The position numbers and the translations under genes were made by a program. The notes below the pieces were generated by a model, which was not told the DNA's origin, did not search any database, and saw only the letters and a list, made by a program, of their open reading frames with translations. DNA of 64,000 bases from Carcharhinus amblyrhynchos (Eukaryota): the NCBI GenBank assembly GCA_965287045.1, contig OZ336873.1:40920001-40984000 (forward strand), given 5' to 3'. This document shows positions 1 to 64,000 of the stretch, in pieces; position 1 is the stretch's first letter; every line of letters starts with the position of its first letter.

Positions 1-960
1 ACCGCCCCCCTTTATCTTGAGGCTGTGCCCCCTAATCCTACTGTCCTTTCTGAGCGGGAAGAGTCTCTCCACCTCTATCCTACCCATCCCATTCATCATC
101 TTATATGTCTCAATGAGATCTCCCCTCATTCTTCTAAACTCTAACGAGTACAAGCCTAGTTTATTCAGCCTCTCCTCATAGCTCAACCCCCTCAACTCTG
201 GCATCAGCCTAGTAAACCTCCTCTGCACTCCCTCCAAGGCCAAAATATCCTTGCGTAAGTACGGCGACCAAAACTGCACACAGTACTCCAGCTGCGGCCT
301 CACCAGTGCCCTATACAGCCGCAGCAAGACCTCCCTACTTTTATATTCAATCCCCCTCGTTATGAAGGCCAGCATCCCATTCACCTTCCTGACCACCTGC
401 TGCACCTGCAGGCTGGCTTTTTGCGACTCATGCACAAGGACCCCGAGGTCCCTCTGCACCGTTGCCTGCTGCAGTTTTTCGCCACGAAAGTAATAATCCT
501 TCCTACCATTATTCCTACCAAAGTGGACCACCTTGCACTTGCCAACATTAAATTCCATTTGCCAGTTCCTGGCCCATTCGCCCAGCCTATCTAGATCCTT
601 CTGTAGACTCATCGCGCCCTCTGCGCAATTTGCCGTTCCACCAATCTTGGTGTCATCAGCAAATTTCGACACCCTGCACTCGGTTCCCTCCTCCAGATCA
701 TCTATATAAATGGTAAATAGCTGAGGCCCCAGCACCGACCCCTGGGGCACTCCACTAGTCACCATCCGCCAATCCAAATAACACCCACTGACCCCCACTC
801 TCTGCCTCCTATTTGACAACCAATCCTCTATCCACGCTAACACCCTACCCCCAACTCCATGTCCCCTGACCTTCTGCAATAACCTCTTGTGAGGTGCCTT
901 CTGAAAATCAAGAAAGATTACATCCACCGGCTCTCCTCTATCCACCGCCCTAGACACATC
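1..960 (-). mobile_element. CR1-type LINE fragment (RT C-terminal half), relatively young
   Basis: Reverse complement encodes CR1 RT motifs ([36 protein letters not shown]). Closely similar to the + strand copy at 19480-20385. Runs off the window start. Confidence 0.9.
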
Positions 961-984
961 CTCATAGAACTCCAGTACTTCTAC

Positions 985-1990
985 AAAGAACTCCAATAAA
1001 TTGGTTAAACATGGTTTCCCAGTCAGAAAACCATGCTGACTTTGCCTGATTGCTTTGAACTTATCTAAGTGCCGTGCTATAACATCTTCAATAAACAGCT
1101 TCTAATATTTTTACCTGTGACAGATGTTAAGCTAATTGGCCTGTAGTTTCCTTCTTTCTGTCTCTTTCCCCTTTTGAATTAAAGGCGTTACATTTGCTAT
1201 TTTCCAATCTAATGGAATCTTCGCTGAGCCTAGGGAATTTTGGAAAATTAAAACAAATGCATCAACAGTCTCACTTGTCTCTTCTTTAAGAATCTAGGAT
1301 AAGGTCCATCAGGACCTGGAGACTTGTCAGTCCACAGCTCTAAAAATTTGCTCAGTACCATATTCCTGATGACTGTAATTTCTTTGAGTTTCTGTTTTAC
1401 AGCTATTTCTGGGATGCTACTTGTATCCTCTATGGTGGTACTGATGCAAAATACCTGTTCTATTTAGCTGCCATCTCCTTATTTTCCATTATTAATTCCC
1501 CAGGCTCACTTTCTCTGGTACCAATGCTCCTTTTTTAATATCCCATACCAGCTCTTATTATGTATTTTTATATTTCTAGCTCGCTTTTTCTTGTAGCCTA
1601 ATTTTTCCCTTCTTAATAATCTTCTACTTTAAAAAAAAATTCTGAACAATCTTCTCACCTGTCACCCAATCTTGCGCAATTATATGCTTTTTAAGTTTGA
1701 TACTATCTTTTTTAATTAACCACAAATGCTGAGCGTTTTCTTTTTCATTGGAATGCATCTGCATTCTGAAATATCTCCTTAACATCAGCCACTGCATCTC
1801 TATTGACTTATCCCTAACCTAATTTGCTAGTTCTTTTTAACCAGCTCTGCTTTCACACCCTTAAAACTGCCCTTATTTAAGTTAAAAATACTAATCTTGG
1901 ATCCACTCTTCTCCCTCTCAAGCTGAATGTAAAATTATATCATGTTATGATAGCTTCTACCTACAGGTGCCTTTGCTACAAGTCATTGAT
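985..1990 (-). mobile_element. Older degenerate CR1 LINE fragment
   Basis: Reverse complement gives NYRPISLTSV and SQHGF motifs of the CR1 ORF2 region upstream of RT, with many stops. Confidence 0.7.
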
Positions 1991-2327
1991 TAATCCCATT
2001 TCATTGCACGATAATAGGACTTGTATACCATACACTCAGTCTGGTCCAGAATGTGCTGCTCTGAGGGTCTATCGAGGAAACATTCTATGAGCTCCTCACC
2101 TAAGCTATCTTTGCAAAAGTTCCCACATTAATGACCCCTGGACTCGCTTACCTGCCTCATTTCACAGTCACACGTTCCTGTTACTGACCACCGGCCAAAT
2201 CTGAAGACCTTACACTAAGAATGTGACCACATCCAGGTCTCTTTTCTCCTCCCTGTGCCTCGTCATTTCTGCAGTTCAGCCTCCAACTCGCTTTAAGTCG
2301 AAGCTCCTTCAGCTGCAAACACATTGT

Positions 2328-2575
2328 TTTTATTCATTCAAGAGATGTTGGCTTCACTGACCAGGCAAGCATTCATTGCCCATCCCCAGTTTTCCTTGAG
2401 AAGTTGGTGATGAGCTGCCTTCTTGAACTGCTGCTGTCCATGTTTAGTAGGTATACCCACAATGCTGCTAGGGAAGGTGCTCCAGAATTTTGACCCAGCA
2501 GCAATGAAGGAACAGTAATATTTTTCCAAGTCAGAGTGATGAGGGACTTGGAGTCGAACTTCCAGGTGGTGGTGT
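2328..2575 (-). mobile_element. 3' end of a CR1/L2-group LINE
   Basis: ORF 2338-2529 (SFIAAGSKFWSTFPSSIVGIPT..QFKKAAHHQLLK) resembles a LINE ORF2 C-terminus, followed by a short 3' tail ending ...gaatgaataaaaa. Confidence 0.7.
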
Positions 2576-2579
2576 GGGA

Positions 2580-4225
2580 ATTGGGGTGGAGGTACTGATT
2601 AGGGAAGGCATTGTGATGTTGGAAAAGAAGGATGCAATAGATTCCATTCGTTTAAGAGTTGAAAAGCATAAAGTGTATCTACATGCAATTGGGTGTATTT
2701 TACAGACGTTCAAATTGTGAGAAGCAGAGAGAAGAGCAAACCTGCAGGGAAACACAAAGACGTATACAAACAACAGCATTTTAGGAGACTTTAATTATCC
2801 AAATATTGACTGGGGTAATGTAAGAGTAAGTGGAAAGCAGGAGAAGAATTTCTGAAAAGTGTTCATGAGAAGTTGCTTGACCAGAATATTATTTGCTCAA
2901 CTAGAAAGGAGATATTGCTGGATCTGGTGCTGAGGAAAGAATTGGGTCAAGTGGACCAAGTGGGAGAACACTCGGGAAAGACTAATCATGGTATCATAAT
3001 TGAAAACAAATCACAGAACAATCCAAAGTAGAACTTCTAAATTTAGAGGAATAATTTCAGTCAGTTCAGAAGGGATCAAGCTAGGGTAAAATGGAACCAA
3101 GTTTGATAGGAAAAACTGTAACAGGACAATGAGTGACTTTTAGAAAAGAGATGTTTCAGGTACGTGCTAGTACATACCAACAAGGTAAGCAAACTAAAAC
3201 CAATGCTTCTTAGATGCTCAGGGAGTCAGAAAATACAGTGAAACAAAGTAAAAGCTACATATTACATGTGAGCTGTATACTTCACATAAGAACTAGGTTA
3301 AATATGATAAATTGAGAGGGGAAGTGACCAGCAAAGAAAGGATATATGAGAATAGAATGGCAGTCAACATGAAAAAAAACCCAAAATCTTCTACCCACAT
3401 GTAATTAGTAAGCAGGTAAGGAGGGTTGGAGTCCATCAGCAGCAAAAAAGGTGATGTTTGCTAAGAGGCACAGGACAAGGTTAGAATTTTTAATGAGTAC
3501 CTTGTATCAGTATTTACTAAGGAAGAGGATGCTGACAGTGGAAGAGGAGATGCTTGGTAATGGATGGGGTAAAAATTGATAGGCCAGATGTATTGGAACA
3601 GCTGACCATGCATAGTATGCCAAGTCATCTGGTACAGTTGGATTGCATCCCAGGTTGCTAAGGGAAGTAGGGGTGGATATTCCAGATGGGCTTACCATAA
3701 TCTTCCCTAGATATGGGGAAGGTATCACATCCTTGTTCAAGAAAGGATGCAAGGATATTCCTTGTGATGACAGGTCAATCAGTTTAACAGGTGAGGTTTT
3801 AGAAAAAATGATCAAGAAATAACTAGCAGGCACTTGCAGATGTTTGAGTTCATAAGGAGAGCCAGCACACACTATACACGATGAATCCAATTGAATTTTT
3901 TGATGAAATAACAGAGAAGGCTGACAAGAGAATACAATGGATCTTGGTCATATGCATTTTAAGAAAGCATTTAAAGTTCCACATAAAATGCTAGTTAACA
4001 AAAATTGGAACAGATGGGTTAGATTAAAAATTTGTCTGAAGGACAGAAAACAGCAACTGTTAGTAAATGGTTGTTTTTCAGATTGGAGGATGAAAGACTG
4101 TGGTATTCCTCAAAGGTCAGAGCTACTTTTTTAATATACCTAAATTGACCTGGATATTGCTATACAAAGCATAATTTAAACATTTGCTGATATCAAATTT
4201 GGAAGTGCAGCAAACAATGAGGGGA
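2580..4225 (+). mobile_element. Degenerate CR1 LINE (endonuclease C-terminus to RT)
   Basis: GDFNYPNIDW at ~2784, LDLVL at ~2917, FKKAF-KVPH at ~3958, GIPQRS at ~4101; many frameshifts. Confidence 0.8.
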
Positions 4226-4472
4226 AAAAAAGAAAGTCTTGCATCTAGAGAGCACTTCTCCAGATGTCTCAGAGCGGGGTGCCTTTGTGAACAGAAAGTG
4301 ATTCCATCCCCTCAATGTTCAAGTCATCTGAGACTATCATAAGTAGATCATGTTTCTGGGAAGCAGTCATGACTCCTACATCCTTTGGACAATCTCAACG
4401 GCCTCAGCTCTACAATCACCCAAACGTCTTTGTAGTTAGATCGTGGGACACAAGGGATATCTATTGAAGTAT

Positions 4473-4735
4473 GGGCTGCATGATAGCACAGTGGTTAGCA
4501 CTGATGCCGCAAAGCACCAGGGTTCGATTCTGACTTGGGTCACTGACTGTGTGGAGTTTGTATAGTCTCCTAGTGTCTTTGGGAGTTTCCTCCCACAGTC
4601 CGAATGACGTGCTGGTTAAGCGAATTGGCCATGCTAAATTCTCCCTCAGTGTACCCGAACAGGTACTCCAGTGTGGCAACTAAGCGATTTTCAAAATAAC
4701 TTCATTGCAGCCTACTTGTGACATGAATAAATAAA
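4473..4735 (+). mobile_element. tRNA-derived V-SINE (HE1-like)
   Basis: A-box-like agcacagtggttagca, B-box-like ggttcgattc, V-domain ctgtgtggagtttg...tttcctcccacagtcc, A-rich tail aataaataaa. Confidence 0.85.
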
Positions 4736-4949
4736 TGTTAAAAATTCTGACCTCTGTATACAACCCAACATCCAAATGGAACCACATCCAGCTGCTGCCA
4801 TATGATTACCAGGGTCACCATCAAACAGCCCATTTGTCTTTTTCACTATGAAGTTTAGATACCTTGCTAGGTCTGGGGGAAGCTCAAAAAGTATTCTGCA
4901 TCCTTGTCTGCTGTTGCACAACCTTGTGTTTTAGAGGGAAGTAGCACCA

Positions 4950-5760
4950 GAGCTAGAGGAAGACATGAGAGCCACACTCTTAGAGGAGGAGGATGAGCAT
5001 CAGGTATCTTAACAGGTGCCATCAATTATAATGGCATCATGGGCCCAGCTCTCTGGACAGTGACATGTGCTTAGCAGGGAGATTTGCAATTTTCTAATCA
5101 GCAGGCACTTCATATGAGGCCACCAAACAAAAGTCCCTTCCCAGAGCAGCCATGACTCTCGACATCTTGCTATACCTATCAGCACTATATGCCAAGGCTG
5201 GCTGTCAATGCAAGTGCTCATGTGGCATTCACTTTACATAGCATCCATCTATTTGATTCCACATCTGGTCACTATCAGTTGCTCAATAAAAATAAATAAA
5301 CTGTCTTTATATACTGAACGTCAAGGCTTTTAACTCTCATTAAAGGCGTCTGCAGTTAACAAGTTATTACCCAGTGAAATTCCAAGTGCTAGTTGGTGAC
5401 TTTACATGCTCGCTTAAGGTCAACTCCTTTGGGTGCTCCCTCTATGCCTGGAGTTGACTGGGGGAGAAAGCCATTTCATTCCTTATTCTTGCATTAGATT
5501 GCCAAGGCCCGAATCTTCTGTGTATCTCAGCTCCCAGGTTCAGCACCTGGCAATGGAAAGATGCATGACTGGCCCATCTTGCCCATCCATCACTTCACAT
5601 ATTTCACGGGTAAGACTATGCTATAGTTATCTGTGTGCAGTTTCCGCATCTACTTGGATCTATGGTCCCATGTATCTCTCCTTCAGGGTTACGACTCTCT
5701 CAATGGAGGACGTCATACATTCACATGCCAGAGACATGACAAGGACTAAGTCCTCCACGG
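4950..5760 (-). mobile_element. Possible highly decayed Harbinger transposase remnant
   Basis: Weak resemblance to the better-preserved Harbinger copies elsewhere in the window; no clean motif. Confidence 0.3.
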
Positions 5761-6121
5761 GTTATGCATGGAACAACACTGCCTCCAGAAACTGACCAAC
5801 GTTCATATATTTGACATCAAAACATCTGCTTTGCTGGCTCACCATCTGCATGGGGAAGTGGTCACAGTGGTTACTGCCTCCTTTAACGTGCCTTGCGCAT
5901 TTGTTCAGTGCTCACCAGATTGAAGTTCAGGCAAAATGGATAGCATATATCAATGGGAGTATAATTGTCCTGGTGGAAATTGTGCTGGAATGAGGTGACA
6001 CTGCAGATTTAAATTGCCTCTCAATCTTCCAGTTTAGTGGGAGCCCTCATCTGCTGTGCATGTGGGAGAAACATGAATAAGTACCCCTTCAATCAAACCT
6101 CTCCTTGATTTGGAGCTTCCA

Positions 6122-7364
6122 AGTTTTGTGAAGGGTAGGTCACGCCTCACAAACCTTATTGAGTTCTTTGAGAAGGTGACCAAAGACATGGATGAGAGTA
6201 AAGCAGTTGATGTGGTGTATATGGATTTCAGTAAAGCGTTTGATAAGGTTCCCCACGGTAAGCTATTGCAGAAGATACGGAGGCATGGGATTGAGGGTGA
6301 TTTAGCAGTTTGGATCAGAAATTGGCTACCTGCAAGAAGACAGAGGGGGCGGTTGATGGGAAATGTTCGTCGTGGAGTTCAGTTACTAGTGGTGTACCAC
6401 AAGGATCTGTTTTGGGGCCACTGCTGTTTGTCATTTTTATATATGAGCTGGATGAGGGTGTAGAAGGATGGGTTAGTAAATTTGCGGATGACACTAAAGT
6501 CGGTGGATTTGTGGACAGTGCGGAAGGATGTTGCAGATTACAGAAGGACATAGAAAGCTGCAGAGCTGGGTTTGAGAGGTGACAAATGGAGTTTAATGTG
6601 GAAAAGTGTGATGTGATTCAATTTGGAAGGAGTAACAGGAATACAGAGTACTGGGCTAATGGTAAGATACTTGATAGTGTGGATGAGCAGAGAAATCCTG
6701 GTGTCCATGTGCATAGATCCCTGAAAGTTGGCACCCAAGTTGATAGGGTTGTTACGAAGGTGTACGGTGTGTTAGCTTTTATTGGTAGAGGGACTGAGAT
6801 TTGGAGCCATGAGGTCATGTTGCAGCTGTACAAAACCCTGATGTGGCCACACAGAGTATTGCATACAGTGCTGATTGCTGCATTATAGGAAGGATTGGAA
6901 AGGGTGCAGAGGAGATTTACCAGGATGTTGCCTGGTATGGTGGGAAGGTCTTACGAGGAATGGCTGAGGGACTTGAGACTGTTTTCGTTAGTGAGAAGGT
7001 GGTGAAGAGGTGACTTAATAGAGGCATATAAGATGATCGAAGGATTAGATAGGGTGGGCAGCGAGAGCCTTTTTCCTGGGATGGAGATGGCTAGCACGAG
7101 GGGACATAGCTTTAAAGTGAGGGATGATAGATATAGGATAGATGTCAGAGATAGGTTCTTTACTCAGAGAGTAGTAAGGACGTGGAATGCCCTGCCTGCA
7201 ACAGCAGTGGACTCACCAACATTAAGGGCATTTAAATGGTCATTGGATAAACATATGGATGATATTGGAATAGTGTAGATTAGATGAGCTTTAGATTGGT
7301 TTCAAGGTCGGCGCAACATCAAGGGCTGAAGGGCCTGTACTGCGCTGTAATGTTCTATGTTCTA
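6122..7364 (+). mobile_element. 5'-truncated CR1 LINE with RT domain and 3' tail
   Basis: [38 protein letters not shown] and FFTQRVVRTWNALP across frameshifted ORFs; ends in tgttctatgttcta repeat tail. Confidence 0.95.
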
Positions 7365-8399
7365 AGCAATTGGGTGGTGAAAGTAAAAAGTGCACAACCA
7401 AATATTTGCAGCTTAAATTCTACAGTGGACATTACTCAAAACAACTTCCACATGAAGATTTAATCTTTCCAATTTTAAAGAGAGTGCAAGATGGAATGCC
7501 TTAAATGCAGAAGAATTTTTCACCAGAATAGCAAAGTAAAACATACGTTAAAGAGCATGCAAATCTACAAGTATTAATTTTCCTCTATTAATCAGGGAGT
7601 CATCCATGCATTAATTTGTCTTTACTTGCCCAAATTGAATCAGTTTTGCCATATTTAAAAGAACATTTGCCACTTCTACCAAGTGCACTTAACTCATGTC
7701 ACAACATAATTCCATAAACATTGACAGCCCTCTGGACCAAGCATGAGCCTACACAGGTTTTGGCAGGTTATACCTGCATGTGCACTTTCAAGTAGATTTC
7801 ACTGGATAAAATCCTGTCTGATTTTACTCCCCCGTAGTCCAGGAGTACCAAGGCTGATCATTGCCCTATCATTGCATTGACTGAGGTCAATTAACTCAGA
7901 ACAAAACGAGGATCAAATCCAAGACACAATTACCTGTACTATTCTGTAAAACAAGAGTTTTCGCTTTAGCTATGATCAACAATTCCAGTGCAAATTGCAC
8001 CCATTTTGAAATGTTCTTTTACCCCATCAATCCTGCCTCAGATTTTCCACTCAAACCTATTTATTGCTGAAGGCAAAATCTGTCATGTAACTAGTGCAAT
8101 TCTGCAGCATTTCAACATATAATTTAAAAAATACTGCTTGACATATTTAAAAGAAATAACTTGGTAAAATGTGATCAATACAGCTAAATGGGTTTATCAA
8201 AAAATAAACATTTAAATCAGTGTCAAGCCATCACCTGAGAAGAACCTGATTTTAAATGACTGAAAATGGCTTTAAAAATATACAAAATGATTTTCCAATT
8301 GTATGACATCAGTTCCTCAGTAACTTTAAAAATATTTTCATTTAAAACCTTTCAAAATGTACCTGTTGGTGTTCTTGTGCCCAAAAACGCCTTCAAAAG

Positions 8400-8830
8400 A
8401 CAATAAACAGAAAATCCCAATGATGATTAATGCATCTTGGGGTGTGACCAATATTACAGGTTGGGCCTACTTCAAGTACATTGTTTTAAGAATTAGTGGA
8501 AAAGATTGTGGGAACTCTGAATGCAATTTGCATTTAAAATTGTGTGATCTTTTGCACTGGTTACGTCAGCATCAGCTGTATTGTGCAGTTACATTTTAGG
8601 TAGTGCAAGAGTTAAAAATGTTACAAAGATTATGAACTTTAACATGATTTTGTTTTAGTTGTTTTCACCAAGGAAACAGGTTGATCTTAATCATTGTAAT
8701 GGTGAGCCAAGAGACAGCCTATTGGATCCACCTTTCAAATGAGTGCTGTTCCATTAACCAAAAGACAATCTCCAAGAGATTGTTTTGATCCTCGTCAAAG
8801 TGAAATATCTTCATGTAGAAGCGAGAGAGC
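8400..8830. promoter_or_regulatory. Candidate conserved non-coding element / enhancer
   Basis: Repeat-free, complex AT-rich sequence in an Irx gene desert with PBX-HOX-like TGATTAATG (8424-8432). Conservation cannot be tested here. Confidence 0.35.
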
Positions 8831-9794
8831 TTTTGAAAGACAAAACTAGTAAGAAACTTTGAGGAAGAGGTGTTCATCAAAATCAATTTTCCTTTTTAAG
8901 TACAATTTCTGAATGATTGGCAAGGTAATTTGTTACAAGGCAACATATCCTCATTACCCATACCATACTTCAGATTAACACTGCAATTTTTGACGTGTTT
9001 CTTTTGTTTTATGCCACAATGTAAAAACACTGCCTATTTTTTGATAAAAATCAATAAAATTACCATTTCTCAAATAAAACATTCACAGTAGAGTGGCTTT
9101 TTTTAATTTGGATATAATAATTTTAGGTTTTGAGGTTTTCCTCCTCAACTAAAAAAAAATCAAATATTACACTATTAGGTTATCCTAATTCTGATCTTTA
9201 TTTTCAGCAAATGACTTTCTTTCACCATCAAATTACTGGTTAGAAAGGAAGGTCCTCTGGCAAGGAAGGAGTTAATGTAACTAAAAGTGTCACAATCTTT
9301 TAAATAAAAATGACCTGCCTTTAACTAGTAAAAGTACCATAATTGGATAAATAATTAGATGACTTTCTTCATGACAACAGTTCCTTCATATGCTTTAAAT
9401 GATCTTGTTAGTAGGTTCCACATTACTTTTCTCATTAACATTTGAAAGGTTTCAAATGCAAATCTGCTCAATAGAATAATTACTGGACCCACAAATTTAC
9501 CCAAACACGACTTTCTTGGGTGAGGAAATGACAGCTGGCTGATTGGCTGACAGCATACAATTGTTGCAAGTACAGATCAGAAGGTTCAGACATGCCGTCC
9601 TGTAGGAATTCTAGGCTATGACGGATGAGAAACATACACTTCAAACTGTTTTCTAGACCAAAAAAATGTTATAATAGCTGTTTAACTTAGAAATAAACAT
9701 CCTTAATTAGAATTTCTGCACTGCTGATTCAACAAATTACATCCATCCCACTATATTCACCACACCATTGGTTAGATGTTGATTTTTTTATATT

Positions 9795-9800
9795 TTTATT
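9795..9800 (-). terminator. Candidate poly(A) signal AATAAA for the minus-strand transcript
   Basis: tttatt on the + strand, ~150 nt downstream of the stop of the candidate terminal exon. Confidence 0.3.
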
Positions 9801-9947
9801 TTCTAAAGTAATTGCTGAGTAATATTTCAAAAGTAGAATTCAACATTTTTTCTGCCCCCACCCCAGAGAAAAGTACTATTTCAATCTGGTTTTCTATGTT
9901 TGTCTCAAATAACATTTTTCCTGATAACTTTTTAAGGCTGTTCAAAT

Positions 9948-10071
9948 TTAAAACTCGCCCGGAATCCTGACAAGTCCTTTTGTGAGTGAAGCTGCTCGAG
10001 TTTTCTTAACTGGCTGTTTCCAAAATAGAGAAGTTCTTAGATTCTCACGTCTGTAAAAACCGATGGTAGTG
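9948..10071 (-). CDS. Candidate terminal coding exon of an unannotated minus-strand gene (TTIGFYRRENLRTSLFWKQPVKKTRAASLTKGLVRIPGEF*)
   Basis: Strong acceptor cttcacttgttcttccttgtctttcag|C; open in phase 2 for 40 codons to TAA; phase matches the exon at 15581-15635; AATAAA downstream. Confidence 0.45.
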
Positions 10072-10260
10072 CTGAAAGACAAGGAAGAACAAGTGAAGCC
10101 ACCTATGCTGAGCTTTGAAAGGCAAACCCTTGGTAAAGTAATTACACGCAACACTGCTCCACAACTGATTTGTCAGAATTGCTTGTTAAAACTGTACTTA
10201 CCTATGTAAATATGGTTGAGCTTAACACAGTTTCCACGGATACTTCATTATTCCACTTTT

Positions 10261-10331
10261 GTTGGGGTTGGTTGGTTGGTTGGTTGGCTGGGGGGGGGGT
10301 GGGGGGGGAGGTGGTGGAGGTGGAGGGGGTG
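10261..10331 (+). repeat. (GGTT)n plus G-tract low-complexity repeat
   Basis: ggttggttggttggttgg followed by long G runs. Confidence 0.9.
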
Positions 10332-10794
10332 TAACTTGTTATCTGAGAATATTTGACTTAGGCATTATCCACCAATAAACTACTCTCACAGTCATTTGAT
10401 GATTTCCTTAATATGCCTATAAATTTATGTTGACATGTCCCACTAAAACTACATCAATTTCCCTTTGATGTTCCTACCTAACCCTCCCTCTAATGACATA
10501 CATTAAGCCACAGTACCTATTCAGAACACAGATGTTTGGATACGTGAACAACAAGCAATTACAAATAGAACTGATCGTGATATAGTGAAGTCTACTTCAA
10601 TGAATCATCTTACTTAGAAGAATCAAAACAGAAAATTCATTACAAAATTATTAAGCTCTACCTACTATTTAACTGTGCATCACCCAACAAACAAGGAATA
10701 AGTAATGTAACTGGAGAAACATTGTATCAGATCTATATTCAATTGTGACACTGATTCTGTATTTAGTTTGCATTGTGATAGCAATGGACATTTA

Positions 10795-11185
10795 GGGCCC
10801 GATTTTCCCATTGCGTTGTGCCCATTTTCTGGCGCAAAAACTTGATAAAGTTGGGTGTGAGGACATTAGTGCGATCCGCGCCTTTGCAGATGGCCACTTT
10901 AACAAGACCCAGGAATGGCTGTGATCCAATTTGCGCCTGAAACGGGCGCAACGGTGAGTTAGATGCATTTGCACACATTTAAATTGAATTAGTGAACTGC
11001 GTTTGCTGATCTGGAATTGCACCGAAATGGACAAGCTGAATTAAAGTCAGAATAGGGCGCTCCAGCTGCTGAATAGGCATGTTCAGAGCTTCCAACGGAT
11101 CTCTGACTCAGATCGGTGGTGGGGGGAGGAGGGAGGCACGTCAGATCATTCTCTGGTGAGGGTGAGGGGGGGGGGGGGAAGAGAA

Positions 11186-11243
<58 letters not shown>

Positions 11244-11904
11244 GATCATTGTCTGGTTGTGGGGTGGGGGAGGGGGAGGGCAGTGAGGCTGGCCACATCA
11301 TTCTTTGTTGAGAGGGTGAGGAGGGAGGAGGCGGGTCAGATGTACCTGTGGAGAGGGGGAGTAAGGCCAGGTCATTCTCTGGGGGTGGGGAGGGGAAGTG
11401 AGGCCAGATTATTCTCTTGGAAGGGAGGGAGGGGGAGGCAGTGAGGCCAGATCATTCTCAGGGAAGTTGAGAGAAATGCAAGTAAGACGTATTTCTGATG
11501 GGGGAAAGAGGCAGGGACAGAAGGGGCAGGGGTGTCTGCTGCTACTCTGCGGGCAATCGGTCGGGGAGGGAAGGGGACAGGGGGGCCGCAAATCGGTCTG
11601 CTTAGTTGGTGGGGGGAGGGGGGGGACAGTGATGGCTGTGGGGGCCATCACTCCAGCTTTTCTCTCCTGGCCACTTTCTCTGCTTTTTGCGGCTCAAGAG
11701 CGATGTGACAGGTGCACTTTTTCACATTTTTTTCCAATTGCACATGCACAGTTCAGAACTCCGGTAGTTTTGGGCGTGCCCACAGAGTGATTCAGACTGG
11801 CAATTTTTTTTCAGGCTGAGTGCTGATCTGTAAGCAGATTTCCAAGTCGGATCTGAATTGCACCCAGATTCAGCACTTAGAATGAAAATGGTAAAATCAG
11901 GCCT
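10795..11904. mobile_element. Non-autonomous PIF/Harbinger-type DNA transposon (MITE)
   Basis: TIRs gggcccgattttcccatt / aatggtaaaatcaggcct (15/18 match as inverted repeats); TTA target-site duplication at 10792-10794 and 11905-11907. Confidence 0.85.
11186..11243 (+). repeat. (GACGAG)n hexamer microsatellite, ~9.7 units, inside the MITE
   Basis: Perfect tandem gacgag; explains the spurious poly-RP ORF. Confidence 0.95.
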
Positions 11905-12489
11905 TTAATGTTTTTGGTAAAGGATAACTTCAGTTGTTGAAAAATCCCAAGTGGCCTAACTATAGGCCAATTGATTAAACTGGACCAAACACAAACTTTG
12001 CCTTGGAGTTTTTAGAAGATTCAACACTGTTTGAAGAATGTGAAACTCCCAAACTAAAATGCTCAGTTTTCCCCCAACCAGGAATCAATTCAGTTTCATT
12101 GGAGTTTCTTGGTAAATCAAATGCTGCCACAGTATCAAGGACATTCACTCCAACCTCACCTTTTGACAACAACTTGTATTAATGTGTTAACAAGGACTGT
12201 AATAAAGGTCCAGAGCTGAATGGTCCTGGTGTTTGAACAAAGTACAACCCTGTTCTATATTAATATTGTGTTAAATTCATAATCACAAAGCATGCTAGAT
12301 CTTTGGGGGCAGTTTTAAACAAGATCAGCAGCAAATACCATCTCTCTGCCGCTGATCACAAAATCTGAGCCAATCCAATTTCTCCCACAGAGTTAGGAAC
12401 GGATAGAGTATACTCCTGGTTAAAGTAATTAATGAAAATTTCATACTTTATAAAATAGTGGCAAGAACAGTTTCAGAACAAAAAACTGA

Positions 12490-13700
12490 GGTGGGGAGTT
12501 TCCACCCCATGGCAGGCAGGAGCGGAAAATATGAGAAGACTTAAATTTCGGTTTTGTCATTATGAAACCTATTCGCGATCATCCATTCCACCCATCAAGG
12601 GTGGGCTACATTTCCCACGCAGCATGTTGGAACTGTCATTTTAATACGTTTGCATCTCATTATACACACTTCTCATCAGATTCAACCCCCACACTGAATC
12701 AGGCCACGTTGACATAAAATTAGAATGATATGTTTCACAGTGGTACATAAAATGTGTGCACTACCAACCTGCACTTCATCACTTTGAGGTTAGTTCACCT
12801 GTCCTGAATCATGCAGGAATCAGTATCAGGCTTCACAAGCAGCACCACATCACTTTCAGGGGTAGCCACAGATATCTGTCTACCAGGCCAGTAATAAGAC
12901 GGGGTAGTTTTGTATGGACTGCAGAGTTAGGCCACCACTAAGGAAGAGGGCAGCTGGCCTCAAGCCGAAGAAGGGGCTGTTGGGTTGAGCTTTACTGGGG
13001 GTGTTGACTAGGGAAGGTTGCTAGGGATGTTTAGCAGGAGAAGGGAGGGGGGTAGGTGTGAGGCAGGAGGAGGATGGGGATGTATGTTAAACAGTGTAAA
13101 TAGCCTCAAGATGGGGCTGAATGAGGTCCACATGGGCCATAGGCTTCCACTTCAAAGTCAGACATTCATCAGAAGAACAATGGGATAAAGGAATACAGGT
13201 ATGGATGGATAGATCTGTGAGGAAGGGTAACCAGAACATGAAGGTCCTCTGGGAAGGTGGAAGGGATTTCCAAACAAAGAGGGTCCAAGCTGGTCTGGCA
13301 GTGAGAGTTCAGCACCACCACCTTCCAACCTGTAGTGTTGGCACAGTACAAAATTAAAATAAGAAGCTCTGCCGGTGAAGGCTTTGTGGGTGGACTGGAG
13401 GGCAGATACATGTGCTGCTTACAATGACCCGCAACTGAACTGTGCATTTCCAACTGAGCAAGAGGCACAGCTGAAACATGATAGGAATCTTTCAATGACA
13501 GTGCAGGGAATGAGGAAAGTCAAGCAATGATGCCCACTCATGAGAGAATAATCTCACAAAGTGACATAACCTTTCTCTGTGTTTTAACTCCTTATTCGCA
13601 GCATGGAAATTCCCCAGTGTAATAAGGAGCTCCACAAACTGGCAAATGGACAAGCTCCAGATGCCTGTCACAAAGTTGACACTAGATGCTACACTGAACA
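12490..13700 (+). mobile_element. Decayed Harbinger remnant (Myb/SANT-gene side)
   Basis: The ~13370-13525 segment ends ...cagtgcagggaatgaggaaagtcaag, resembling the QC-RK end of the Myb exon seen at 30922-31150. Confidence 0.35.
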
Positions 13701-13845
13701 GAAGCCTCAGGCCCTCTCAAATAATCTCAATTTCTGAATGAACATTTACTTTCCTGTTTATTCCTAAATTCACTATAGTGCAGGAAATGAGTGTGCACTG
13801 CCTGCACTGAAAGCAGCATATGAAAGCTCCTGGCCAAAGCAATAT

Positions 13846-14497
13846 TGTGGCAGTCTGTCACATTGAAAGTGGAGGGGGGCTATAATCTCAATACATACCC
13901 CGCACTAGCCATCATTTCAGATTGGGAGTATGGTATGACAGGGGAGCAAAGCCCTAGAATCCAAATTCATTGACGATTCATTGAAAAAAATGAGGAGTTT
14001 TGGAAACTAATGATGATACTTCTCGATTTCTCATTGATACTGCAAAGAGGGGACCATCAGGAAGATGGAGCTGAATTTATTGCTTCCTGTATTTTCACGG
14101 TCAGGCGGTAAAGAAGAAGACTCTGACAAAAGCACCTGGATTGCCAAAGGGGGATGCAACACCCACTAAAGGCCTGTATGATTTTGGTGCTAACGAATGC
14201 TGGAAGGGATTTAAGTCTGTGAGGCCTTTAAGGCTTAAGTTGGATAGATAGCTGTTAAGAATTATAGATTTTCATGTTCAAGTATCCCATTTGGCAAAAG
14301 TTCTGCTATTTCTTTTTGTTGCATTCAAAATGTTTTATTAACGAAAGTTTGTTTTGATAAAAACTTTGTGAGTCAATAAAAGCACACCTGGAGGGAAACA
14401 CCTCATGTCACACTAATGCCAAAAAAAAATCAAATAAAGTTGGGGGCCTCGGCTAACTTCATGATATACCTTGGAGTTTCTAATTTGGTCCCTAACT
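13846..14497 (+). mobile_element. Possible solo LTR
   Basis: Starts TGT, has internal AATAAA signals near the 3' end, and ends ...tttggtccctaac; no clear TSD. Confidence 0.3.
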
Positions 14498-15159
14498 CCC
14501 ATGAGAGCAACATTTGCAATAAATGGAATGGGGGGGCTGGGAAGAGGCCGGGGGTACAGATACGCACAGGGACCATGGCATCACACCTGATTTGACAGTA
14601 ATAGAGCTTACCATAAAAGGGAAGCCTACACAAGATGAAATACAAAATGGGTACTATTTGATTCACATTTGTGTACATGATATACACGTTGTGAACACTC
14701 GTACAACATTGTGTTCCTAAATATATGTTTAGCTTTCCTAATCTCACTGCTACATCGAGAAGTACCATCATTAGTTTCCAAAATTCCTGACATACAGAGG
14801 TGGAGTCAGCTTACTGGCTTCTACACTCTATTGTCTGTGATGACCTTGGCATGTGAGCTCTGGTGGCCTGAGAATTGGAGGATCCCAAGGTTGGGTATCC
14901 TGCTATGGAACAGGTGCACTCTCCTTGGTCAGTGGAGCTAGACGTGGTAGGTTCGTAAGAGAAGAGGAGTTTTGAATTGTTTAGAATCCTGGAGTCGCCC
15001 AGCTGGATGGCCTCAGGATATCCAGCTGCTAGTCCTCCTCCCTCTGGGTGTCCAAGTGTCGCTGGCTGATTCCTTGAAAAGGGGCAGCTGGAGTGAGATG
15101 TAGCCGCTGATGGATGCCACAAAGGGCTACAGGGATAGACTGCTGTTCCTGCGGTAGAG

Positions 15160-15475
15160 CAGGGAGTGCCATCTTTCAGACAAGATGTTAAACTGAGCCA
15201 AGCCTTCTTTCTAAGATGGACGCAAAATATCTCAGGGTACTAGTTCGGTAAGAAAGGGAGTTATCCACAATGTCCTTAGCAATACTTAGTTCTCAAATCA
15301 ACATCACAAAACCAATTATTGGGGCATTATCACATTCCTGTTTTCTGTGCAAATTGAGTGTCGCGTTTCCAATATTTCATGAGTAACTACACTTCATAAG
15401 GTACTTCATTGACTGTAACATGCTTTGGGACATCCTGAAATCATTGGTGCCATGTATATGTAAGTCGTTCTTTTG
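15160..15475 (+). mobile_element. Deu-domain SINE (SacSINE1/AmnSINE1-related)
   Basis: gtgccatctttcagacaagatgttaaactgag...gatggacgcaaaatatctcagggtact resembles the Deu domain; tail tacttcattgactgtaa..ctttgggacatcctga. Confidence 0.7.
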
Positions 15476-15580
15476 TACAAAATTGCAGATAACATTAAGA
15501 TGCAACAATATTCAGTTTTGGTAATTTATCTAATTTTGTAGAATGCTTTTTTGAGTTTCATCAATGGATTTTCTACCTAC

Positions 15581-15635
15581 GCAGATGCGGAAGGTTGCAA
15601 TATATGAGTTAAAGAAGATTTAGACTCCTTAGTGA
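15581..15635 (-). CDS. Candidate penultimate 55-nt coding exon (xTKESKSSLTHILQPSASx)
   Basis: Acceptor gtttcttattgtttcag|, donor |gtaggt; open frame in phase 1 to phase 2; splices in frame to 9948-10071. Confidence 0.45.
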
Positions 15636-15809
15636 CTGAAACAATAAGAAACTTCTGGAGGCATGTTATCCCAATGATTTTCCTTCAATGGATGGAAGCT
15701 AAATTTAAATTACTTCAGTCTGTCATTAACCTCTTTGTGTTGAAGATGATTCTTTCTGGTAGATGATTGGATGGAATTGAGATGTCAGTGTTGACTGTGG
15801 ATTCACAGA

Positions 15810-16060
15810 TGGTTGTGAGCCCTATCTTAGCCTTGCAGGCTTTCCCACAGTGAGGACACTGTTTGTCAGCCAGGAGAGATAGTGGCAGACTGTTGACTCA
15901 AGCAACTGTCCTCCCTTTCTCTCTCTTTTGCCGTTCTCTCTGTATTTGTTGATTGGAAGATCCTGACATCATTTTTGATGATGAATCACCTGCTTCCCAT
16001 GTGTTGGCATTAATAGAGCAGAACTTCATGGAGGCTTTAGACATATGAACAAATAATTTC
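15810..16060 (-). mobile_element. RTE-like LINE 3' fragment
   Basis: Reverse complement encodes CPHCGKACKAKIGL, like the C-terminal CxxC..RIGL motif of RTE-clade ORFs. Confidence 0.55.
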
Positions 16061-18059
16061 TTTAATCATATGCTGATGAACTAATGGGAGGAAAACTTTC
16101 TTTCTGCTGCCTGTAAGGTTCTATGTGAAATAATGTTGGGAAATCTCAACCAATTTCCATTGGCCTACAGCATAAAACAACCTTAATTCAGCACTAATCA
16201 TCAATTTTGTTTGAACAGGCTACAGAATAGATAGCTTGGGAAATAGAAAAATATCAAACTGGTCTAAGGAGGAGTGTACATGAGGTTGGGAAGAAGTATT
16301 TTGTTGGGGATAGACTTCCTTCTGTACCCAAGTGCCGTATACCTGAATTGAAGGTACTGAAACTATGTGCCTGAAATCAAAAGTGTCCCATTCCCCAGCA
16401 CTCACATCCTATAATTTTGAGAAAAAAAGAACAATTTACAAATCAATAAATTTTGCTCCAACCTATGAAGATTTCAAATGAAGTATTTTGAAGAAGAAAT
16501 AATCTCAAAGAGTAATGCTCAAGACAAACAAATACCAATCATTTTTCAAATTAATTCAGCTCATTCGACATTTTTTTTCATGTCTGCTGAATGCTGGGAA
16601 GTCCATGTAACTTTGTGCCTTCTATAATCAGCATTTTAATTCCAAAAGACCTAACCACAAAGTTTCAGGTTGTGTTCTCCTCACCAACTGATGGATTTCC
16701 TCAGCTCACCAGTTACAAAGCTGGAAGTGCTACAATCTGCCTGGTCCATTTGATAACATTTGCACAGCTACTCATTCTACCACTCAAGGATGAACAGTTT
16801 TAAAACACCTTTTAAGATTTGAAATCAAAAATGTGCCTTTTTAGTCTAGCAGTTTCTAAAACAAAATTAAAAATTGCCAATTTCAATGCAGCCATGTAAA
16901 GGATTTTTTTTAAGAGCAAATAAAAACCATCCCAAAACAAAGGATGAAAATCACCTTGCATCATTCCAGATGCCTTCTAGCAACTATATTATAAAAGGCA
17001 TGATCAGAAAGTATAAAACAAGCTACTCATCCCCTTTCTCAGCTTGGGAAAATAGTGCAGAGAAGAAAAAAAGGGGACACATGATGCTTAAAATAAATTT
17101 AAATTCTAATTGTATAGAACCAATAAAATCAACAACTATTTTATTTTTAATTATTGAAGGTATGTCCAACAGCTTTCCTACCATACCCATAAGGTTTGTG
17201 ACCACATGGTTTATGGTAATACACTTGTTTCACCATTATTTGTCACTGAATCCTCCTTCCAAGAGATTAATAAAATATCTGAAGATATGCATATATGTTT
17301 TTAGTCACAAAACAAACTATGGAACTAAAAAAATCATTTTAAAACCGATTAGCGAAATAAAAGGGGTCAATCACCTTTTGAAAGAGCCAAAGGCAGATCA
17401 CATAACTTACTGGTTGGCATGAAAACAGAAACACCATTGTGCTTGTAGTACTCCTCATTAAAACTAAATCAAACTTAAATTAATGAAAAAACATTTAATT
17501 ATGAGTGTTATAAATAGAATATGCAGCAAAGGTCAGTGAATTATGATTTTTATTTCCATTCTTGAGACAGGCCATAATTTATCTGAACTGTTTATGGTCA
17601 TAACTTATCGAGTCTGCCTCATTTGTGGAAGTAAAAATGTCTCACTGCCCTCTGTAGCATGACCTCAACATATTGGTTTTAAGTTTCATTTAGTTAATGG
17701 TATGAATACATAATTGTAAAAATTTCACTTAACAAAATCACATAATGCTCTAACTCAATAAATAATGTCAGCATTGCAACAATTCAGTTTAATTCAATTT
17801 TTCTTGTTTCTTCATTAGATTATGCTGTTTTGCTAAGTAATGGACATTGCTCATAACTGTACTGCTTTCAAAAGTGCTTTGAATATAGTGCATAAAATGC
17901 ACTTTTCAGGTCTACTGTATAATAAATCAACAAAATATGCAAATAATTTCAGAAACTTTATAATTTTAAACAATTATATTTAAGAGATATGTTAAGTAAG
18001 ACAGTGTTAAAATAACACTGGTGCTTTAAGTAAGAAAGTATGAAACATCTCACGTTATT

Positions 18060-18330
18060 ATTGCATATACATGGGTTCTGTTTCGGCACCATCCAGAATA
18101 AACACAAATTTTCATGATTAATTTGTTGCCATCCATCAGCTATTTTAATCATAGGTGCATCAACTAAAATGGATATATTTTGGTCATGTGACTTAATTCC
18201 GTTATGGCTTGACTGCACTAAATGGGAACTACATCACAATGAGACCTCTGATCGCTGTGAGCATTTCATGTGGTAATCTGTTAAGTAGTTGTTACGTCAT
18301 AATGTCTCCCTCAGGATTTCTAAAATGCTG
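18060..18330. promoter_or_regulatory. Candidate conserved non-coding element
   Basis: Repeat-free; PBX-HOX site TGATGGATGG on the minus strand (18129-18138); several TAAT cores. Confidence 0.35.
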
Positions 18331-19124
18331 CCACATTCTAAGAATCAAGCATACTTAGCAATTCGTACTTACTCCTACCTTTTTTATTAAATGCACAATA
18401 TAAACAATTAGAACCAGCACAATTCAGTTGCGTGTTTTGCAGGAAATAAAACTTTTTTTTTATGTATTACTGTTTTACAGTTAAGGTCAGCTAAATTACC
18501 CGTAATATTTTTAAAAAGGCACTATATATAATACTGTTTTGCATATTTTGAAGAGCTTGCCATCATTATGGTCACATATCATAAACAACATTTATTTAAA
18601 AAAAAGCACAACTGCCTGCCTTATACATTTCTTGCTTCCAATCAAAAATAAGCTCCTTTTTTCCTGTCTTTTGATGAAGATAGCAATTTACGTTGGAATG
18701 CAGCTGCAACAACAACAATTTTCCTTTACCTCAGTCAAACGAATACTCTATCTGTGATGACAAAAGAGTATCAACCATCATGGCAAAACCAAACTCAATC
18801 CTGCCCTGACATCCAGACACTCATATGTTCCTGCACGGAACACTGCATAGCAATCAGGAGTAAGAAAACTGCCAATTTTTCTTCTCTCTCCTGCACATAG
18901 TGAGAACGGTGCCTTATTCCAACTGGGGAAGGTAGCTGAATGTGAACCTGAAATTGAACCAGACCACATTTAAGGTGCAGTTGTTCACTCAGCCATTAGA
19001 GAAACCCAAAAAAACCCTTAAAAATTGTAATCTGCAAAATGGCAACTGCTATATCCTCAACACAAGAACCTGCCATTAACTTGGAAAATGGTGGGTACGT
19101 CTAGTGTTCAAAAACACAAGACAT

Positions 19125-19475
19125 ATTTAGATTTATATAGCACCTTTCATGGATGTCTCAAAGTATTTTCTAGGCAATGAAGTACTTTTGAAGTTGTAAC
19201 ATAGAAACAAAGGCAGCCAAATTGCACACAGCAAACTCCCAAAAACAGCACTGCAATGATGATCACATAACTTAGTTTTTTTGTTATGTTGACTGAGGGC
19301 TAGATATTGACCAGGACACTGGAAAATAACTCCCTGTTCTTTACTAAAAGTGGTGGCATTGAATTTTTTTTTACGTCAATCTGAGATGACAGAGTACTCC
19401 TTCACTACTGTACTTGAATGTCAGCCTTGATTTTTGTGCTCAGGTGCTGGAGTGGGACTTTAACCCATAATTTTG
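19125..19475 (-). mobile_element. Deu-domain SINE, split by the adjacent CR1 (its head resumes at ~20387-20426)
   Basis: atttatatagcacctttc...ccaggacactggaaaataactccctg...gagtgggactttaacccataa, continuing after the LINE as ttttatgattcagaggc...ctgaaccatggccgaca. Confidence 0.7.
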
Positions 19476-19479
19476 CAAA

Positions 19480-20385
19480 TTGTGTGGAGGGTGTGGAAAG
19501 TCTGCAGAGATCTGGATAGGCTGAGTGAGTGGGCGAGGACCTGACAGATGGAGTATGTCAGCAAGTGTGTGGTTATCCTCTTTGGCAGAAATAATAGTAG
19601 GAGGGATTATTATTTAAAAGGCGAAAAGCTGCAGCATGCTACGCTGCAGAGGGACCTGGGGGTCCTTGCGCACGAGTCGCAAAAACCCTGTCTGCGGGTG
19701 CAGCAGATGATCAAGGAGGCGAATGGAATGTTGGCCTTTACAGCGAGGGGGATAGAATACAAAAGTAGGGAGGTCTTGCTGCAACTGTACAGCGTACTGG
19801 TGAGGCCGCAGCTGGCGTACTGTGTGCAATTTTGGTCGCCGCACTTGTGGAAGGATATATTGGCCTTGGAGGGAGTGCAGAGAAGGTTCACTAGGCTGAT
19901 ACCGGAGATGAGGGGGTTAGCCTATGAAGAGAGACTGAATAGACTGGGTCTGTACTCGTTGGAGTTTAGAAGGCTGAGGGGGGAACTTATAGTGCCGTAT
20001 AAGATAATGAAGGGGATAGATAGGGTAGAGGTAGAGAGATTCTTCCCACTTAGAAAGGATAGCAGGACTAGAGGGCACAGCCTCAAGATAAGGTGGGGGG
20101 GGGGTGCAGTTTAGATCGGAGTTGAGGAGGAGCTTCTTCACTCAAAGGGTGGTGAATCTCTGGAATTCTCTGCCCACTGATGTGGTGGAGGCTACCTCAC
20201 TGAATATATTTAAGTCACGGGTGGATAGGTTTCTGATGGACAGGGGAATTAAGGGTTATGTGGAGAAAGTGGGAAAGTGGAACTGATCCACTTCAGATCA
20301 GCCATGATCTTATTGAATGGTGGAGCAGGCTCAAAGGGCTAGATGGCCTACTCCTTCTCCTGTTTCTTATGTTCTAATGTTCTTA
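19480..20385 (+). mobile_element. Young 5'-truncated CR1 LINE
   Basis: ORFs 19548-20114 and 20104-20286 (LVRPQLAYCVQFWSP, FFTQRVVNLWNSLP); ttcttatgttct-type tail. Confidence 0.95.
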
Positions 20386-20426
20386 ATTTTATGATTCAGA
20401 GGCTAGCATCTGAACCATGGCCGACA

Positions 20427-20619
20427 TATATTTTGTAGCATCAGACTTGGTTTCCAATCGTAAAGGGAAGATTCTTGGACTGGAAGAATAGCATCGGCTG
20501 ATTCATGATCCTTTAAACATAGATTTCTCTTGAGGGGCCACTGGACTTGCCCTGTGGAGCTCCATGATAAATTTTCAATGCATATCTCTGGTGTGAACAC
20601 TACCATCTCCAGAATTAAG
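20427..20619 (-). pseudogene. Candidate decayed exon resembling the pre-ankyrin/first ankyrin region of Sowah proteins
   Basis: Acceptor ttttatggtttccag|. With one frameshift it reads GDGSVHTRDMH/ENLSWSSTGQVQWPLKRNLCLKDHESADAILPVQESSLYDW, against a remembered Sowah pattern GSVPLEPxEHEWLVKxAxGxWxQxxGLLLKDxxLAEKRDFMSGFTALHW. By-eye alignment only. Confidence 0.35.
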
Positions 20620-20639
20620 CTGGAAACCATAAAACGTCA

Positions 20640-20770
20640 TCAGAAAGATCATTGAACTAAAATATTAACTGTTTCCCTCTTCAGAGATGCTGCTAGGTCT
20701 GCTAATCATTTCTAGCATTTTCTGTTGTTATTTCTGATTGCTGGCATCTGCTGTAATTTTGCTTTTGTGT
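20640..20770 (+). mobile_element. Penelope-derived short repeat
   Basis: gaaagatcattgaactaaaatattaactgtttccctc..gatgctgc..tctgct..tttctagcattttctg; same family as 56635-56800. Confidence 0.55.
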
Positions 20771-22074
20771 TAATATGTGAGTCACCTATCCTCTTTATTG
20801 TTGCTTCTGAGTACACTTTGATCTCCTAACCAACATTTAGCCAAAATGTAAGAAGGGGAATTTGATCTGCATTGATGAATCAAGCATCTACTGATGATCT
20901 CCTTCCCATTCTACGTGGTTTATCAAATTTGGTGTTATAGGACCCTGCGTTAACAAAATTTCACCAACATTGGTCTCAATAAGCTGCACCACAATTACTC
21001 ACACATCAGAGCTTTAGATCGATAAATATTGATGGATGTAATTAGAAGCTATGTATTGTTAGTTCACCACCCAAAATCTATCCCATCAATCTCGCAAAAG
21101 AAAATACTGATCTGCTGATATGTTTTGTTATTTAACAAATAAAACTAACACTCTCCCTAGTTTTGAAAACAAATTAGTTGCAGATATCTTTGCAGTCAAA
21201 CACAAAAAATTATTCAATAACAGTAACATTTAAAACCAACTATGTGTATTCACTAATATAGTCATGTTCCTTTACTCTTAAGGCATATGAATTACTTTAT
21301 AAAAATAAAAGTTATCATACAAATTTACAGTAATGATCAGTGTGTCATAATTAGCAACGTCAACTGGGATGTACAAATAACTGCTCATGGTATAATTTTA
21401 TATTTTATCATTTGTTGTGTGGAAATATATATGATCATACTCCAAAAAAGAGCAACATAAATTATAATATCACTGTAATGTTATACAGGAAGTGCACAAG
21501 CACCATTTACTGAATCATGTACAGCTAAAGTAGTAATTTCAGTTCAACCATATTTTAAACCAAGGCAGCTCTGACTCAGAAACACATTATGGCCAGGCAG
21601 TATAATAATCATCAAGGAGTCAGAATGTCTGTTGGTCACCAACATATGATTTACAATATCAACCAAAAAACTTTATTTTTCAGTCTAAAATTATTGGGCC
21701 ACTTGATGTCAACTCAATGAAAATTCATCAGTCTTGATGGCCTTCTACAAGTGAATCTTGGCGATAAAATGTAAGTGAGCAAAAAGCAGCAAAAGTGCCA
21801 AGAGCTTAGTTTTCTATATCAAATGCCATTCTGAGCACCAATACCCTCAAATGACATGAGTGAAACTGTAAATCAGAGGTTGGCGGGCAAAGGACAGAGT
21901 TAACTTGTTTAAGCATGTGGAAGGAAAGCAGGCAAGGAAGGGAAAGTACATTGGAAGGAAGGATCTTTGTAGCCCACGAAGTTGAAGTCAGTAATTATTT
22001 TATTGTGCCCAAAAAGTTAACCAACATTGTCTCACAAACAATAAATAACCTAATAATTTGTTTTAATGATAATA

Positions 22075-22340
22075 GTGGAGGGATAAATGTCAGCCAGAAC
22101 ATCAAATGAACTCTCCTGCTGTCTTTTGAATACGGCAATAGGATCTTGCATGTCCACGTGAGAAAACAGATAAGGCCTCTGTTTAATGTTTCATTGGAAA
22201 TTTGCCACTTCTAACACTGTAGCACTCTACTGGTTCTGCATTGAAGTATCACCCTATTTATGTGTTCAGTCTCTGTAAATGGACTCGAACCCAGGACTTT
22301 CTACCTTAATGGTGAGAATGTTGCCACAGAGCCAAGGCTC
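22075..22340 (-). mobile_element. Deu-domain SINE
   Basis: gagggataaatgtcagccag..ctctcctgct..ggatctt..tgtccacgtgaga..ggcctctgtttaatgtttcat..ggactcgaaccc. Confidence 0.7.
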
Positions 22341-22834
22341 AACTAGCAGCATTATTGGCTTGTCTACTGTTTGTGGGACAATGCTGAGCACAAATTGATT
22401 GCCCTGTTTGGGCATATTAAGACAATTACTGCACTTCAACTTACTTCCTGGGCCACAAAGATCCTTCCTTCCTTTTACCTTTGGAAGCAGTACATGGAGC
22501 AGTACATCAAAGGCTCAGGTGTCACAGCAAGGAGGATCCCAGTTTGCATGCCCATCATCATTTGCCAAAATCATGCTGCAGTTTATGCCAGAGGGATCTT
22601 ATGGTCCTACTGACAGCGCACCTGCCATGGGTTTCCCAGCGATGAAAAGTGCATTCAACGGGAAACCCAGTTGACAATGGCAATGCCAAGAGATCGCACC
22701 ATCTGTGAGTGGTGTGCCACGTTCCGCCACCGTGCAACATGCAACAGAGGGGGAGGCAAATCATGCCCATGATAGAGGAATGATATTTCAAAAAGCTCAA
22801 GCTCATCATTGATGGTTTTCTAAAAAGACACAAG

Positions 22835-23050
22835 ATAGGACATTTTTCTCTGGAATGTAGGAGGCTGACAGGTGATCTTATAGAGGTCTTTGGGCATAGA
22901 TCAGCTAGATAGTTGATATCTTTTCCCAAAAATAGGTGAATCTAAAACTAGAGGGCAAAGGTGAGAAGGGAGAGATACAAAAGAGTCCAGGGGGCAATTT
23001 TTTTCATACAGAGAGTGATGAGTGTCTGGAACAAGCTGCCAGAGGTGGCT
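22835..23050 (+). mobile_element. CR1 LINE 3' fragment
   Basis: LECRRLTGDLIEV and FFIQRVMSVWNKLPE motifs. Confidence 0.75.
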
Positions 23051-23059
23051 ACAATACGA

Positions 23060-23240
23060 CTTGATTCATGAGGAGATAGATATTAATTGTAATGCATACA
23101 TATTGAATGTCACTGCTGGCTTTAACTTTTATGCCACATGGACCTCTCAGGCTTCTGTAGGAAAGACCTCAGATATTAGCTATTTCACTCTGTGCCATTC
23201 CATTGAGGAGGTAATTGAAGCATCACCATGCACTTCACAA
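23060..23240 (+). mobile_element. Harbinger (HARBI1-like) transposase fragment
   Basis: VTAGFNFYATWTSQASVGKTSDIS..IEEVIEA matches the VTAALNFYAxGSFQ..GISQ..IxEVTxA pattern. Confidence 0.6.
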
Positions 23241-23929
23241 AGTATACCTCATTAGAAATTCATACCAACATTCAGCAATTTTTCCCCAAACATGGCTTCC
23301 CCAAAGTTCAACACATAATTGACCCATTCAGCCATTTTGCATCCACCACAAATGCTACTTCAGAAGTAAATAGGTAGTAACTATTCCACCATAATACAAA
23401 TTGCGTGCGATTGGAACGTCCACCACAACAACAATGGGACCCTGGAAAAGGCTGGAGTGTAACAGGGAGTACTTCTACCTGTGCACTGTGAAGTTCCAGG
23501 TAAATCAGAGCACGTAGACAGAGAGGAAGGGTTGAACTGGGTCCTTAGATACAGCTGTAGTAGCACCATCTTGAGGTCCTAGAACAATGATATTGTGAAA
23601 AAAAAAATGAGAAAGTAAGATCAGTTCTGTCTGGGAGGAGTATGAGGTAGTGTGGGAGGATCACTGTGCTGGGCTATGGGCTCCTTCTTGGGACATGCTC
23701 TCACTTGGTGGTAGTGCTATGGTGGACGGGATCCAAGTCAGTTACAAAAGGAGAGAGATCTTGTTGCCCAGTAACAACTGAAATTCAATCAATACATTCA
23801 GTGCTGTTGAAAGGATATATAGAACTCAATAGTGTTGCAATCCCAGTGGATGTTCTAACCGGATGGAAAGATCCCAGAATGGAACCATGGCTCAAAAGAT
23901 CATAATTTTTAGGAAACATGGAGGAACAG

Positions 23930-24950
23930 TGTTACAGAAATGCCAATTAGCTTTTAACAATAAAAAAAGGTTTGACAATAATACAATACTCCTTCATGCC
24001 ACCCACCCCCACCTCCAATCTTCACAAATATACACAAATTTTCAGGATAACACGGGCTACAAAATATATCTCATAGTATGTTCCCAATGGACACACCATC
24101 CCTTTAATTGCACAGGCTAACTGTGGTTTGACACTCCATTCTGAAACTAAACGGTAGGCACCATCCAAGTGAATTTCTCCTCTAAGTCCCCCAGATGATT
24201 GTCATATAAATATTTGAACACTCCATTCTCAAAAAGACACACTTTAAAACATTTTTTCAACCAATGCTTTCCATCAGCTGCTTTCATCATGGATCTGCCT
24301 CCAAGTTTTCCAACTCTCCTTTGAGGATTCCTTTGTCTTGAATGTTTTTACACAAACTGTTGAGGTCCATTCACTGCTCCATAATTAGACAAGTTACTGA
24401 TTCACAGGCTGTAGTAAGATATCACAAGTCACATTAGTTACCTTTCTGGCTTCTCACTAGCCAACTCCTTCTCAGCTCTGTATATGGCTTCAATGAACAA
24501 TACTCTGTTCCAGATTCTTCTGTTCCTTTAACTTTAGGCTTCCTGGAAACTTCTCTTCATTTCTCTAGTTTCCTTAACTAGTTGTTCTTTAATTGTTCCT
24601 TGCCCCTTACTCCATTTTATGGCTTTTCTTCTAGCAGAGCAGAGAGAGAGATGTTCCTTTACTTCGCTAAGATCCTTGTACTCTGATTTCTAGTTAAAAC
24701 TAAACATGAAAAGGGTATTTTCTTGAAAAGGTTGCCAGACAGCATCTTATTCTTTCCTCAAACTCATTTACTTGTCACTCCTAAGCACTTGAGACATAAA
24801 AGAAACATAGTTTGAACTGAAAGCAAAAACCCCACATATATCTTTGTTTAACATGAATCTAACTAGAATCGTACCCTTTCCTACACAAAACACTAAATTA
24901 AATAAATCTATTCCTTATTTCTATTATTTAATGGTACCTGTTTCTTTACA
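23930..24950 (-). mobile_element. Probable solo LTR (~1 kb)
   Basis: TG...CA termini (tgttac...tttaca), flanked by near-identical 4-bp ACAG/ATAG. Confidence 0.45.
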
Positions 24951-25559
24951 ATAGTCTCAAAGTATAAGTTCAGTGTGCAGCCTTGGAGAATGGAGGCATT
25001 AGTATAGGAGGCACAAGTGTATTATATCTGCCATCCCATCAATGAAGGGCAGGCATGGGGTAACAATGAACACTATTCATTTCTGACCAATGAGTATTTG
25101 AAAGCTCATTGGAACGCCACTTCAAACAATAAATAAACCAAAATAGCTCTGCATTTTATTTAATTTACACCTAATAACTCCCACCAGAGGACTCCAGGTG
25201 TCACATCTCCAGAATGAAATGTTGCTCACCTCTATATAAGTGCTAGCATCTCAGGGGTGAGGCTGCATCAGGCACAATGCAAATAAGACACCCAAAGCTG
25301 TGTAGCCCACATTTCCCAAAGGTCTCTCAATCATAGCTTCCCTTTCTGAACTCCTTAACCATTGCTGTCTTTGATGTTTACTTTCAGAGAGAAGATAAAA
25401 GGACTAATGAATCCAGAGCTTAATGCTGCTTTTCCCAGTCCTCATTCAATGGAATCGGTGAAGGAGGGAGAGGCATTGGTTCACACAGCTCCAACAGGAG
25501 TCACTATCTAGGGTCAAGTGGCCAAGGAGAGCCTGAGCAATAATAGAAAGACAAGGTTA

Positions 25560-28400
25560 GACCTAGGCAGCAGAGACGATGTACCACACCAAGGGCTTAT
25601 TGCTTTTCTTCTATTTACAAATGAGTGAGAGCAAGTGCCAGGCTCACTTGTGATTGTCCAGAGACCTCATGCATCACATATGCCACATTCTTTATGAAAA
25701 CCTGATGCCAGATGGGGTTAGAGGCTTCTCCCTGCTCGTGGCTTTGAAGGTGCTGGCAGCACTCAAATTTTTTTGCCTCTAGGTCTTTCCAGGAATCAAT
25801 GGGAATCAGAGCGGTAGCTCTCCTTTGCAACACATCACTGCATAAAAGGTCACCGATGCCCTTTACAGGAAGGCCCATCATTATATCAGGTTTGCTCTGG
25901 ACGTGTATAGCCAGGCTCAAAGATTCACTGCCTCGCAGCTACCAAAAGTATTCCACTACACCCATGTGGTTATTTGGGCTCCTTGGCAGCAGTACCTAAT
26001 TTTTTTTTCCAAAAATATACTTTATTCACGAAAATCTCAAATAAACCATTTCAAATCTACATGTCTATGAATTGCAAAATAGCGCAGAATTAAAATTTTT
26101 TACAGTTCTATACAAATTACAGTTATTTCATTTCAATACTTAAAACTATATACATGCCTCAAAAATTACTGTGTGCCGTCATTGTTCAGATTGGCACACA
26201 GTTACGCAGGTCGAGGGTACTCTGCAGTTCCCGGGCCCTCGGTCTGCCTCCGTTAAAAGGCCTTACAATGTGGCCTTTCCTCATTGTGCCTTTGCGGCGG
26301 CTGCCCCAAGCTTCAGCGTGTCCCTCAGCACGTAGTCCTGGACCTTGGAATGTGCCAGTCTGCAACACTCGGTTGAGGACAGTTCTTTCAACTGGAAGAT
26401 CAGCAAGTTTCGGGCGGACCAAAGTGCGTCCTTCACCGAGTTGATGACCTTCCAGCAGCAGTTGATATTTGTCTCGGTGTGCATCCCCGGAAACAGCCCG
26501 TAGAGCACAGAGTTCTGCGTCACCGAGCTGCTCGGGACGAACCTCGACAAATACCACTGCATCTCACTCCAGACCTTCTTTGCAAAGGCACATTCCACAA
26601 GGAGTTGCGCGACCATCTCATCAGCCCCACAGCCGCTTCGAGGGCAGCGTGCGGTGCTGTTGAGACCTCAAGCGTGCATAAAGGATCTGACAGGGAGTGC
26701 CCTTCTCACCACCAGCCAAGCCAGATCTTGGTGCTTGTTTGTAAGTTCTGGTGATGAGGCGTTCTGCCAGATGACACTGACAGTCTGCTCAGGGAACCAT
26801 CTGACAGGGTCCGTCATCTCCTTTTCTCTCAGGGCCCCAAGGACATTACGCACTGACCACTGCTTAATCGCCATGTGGTCAAAGGTGTGTTTTCGGAAAA
26901 ATTTCTCCACGAAGAACAGGTGCTGCGGTACGGTCCAACTACTCAGAGCGTTCCGCGGCAGTGTGGCCAGTCCCATCCTTTGCAACACTCGGGACAGGTA
27001 GAACCTCAAAAAGTAGTGGCACTTGCTGTTAGTGGAGGATCTACGCACAGCTTGATGCAGCCGTACACAAAAGGTGGCCATCAGGATGAGGGCAGCGTTG
27101 GGAACACTTTTCCCTCCGTTCTCTGGAGATTTGTGCATCGCCTCCCTCTGAACGTGATCCATCTTTGATCTCCAGATGGACTTGAAGGTGGCCTGCGTCA
27201 CTGCTGCAGCGCAGGATTTGGGGATAGGCCACACCTGCGCCACGTACAACACGGACAGCACGTCGCACCGGATCACCAGGTTTTTTCCGGTCATGGAGAG
27301 GGAGCGTTGCTCCCACAAGCCCAGTTTCTGCCTGGCTTTCACGATACGCTCGTCCCAGTTTTTGGCGCATGCCCCTGCTGCTCCAAACCATATCCCCAGC
27401 ACCTTCAGGTAATCTGCCCTGACGGTGAGGGGGACAAAGGATTTGTCAGCCCAGTTCCCAAAGAACATTGCCTCGCTCTTACCCTGGTTGACTTTGGCTC
27501 CCGAGGCCAGCTCGAACTCCTCCCAGACCTGGAGGAGCCTGCGAACAGACGAGGGGTCCAAGCAGAAGACAGCCACATCATCCACGTACAGGGAGGCTTT
27601 GACTTGCATGCCTCCGCTGCCTGGGATTGTCACCCCTTTGATGCCTGGGTTGCTTCTGAGGGCCTCAGCAAAGGGTTCAACGCAACACACAAAAAGAACC
27701 GAGGAGAGAGGGCAGGCCTGTCTGACTCCAGACCTGATTTGAAAGCTATCTGATTCCCACCCTTTGACTAAAACTACGCTACTGATGTCTGTGTAGAGCA
27801 GCTGGATCCAATTGCAGATTCCCTCCCCAAAGCCCATTTTGGAGAGCACATCCAGCATGTAGCTGTGCGATATTCTGTCAGACGCCTTCTCACAGGCAGG
27901 TGGATACCTGCCTCAACAGCCTGGCAGCAGTACCTAATGTTTCTAGCCTCAAGGGCTATGAATCACCAACATTCAAATAGTGTGTGACTGTCACAAGCAC
28001 ATCCTGCACATGTATGCACGTTACTGTGGGAGTTGCCATTTGTCCAACAACCTCAGTCACTGCAAGACGCCTGGGATTCTCAAGGGAACAGAACATCTGC
28101 AGGGATGGTTGCCGGGGGAATGACTTGGTTACACTGCCCTAAAATCCATGCAGAGGAAACGTACAATACCGTTCACAAACACTCCCTTATGATAAGGTTT
28201 CTGAAGATGCACTTCAAATGCCAGAACCGCTCAGGTGGATCTCTGCAATACACACCAGGAAGCTTTCCCACATGATTGCAGCGTGTTAGCCCTCCACAAT
28301 CTGGCTACGCATGAAAGTGAGCCCTTGCTAGAGGGTCAGCTATGGGAGATGAAGGCCAAGGGGTTTGCTGAAGGTCAATATGAACTTAGACCATGGAGGA
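25560..28400 (+). mobile_element. Decayed Harbinger transposase gene interrupted by a Tx1-like LINE
   Basis: Before the LINE: VALKVLAALKFFASRSFQ..KVTDALYRKAHHYIRF. After it: NIQIVCDCHKHILHMYARYCGSCH..GWL..FLKMHFKCQNRSGGSLQYTP..ALHNLA (HARBI1/DDE_Tnp_4-like). Confidence 0.85.
26001..27921 (-). mobile_element. 5'-truncated Tx1-like (L1-clade) non-LTR retrotransposon
   Basis: 396-aa ORF with GVRQACPLS, LYVDDV, ASGAKVN; C-terminal zinc motif CPRSGC..LLVEC; poly(A) at ~26001-26008; 17-bp TSD tggcagcagtacctaat (25984-26000 and 27922-27938). Confidence 0.95.
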
Positions 28401-28513
28401 AGGAACATGTTTTTTGGTACTTCAATTGCTGAAAGGTTCCAGAAGAAATAAAGTAAGGTCATTTGGAATCATCTCTCTGAGACCTCCAAGCCATTCCCTG
28501 TCATCTCAGGGGA

Positions 28514-28650
28514 TATGATGTGGATGTGCTGGCGTTGGACTGGGGTAAACACAGTAAAAAGTCTGATAACACCAGGTTTAAGTCCAACTGATTTATTTGA
28601 TAGTAAACTCACTAGCTTTCGGGTTGGTCCCTTCGTCAGGTGAATGGAGA
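28514..28650 (-). mobile_element. Penelope-type terminal repeat with hammerhead-ribozyme core
   Basis: Minus strand: cacCTGACGAagggaccaacccGAAAgctag...aataaatcagttggact..acctggtgtt..ccagtccaacgccagcacatccacatcat. A truncated relative lies at ~61234-61300. Confidence 0.6.
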
Positions 28651-28804
28651 GTTCTGGGAATAGCCATACCATCATTGAGACAACAAGTCCTGCAGTTACA
28701 CATGATTTCTGATCTCATGACTCTCTAGGATCTGATCTTAGTTTTGATCAGTGGTGACCAGCTAATGCACTCAGTCAACTTAAAGTTTATAAAACTTTAT
28801 AAAG

Positions 28805-29089
28805 TTTATTTATTTGTGTCACAAGTACGCTTACATTAATACTGCATTGAAATTACTGTGAAAATCCCTTAGTCGCCACACTCCGGTGCCTGTTCGGGTA
28901 CAGCGAGGGAGAATTTAGCGTGGCCAATGCACCTAAGCAGCACGTCTTTTGGATTATGGTGGGAAAGCACAGCACCTGGAAGAAACCCACGCAGGGAGAA
29001 TGTGCAGACTCCACACAGACAATAACCTAAGCCAGGAATCCAACAGGTCCCTGGTGCTGTGAGGCAGCAGTGCTAACGACTGCACCACC
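28805..29089 (-). mobile_element. tRNA-derived V-SINE
   Basis: Reverse complement of the same family as 4473-4735 (gggagaatgtgcagactccacacagac; gctgtgaggcagcagtgctaac). Confidence 0.85.
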
Positions 29090-29539
29090 TGAGGGACAAG
29101 AATAATGCAAGAGTAAACTTGAAGCTTTCACTGCCACCTAATGATGCAAATACTGCTCTGAATGACTGGCCTAGGGATCTCATTCTAAAGTGCCTGTCTT
29201 GAATTTGGACACTAATAATGAGGAGACCCAAATGGCATTAGAGTCCAAATTCAAGACATTGAGGAATAAGGGCTCAAAACATTTCCATCATATATTTCTA
29301 ACAAAGATTTAAACACATCTCCATGATAACACACAAGGGTCCAAACACTAGGGTTGACATCATATGAATGTTTATTTTATAATAGGATATCATCACTGGG
29401 TGAGAGGATGACTCAACCCTGAAATAAGGTTTTCAAAGTACAAAATCAACACCTTCAGTTGACCAGAATATTCAAATACCTATCAAATGAATGTTGATAG
29501 GTACAATTTATTTACAGTGATAGCACACCCATGAACCAG

Positions 29540-31150
29540 AAGTGAACCTTGGTGCAGCCTTGACATCTGCAGCAGAGGTTGAGGCAGCCTGCTGGCTGCT
29601 ACATCCTGATGCCTATGATGATCTTGGCTGATGTCCTCTGACACGACACCTGGAGGGCCCCAGCCGAATAAAGGTCTCCTGCATAGGGGCAGAGCCATCC
29701 TCAGTGGCCTGAGCTGCTGGGATAAGTACAGGGATAGGCAGAAGAGACTCTGAGCAGTTACAGACCCTTAAGAGTGCCCTGAGTGGAGGCCTCTGGAGTG
29801 TCTAGCTGACACTTATCCTTCCTGTGGGTGCCACAGGGCCCCAGCCAGACTCCTGCAGAAAATGGGGCACCTGTAACTGGGTCAAGGTGCCTCGTCTCTA
29901 AGCCACCTGATCATGATGGTATGACCAGGATGCATGCCCATGAAGTGCAAGGCTAAGAGCAAATCTGGCAGGACTTCTGGATCAAGGTAGTTCCCATAGT
30001 GACCTTGAGGCGCTCACATCTCAGCCACAACATCAGAAGGAATGCAGATGGACTTCTACATCATTTTCTCTGGTCTGCTGATAGAGTTTCAACAGTCAAT
30101 CTGCATCTTCACCATCGAGCTGTCTGTCAGTTGCAGAGGCTCATCATCTGACTGGGACTGAGCAGTTGGCTGGTCTCCAGGAAACTCTCCTGGGCTGTTC
30201 CTACCTTGCTGCTGCAAGGGTGTGTCAATGAGACGTTCTCCAAAAAGTGACATGGAGTCTAATCTGGAGCAATGCCCCACCAATGTGTGTGAGTCTGTGC
30301 TGGTAGAGAATGTGGTTGAACACTGTGACAGACTTTCATCAGCCCCTCATCCTCATACATGCTTTGAGAGCTGGGACTGCTGTTCAACTGCCTGGCTGGC
30401 CACAATCTACTGATGACTGCAAGAAAGAAAGGACAGTTTTAATGGACAAATTGAAGCTACTTCAGAGTACATTTGACTCACTTTGTCAGGATTTGATGAA
30501 GTAATGAAGCTGTGATCTGTATTAAGTTGCTGGGAAAGGCTACTCTCCACTTAGCCACAGGGACAATCCTTGTCCTCCCTAGCAATATCAGCTGCAGCCT
30601 CACAGAATTCTAAGGGCAAGGACCTCTGCTATCCCTCCCCCAGTCTGGGTTCACTCTTGCTTGTTGTGCATCATCTAGTATGAAGGAAAAAAGGCATGTA
30701 ATCTGCAGGGTTGGGGCAGAAACTGGATGAAATATATGCACTCTGAGTGGTGAGTCTGCCCCAGAAGATGGAGTTTGAACAATATGACAGATGGGATGGT
30801 GGTGACATGAAAATGCTCATGAGAGAATGAGGGTTGATATGTGTCCCCCGCTAATGGATGTGAGCGATATATGAAGAGATGGTGAGAATTTGATATTGAA
30901 GGGAGTTGAAGGACGACTTACCTGGTGGAGCAGGTGAGATTATTCATCCGTTTCCTTCACTGCATTGCACTTCTGACATGACTGCCAGCTGTGCTGACAT
31001 CCTCAGCAATGATTTTATGTGCTTCCTAGAACTATCCCTTGGGTAAAGGACATACTTATGCACTCTGACTCCTCGAAACAAGAGATCAAGGGCCTGACGG
31101 CTGAAGTAGGATGTTGCCTTCTTCTTGAGGGAGGTAGAATTTTGCTTGTG
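29540..31150 (-). mobile_element. Decayed Harbinger Myb/SANT DNA-binding gene (intron-containing)
   Basis: KKATSYFSRQALDLLFRGV..LYP..QC/RKRMNNL resembles Myb_DNA-bind_5, then donor ccag|gtaagt at 30922; downstream SDDEPL segment; TIR-like ggggaaattgcaccc near 31410. Confidence 0.7.
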
Positions 31151-31414
31151 GCTGGATGCCAGCTGGGTTGGAGTGATATGAATATGTGTACTGGCATTTA
31201 AATATGGTGGTGGTACCATTGAACTATCCAGATGACAGCAGGCAAACGAATCAGGTGCCAGGTGATTCAGAGAAATACCCATTTGTGCATAAATACTAAG
31301 GCTCCAAACACAGAATCTGCCACAAGTCTGTGCCATCCCATCCAGCAGGAATGATGCCACTGGAACTGTCCACCACCCCATTTAGGCAAAGAAAGGGGGA
31401 AATTGCACCCATAC

Positions 31415-31537
31415 GCCAAAATTCTACCATCCTGTCATGGGATTTGGAGCAGGCGAGGGGCGGACAATGAGAAGATTTGTTGACCTCTGGTGGGGATTTT
31501 CCAGACTTGGGTCAAGTGAGGCTGTAAAATCCCTCCC
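31415..31537. mobile_element. Short MITE
   Basis: Begins ..aaaattctacc, has internal gggattttcc, ends gtaaaatccctccc; TIR style like the Harbinger MITE at 10795. Confidence 0.4.
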
Positions 31538-31647
31538 ATAATGTGCAAAGCCAATGTTATAAATACTGGAATTAGCCAAAAGTATCCCAAATAAGAATAT
31601 TTACAATAGTAGCAAGTGGCAGAACAATATTGTCATGGATAACACAC

Positions 31648-31870
31648 CTCATGAAGGACTGGATGGAAAGCTACCACTGTGGGAAATTGAGCAAAGCAGA
31701 ATAGTATGCAACAGTGATCAGCCACTTTATGCAAGAATAGGTTGTGCCAAGGTCTTGGTGCTAAACTCTTCAATTGATTTATTTCCGATATAATATTATT
31801 TGTTATTGTTTGCTCAGTTATTTTGCAGCATAACACAAATGCTTTGCTTTTGAATAATTCACACCACTTT
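31648..31870 (-). other. Candidate 223-nt internal exon, open in one frame (KWCELFKSK...HPVLHE)
   Basis: Acceptor aatttttcttttgtgcag|, donor gag|gtgtgt; no stop across 74 codons; peptide not recognised. Confidence 0.35.
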
Positions 31871-33517
31871 CTGCACAAAAGAAAAATTGCAAGATGTGTT
31901 AAAAGGCAAATTATTTTGTTAAATTATCTAGTGCTGAAGTGAGTCTGATTAATGTATTTGCTTCCATATCTGCACCCTCTATGTTTGCACTACTTTATGC
32001 TGGCTTTCAATGTACAGTTGTGGAGGTACATTCTAGAACTGCAGCGACTCAGAAATCCAATTATTTGATTTCTGGCTAATCTCTTGCATCAGATGTTGTT
32101 GTTGTAGATTCAGTGCTAACAAAGGCAAGTTTGTAAAGGCCTGTCTGATGATGCAAAATATTGACCAACATAAATGTCAGTTGGCAGCACCGATGTTACT
32201 CTTTGCATGCTATTGCTGGAGGACATCTCCTTGAACTATCTACCACTCTTTGCAAATGTCACACTGTGGAAATTATTGAGGCTCCAGAATCTGTGTCATG
32301 CTTTTTACTATATATGCTCCAAATGTGCCAAAGGCAGTAGTAATTTCATATTCGAGTATTGGTCCTAAAACCTCTACAGCAAGAGTGAGTACGCGACAGC
32401 AATGGAAATATCCATACTATAGTTGCATAAATGTGAAATTTCCTGCAAATGCTACTAGTGTTGACATGTGCTCAGATTACAGAAGACTGTACTGTTAAAT
32501 TAATTGAATTATAGAATGATACAGCAAAGAACCATGGTTCGAACCATGGTGCCCGTGCTGACTCTTTGTCGGACATATCCAATTAATCCCATTCCTACCC
32601 CTGCTTTTTCCCAATAATCTTGTTTCTTTTTCATTCATGCATTTATCCAATTCACTTGTATAGTTAATGTGGGAATAGCAAGTGAATATCTGGGTGCTGA
32701 ATTCCTTCTTTACATCTATTGTGTACAAGGAAGCAAGTAGGTCCCCAAACTTGACTCTGCTGTGCATCTCTGAAAGAACCATGAACAAGCTGAGTAGGAT
32801 CTCAAAGAATGCAAGGTCTTACCCTAAAGTCAGCTGACTCCTCATCAAAATCTAGTATTTGCTCCTATTTCTGCAATTTCAGTATGTTTGTCCCCTGATT
32901 AATATCTAAAAAAACACAATAAGCAGCTGTGTTTGTGCCAATTTCAAGTGGCAGTAATGACAGCTGATCATAGTTATATTGTGTTCGTAACATACAACTG
33001 AGTATGCAATGCACTTATCCATCTTTATCCACTTACCTTAACACGTGTGCCTATGCACAACTATTGTATCGATACTTGACCATGTAACATATCAAGCACA
33101 TTGTAGAATATCTATTTTAGATAATGTCTTTACCTCCAGTTGCCACAATCTTCATGTTTTTTAAACTCTTCCTTATCAGAAAATCCTGCTTTGCTTCTTC
33201 ATGTAAATACCAGTTCTTTCAGATCTAGCATCCGATATCTTCTGGGTGTTGCGCACTTATATGTGGGCTGAATTTAAACCTAAGACCAATGGTGATTGAG
33301 ACATGATGAATTGGACCTTTGAAGTTTCTTCCTGCTCTCTCCTGTAATGAGATAGAGAACATAATTTACACAATCTTGCTGTTTTTACTTTTCATATCTT
33401 CTTTGCAACATCCTGGTGAATTATTTTGTTGATAAAGTAATTTTACATACATCTGTCGCAACTACTATTTTCCTTCAACCAAATGTCCTACACTCTACAT
33501 CATCATCTACGCCTTAC

Positions 33518-33573
33518 CCTTGTGAGCTTCTTTAAACTGTGTGTATTTTTCTGGACCTCCAAGCCAAGTCTCA
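33518..33573 (-). other. Candidate 56-nt internal exon
   Basis: Acceptor attatttttacag|, donor agg|gtaagg; open in two frames. Confidence 0.3.
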
Positions 33574-33834
33574 CTGTAAAAATAATATGTTACTGCATTT
33601 CATTACACTTTTGTGTGCTGCAAATGGAGCTGGTCTCCCACTAAAATGATGGTGCTTACCAAGGGTATCTTGCTAATTTACTATATTTTTATTAAGATTT
33701 ACAATACAACGAGAATAGTTTGAAGGCTCTTCATGTGGGAGTCCTCCCTTTTTCTATTGGTGACCTGGGGTGAACAGTGCTGCACCACAATCAAAGTTAA
33801 AGGTGGTTCATGGATTCCCAGGCCATATTCCACA

Positions 33835-35790
33835 TCTTCAATTATCCAAACATAGATTGGGATAGGAATACTGCAGCAAAGGGTCAAGGGGGACATGAGG
33901 TTCTGAAATGCGCTCAAAATCTTTTTTATGCAATGGTCTGTTCATTGAGAGGACAGGCAATGTTGAACTTGGTTCTGGGAAATGAGTTGGCTCAAGTGAA
34001 TAAAAATCAGTGGGAGAACATTTAGCAGACAGTGACAATTGTATCCTAAGGTCTCGGTTGGCCATGGAAAAACATAATGAGCACTCCAGAGCAGGGATAA
34101 TTAACTGGGGAAAAGCCAACTTCAATGGTAGAAGAATGCATCCACGTCAAATGAGTTGGAATTGAATGTTGCTAGAAAAGACAGTGGCTGAAAAATGAGC
34201 CATCTTCAAAGAAAAAAAGTCTTGCAGTCAATATCAAGATGTAATCCCACGAAGGGGAAAAGGTAAAACAAAAAATCCAGAGCACCCTGGATGACAGGAC
34301 AGATGGAGGTGAAGATGAAAAAGAAGTAGTGCAACTACAAGAAATGTTACATAGAAAATAAAATGGAGAATCAGGCTGAATATAGAAGGACCAGAGGGAA
34401 AGTGAAAAAAACTAAGAAAAGCAAGGAGACAGCATGAAAACAGACTGACAGCTAATGTTACTGACAGTTAATAGTAACATAAAAAGGAATCCCAAGGTCT
34501 TCTATAAGCATAGAAATAATAAAAAGGTGCTAAAAAGAGTAGGAATGATTAGGAGTAAAAATGGGGACTTGCACATGGAAGCAGGAGAAATAGTGGAGGT
34601 AATAAAACGAGTACATTGCATCTGTTTTTACAAAGGAAAAAAGATGCTACCCAGGCCTAGGTGAGGAAGGGAATAAAAGAATTTATAATTAAGGAGGCAG
34701 TGTTAAAAAGGTTATTTTTACTTAAAATTGAAAATGTGCTAGAACGGGACGAGATGCTTCGAAGGCTACTAAGGGAAGTGAGAGTGGAAATTGCAGAGGC
34801 GCTAATGACAGTATTCCAATCTTCTTTGGACACAGGATGGTGCCAAACTACTGAAGAATTATGAATGTTACAGCTTTGTTCAAAAAGGAATGCAAGGATA
34901 AAGCCAGCAACTACAGACCAGTCAGTTTGATTTCAGTAGTAAGAAAATTTCTGGAACCTAAAATTTGGGAAAAAATTAATAATCACATAGACAAGTGTAG
35001 GATAATTAAGGAAAGCCATGAAAGGATTCATCACAAGAAAATAATGTTTAAATTGACATGCTGGAGTCTTTTGAGGGGGCATCAGAGAAGGTTGGTAAGG
35101 GCATCTGCTTTGATGTGATGTATTTTGATTTTCAAAAGGCATTTGATACAGTGCAACACAACAAACCTGTGAACAAAACTCTATTTTCTCTTCCATTCCA
35201 TAAGCTAGACACGTGGATTAAAAAATTGTTTAAATGACAGGATACAGAGAGTAGTGATAAATCATTGTTTTTCAGAATGGAGGAAGGTTTATAGTGGAGC
35301 TCCCCAGGGGTCAGTTTTGGGATCCTTGCTCTTCCTGATATATATTAGAAATCTAAACTGTGGTGTTCAGAGCATGATTGCAAAATATGTAGATAATACA
35401 AAGATCAGAAACATTGTCAACTGTGATGAGGCTAGTCTTGAACTTCAGAAGGACTTAGAGCTGTCGGTGGATTGGGCAGGTAATTGCAGATGAAGTTCAA
35501 TGCAAGGAATTGAGGTGATCCATTTTATTCCTGTCAAAATGAAAGTGACAGCATAAAAAGGGGAAAAATTCTAAAGGAGTTGCAGGGACAGAGGGACCTC
35601 AGTGTATGGGTACATAAGTTATCAAAGATGGCAGGGCATGTTGAAAGAGCAGTTAATAAGGCAAATAGAATTAGTAGGGGCGTCAAGCAGGAGGTCATGT
35701 TAAACTTGTACAAGACATTTGTTAGGTCTCAACTGGAATACCATGTTCAGGTCTGGGTGCCTTACTTAAGGAGAGATGTGGATGTCTTTG
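33835..35790 (+). mobile_element. Degenerate CR1 LINE ORF2
   Basis: FNYPNIDW, NVTALFKK..NYRPVSLISVV, DFQKAFD, SGAPQGSVLG, LYKTFVRSQLEY. Confidence 0.9.
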
Positions 35791-36279
35791 AAGAGAATAG
35801 AGGTGGTAATATTGGAGACCAGGTCCATACTGAGCCCCTGGCTGATTTTGGGCTTCTGGTATCGTCCACATGGAACCTATTAGAGATGCAACAGCAAGCA
35901 GGGGAACATCACATACAACTGCCAAAGATATTGTGCAGACATGTTAATCATGAAGGGAGTCCATCCAGGTCATTAATTCTACCATATCTCAAGTGGATAA
36001 GCACTTGGTTTACATCATGGAGAGTTTGGCAACCATCATGGTGAACCAGGTTCAGCAGACTGCTTGGTGGATGCTTGCATCTGTATGCCATTTCTCTGAC
36101 CATATGCATGGTGATGACTTGGACTTGGACTTCTTCCTAGGTGCCCCTCCCTCTTCAATAATCAAGGATGTTGTCATGCACAGACAGTGCGAAGCTGCCT
36201 CCTCTTAGGGTGTTCAGAAGTTCAGCAAGCATTGCTTAGCTATCTGGCATGATCCTGCAACCGTGTAGGAGCCCTTCAG

Positions 36280-36600
36280 TAGGACTAGGTGGCAGCCTCA
36301 AGATAAAGGGGGGTGCGGTTTAGAACGGAGTTGAGGAGGAACTTCTTCACTCAAAGGGTGGTGAATCTCTGGAATTCTCTGCCCGTTGAAGTGGTGGAGG
36401 CTGCCTCGCTAAATGTTTTTAAGACGTGGATTGATGGGTTTTTGATAAGCGAGGAGATTAAGGGTTATGGGAAGAGGGCGGGAATGTGGAACTGAGCCAC
36501 GACAGATCAGCCACGACAGATCAGCCACGACCTTATTGAATGGCGGGGCAGGCTCGAAGGGCTAGATGGCCTACTCCTGCTCCTATTTCTTATGTTCTTA
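36280..36600 (+). mobile_element. Young CR1 3' end
   Basis: FRTELRRNFFTQRVVNLWNSLP; tail ttcttatgttctta; internal 14-bp tandem duplication agccacgacagatc. Confidence 0.9.
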
Positions 36601-37129
36601 AGGCCTTGGGCAACCTGAGATGGCCTCTAAGGTCATCTCAGACAACAGGACGTTGCTGTCAATAGCTTCACTCTTTCACAGTTGTAAATGACAGGATCAC
36701 ACATCATAGTGACCAGTAAGAGCTGGTAATCACAAAGGTGGTATGGGTGTTCCAACATTAGATTGCAGTATGCGTTAGTGTTTGATCAAATAATCTTGTT
36801 CACTTTATTCATGCGTGGTGGTTGATTTTATTAGTAGAAACTGGTTAGCAAGGCAATCACTTGCATGATAAGTGGCTTGGGTGAAGAGGAAGTATTGATA
36901 TTTCAGTGATTCGGGTAGAGTGGCTTGTCTGCATTTATTCATGATTTGATGTCAGGTAGATATGCATAAGTCACGTGGATATACAGCCAAAAGCCAACTG
37001 GTTTTCAAAGGCTTCACGCTTTCTAAAACCTGTACAGATTGAGCAATTCAAAGGCCTCTCCCACGCATGTCGCCTTGGCAACTTATGTTAAAACCCTAAC
37101 ATCCACGTCTTCTGCTCTGATGCATCCTC

Positions 37130-37800
37130 CCTGACATCGTCATCTGATGAAGAGTATAACACCTCTGTCTGTGGCTGTCAAAGCCTCTACTGCATGAGGT
37201 TATGCAGGATGCAGCAGCAGACCTTGGAAACCTCGGGGATTGCATACTGGAGATTTCTGCAAGCGTGGGCTCACTTTCAACATTCCACTGGTCTGCTCAA
37301 TTATAACTTGTGAATCCATGGGATTCATTGTAGCGCCCACAGCTGCAGTTCAAGGGTTTCTAACTGGTGTCATCAGTCAGGTATTGAGAGGATAGCCCCA
37401 GTCACTTGCAGGCATGGGTTAGCTGTGACAACTGGCAGTTGCAAATAGCATATGCATATTTAGAGCTCCCAGGGAACCAAGCACACATCTGGGAGATACA
37501 CCTCCTGTTGTCGCAGACCAACTGAATAGAATCCTTTTCTCTTTATACAGGTTGCAGGGAGCTGCGAATACTACATGCATACAGTCAATCATTTTCTGCA
37601 CCTGTGGGAAATCCACAATGCCACCAACCCAATTGATGCTGTACAAGACCCAGTGGCCTGCTTCCTCTACACCATTCTTCTTCCACCCAAGGCTCCAGGA
37701 ACACCAGGTGGACAAGACCCATTTTGCCTCCTGAAATTGAGCAGAGGGCAGAAGCCAGGTAAAGATGTCTCCTCCACTGGTGATGACTTGGCCTTCACCC
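37130..37800 (-). mobile_element. Decayed Harbinger transposase
   Basis: GIVDFPQVQKMIDCMHV (cf. GFPxVxGAIDCTHV), DWGYPL, LMTPVRNP, RYNESH, IIEQTSGMLK, CCILHNL. Confidence 0.85.
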
Positions 37801-38249
37801 AAAACATTGGACCTGTGGATGAATGGTACTTATTCTGGTCTCTTCACTCACTACGTGACCTTCTACAAACACTACCTGGTAATGCTCTCATTGACCCACG
37901 ACCTTTACTCAACGTCCTCCCACCGTCCCTCAGTCATCCTCAGCTGGCCTCACAATGCTCCTCAGTCTCCTCTTCCAGGAAACTCTTATTAGACAGACAG
38001 TTCCATCTTGCTCAGCTTCAACCTTGAAGACTGCCTTTCCTGCTCTACGCCAACCTTACTGGTTGCAGAAGTGAAGTTCCATGTGTTCCAATGCACCTAA
38101 TCACAAAATCCTGTTTGATGCATATTCATTGAATGCAAATCTTGCCACGTGCCAATGCCATTGCTGTCCCACTTCCAACCTGCTGCCAACGTTGAGAACC
38201 TGAAAGTTTGTTTACTGCCCTATTCAACACCCCTCCAACTCTTTCCCCA

Positions 38250-39190
38250 CTCCCACAACCAGCATTAAATTCTGTCCTATCTATCCATTATCTATACTCT
38301 CTACCTTCAGCTAAACTCTTGACCAAGTCAATAACTTCCCCTTTAATTCCAGGAACTTTAACTTCAGCTAACTGTGACTTATGAGGCACTTTTAGAAGTT
38401 CATATAAATAACATCCATAGACAATTCTTGGCAACTACTTTAGTCACTTCTCCAATAAAATCGTTAGGTATGATCATGTCAGCTGAATACTTCCAATCTG
38501 CTCAGTCATTCTACCCTTATAGATTCCAAATTATTGTTTCCTGATTAAAAAGAGAAATTAGGCTAACTAGTCTGTAATGCCCCTTTTGCTCTCCCAATTT
38601 TTTAGACAACAGTGACATGTGCAACTTTCCAATCAAAATGAATCAACTGAAACAACTTTGGAAAATGTTAGCCCGAGCATCTGCAAAGTTCTCACCTACG
38701 CGCTTTAAAACCCTGGAATGGGAGCCATCTGATCCTGAGAATTTTTCACTAATGTCATTAGTTTCTTCAGTACTGTTGGTTGCTCATGCTACCTTTCCCA
38801 AGTCCCACATCACTGATTCAATATTAGTTTCCTTAGGATTTCCAACACGCTAAGCTCCTTCTCAACTGAAAATGTCGGATGTCTCCCATCTTCTTATTTT
38901 CATAGACCATATCATTACCCAGAAGAAGAAACAGTACAAATGGGGAAATAAAAACCAGTTTGGAGTGGGGTTTTTGTGTAATCTAAAATGGCACACCAGT
39001 AAAAGCTGGAAAATAAGAATACTGATCCAAACTGTTTTTTCCTTCTGGATATTATCAGTTTTTAAAGGAGCCAGTGTTGGTCCTGCCCACCCACTTTTAC
39101 CTGAAATTGTAAAAAAGAAACTGGTGTTGAATTAGATATCCCTTGCAAGTTTCTTTAAATATTCCCATTTTGTAGTTCTGTGCTTTTTTC
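38250..39190 (-). mobile_element. Old CR1 LINE fragment
   Basis: Reverse complement of YRLVSLIS and DGSHSRVLK motifs; heavily decayed. Confidence 0.55.
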
Positions 39191-39207
39191 TTTACATGTT
39201 TGCATAC

Positions 39208-39335
39208 CTAACTGAAATTTCTAAAGAGTAAAATTGATTCCAAAGATTATATGTTTTGTAATAATTTTTTTTGGTCAATGGAATTCCATGTCTTATACTG
39301 AAATTCCAACTATTAGATCTTAATCTGGACTTGGA
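39208..39335 (-). other. Candidate 128-nt internal exon behind a ~95-nt polypyrimidine tract
   Basis: Very long pyrimidine tract ending tcctttcaag|, donor ttag|gtatgc; open frame in phase 0 to phase 2. Confidence 0.25.
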
Positions 39336-40719
39336 CTTGAAAGGAGAGATGGAGGAAAAGATGAAAAGTAGAAGGGAGGGAAAAAAGGTGGAATGCAGAG
39401 AGGAAGAAAGGGTAGAAGGGAAAAAAGGGAAGAACAGTGATTGATGCTTCGTTATCAAATTGAGTGATTCCTTACTGTTCACTTTCTAATTAATGAGGGA
39501 AGGTAGTGCTCTGAAAGAATAAGCATGTAGTACCAGTGGCAATGCAACAGCAAAATAATAAATTACCACAATATTTAATTTTTGACGTTAACAATTGAGG
39601 ATGTCATGTAGACAAAGACACTGAGAACTCTCTACTCTTGATTAACACTAGGGGATCTTTTACAGTTGCCTTTTACCTGAGCAGGTTTGGGGCCCTCTTT
39701 ATTGTCTCAACAGACAAACAACAATTCTGACAACATAGCACTCCTTCCTTGTTACATGTAATTTAGGTTTATAATTTAGTGTAATAGGACTAAAACCTCT
39801 AACCTTCAGACTCAACAAGCTGACATTGCTGGGTCAGATATGGTTACCAGGACCCCAGGCAGAAACATGTGCATTTCAAGATTTATAATTCCAGCAATGG
39901 GTTTTAAAAAAACCTGAACGGCCAAATGAGTTACTCCTGCACCTGTTTTGTATGTTTCTATATCTTTTGACAATTATGTGGAAAAGAAAATGTTGCTAAT
40001 GTGCACTGTAAGGGTTCTATGGTTCTAACTGTGATTAGATAGTAAATAATTATTAAAATTTGGCAATGTTCCTCCTTCACTAACAGTTGCTTCAATCTTC
40101 ATCTAATTTCTCTAAAGTCACATGTCGTTCTCTCTCAAACTAATCAAAGTTGCTCCTTGCATTAGCATCGGGTGTTTCTATCAACAGCTCACAATGCCCT
40201 CTTCCTTTTATGCAGCATGATTGGGGCAACCAATGAGCAATTGCTTACATCAACCACTTGCTCTAAATATGGTTTTTAACAGGGTGTTCTGACCACCCAT
40301 GCATTGTTAAACAGACTACTTGCAAACTGTTAATAGAAGAAGGCAGAAAGTATGATAATTATTTTGGGAATTCATGGCAAGCAGACAGCAAAACATTTGG
40401 TGGGGCACTTATAGCTTGTACCATCGAACCTGGTAGTGAAAGGAAGAATAAACTTGAGACTCAGATCATGCCATGAGCAAATTAAATGTGTCTACCATTT
40501 CTAATTTACAAGTGGCTTATTTACAGAGGACATAATATCTGGATTGTGGTTGTATTCCATTTAATTTTGTAAATTTTATTTAATGTTCATAGAAACAGTG
40601 ACTCCTGCTGTAATATACAAAGGAGCACAAAACTTCTAACTTACCAATCCGCTTTATGTCTAGTCCAATATTGTGTTGGATTTCAGTAGAAATGACCATG
40701 TAACTTCCATACAATCTAT

Positions 40720-40920
40720 GGTAGTGTAATGGTTACTTTCTCGGGACAAATAATCCGGAGACCTGGACCAATAATCCAAAGCATGAAGTCAAATCCCACC
40801 ATGGCAGTTTGAGAATTTGAATTCAATTTAAAAGAAAAATCTGGAATAAAAAGCTGATATGGTATCAGCAAAGAGGGCTATCAAGTAGTTGAATTGCCAT
40901 AAAAACAAGACAGTATCAAT
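40720..40920 (+). mobile_element. tRNA-derived SINE 5' portion
   Basis: gtagtgtaatggtta (A-box-like) ... gtcaaatcccaccatggcag (B-box-like). Confidence 0.55.
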
Positions 40921-41394
40921 GATTTTTTAAAAAGTGTATACACAGCATTTTTGTATTTTTCCTCAAAGATTAACTAAACATTCCAATCATATATCACATA
41001 TTTTTATTGCATTTCACTTCCTCTTTGACCACTTTTTTTTCAAATGACCTGGAGTACAAGAAATGATTTTATTTTAAAAAAAGGTGTGTGTTGATTGCAA
41101 AATGACTTTGGCAACACCTTACAGAACAAACAGTCCTTGCATTAATATTAAAGCTGTTTTATGTGTACATAATATAAATGCTGGAGTAAAAACATGGGAG
41201 AGCAAGCCTATCTATCACTTACAGTAGGGCTATTTGCAATCTTCACATTGAGGTAGGGCACTGAATTTTCTAATGATTTGTTCATAAGCAGCAGCATTTC
41301 GTGACCCAGCAGTGAAGAATGGAAAACCTCCTGCTATGAGCTGAATGGAACCCTTTAGTAGGCTCCTTGAAGAGCTCATTTTCGCATTACTCAG

Positions 41395-41534
41395 NNNNNN
41401 NNNNNNNNNNNNNNNNNNNNNNNNNNNNNNNNNNNNNNNNNNNNNNNNNNNNNNNNNNNNNNNNNNNNNNNNNNNNNNNNNNNNNNNNNNNNNNNNNNNN
41501 NNNNNNNNNNNNNNNNNNNNNNNNNNNNNNNNNN
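41395..41534. other. Assembly gap (140 N)
   Basis: Run of n characters. Confidence 1.
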
Positions 41535-41589
41535 AAGGGCTGACAGCTCATGGAAATACCTCCCCATGGTTACAACTGTAAATAATTTT

Positions 41590-41830
41590 TTGGTAAAATA
41601 TTGAAAAATCAATGACTGTTTCCTGCAATCTGTCACAAACAAATCAATCATAATCTGCACAGCCAGAGAGTGTGATATAGGGAGGGAAAAGAGCAGATGC
41701 AATCTTCCAGTGAAATCTCTCATTTCAAAATCACTTCACATAATGGTGTCATCATTTAAACACTTAACAGTCACTGCAACTGCAGCTCATAGCATTGAAT
41801 GAGAAAAGCATGAACAGGAGAAAACCATCA
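41590..41830. promoter_or_regulatory. Candidate conserved enhancer with adjacent MEIS and PBX-HOX sites
   Basis: CTGTCA (41630-41635) lies 7 bp from ATCAATCA (TGATTGAT on minus, 41643-41650) in repeat-free sequence. Confidence 0.4.
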
Positions 41831-44800
41831 TTGTTATATAAACAAACATTTAATTTAAATGGTTTCTGCATTTGCCTGTTCTATAAGTGAGGCCAACTAC
41901 CTGTCAATATTACATAGCAGTTTTTTCCTGCTAATCAATTATGTATGCCTCACATGAAGCACATGAGCAATTTCACTGTAAATTAACTCCTGCAGGAACT
42001 TACAGCCTTTGATATGCATAGGTTCCATAAAAGTAAGAATAGTACTTAAATGTTTTTTCTTGGTACTATGAATACAACTATTTCCATATTCTATTATTCA
42101 CAAAATAAAAAAATCTGTGGTGCATGTGTGGCACATCAATTTAATCGGATAAGTAATGAATATATGAATTCACAATAGCACTCTATACATGGTAGCATGT
42201 ATCTATGTACTGTATAATAATCCATTGCATTGTGAATAAAACACAAATGACTGTCTTTCACCTCGAGAGTCACAGGTTTCAATACCCAAAGGAAGAAAAT
42301 GATGAAAAAGCCTCTGTCTTTTGCCTTGGGGCAAGTGTATTGGACTGGTGACTATTATCCAGCTACCTAAAATACTAAAGGTTGCACGAACAGCATGGCA
42401 CAGAATATTATGATAGATACTGCAGAGTGCATACAGTCTCCTCTGACATGGATTAAGGGGTTTCTCAACAAAGTTGTTTTTTCCCCCCACTGGGGATTTC
42501 ATTTGCTCCAAATCTCTCTGCTCCTATTTTCCTCACTATCTAAAAATCCAAAGTAAAAGTGTTTCGATTGGATGAAAATAAACACCAAAGAACTCAAAAG
42601 TATCATAATTATGCCCCCCTAACACTACTGAGAGTAGTGACTTTACAGTATTTAATCAGATAAACAATGGTGCCGGTTATTTACTTTGTTAAAAATATCA
42701 GTCCTGTAAAAAAAACCTCGAACACTGTAAACATCCTTCAGATCATAACTGTAACAAGATACATCATTGTAATGTGTAATAAGGGTGCTGACAATATGTA
42801 GATATGGGAAGAGAAAGAGAGAGAAAGAGGGAAGTTGTGGGAGAAGTTAAGTCATAGCAAACTTTGAAATTGTATAATTGTCACAAGGGATGCTGACCAC
42901 AGAAACTCACTGTTGTTGAGACTCTGTCACTCTCAAAAACTAAAGTCAATCATGTCTGATTTGTTTATGTTTTCTTTCAAACTAGCTAAACAAGATGTTG
43001 TTTTATAATGATAGAGTTGGCAAAACTATCAGTGTGCGCTGTTACTACTCCTCCGACTGCAAATTTTGAAGTGCACATATACGTGCAATCCACATGGAAA
43101 TGCAAAACTTGCTGTCTGTGAGTCCACACTTCCCATTAGGATCTGCTACTGAAATCTCCCCAGACTGCAATTATGTAGAAATCACTGAACTGATAAGAAC
43201 TTATCCTTTAACATTCATAATCTTGTTGCAGAGGCCCTTGAAAATGCTGGTGCAATTGGGTTTTTAAATGGCATAATAAGTTTAGAATTACTGCTGAACA
43301 GACTCAATAGTCCTGAAAAATTAATTTCATAAATGTAGATTGGCAAATTTCTGTTATGATAAAAAAGGTAAAAAATATGTTTTTAAAGTTTATGCTATTT
43401 TAGCTTATTTAATGCCATATAAGTTCCAATCTTTTATTTCACTCTCTGTAAAATTTTAATTAAAAGTGAAAACTTTAGTGTATTTTACTTCCTGGTTGCT
43501 GCCTGCGAGAATACTTCAATTTGATTGACTAATTACCCTGCTTAATGATATCACTGTTGCTGGATGCCTGGAGATCCCCTTGCCTAGCACGAGATTCAAA
43601 CTGATGTTGAAAATGACAAAATCTATACTACATAGATAACTGGACCTTTGAAAGAATTTCCCTTAAGGCCAGCAGCAAGCATCCTTTCTTCCTCACTGAC
43701 TATAAAATCCAGGATATTAATTTTGAATAGTTTCTATTATTGTTAGTTATATCCATTGTGAAAGTTATTTCAGTTGGTAAGGTGGTACCTTGGAGCTTAC
43801 ATCAAGGAAAGTATGAGCAATTTGGGGAGTCTTTAGGACTGAAATAGCAGTCATGGTGTCCTATGGGAGGAAAACAATAGTTGAGGCAATTGTGGAGGTC
43901 TCAAGAAGGGACCTTTATGGGCACTGTACAGAAATGGTTACTATAACAATAGTATCAACATTGCGACGACTAAGTGTACAATATTGTACTGTTGACCACT
44001 AAAAAGGGAGAAAATGTTGGGGATTTAGTGGAACAGATAGGCTTACTGTCCCTTTTCACCATAGCATGCAGGATCATATCCATGGAATAAATGTCTTTCT
44101 TCTGATATTAATGCAATAAAGAGAGTTTGGATTGCTGTTGTCTATTTCAAATGGCAAAGGAATGATGGCAAGAAGTCATTCCTGAAATCTGCAATCCTAA
44201 ATCAATATGACTCTGTGGAAAATGACAATATTCCAACCCAGAGGCAACATTTAGGACAGAGGGAGGCTTACTTTGCAGTTATTTATTCAACAACTAATCA
44301 GAGTGGTTGGTCCCAATGCAGAGTGCCTGATTTTGAAAAAAAATTCTAATTACAGAATAAAATTAAAATGTAAGGGAAATCTACATAGACTGAAATGTTT
44401 AACTACTTAATAAGTAATTTAGATATAGTAATTTGTTTCATTTAATTCAAATTGGTAAACTGAACATATAGATGCATTTTATACTTTGAGGATTATGTAC
44501 AACTCTGATCAGAAAATATTACAACAGCAGCATTACATTCTGCAAAGTTTTTGTACTATTCTACACATTTATAAATTTTCCAATAAAGTAAATGATCATG
44601 TGACTCTCCAAACGTCCAAATGTTTTCCAGCAGTTAACACATCATAATGGCACTTTTCCAATAGCTACTTCTCTTTCACTTAAACTAATAAAAACCTGAG
44701 TCTAATCTCATGAGTCAATCCAGTCAAAAAAACTACTTTGCTTAATTAAAAAAAAATCGTTAGACTTGCATTCAGCCTGTAAAATATTCTAGAGGCATGG

Positions 44801-46849
44801 ATTTCATGCTTTTTATATATTGTAGCATTATTAATTGGCATCTTGCATTCCATGTACAAATTCAGCTTTTACAATAAAAGCCACTCGGCTGATGAAACTT
44901 AGAAGAAAATTGTGTCCATTGCACTACACAGGTGAGATTATTGCATTGAAATATAACAAATTTGCAACAGATGCTAGATGCAACATACTAACTACTTAAA
45001 AGATGCATATATTCTACAAAGTGCAACAATAAAGCATTATTATAAACAAAATTACATTTAATAATTGGACATAATTGGAGTACAGTGGACAGAAAGTGTA
45101 TCAAAGATAATACTGATGCTTACCTGGATAATTTAGCTATCCAGATGCATTAAGGTACACACAATTGGCTCCCATTAAAATAAGCTATCCAGATAAATAT
45201 TATAATATAATTGATGGCACAGCACTTGCAATTTTGGTCCCATCCTACTGTGCTCTATTATGATACATGTAACACCTTTAGCCAAAGAGATTTAATTTCT
45301 ACCATCAATACAACACAATGTATACTTGTAGCTTTTAGATATTTAAATGAAAATATAAAAACATGCGAATTAAATTTAGGAATAGCAATTACTGTTGAAA
45401 ATAATAGCACATTGCTAGTTTTCCTGCAGCTTTGTTGCAAATATTTTAACATGGTTCTCTCTTCAACAAACAATATAAATATTTCCATGCCAAATCATAG
45501 AGAAGCTTTTCAAAATAACTATTCTGACTGCCAATTCTCACTGCAGGGTCTGGGGACATGACTTGCCCAGTAAATTAACAGGTACCTTATTTAGGCATAC
45601 CCAATACACTTCAGGTACATTGTGCTCATTAAGCATCTATATATTTTGGAGTTCATGAAAATGAGGAATTTAATGCTGATAATAAGGCATCCATTATCAG
45701 CATTGAGTACTTGCAGGTCTAGAATAGTGCCCACAAATAGAGTGAAATTTTCTTCAATATAGCCCACCATTCCCCAATATCAAAAACTTACTTTCTCTTG
45801 GTCAGAGCTGAACTTGAACCCAGGTCTTAGAGACCAAGTGGGAAAATGCTAGCAGCTCACCCTTTGCTAATTTACCTACAAAACAACAGGGACCACACCT
45901 CCAAAATAACTGTGAGCCAGAGAGCAATTTGGAAAATCCTAAACAAGAGTAAGATGCTAACTAAAATCAAATTCTTCTTTCTCATTCAGGAATTTGAAGC
46001 GTATTTGTGGAAACTGTATTCATTATTCCAAGCAACTGAAGCATTCCATGACACTAGATTCTTGGCTAACTTACATCTTACAACTTCTCAATTGCAAACA
46101 GTATTGAAAATCTGGTGTACTCCATGAAGCATACACTGTTGTAATTATCTAATTTTCAAACTGGATTTTTAAATTTACAAAATGTTAACAGCACAAAAAT
46201 ATCTGCAAGTTCAAAAACTAGAAATGTGACAATGGGACAAAACACAGAAATACGCAAACCTTGATATAAATAGCAAAGTTTTTGTGCACACTGACTTATC
46301 AACAGTAGCAAAACTTTTAGAATTATAAGTTATACTGCAAAAAAAAACCCTCAAAACTATTCAGAATAGTTAAAATTTACTTATCAAATTGCAATGCATG
46401 ACATACTACGCCATAACAGAACTTGCATCCATTAAGGCTAATGAAAGCATACTAAAGCATTTTTGAATCACTGAGTTGTCAGGTTAGTATCTTAATGGAT
46501 CTGAGCATACAGACAGTTCTCGTTGCATGCATTTTTCTTTCAACAAAGAGTTTGGTGAGAGGACGTCATGTATAAATATCATGAAACATAAATGTAAAAA
46601 ACTTTCCAAAGTATTGAGATGTCAAATTAGTCTCCACAAGTTAACAGATTGAAATTTCAGTGTTCAAGTATCAGAGTGATTCATTTTTAAACTTTGTTGC
46701 AACATTAGGCTTTTATAAAGTTATGGCAAAAATTAAGTGTTTACAACTCATCGTGAAAGTCAATTATACATGCTCTTAATAACAATAATCATGGACATCT
46801 AGTAGGAATTCCAAGCCCAGATAGCATTATTATAAATCATAATCACTTA

Positions 46850-47450
46850 AATAAATGCATCATCACAATACAACTTTGCTATTATTTCTGCATATTTTTA
46901 GGTCGGGTATATGGTTGTTTCATTACATCTTAAGAGCCTGACAAGAAAATTCACATAGTTAATATTGATTAATACAATTAAGTAACACACCCCAAGTGTT
47001 GTATGGTCAATTAAAATGAAACACTTATAGCCCCAAGTACCCATTAATCTAAATATTCATGCAACTTTTCATTGAGTGATTTATTACAAATAAAGTAATG
47101 CATTATATGCATTAGTCCAATTGCTAGCGTATACAATGTCCAAATGAACGGGCTTAATAGATTAGTTTTCATGAGACTTGCTTGTTCCAAACAAATAAAT
47201 GGTGGCAATGTTGAAAAACCATGCTCTGATGCACCAAATGTCTGATCATAGTTAACAACCAATATTCTACTGGGCATTTAATTCAGTAATCCTGCTTTCA
47301 AACCAATACCAGTTCCTAGTTTTTTTCAAACCAATCTAATAATGTGATAGGCAAAGTAAATGCATCAAGCTGAAGCCGAATCTCCAAACGTTTTGTAACG
47401 CCATCATTTTTCTTATAATTCTAATGGATTTACTCCAGACACGCCCCATT
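46850..47450. promoter_or_regulatory. Candidate conserved non-coding element
   Basis: Repeat-free, dense TAAT/ATTA cores, TGATTTATTA PBX-HOX-like site at 47077-47086. Confidence 0.4.
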
Positions 47451-48044
47451 ACCAGAGTGGTCTTGCAAGGAAGGAAATCCCACTCTGGCTAAAATACGTA
47501 TTTTTTTAAACAAAAAATTCTGAAGAAACAATTGGCAGATTCCATCCCACCATAAACAAACAGGGTTGTTAAGGAAACCTAATTAATGCATATAAAACAT
47601 TAAACGGTATAGAGAAACTGAACCCTGAAAATTACTCTAAAGAATTCATGTAGAGAGGACCAAAAGGCATACATTTAATTTAATGGAAAATAAATATAAC
47701 ATATTAATTCTTCTTTCCTCCTCCACACAAAAGGTGCTAAACATTTGGAACATGATTCCAGAAAGATTATAGCATCAAAACGTGGAACATTCAAAATGGA
47801 ACTTCTGCTGTCGAGGGTGAACGTGGAATGAGCTGTAGCAGGCCATTGAGCCCTTTTGCATTTGCAACTTTTGCCCTATTCCCTTAAATTCAAAACGATG
47901 GGCAGTTTATAATAATTACATAACAGTAATCCCACATAGTATACCATGGCATCTAAACTACAAGATTGGAACTCCAACAGTTCATAATAATCACTCCTTA
48001 AGCCCCAGTGTTATATTAGCAAATCTATACCCCTTCTAAAGTCG

Positions 48045-49292
48045 AAGAACAAAGGACAACACAGCACAGGACCAGGCCCTTCAGCCCTCCAAGCCTGCAC
48101 AGGTCATGTGTTCCTAACTAGGCTGTTTGTATTCCTCTATTCCCAGTGTGTTATGTGGCTATCTAGATAAGTCTTAAATGATCCTAGCATGTCTGCCTCA
48201 ACCACCTTGCTTGGTAGTGCATTCCAGGCCCCCACCACCCTCTATGTAAAATACACCTCCCGCATATCTGTATTGAACCTTGCTCCCCTTACCTTGAACT
48301 TGTGACCCCTTGTGTTTGTCATTTTCAACCTGGGAAAAAGCTTCCAGCTATTCACCCTATCTATGCCCTTCATAATTATATAAACTTCTATTAGGTCGCC
48401 CCTCAACCTCCATCTTTCCAGGGAGAACAATCCTAATTTACTCAATCTCACCTCATAGCTAAGACCCTCCATATCCAGGCAACATCCTGGCAAACCTTTT
48501 CTACACTCTCTCCAAAAGCCTCCACGTCCTTCAGGTAGTGTGGTGACCAGAACTGGATGCAGTATTCCAAATGTGGCCTAACCAACATTCTGTATGACTG
48601 CAACATCATATGCCAACTCTTATACTCTATGACCCGTCCAATAAAGACGAGCATGCCATATGCCTTCTTCACCACCTTTTCCACCTGTGTTGTCACCTTT
48701 AAGGATCTGTGGACTTGCATACCCAGATTCCTATGTGTCTCTACATTCCTGATGGTTCTGCCATTTATTGTACAGCTCCCCCCTGCATTAGATCTACCAA
48801 AATGCATCTTTGCATTTATCTGAATTAAATTCCATCTGCCATTTCTCCGCCCAATTTTCCAGCCTATTTATATCCTGCTGTATTCTCTGACAATGTTCAT
48901 CATTATCGGCAACTCCAGCAATCTTTGTGTCACCCGCAAACTTGCTAATTAGACCAGCTACATCTTCTTCCAAATCATTTATGTATATCACAAACAGCAG
49001 AGGTCCCACTCGTCACAGGCCTCCAATCAGTAAAAGACCCTCCACTGCTATCCTCTGTCTTCTATGGCCAAGCCAGCTCTGAATCCATCTAGCTACTTCA
49101 CTCTTATCACCCATGTGATTTAACCTTTTGCACCAGCCTGCCATGACGGACCTTATCAAATGCTTTACTAAAGTCCATGTAGACGACATCCACGGCCCCT
49201 CCCTTGTCAATCAATCCACATAGACAACATCCACAGCCCTTCCTTCGTCAATCAAAGTAGATGACATCCATGGCTCTTCTCTCGTCAATCAA
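48045..49292 (-). mobile_element. 5'-truncated CR1 LINE
   Basis: Minus-strand ORFs with GPLLFVIYINDL, SKFAGDTK, LVRPHLEYCIQFWSP; 3' tail at ~48045; triplicated 5' junction. Confidence 0.95.
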
Positions 49293-51137
49293 CCAGTCAT
49301 CTTACCTATTTGTACCCAAAAAGGGCTTGAGGCCGATCTCAATATTTAAAATCGATTTTATATCTGATTTAATTACTATTAGTGAGAACGAGTTGGAATT
49401 GGCCAGTCTCACTTGCCTTTGCAGTGTTGCAGGTCAAAGTCCTCACTAGCAAGGATCACGTATGGTCCCCATCAATGGGAACCTGGCATGATGGCCTCAT
49501 CAGTAGGACAGGAGGAAACAAATCTTGCTTCATTTTTTCCTCAAAGTGTAGTAAGATTGGGTATTTAGCCCAAAAAAAATTGGCACAACTCTCTCCTGTT
49601 TTCATGCTTGTCCGTGCTCCTCCCCCTCCCCACAATATATATTTCCAGTGGTTCAATTCTCCAGCTGGGGTTTGACTAAGGTTGTGTCCAATTGAAGCAT
49701 CATTTATCATTTTTATATTCCAGTCCTCTCAAGATAAATCCCAGTATATCCTTAATCTTGTTGATCATTTTTGTACCTTCATAATAACTTGTTAGTAATT
49801 TAAGTCCATGGGCATTCAAATCTCTTTGCTCCTCCACAGCTCCCAATCTCTCACCTTTAAGAAAATATTTTGTTTGGTCTCCCTCAGATCCAAACCGAAA
49901 AAAAAACTCATCCTTTTCCTTCTTAAACTTAATTTTTCATAAATTTTTCCTCACTCACTTTGTCCTCCACATTCCTAATTGTGCAAGGAATCAAATCAAA
50001 TTAACATCAGGTGATAGTAGGCTAGTGCACAGCAACCAGGAACAGCAGAATAAAAGTTTACAGAGGATGCCAGCTCTTTATAACTCCCTAATTGATCATA
50101 CTTGGAGTACTGAGTTCAGGAGTCATCACCTGGACAATAAGGAGAGATTTTTTCAGATGGTAGTGTTTCCCATCCTGAAAAGTCAGCAGGGACACATCCC
50201 CATCAATTACAACAGCCCTACAGCTATTTAACACTAATGCTCTGAGGAATGTTGATTGGCTGGGGATGAAACTTCCACCCCTGAATAGGGTGGAAGTCTA
50301 ATATCAGAGAGCGGATGATCAATCTGAATGAGTGAGTGGTGGTTCAAGGTCCAAGCATCACAGTGTTAGCAGTGGGCAAGATTGGGACTACAAAAGCAGC
50401 CGCCAGATTTCAAGTCCAGGACCAGGTAGGGTGGGGTGGAGAATCATGTTGGAGAGGACCAGTAGGCAAGATTTGGGGATTGCCCAAATTGGAAAGGATT
50501 GAGGAGAAGGGTTGCGGAGTGGCACCACTGCTCCCCACCGACTTTACACGCAAGCCCCATGGAGGATAATCTTCTGGCTTCCCCTTGTCCCTGAACTCTA
50601 CCTGCCTGCCTCAACATTGAAGCTTAACTGGCCAATAATCTGTCTCTTAAGGATCTCAATTGGGATGAGGTTAGGTTGGTCACTCATGGCCTCGACCCTG
50701 ACATAAAATTGAGGAGGTCAGGAGTGGCAGGAGAGTAGTGGGAAGGCCACTCAACTGCAGACCAGCTGATAGGAAGTCATAAATTGCGATCCTAAAAGTT
50801 ATATGGTGTTAAAGTACAAGCAGAACAACAGGACTGACCCAAGGAATAAAAAGAAACATACGGTTATAAAAAGATGTAATTTAACAAACAGATGAGAAGA
50901 AAATATTGGCAACATGGATGAGATGAAAATAAATTAAAATGGGACAAGAGAACATCATTAAAAATAAAGAGAAAATTTGGAGTATCAATAAACACTCAAA
51001 AGTGATAATATTTGGAATAATGTGTCAAATAAGGTAGTAAAAGCAAAAACATTAGTGCTATTCAAAATATAAGTATGGTGATGATCAGATTAACACATCC
51101 CTAATTTTTCTGGTGTTCGAAAGAAGCATATACTTAC

Positions 51138-51420
51138 AAATAGCAAAATAGATAAGCATATTACATGGATTCCAGAGAAGGTCTTAGAGACAGCTTTATG
51201 TGAAGTGTATATCAAGTTTGATCAGAAGTTGTAGAAAACAACTCATTGCACTTCTATCTTCAGTCTCTTTGGACAGTACTGAAATACACCAAGTCTGACA
51301 TTCAGCGTCGCATGATATGCTGTAAATTGTGTTAGGATCATATTTTCTTACAAGAAGGAAAAGTCAGAATCTGACAAGCTGTTTATATTTTCATCACAGC
51401 ATGTAAAATTATGGAGAAAC
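51138..51420 (-). other. Candidate 283-nt exon of the divergent transcript (stops in all three frames)
   Basis: Acceptor aatttcattttcag|G, donor ttt|gtaagta. In phase 2 it reads FLHNFTCCDENINSLSDSDFSFL*. Confidence 0.35.
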
Positions 51421-52847
51421 CTGAAAATGAAATTGTAATTTTGCAGCATTGAGAAAAAAAGGCTGCATTAGTCCTTAATATATACTTTGAACAGTTGGTA
51501 AAAATCTGTAATAATTTTACTTTTACAACAATAGGTATTTTAGCCATCATTATTCATATTTAATAGATAGATTGACAATGGCAAAAATCTGTGTTGGCTA
51601 TAGCTCAAAACCATTTTTTAAAAATTAATACCTGAAAATACAAGTTTGTGTGGTATTGGACAATGCAACAAGTGATGTTCATAAGGTACAAAAACCTCAA
51701 CAGAACTTTAATATTCAAGAATAAGTAAATTCAAAGTATCTTCTGATTATTTTGATATTTTTATTCTGTTGTAAGAATTTGATCCATCTCAAAACCGCAT
51801 AAATACAATGGGAAGTAATGTATGTAGACTTCTTTTTCCATGGAACTAACCAACCACTAACAAACAGAAAATTAAATTTCAACAGTATCTGACTAATATG
51901 AAGTCAAAAAATATTGTAGTAAAGACTGGATACAGGTACTTCATGGTCTAAGTTTTAAAAGGAAATACACAGTTTTTTGTTTCATTATTCTTGTATTTTT
52001 TTTGATACTGTAAATTTGCCAAAATAGGCAAATTGATTTCAGTGGGAAAGCCTTACCTCTTCTTCTACCATAAAACCAATTTTTGTAAGCGCATCTTAAA
52101 AATATTTTCTGATTGCCTGGAAAGATAAAGAGAGATATATATTCAAACAAACTGGTCCATAACACATTTCTAAGGGTTTTTTTTTAAATGCTAGGTCATT
52201 CATTTTACAAGATTCATGTTTTTACATAGTGTTGATTAAATTATTTTGTACTTGTTTCTCTTCAAGTGTCTTGATATTGTCTTGTACATTTCGGGTACTA
52301 CAGCAAGATGTGCAAGGCCATAGACCTGTTTATAGTTTGATATAGAGCATTTCAATTTCTTCTTTCTATGCAGGACTGCCATGCCCAGCTGAGAACTGAT
52401 GAAGCTCAAGCAGTGGCAGGCAAATGCGATTGACAGGCATAACTATCATTTGAACCTACAACCATTCTTTTGTGAGACAAGCATTCTACTACCTGTGATA
52501 GGTTAATAGCTACTTCTCCCACCACAGAGAAGTCTGATCACTGTACATCTTTGTTACAGGATTCACAGTTACAGATGCAATTTACACAAGTAAATTGTTT
52601 AAATAGTCGGGGAAGAAAGTTAGCATCAGTAAACATTTCCATAAATCCAAGACTTCTTTTTTAAGTTTTTTCAACAACAACTGGCACACTGCCATACATC
52701 AAGTATAAATACAAGAAAAATATGAGCACTAGTAAAGTTTACATATCTATTTAGAAAACTGTATAAGTGTTGTAATAATATTTGCTCATCTTACAGCTTC
52801 TCATTATACAGTTTTTCAAAACAAATGTTGCAGCAATACAAAAATAC

Positions 52848-53008
52848 CTCAAATACGGTGCATTTTGTTTTATTTTTAATTCTGATTTCTTCTCCCAAAT
52901 CCATTTGAATCTCAAAGACGCTGTCAAAATTTGTGAAATTTCAAGACAAGGGGCACTGTCTGGGTACAGCATTTCATCACGAATTTGCATAATAATGTCA
53001 GTTCCAGT
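52848..53008 (-). other. Candidate 161-nt exon, open in phase 0
   Basis: Acceptor aatcaatttttttag|, donor gag|gtattt; TGTDIIMQIRDEML...APYL without a stop. Confidence 0.3.
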
Positions 53009-54447
53009 CTAAAAAAATTGATTGTACTTCTACAGTAATAGAGGAGTCATTTTGCATTGCAGTGATTGTGACTTTGAACATGTATAGAAGTAACAACAAT
53101 TTTATTCAGTAATTCTATATATTCATACAAAGGCAAATACTATGGATGGAAATTAATTTACCCAATAATCAAAAATGTGTCACCATAAAACAAAATAGAT
53201 CAATACATTATGATACATTATTAATAATCACTCCCAATCGTGATTTTTATTTTCATCTTGCAAAACTAGGTAGGACCTGTGTGATAGCCATGCAGAAATC
53301 CTTAGTAATTAAGCACTGTACAGGATGGTTAAACAATTTGTAGCAGTCCTGAAAAAAAGTCAATGTATACACATCACTGCCTTTTCCAGGATCAGCGGCA
53401 AAATAACAATTCGCATTTACAATTAAAAGATTCTATCCCGAAAATACCATTCATTAGGTTACCTCGTGTTTGAAAGGTTACTTGTTAGATTAGTTGTTAG
53501 ATTGGTTGAGGCAAAATACGATTCATCGAAATAGTAAATACAAAATGTAGCTTGTTTTTGTTTGTGTGTCCAATTGTTACATTGACAAAACAAATGCAAC
53601 AAAATAATTTAAACAGGATTATTTTGGTTAAGGTATTATGTTCGCCCATTCATTCCTTCCAGGAAATATTTTTCCAGAGTAACCGTTTATACAGAACTAA
53701 CATCTAATGCGGGTATTTGCAACTTGTGATGTATAGGTTTAGGGGAAAACAAGTTGCTTTATTTAGAAAATGATGCCGGTATATTTTCAATTAACCTAAA
53801 GGCTAGCCAGGGCTCCCCTAATCTTTTACTTTTGTTTTCCGAAGGGTTCACAAACCAAGCTGTCCCGGAGTTAAACCTATCACGGCATCGTCTGTATGTT
53901 TGGTTGTCAGCAGACACAGAAAAACGTGCTGACGACTGCCAGCTTCCTCCAGGCAAACCTGCCGATCGCAATCAATTTCAGGTCACGAATTTCAAATCAA
54001 GGACTTAAGTTTTCTCTGACGGCCGGGGCCCCTCAGCATGTGTGTGTGAAATGCAGCAGCGTCCCAGCTCCTGGGCACTCGGCTACAAGCACTGTGATAA
54101 CCGCGAGTAAAACTACACCTTGCTTCCAAGACTGAGCGTAAATTGTTGGCTCTCCCTTCGTTGAGGGGAAATCCATGATCTCTATGCGATTCCGTTAGAA
54201 TATTATTATTATTTTTACCCACACACCCTGGAAGCTGGAGAAAGCTGTGGGGGTGAGACGAACATTCGTTGTACTCAACTTTTTAACAACATTACCAACA
54301 CAATAAATAATTCGTTTTTTAAAAAACACAAAATGTCCTAACGTTCAGCAAATGTCAGTTGCAAATACGCACGGGAAGAGGAATGTAATAAGCGGAGGGT
54401 TTGAATTGCCCGGGATCGCTAATAAACACAGCGAGTGAGTGACTTAC

Positions 54448-54600
54448 CCCGGTAGGACGGGACGCTCCAAACTACACCGCCCCGCTTTAAAGACGTTGAC
54501 TAGTTGGGAATAGTTCATCTTGCGGTGAATGAGAGTTGGAATAAAAGCCGCCGCCGAGGTCAAGCACTGCCGTCTCCAAGGGTGACGGACGGTGCTTGAA
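54448..54600 (-). other. Candidate first exon of the divergent transcript, with ATG at 54518 (MNYSQLVNVFKAGRCSLERPVLP-G)
   Basis: Lies at the edge of the CpG island; consensus donor CGGG|GTAAGT; ATG in aagATGa context. TSS position is an estimate. Confidence 0.55.
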
Positions 54601-54960
54601 CTCCGCCGCGCGCGCGCGCCACGCTTCCGGTCGCCCGGCCCGCTGCCTTGACAACCGAGTTGGGCGAAGCGGATGTGACGCCGGGGGAAGGTCCGCGCGC
54701 AGATTGGGCGGGGTTTGAGGTGCCATCCACCCTGCTCCGCCCCCTTCCCTCCCTCCGACCCGAGCGTCAGCAGCAGTCATCTCCCCGTCATTGGCTGGAA
54801 AGCTATGCAAATGAGTAAGCGAACTAACCAATCAATGGGAAGAGGCGACACTCTCGTCCTCCGCCCCTGTCCCCTCCCCGGAGCATACGCGCACTGAACG
54901 TCGGGATTTGTAGTTTTTCTTGCCACACTAGAACTACACCTCCCGGCACAGCTCGCGCCT
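54540..54960. promoter_or_regulatory. CpG-island, housekeeping/bidirectional-type promoter
   Basis: GGGATTTGTAGT (54903-54914) and ACTACACCTCCCGGCA (54933-54948), ZNF143/THAP11-type motifs back to back; CCAAT x3 (54703, 54790, 54828); GC boxes; ETS CTTCCGG (54624); (GC)n NRF1-like run; X-box-like GTTGTCAAGGCAG; octamer ATGCAAAT (54805). Confidence 0.85.
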
Positions 54961-56634
54961 CACAGGTACTCCTGTCACTCAAGCTTCCCTGGAAGTGTTT
55001 GGAGGTGCAGTCAGAGTTGCGCTACCTGCACAGCGCTTTACAGCGGCTCCTTTCGCTTGAGTTTTTGCGTAATGCAAGCGCAAGGATACTTAAGGGAGTG
55101 GAGCTAGGAAAGATGGTGGCTTTGCAAAGTATCATGTGCAAAGATCAAACGCAGCGAGTCCTATTTAAGGTGCCACGATGCGCAATTGCAATGCCCGAGA
55201 CCCAGTGCAGCGAAAGCAAATGTGAAGAGTGGGATACATTTAGTGTGAATACCTAAATAAATTTCCAAAATCTACAGATGGATCCGTGACTAAATTTGAA
55301 ACTACAAATACATCTTGCATTTGGTAAAATCCTAAAAAAGTTTGTGCGTTAGTGATTCATTAAAAAAACTTACCAGTTCAAAGGGAATTAACCATCAACC
55401 TATTTAAAACGTACAGAGGCACACGCGTTCATTGTGAATTTATCTTTAAGAAATTTAATATGCATATTTCAGCAACGTCCACATTTTGATATGTTTCCCT
55501 GTTCCACAATAGTATTGGTCATCCGCCTGTATGAATATAGCTTTGCCAGAGATGATTTCAGAAAGATGTAGAATTAAGCCTTTAATCCAGGCAAAAAAAA
55601 GTAATTGAAAGTAACGAAAACGGATTATAAACAGATGAGAGCAAGAACAAACATCTCAATCAACCACTAACATGGAATAATATTATCAAAGCATGGCATT
55701 GTACAGTAAAAAAAAGACCTTATTATATTGAGGGGCTAAATACAACATTCAGTTCTCTGATTAATCTCGCAGGGCAAAAGACTTTGGGAACTATCGATTT
55801 ACGAGATTGCCCGCTGAGATATGGGCTTGAGCAGAATAGCTGCTATAAGCAGACAAAGAGAATTAAATAAACCGGGATATGTTCGTGTTGGGAAATATAT
55901 CTGGTGGAATCAAAGGAGATTACATCCGTTGATCGGCAGGGATTTATCCCAGTTCATATGGTTTTAATCTGCTTTCGCTTCTACCCTTTTATGAGTTTTG
56001 GAGAGGGGATACCTGCTTCGTTTATTCGCTTATATCCACCAGTAAACACTCATTTTGAGCTTAAGAGTGCAAGGCAGCGAATCAGCTAGTATGTACTACA
56101 GCGTAAAAGTGACACTCCTCCATCGATTGCGAATAGTCCAAGTAATTGGTATTATTTGAGAATTATATGTATTTAAAAACATTATAAAACCGTACGCTGC
56201 ATGCACTGCTGAATCGTTCTGTACATCTGCTCCTGTCCCATCTTAAGAGCAACTTTTTTACCCCTGTGAGACGGAGATGGGGGACAGCCCCCAAAACGCG
56301 TCGTACTTTTGTCCAGCAAATAACCGTTAACATTGCCAGACATATTAGTGTTTGAAACATAAGCCTTCACATGGCTTTGCGGTTAAAATTAGATTTTGAA
56401 AGCAGGGGGAAAATGAATTAGCCATGATTTATATTTCAAATAGAAATTCAGGTTAGCGCTAAGCTGGCTGAATCCATGCGGGGTGTGATTTAAGAAAAGG
56501 CAAGGGAGGCAGTGCATTCACTTTATGACACAGAGCTTTTAAAATCTGATGTTGAATCAAGTATCCAAATATACATTGGCTCTCCTCCCAATCAACAATG
56601 CCCTAGGATTTACATCAAAAGCACTATAACGCAC

Positions 56635-56800
56635 AAATAAAACACTGCGAATGCTAGAAATCTTAAATAAATGCAGAAAATACTGGAAATACTCAGCATG
56701 TCTGACCGCATCTGTGGAGAGAAAAACAAGAGTTCACGCTTCCGATCAATGAATTGCGCACGAAAGGTCATTGACCTGAAACGTTAACTCTGTTTCTCCA
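56635..56800. mobile_element. Penelope-derived repeat in inverted (fold-back) arrangement
   Basis: gagaaaaacaagagttcacgcttccgatcaatga faces tcattgacctgaaacgttaactctgtttctc. Confidence 0.6.
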
Positions 56801-57392
56801 AAAGTACAATGACCTGGGTATGCCATATAACAGAGTGAACTATGTCTTTAGAATTGATTTTATTTGCATTCAGAAGTGCATTTTATAAGCGAGTGGAATA
56901 TTTTATCACCCCCTTGATGGCAAATCAGATGCTTCTTTACAGATGCGAATAGATGTCATCTTGAAAAAAATCCTCAAATGAGGGTTCAGTCTAATGGAAA
57001 GGCCCTCACCCCAAATTCGATTTTCACAGCAATGAGATGGAGCTGAACCTATGAATTCTAAATACCAGCCAGAGAATTTCATTAACAGACAGTGGTCTAA
57101 ACATGATTGTTGACAACGTTAGCATTTAACCATTGGTATGAGATTACACTTTTAACAAGGTTGTTAATCCATTTAAAATAACAGAATAAATTTAGGTCTG
57201 CACTAAATTAATCAAATACTTCTAAGTTCCTCTGTTAATGTCACCAATAGCTTATTAAAAGCAAGGAGACCCTGAATTCAGTCTTGGTTTAGACTTCTAT
57301 TCCAATGGTCTAAGGCTAGAGTAGAAGTGGCATATCAGGATTCTGACAGTTGATTCCTACTATATATACTCGTTCAATACACAAAGCCGATT

Positions 57393-57720
57393 TCATAGAA
57401 ATCATAGAAACCCTACAGTGCAGAGGGAGGCCATTCAGCCCATCAAGCCTTCACTGACCACAATCCCACCCCACAAATTTACTCCACCAATCCCTCTAAC
57501 CTAGACATCCTGGGACACTAAGGGGCAGTTTAGCATGACCAATCAACCAAACCTGCACAACTTTGGACTGTGGGAGGAAACCGGAGCATCTGGAAGAAAC
57601 CCACACAGACACAGGGAGAATGTGCAAACTCCACATAGACAGTGACCCAAGCTGGGAATCAAACCCAGGTCCCTAGAGCTGTGAGGCAGCAGTGTTAACC
57701 ACTGTGCCACCATGCTGCCC
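57393..57720 (-). mobile_element. HE1-like V-SINE with LINE-derived tail
   Basis: catagaaatcatagaaa tail; ttggactgtgggaggaaaccggagca..gggagaatgtgcaaactccaca V-domain; tRNA head ending ccactgtgccaccatgctgccc. Confidence 0.9.
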
Positions 57721-59609
57721 TTACTATCACTGGATTGATAACTAACCTATTGGTAACATAGAACTTTGAACCATGATTTGATCTAGTTAATGCCATTGGA
57801 AGTCTCCATCTTCAGCAATGTGTCTGCCAATCACAAGCACTAACAGGTCACTGCTTAGTACAAACTATGAAGACTTGCATGAAATGTTAAGACTGCAATA
57901 GCTCATATCTTGCTTAGGCTGTCAGAGGAAGCAGGAGTAATCGTAATCGTGGTCATCAAAACACTCAGCAAGCAAATGGCAAAATGCAACAGCAAATATG
58001 GTACATCAGGTTCCATAGTTATAGTCAGCAGCTGTTCTCCACAATTGTGCAGCAGCAAAAGGAAAGCACAGAAGTGAACATTTTTCAGATTTTCTCATAA
58101 AAATGTAGCTCCACAAGGAAAGGCTGTCACCCAAAATTAGTTTATCTTGTTACCAGAAATCATTACTTACCCATTGGTTTCAAGAAGGACAATGCAGTAA
58201 AGTAGAAAAAAGTTTCATCTGAACTGAAGTACATACTTGATACACAGGATAACCAGTGTAGGTCTAATAAGGCTAAAAAACAAGAACTTATAAATGTAAA
58301 TGGAACATCAGCACTGGAGTAAACTTTTGTTTACTTGTCACTTGTGCAATCCTAGTATACTTTACTGCCATAGCCCTCAAAGTAGAAGTTATATTTCAGT
58401 TACAAATTTTTCTTCGTGGTGCCTGTGGTCAGTTGATGAATCTAAATTTATTAAACATACGCAAGACAACAGAGTTAGGAGACTTCGGATATTTGTTTCA
58501 CCAAGCCACACGTTGGCCACAGCCTGCAACAATTATTGTGACAGGTAGCATAGCATAGTGAAATCAAATGCAAAATATTGACATAGCAATTTATAATTTG
58601 TAAATGTTGGCACAAAAGATAATCAAAATTATCGCACTAACGGAAGGTTGGGGGCAGGTTGTGTACTTCCTGAACAATATTTTAAAACAATATGTTCATA
58701 TATTATGCATGATATTTTGTATTTAGGTTCAGCTTTTGTTTTGAGGGCATGGAGTCCTAACCTTCTAACCCCAGTTGTTGAACTTGTAACAAGTAAATCA
58801 AAATGATACGGTTATTTCACATGTCCATTAGCACAGGGAAGTTTTATTTTCTATAGAGATATAAAGTGGTATTTTAGGTACAAACATTTTCTATAACAAT
58901 CTGTATTATGTGGTCTTCCACATACTGTGGTCCTACAGTTTACCATGGATTATGCAGATCTATACAACAAATGTGCATAGAGCACTTCTGACATCAGCAT
59001 TTTTCCATTTTGTTTCAAAAGTAATGAAATGGATGCATACTCATATAAAACTGGGACAATCTCTTAACTGCAAAGAAAGAATAAAAAATGTTGAACAAAT
59101 TAAGTAAAAAATGTTGAAGTTCGAGCTTCAGCTGGCAACCTCTTAGATGTCATCCACTGTGACAGCAGGGAAAGATGTTGGGGGACCAGAGAGATGGTAA
59201 CAAGCTTATGCAAAGGACACTTAGAACATCTGAAGTTTGAGTACAGATTAACCCAGATATCCAAACACAACATTTTCAAGGATAGTCCAAATTCATATAT
59301 TCAGTGAATCAGCCAATATTGATGGAATGCTGAATATTGATGGATTCTAATTTCATTTGGGCTCCTCTTTTTAAGACACATGAATTTTATAAATATAAAT
59401 ATAAAAATTATATGAAGCAAAACTAATGCACACTTAACTGAATAGAAGCCACTATAAAATATCAACTACTACAATACAGATCAATTCTTCTTACATATCC
59501 TGTTTTCACAAGGCAGAAGCCTTTTATTTTCTATAAATGTTAGGGTCAGGCATTCCTTCATTGTCTGGACCTCCAACAACTCATTTTTTTCACAAACACA
59601 AAACTATGA

Positions 59610-60410
59610 AAGGCAGATGGAATTCAATCCAGAAAAGTGTGAGGTAATGCATTTGGAGGGCATGGGGGGTGGATTGGGGGGCACACAAATAAACAAAAGT
59701 GGGGACTACGTAATAAATGGAAGCATATTCATAGGGGTAGAGGAAGTGAGAGACCTTGGAGTGTATGTCCACAGATCCCTGAAAGTGGTAGCACTGGTGA
59801 CAAAGATAGTAAAGAAAGTACGTGGAATGCTTTCCTTTATCAGATGAGATATTAAATACAAAAGCAGGGATTTAATGCTGGAACTACATAAAGTGCTGGT
59901 TAGGCCACAGCTGGAATTTTGTCTCCAGTTCCAGTCACCCATTCCAGAAAGGCCATAATTGCTCTGGAGAGAATGCAGAGCAGATATGCAAGAATATTGC
60001 CAGGGTTTGAACATTGCAGCCATGAAAACATTGCAGCGAGGGTTGCTTTCCAGAGGAGGCTGAGGGGTGACCTAACTGACATGTACAAACATTACGAGAG
60101 ATCTAGATAGAATAGACTGCAAAGACCTGTTTCCCCTAACTGAGGGATGAATTACGAGGGGATAGAAGAATTAGAGGAAGCATGGGGAAAAATCTCCTCA
60201 CTCTGAGGATTGTAGGTGTCTGGAATTCATTGCCTGGCTTGTTGGTGGCGGGAAAACCCTCAACTCAGTTAAAAAGGCACCCGGTCAGCACTTACAATGC
60301 TGTAAGCTGCAAGGTCATGGGCCAATGTTGGAAGGTTGGATTTTCATTTTATTTATTCTTTATTTTTCAGCTGGAGCCGATATAATGGGCTGAATGGCCT
60401 CTTTCGTCAT
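59610..60410 (+). mobile_element. Degenerate CR1 3' portion
   Basis: MEFNPEKCEVMH, RDLGVYVHRSLK, RRLRGDL, VGVWNSLP. Confidence 0.9.
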
Positions 60411-61639
60411 CATGCCTTTTTTGTGGCTCTATGAATGATCATACTTTAAAACATATTTTCTTTCCCCAAAATCTTAAACTTGTTGATTTCTAATAACACA
60501 ATCCCATTTCTCAGCGTGTGAAATAATTAAATGGCAGGTAGAAAATGTTTTCTATAATCTCAAGAGTGCTTATGTAACCCAAGATGAATAGATTTTACTT
60601 TAATAGTCCAAAAACTGCATGTCAGGGTTTTTTATTTTATTATGCACTTGGACTTGTGTCTATTTTTACAACAGTAATTCTATCCACACATTTGATGCAC
60701 GCACAGTCTGCACATTGTGCTTTATCATCTCTTGGCATTGCTTCCTAACGGCTATTACTCACTTGCGCGAATTAGTGGCCAATAGTGAAAACCAACTTCT
60801 CCCACTCTAGAACTATCATGCACAACATTTGTTGCTAAGATTTGTATTAAAGACGAAGTGGGTGCTTTGTGCGAAAACCACCCACAGTGTATCTGTGACC
60901 AAACTGCAAACAATTTCTCCGTAATTTTTCAGTAATAATATCACAATTGTTGGTCTTTGTGGGTCTCTTTCTGCATTAGTGTTGCACACTGCACTGACAG
61001 TTGCTGTCCGCGCAAAAATAGGCCGACTTAGAATTGAATCAAATCGCCCCAACAGCTTAATATAAATACAAAAAATAGCCCCATTTGGGAGTGATTTGAA
61101 TGCAATAATGTAATCTCTGGGTTCAGGCCACTGTTAACTTTTCTTCATGCCGGGGCGAGGCTCCAACAACTTCCAACATCTCACCCAAAATGGTTATTTA
61201 CTCCAAGGTGGCTGTGATGCTGGTGACAAATACCATGATGTGGAGATGCCGGCGTTGGACGGAGGTAAGCACAGTTAGAAGTCTTGCAACACCAGGTTGA
61301 AAGTGCCATCACAACCCAGTCCTATCCTGATTTCATTCCAGGTTGAAACACACAAAAATACACACATAAACGCGGTTCCAGCACGACTTCCGGACGGTGA
61401 CAAGGATGGAAAACACGCTGCTTACTCCCCCTCAACCCCTTACCTAACCAGGATTGACGAAGCCAATATCACTGCCCCACATCTGATATCAGCTCCGACT
61501 TGGAACTGCACCTTGTACCGTGAATCGTAGAGTGGCTGTAGCGCAGAAAGAGGCCGTTCGGCCCATCGTGTCCGCGCCGGCCCTTTGCCGGAGCCATTCA
61601 TCTCCAGCCACCCCCGTCCCTCTTTTCCTCCGGAACCAA

Positions 61640-62466
61640 TTATGATTTAGCAACTCACTAGATAATTAGCCGAGCCACGTGGGCGGAATTGCCGGCGGAT
61701 TTTGAAATCATCTGAATCCTGGTTTAAGGAGTCAGATATATGGGGGGAAAAAGATGCTCTGCATTTGACATGGGACGATAACTGATCCTGGGGGGGAGGT
61801 GCGGGGAGGCTCTTCCGCCTTACATTGCCATGTGCAGTGGATACACACCTGTAACAAGGCAAACGTAACATCGCACGCCATAGAATTGTAATTACTTATG
61901 AGCACTAAATCTAAAATCGATGCAAAGGTCAGAAAAACGTACTTTGGGGGAATTTGATTGGCACGCATTTCCAGTGAGATCAGCATTTGTTCCTGATTAT
62001 ATGGGCTTCTGTCACGTATAATATTAGCGAAGTTAAAGTTAAAGTTGCTGGAGCCTGGTAAAAGATTGCCATCCAGGGGCCGGCGCACTTGAGCCTTGAA
62101 GTGAGGCTTCCGATACAGAGAGAGAGAGAAAAAAAGCCTCTCATTAGGTTGGTTGTGGCACCCCATCAGGCTGCTGCTTTTCTTCTATTGACAACACCCT
62201 GAGAGGAGGAGCTGCGAGTGCGTAGAAGGCGTCACAAACCCTGAATTTCGAACTTGCATCTTGCAGGACCTTTCCCAAGCAGCTCTATCCAAAGGAAAAC
62301 TTCTGCAAGCAAGTAAACACTGGGGAGAGTCAGCCGCTGACAGCGCAGACCCAGGCAAACTGCCGGCGCATGATTCCACATCACACAATTCACACAAGAG
62401 CTTTGGAAATAGGGGGTTGATTCACACACACACACACACACACACACAAAACCAGAATCTTAAGCC
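61640..62466 (+). promoter_or_regulatory. irx5: irx5 proximal promoter and 5' UTR
   Basis: CpG-enriched, directly upstream of the ATG; E-box CACGTG (61676) next to a GC box; ATTGG (~61957); TATAAT (~62017). TSS not determinable. Confidence 0.7.
62423..62448 (+). repeat. (CA)13 microsatellite in the irx5 5' UTR
   Basis: Perfect CA repeat ending 18 nt before the start codon. Confidence 0.95.
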
Positions 62467-62703
62467 ATGTCGTATCCTCAGGGCTACTTGTATCAACCGT
62501 CAGCTTCTTTAGCGCTTTACTCGTGTCCAGCCTACAGCACGAGCGTGATATCGGGACCCAGGACGGATGAACTTGGGAGATCCTCCTCGGGATCTGCCTT
62601 CAGCCCCTACGCCGGATCCACAGCGTTTTCAGCCCCTTCCCCAGGCTATAACGGCCACCTCCAGTACGGCACAGACCCGACCGCTGCCTTCACTTCCTAC
62701 GTG
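62467..62703 (+). CDS. irx5: Iroquois homeobox protein 5, coding exon 1
   Basis: [54 protein letters not shown] is the IRX5 N-terminus; gccATG context; donor GTG|gtaagt. Confidence 0.97.
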
Positions 62704-63055
62704 GTAAGTTCTGTTTGCTACACACCATTACATTACCATTCAGAAGTATTGCTGAATAGAAGGGGAGCCTCTTTTGAGATCATTTCTGAAAAGATCTCAC
62801 CTCCCTCTTTACAAACTTTTCCAGGCGACCCGGTCTGTTATTTTAATGCAAATCGGTTCGACCAATTTGGTTAACGTGGCTTTTTTTTGTTGTTGTTGTT
62901 GTTGAAAAATTGCTTGATTTTATTACAAATCTCCAAAAGCTCGACACACTTAGCTGTTTGCGTTCTTTAAAGGTTATATCATTCGGTTAAAGGATTCGCA
63001 GCTGAATGCATTCGGTACAAAATGCGATTTTGACGGGTGTTTGTTGTGTCTTAAG

Positions 63056-63461
63056 GGCTCTCCCTATGATCACTCGGCGGGCATGGCTGGATCTATTGGA
63101 TATCACCCGTACGCTGCTCCTTTAGGCTCTTACCCCTACGGTGACCCAGCTTACCGAAAGAATGCCACCCGGGATGCCACCGCCACCCTCAAAGCCTGGC
63201 TCAGCGAGCACCGGAAGAACCCTTACCCCACCAAAGGCGAGAAGATCATGCTGGCCATCATCACCAAGATGACACTGACCCAAGTGTCCACCTGGTTCGC
63301 GAACGCCCGGAGGAGGCTGAAGAAAGAGAACAAGATGACCTGGACCCCGAGAAACAGGAGCGAAGACGAGGAGGAAGAGGAGAACATAGACCTGGAAAAA
63401 AACGACGAGGACGAGCCGCAGAAATCTTTGGAAAAGGGGAACTCGTCCGAACCAGAAGCAG
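63056..63461 (+). CDS. irx5: Iroquois homeobox protein 5, exon 2 (TALE homeodomain and acidic region)
   Basis: Acceptor ttaag|GGC; [82 protein letters not shown]; donor GCAG|gtaaga. Confidence 0.98.
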
Positions 63462-63824
63462 GTAAGACATGAATGAATATTTTAGTGCAATCATTTGCAA
63501 GAAAGGCGCGGAGCCGATTTTGGTTTTATTATTCATAAAGCACACAAAAGCCAAATAACACACGGATTTTCGTTTGGAATGTAATTTTCGTTACACGTGC
63601 AGTTCAGAGACGCTTTTAGAAATGCTATACTGCCAAATGTATTTAAAATATCATCTCCAAGTAACGCAATTTAAGCGGAATCAACAAATCAAATACATCT
63701 AATTTGGAATTCCTTTGAAGCAAACATCAACGTTTATTAGAATATGTTAAAGATGTTTGATTTTATTTCGCATTTTAGGACAGAATAAGTGTTTTTAAAT
63801 CTCTTTTTGAACTGATTCAAACAG

Positions 63825-64000
63825 GGAATCAGAAAACGAACATGGGAGAAATTGCCTGTGAAAGATTTGAGGAACAGGATCCCAGCAAAGAAAGTGGGCA
63901 GATCCTGAGCGACTCCGAGTTAAAAGACGCGGAGGAAAGAGAAAGCATTCACTCTCCTAAAGCCACGACTTCTTCCCTGGTTGTGCCTCGTGGAGCTGAG
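63825..64000 (+). CDS. irx5: Iroquois homeobox protein 5, exon 3 (partial, runs off the window)
   Basis: Acceptor ttcaaacag|GG in phase 1; GNQKTNMGEIACERFEEQDPSKESGQILSDSELKD parallels the IRX5 QK..CER..KE..LSDSDFKE segment; open to the window end. Confidence 0.9.

Follow-up and report, generated by a model that had tools for sequence, protein, structure and literature searches.

A broken intron-containing Sowah gene head-to-head with irx5 in a shark genome, and its possible relation to the long non-coding RNA CRNDE

The window analysed here, a 64,000-nt stretch of shark DNA, carries at its right end the beginning of the middle gene of a three-Irx cluster, which we take to be irx5 from the order of the cluster and from its N-terminal sequence. 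Head-to-head with this gene, on the opposite strand, lies what is, to judge from its sequence, almost certainly a broken intron-containing Sowah pseudogene, with its promoter and first two exons inside the window and the remainder to the left of it:

62467..64000, plus strand: irx5, with exon 1 from the ATG to 62703, the homeobox exon to 63461 and the start of exon 3 (Homeobox_KN, E 1.4e-18)
54400..54999, minus strand: CpG-island promoter of the Sowah pseudogene, containing exon 1, placed by CpG content and motif positions
54448..54563, minus strand: formerly coding part of Sowah pseudo-exon 1 (N-terminal winged helix), with a GTAAGT donor, placed by protein match
52117..54447, minus strand: intron 1, 2.3 kb, which includes segment 53008-52848 of an earlier note
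52057..52116, minus strand: Sowah pseudo-exon 2, 60 nt, with CAG/GTAAGG ends and an in-frame TAA at 52098-52096
1..52056, minus strand: first 52 kb of the 84.4-kb intron 2, with LINE and SINE copies and nine of the ten segments of the earlier note
G000:C4:40887610-40887357, minus strand: exon 3, 32.4 kb left of the window
Beyond exon 3 down to C4:40467547, minus strand: exons 4-9 and a 12-nt micro-exon

The earlier note on this DNA had proposed a decaying intron-containing Sowah gene head-to-head with irx5, and on this point it was right: ten collinear minus-strand exons, located by tblastn and inspection of splice ends, extend across 507 kb of the irx3-irx5 interval and group with Sowah orthologues. 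The CpG-island promoter and the donor that it placed at 54448 likewise belong to the gene, GTAAGT after base 54448 being the end of Sowah exon 1, and the search with Sowah proteins that it recommended yields collinear minus-strand matches in the irx3-irx5 desert (to P0273 and P0277, E down to 1e-31). The locus is, by contrast, far larger than the ~45 kb envisaged: it spans at least 507 kb, of which the window covers only exons 1 and 2, the remaining eight lying 32-452 kb to its left. All ten pseudo-exons are followed by a GT donor (GTAAG in eight), and the nine downstream of exon 1 are preceded by an AG acceptor. A distance of 7.9 kb separates the old Sowah start from the irx5 ATG. The pseudogene stands upstream of irx3 (minus strand) in the same orientation, its 3' end facing that gene, which is also the arrangement of Sowah and irx7 on C16.

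Pseudo-exon 1 is identical to Heptranchias P0273 at 17 of 28 residues (E 8e-4 in a search of the window) and, over 902 kb of minus strand, has the top score (44.5 vs 28.5); pseudo-exon 2, identical at 13 of 18 residues, is also the top score in 902 kb (63 vs 32) and the best minus-strand acceptor-donor pair (6.9 + 7.0) in a blind splice scan. Against Sowah orthologues the two exons reach E 1e-6 and 2.5e-6 in a database of 12 segments. Pseudo-exons 1-3 match residues 1-150 of P0273, which bears the winged-helix PF25877, and exons 6-9, outside the window, match the ankyrin repeats of P0277 at 79-84%, 76%, 79% and 53%. In terms of protein position the exon boundaries coincide with those of the C16 paralogue, with exons of 102, 87 and 73 nt and the 12-nt micro-exon; two weak matches with an irx7-type protein, at equal exon sizes of 102 and 87 nt, were the earliest clue. 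Exon 2 measures 60 nt, compared with 62 in the irx7-linked paralogue, and exon 6 starts in the orthologues with seven extra residues, the acceptor needed for them being absent in the pseudogene. The last coding exon was not found in ungapped scans of 40.10-40.47 Mb (4551 acceptors scored), and single-codon micro-exons gave one candidate in the three expected introns vs two in a control intron, which is not convincing. Exons 1 and 2 were detected only with true orthologues, and blank searches first pointed away from Sowah: 120 SOWAHC-type proteins gave a best tblastn E of 0.05 against the window, 15 irx7-type proteins by tblastn and HMMs of 15 and 74 proteins matched it only through one model's LINE-derived tail, and a Pfam scan of 226 minus-strand frames of at least 45 aa and three plus-strand frames returned only reverse transcriptase and the irx5 homeobox as credible matches, with no ankyrin inside the window.

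Five of the 16 candidates examined, from two species, are orthologues. In a quick tree the pseudogene groups with Heptranchias and Callorhinchus at SH-aLRT 100 (branches 0.35 vs 0.025), and the predicted SOWAH-like proteins of Callorhinchus milii (LOC103176098; XP_007887671, 409 aa) and Heptranchias perlo (XP_067853670, 257 aa) match it exon by exon and have the same layout of PF25877 winged helix and ankyrin repeats. Both models are open, whereas the shark copy is broken in seven of ten exons; the Heptranchias model ends after exon 6, as do several models of the intact paralogue, which probably reflects an annotation gap at the micro-exons. Adjacency of these two genes to irx5 is presumed, their orthology coming from the tree and the exon match, and the absence of other sharks and rays from the orthologue candidates is weak evidence of wider loss.

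The disabling changes are of several kinds. Pseudo-exon 1 has TTG (54563-54561) where orthologues have the start methionine, as well as two in-frame deletions, and exons 1 and 2 combined carry a net frameshift. Stops interrupt exon 2 (TAA), exon 4 (TAG) and exon 6 (TAA), exons 3 and 5 have each lost 1 nt and exon 9 is frameshifted; the exon-3 frameshift, sitting in a run of A, could be an assembly slip. An independently sequenced organism (organism A, to which the comparison of lesions is confined) agrees in the stop and length of exon 2 and in the 3' 75 nt of exon 1, which are therefore not assembly errors. Spliced in full, the exons give a longest ATG frame of 80 aa, and none of 511 skip forms exceeds 94 aa. 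Relative to Heptranchias, the pseudogene has undergone 41 vs 5 protein changes (p=1.1e-7), that is, change about eight times faster, and 22.9% of 179 ancestral residues are altered, matching ~0.12 neutral substitutions per site.

The CpG island has a GC content of 0.60 and 54 CpG, with an observed/expected ratio of 1.02 vs 0.20 at 30-47 kb, and contains motif matches taken to be ZNF143-type ACTACA (three copies), ETS, CRE half-sites, CCAAT, octamer and GC boxes. Transcription-type strand skew amounts to +2.6 across 50 blocks of the gene body, against -3.4 across 30 blocks that lie beyond it (p=8e-5, for blocks that are not independent of one another), and peaks in the promoter-near 84 kb, with a mean of 4.2; it could also be left over from the old gene or be caused by replication. 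Given the intact island, the skew and the kept splice sites, we lean slightly towards the view that the pseudogene is still transcribed. As a whole, the locus is read with considerable confidence as a broken Sowah gene of at least 507 kb, with its promoter and exons 1-2 in the window, that likely still gives a non-coding spliced RNA. Rfam had no matches in the window, and 39.1-48.0 kb, compared with the other Irx clusters in search of paralogous elements, recovered a repeat family only (40 of 1480 candidates scored).

The most serious contender, credible if appreciably short of probable, is a silent Sowah pseudogene with neutrally decaying exons, the island of which survives only as an irx5 regulatory element of enhancer or Polycomb type. 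CpG islands are common around developmental genes, LINE orientation has no gene-specific bias (42:29 inside vs 22:13 beyond), and exon 1 is the most altered exon of all (13 of 27 ancestral residues). Among splice sites found by protein match alone, 14 or 15 of 15 are intact (P 0.03-0.22 for neutral decay of 0.10-0.12), a retention that is borderline with respect to the neutral expectation and compatible with silence. Harder to reconcile with a silent locus are the observed/expected ratio of 1.0 and the dense housekeeping-type motifs with the old exon 1 at their centre, some 6 kb away from irx5's own island, the GTAAG form of eight of the ten donors, and the peak of strand skew in the promoter-near 84 kb.

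It is improbable that the old Sowah promoter drives a separate 45-kb spliced RNA, a short isoform made of the ten segments listed in the earlier note and ending at the AATAAA of position 9800. In human and chicken, CRNDE is a short RNA of several exons that starts from a promoter divergent to IRX5 (PMC3509318, PMC6868825), so that recruitment of new exons is possible; the splice signals of the segments are plausible, and no segment falls within a locally repeated element. The good splice ends claimed for them are indeed nearly all AG/GT, except that 20619-20427 has TGT next rather than GT, but the signals are at chance level: the same criteria give 151 minus-strand vs 106 plus-strand pairs at 9.8-54.4 kb, and only four of the nine internal segments satisfy both. 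None of the ten, all of which fall in introns 1 and 2, matches Sowah orthologues (best E 0.54, database of 12 segments), and the true exon 2 at 52116-52057 is missing from the list. Conservation of splice sites fails for segment 53008-52848, the donor G at 52847 differing in all four runs from three related organisms (contigs of unrecorded kind, none of them showing joints); its open frame, with no Sowah match and no kept donor, was dropped as a coding exon. The AATAAA is present at 9800, but its reading as a poly(A) end is not supported, the motif occurring 53 times on the window's minus strand. That a Sowah protein is still made, the lesions being assembly errors or spliced around, is largely refuted and can hardly be credited: exons 7 and 8 and the micro-exon have open frames, and where exons 3 and 6 align with Heptranchias the identity is 84-92%, but three stops caused by substitutions, the loss of the start, several indels, the exon-2 lesions also seen in organism A, the eightfold faster change and the ceiling of 94 open codons in any splice form all speak against it.

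For the broken but probably transcribed gene that we prefer, the following history may be proposed. The same genome contains an intact spliced Sowah paralogue beside irx7 (C16) and four intronless Sowah genes, and the irx5-linked copy, presumably an ohnologue of the irx7-linked gene, was therefore redundant; redundancy would have freed it from protein selection. The Heptranchias lineage would have split off before the loss, the sharks sampled for lesions well after it. Irx enhancers are established inside Sowah introns in the Irx-Sowah block, and the DNA likely stayed in place because of such putative enhancers in its own introns. The CpG-island promoter is likely still active, and the coding capacity of any spliced RNA would not exceed ~94 residues.

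The Sowah pseudogene, divergent to irx5 on the opposite strand and starting from a CpG island, resembles CRNDE, which lies on the same side and strand relative to irx5 and is multi-exon and non-coding, with a CpG-island promoter (PMC3509318, PMC6868825). The start of CRNDE, however, shares an island with IRX5, at a distance of 2 kb (human) or 1.2 kb (chicken), and its locus covers 30-84 kb, whereas the shark promoter is a separate island, with 7.9 kb between exon 1 and the irx5 ATG, and the gene exceeds 500 kb. Because the Sowah promoter occupies the CRNDE position, CRNDE may, on position alone, descend from the irx5-linked Sowah. That the two promoters are the same one is plausible, if a little short of probable. 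The IrxB-linked Sowah has open models in a chimaera and a hexanchiform shark, and it is tentatively suggested that CRNDE re-used the promoter of this gene, the shark being an independent living intermediate with a dead frame, kept promoter and splice sites, and a non-coding RNA that crosses the enhancer desert between irx3 and irx5. The Iroquois-Sowah block and its tetrapod Sowah remnants were reportedly described by Maeso et al. in 2012, and that work may already mark remnants at this position; no paper linking CRNDE to Sowah was found in the literature searched, some of it by title and opening of the abstract. The main texts of PMC5577775 and PMC10195156 name no CRNDE, Sowah or IRX, nor do the four supplementary files of PMC5577775. 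For CRNDE, a cancer lncRNA that has been studied intensively, descent from a protein-coding gene is now testable by alignment of exons 1-2 and the promoter.

Lost coding genes have been found as fossils within lncRNAs (Hezroni et al., PMC5577775; Wen-type loss relics, PMC10195156), the promoter and exons of the lost gene being reusable by a non-coding RNA, as is possible for the shark Sowah, given its presumed transcription. A close parallel is the Iroquois-Sowah genomic regulatory block of tetrapods, in which pseudogenised Sowah remnants persist beside Irx (PMC5803294, PMC5585340, PMC3342872), the intron-containing linked gene having likewise been pseudogenised in place, with intronless copies elsewhere. 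The host being a shark, its loss is likely independent of that in tetrapods, and since an intact spliced paralogue stands beside irx7 in the same genome, redundancy does not come from retrogenes alone. With an intact outgroup (chimaera) and the intact paralogue at hand as controls, the locus offers, outside the tetrapod lineage, a readable, exon-by-exon snapshot of a bystander gene being dismantled within a genomic regulatory block; compared with the tetrapod remnants, the decay in the shark is likely recent enough for ten exons and their splice ends to be made out.

The irx5-bearing contig (C4, OZ336873.1) carries a broken, intron-containing Sowah copy, head-to-head with irx5 and extending towards irx3, which confirms the proposal of the earlier note that a Sowah-like gene lies here. 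When 902 kb of C4 were searched with orthologue proteins, the matches were collinear on the minus strand over a total span of 507 kb, with two exons inside the window, which covers C4:40920001-40984000. Splice ends helped to choose exon 5 and the micro-exon, whereas every other exon was placed solely by its protein match.

Exons of the Sowah pseudogene
Exon 1: window 54563-54448, minus strand, protein match
Exon 2: window 52116-52057, minus strand, protein match
Exon 3: C4:40887610-40887357, minus strand, protein match
Exon 4: C4:40759593-40759471, minus strand, protein match
Exon 5: C4:40677572-40677511, minus strand, chosen partly by splice ends
Exon 6: C4:40659804-40659703, minus strand, protein match
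Micro-exon, 12 nt: C4:40610357-40610346, minus strand, TAG/GTAAGT, chosen partly by splice ends
Exon 7: C4:40546785-40546699, minus strand, protein match
Exon 8: C4:40531060-40530988, minus strand, protein match
Exon 9: C4:40467644-40467547, minus strand, protein match

Exons 1 and 2 are individually weak matches, with E values of 0.012 and 0.021 across the 902 kb; both occur in the correct order, each ending at a donor, and their peptides find here their top-scoring sites on the minus strand (44.5 vs 28.5 for the next site and 63 vs 32, respectively). The micro-exon translation is identical to that of the chimaera Callorhinchus, and the last coding exon was looked for and not found. The seven residues that precede exon 6 in the orthologues are spelled here by a pyrimidine tract (C4:40659825-40659805) belonging to the acceptor that the paralogue uses, and the upstream AG required by the orthologues' longer exon 6 is absent in C. 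amblyrhynchos, which suggests that the tract may have been exonised in the orthologue clade.

A Pfam scan of 226 minus-strand frames of the window found no ankyrin, 120 SOWAHC-type proteins matched the window with a best E of only 0.05, and neither 15 proteins nor an HMM of the irx7-type spliced paralogue on contig C16 gave a Sowah match there. Within the irx3-irx5 desert, the paralogue query yielded two weak collinear matches, both exons of the paralogue's size and phase, one of them carrying a stop; the first of these, used as a query, retrieved five orthologue proteins among 16 candidates, namely, Heptranchias perlo XP_067853670 and isoforms of Callorhinchus milii LOC103176098. In a quick tree of 22 rows, the translation read through the lesions grouped with Heptranchias and Callorhinchus (SH-aLRT 100), and spliced genes of the irx7 type formed the sister clade (support 94).

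The promoter described in the earlier note is borne out by a CpG island at 54400-54999 (GC 0.60, CpG o/e 1.02) and a minus-strand GTAAGT right after base 54448. Its ten-segment exon list did not hold: the segments are present in the DNA, but their signals are not above chance: identical criteria yield 151 minus-strand and 106 plus-strand acceptor-donor pairs, and 4/9 internal segments pass both splice criteria. One segment has no GT at its end, the donor at 52847 is a different letter in 4/4 runs from three related organisms, and none of the ten matches Sowah orthologues. The terminal AATAAA fares no better, the window's minus strand having 53.

Lesions are spread along the gene. In exon 1, TTG replaces the start Met and two deletions keep the frame; exons 1 and 2 combined are out of frame, stops interrupt exons 2 (TAA), 4 (TAG) and 6 (TAA), exons 3 and 5 each miss one base and exon 9 has a frameshift; an open frame persists in exons 7 and 8 and in the micro-exon. 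The longest ATG frame comprises 80 aa in the full splice; across 511 skip forms it never exceeds 94 aa, and the ATG remaining in exon 1 opens 40 aa. A comparison rooted on Callorhinchus assigns 41 changes to the pseudogene lineage and 5 to that of Heptranchias (p=1.1e-7). Of 179 ancestral residues, 22.9% have changed, which corresponds to ~0.12 neutral substitutions/site, or ~0.10 when the constrained phase is allowed for. For a related organism (A), the complete list of 18 substitutions and 20 gap letters on the contig covering exon 2 includes only one difference within this exon (52076), outside the stop; by our reading it would replace a glycine that the orthologues retain. The last 75 nt (3') of exon 1 and the donor are identical. 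Because a second relative (B) differs from C. amblyrhynchos at 114 of ~4200 places, the decay would be several times older than their split.

A redundant spliced Sowah copy has lost its reading frame in place. In a homeobox search, C4 and C2 each yielded three Irx genes and C16 a single one; the names irx3, irx5, irx6 and irx7 are our assumption from sequence and cluster order.

Irx genes of C4 (homeobox search)
40.100 Mb, minus strand
40.983 Mb, plus strand (middle gene, inside the window)
41.646 Mb, plus strand

Intronless, single-frame Sowah genes
C10:64.59 Mb, 665 codons
C4:129.26 Mb, 382 codons
C1:108.15 Mb, 699 codons
C13:21.95 Mb, 620 codons

The shark genome thus already contains the intronless set, SOWAHC being 93% identical to its Mustelus asterias counterpart. 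An intact multi-exon Sowah, first reached through a weak match near irx7, lies directly upstream of that gene on the same strand (C16:45056662-45182743; 10/10 examined exons open). The ancestral Irx-Sowah block survives at this locus; no Sowah from the IrxA cluster (C2:44.9-46.9 Mb) was among the matches listed in genome-wide searches. Callorhinchus has an annotated orthologue of the irx5-linked copy and was absent among the 13 listed relatives of irx7-linked exon 1, in a weak search; possibly, the chimaera and C. amblyrhynchos lost the two spliced copies reciprocally. Multi-isoform amphibian SOWAH-like models (in a set of Ambystoma, Microcaecilia, Rhinatrema and Latimeria) cluster in the tree with spliced genes of the irx7 type (support 95), and some tetrapods may retain an intron-containing Sowah, contrary to the tetrapod loss asserted earlier.

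Irx regulatory modules inside Sowah are reported to maintain the Irx-Sowah linkage (PMC5803294, PMC5585340); by analogy with this block, the pseudogene DNA would persist because such modules lie within it. The window also includes an old dispersed repeat (43018-43720; ~40 scored copies of 1480 candidates elsewhere in the genome, 68%-82% identity) and, at 26284-27912 (minus), a non-LTR retroelement with a 414-codon reverse-transcriptase frame and zinc-binding tail, unlike the common local LINE. The old Sowah promoter would still be in use: the island still has its CpGs, even though no exon has changed more than exon 1, and this suggests that the island is unmethylated in the germ line. On its minus strand, the gene body has T in excess of A and G in excess of C, a skew that reverses past exon 9 (p=8e-5, from blocks that are not independent). 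Canonical splice ends number 19/19, the chance of such retention under neutrality being 0.03-0.22 for the 15 identified without bias. The orientation of LINE copies did not support transcription of the locus. On balance, we lean slightly towards a locus that is still transcribed.

Sowah remnants beside Irx genes are of an already known kind. CRNDE runs divergently from IRX5, the distance being 2 kb for the human gene and 1.2 kb for the chicken gene, and is reported in every tetrapod examined, its best-conserved parts being intronic (PMC3509318, PMC6868825); bidirectional promoters are likewise described as readily giving rise to divergent lncRNAs. Our literature searches found no published CRNDE-Sowah link, Maeso 2012, which may cover it, being outside their scope. 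The Sowah promoter resembles CRNDE in lying on the same side and strand relative to irx5, a likeness of position only, whereas the shark island is separate from that of irx5, with repeats in between, and exon 1 lies 7.9 kb from the irx5 ATG. With an intact counterpart in the chimaera and a position that coincides with that of CRNDE, the shark locus makes a good test case.
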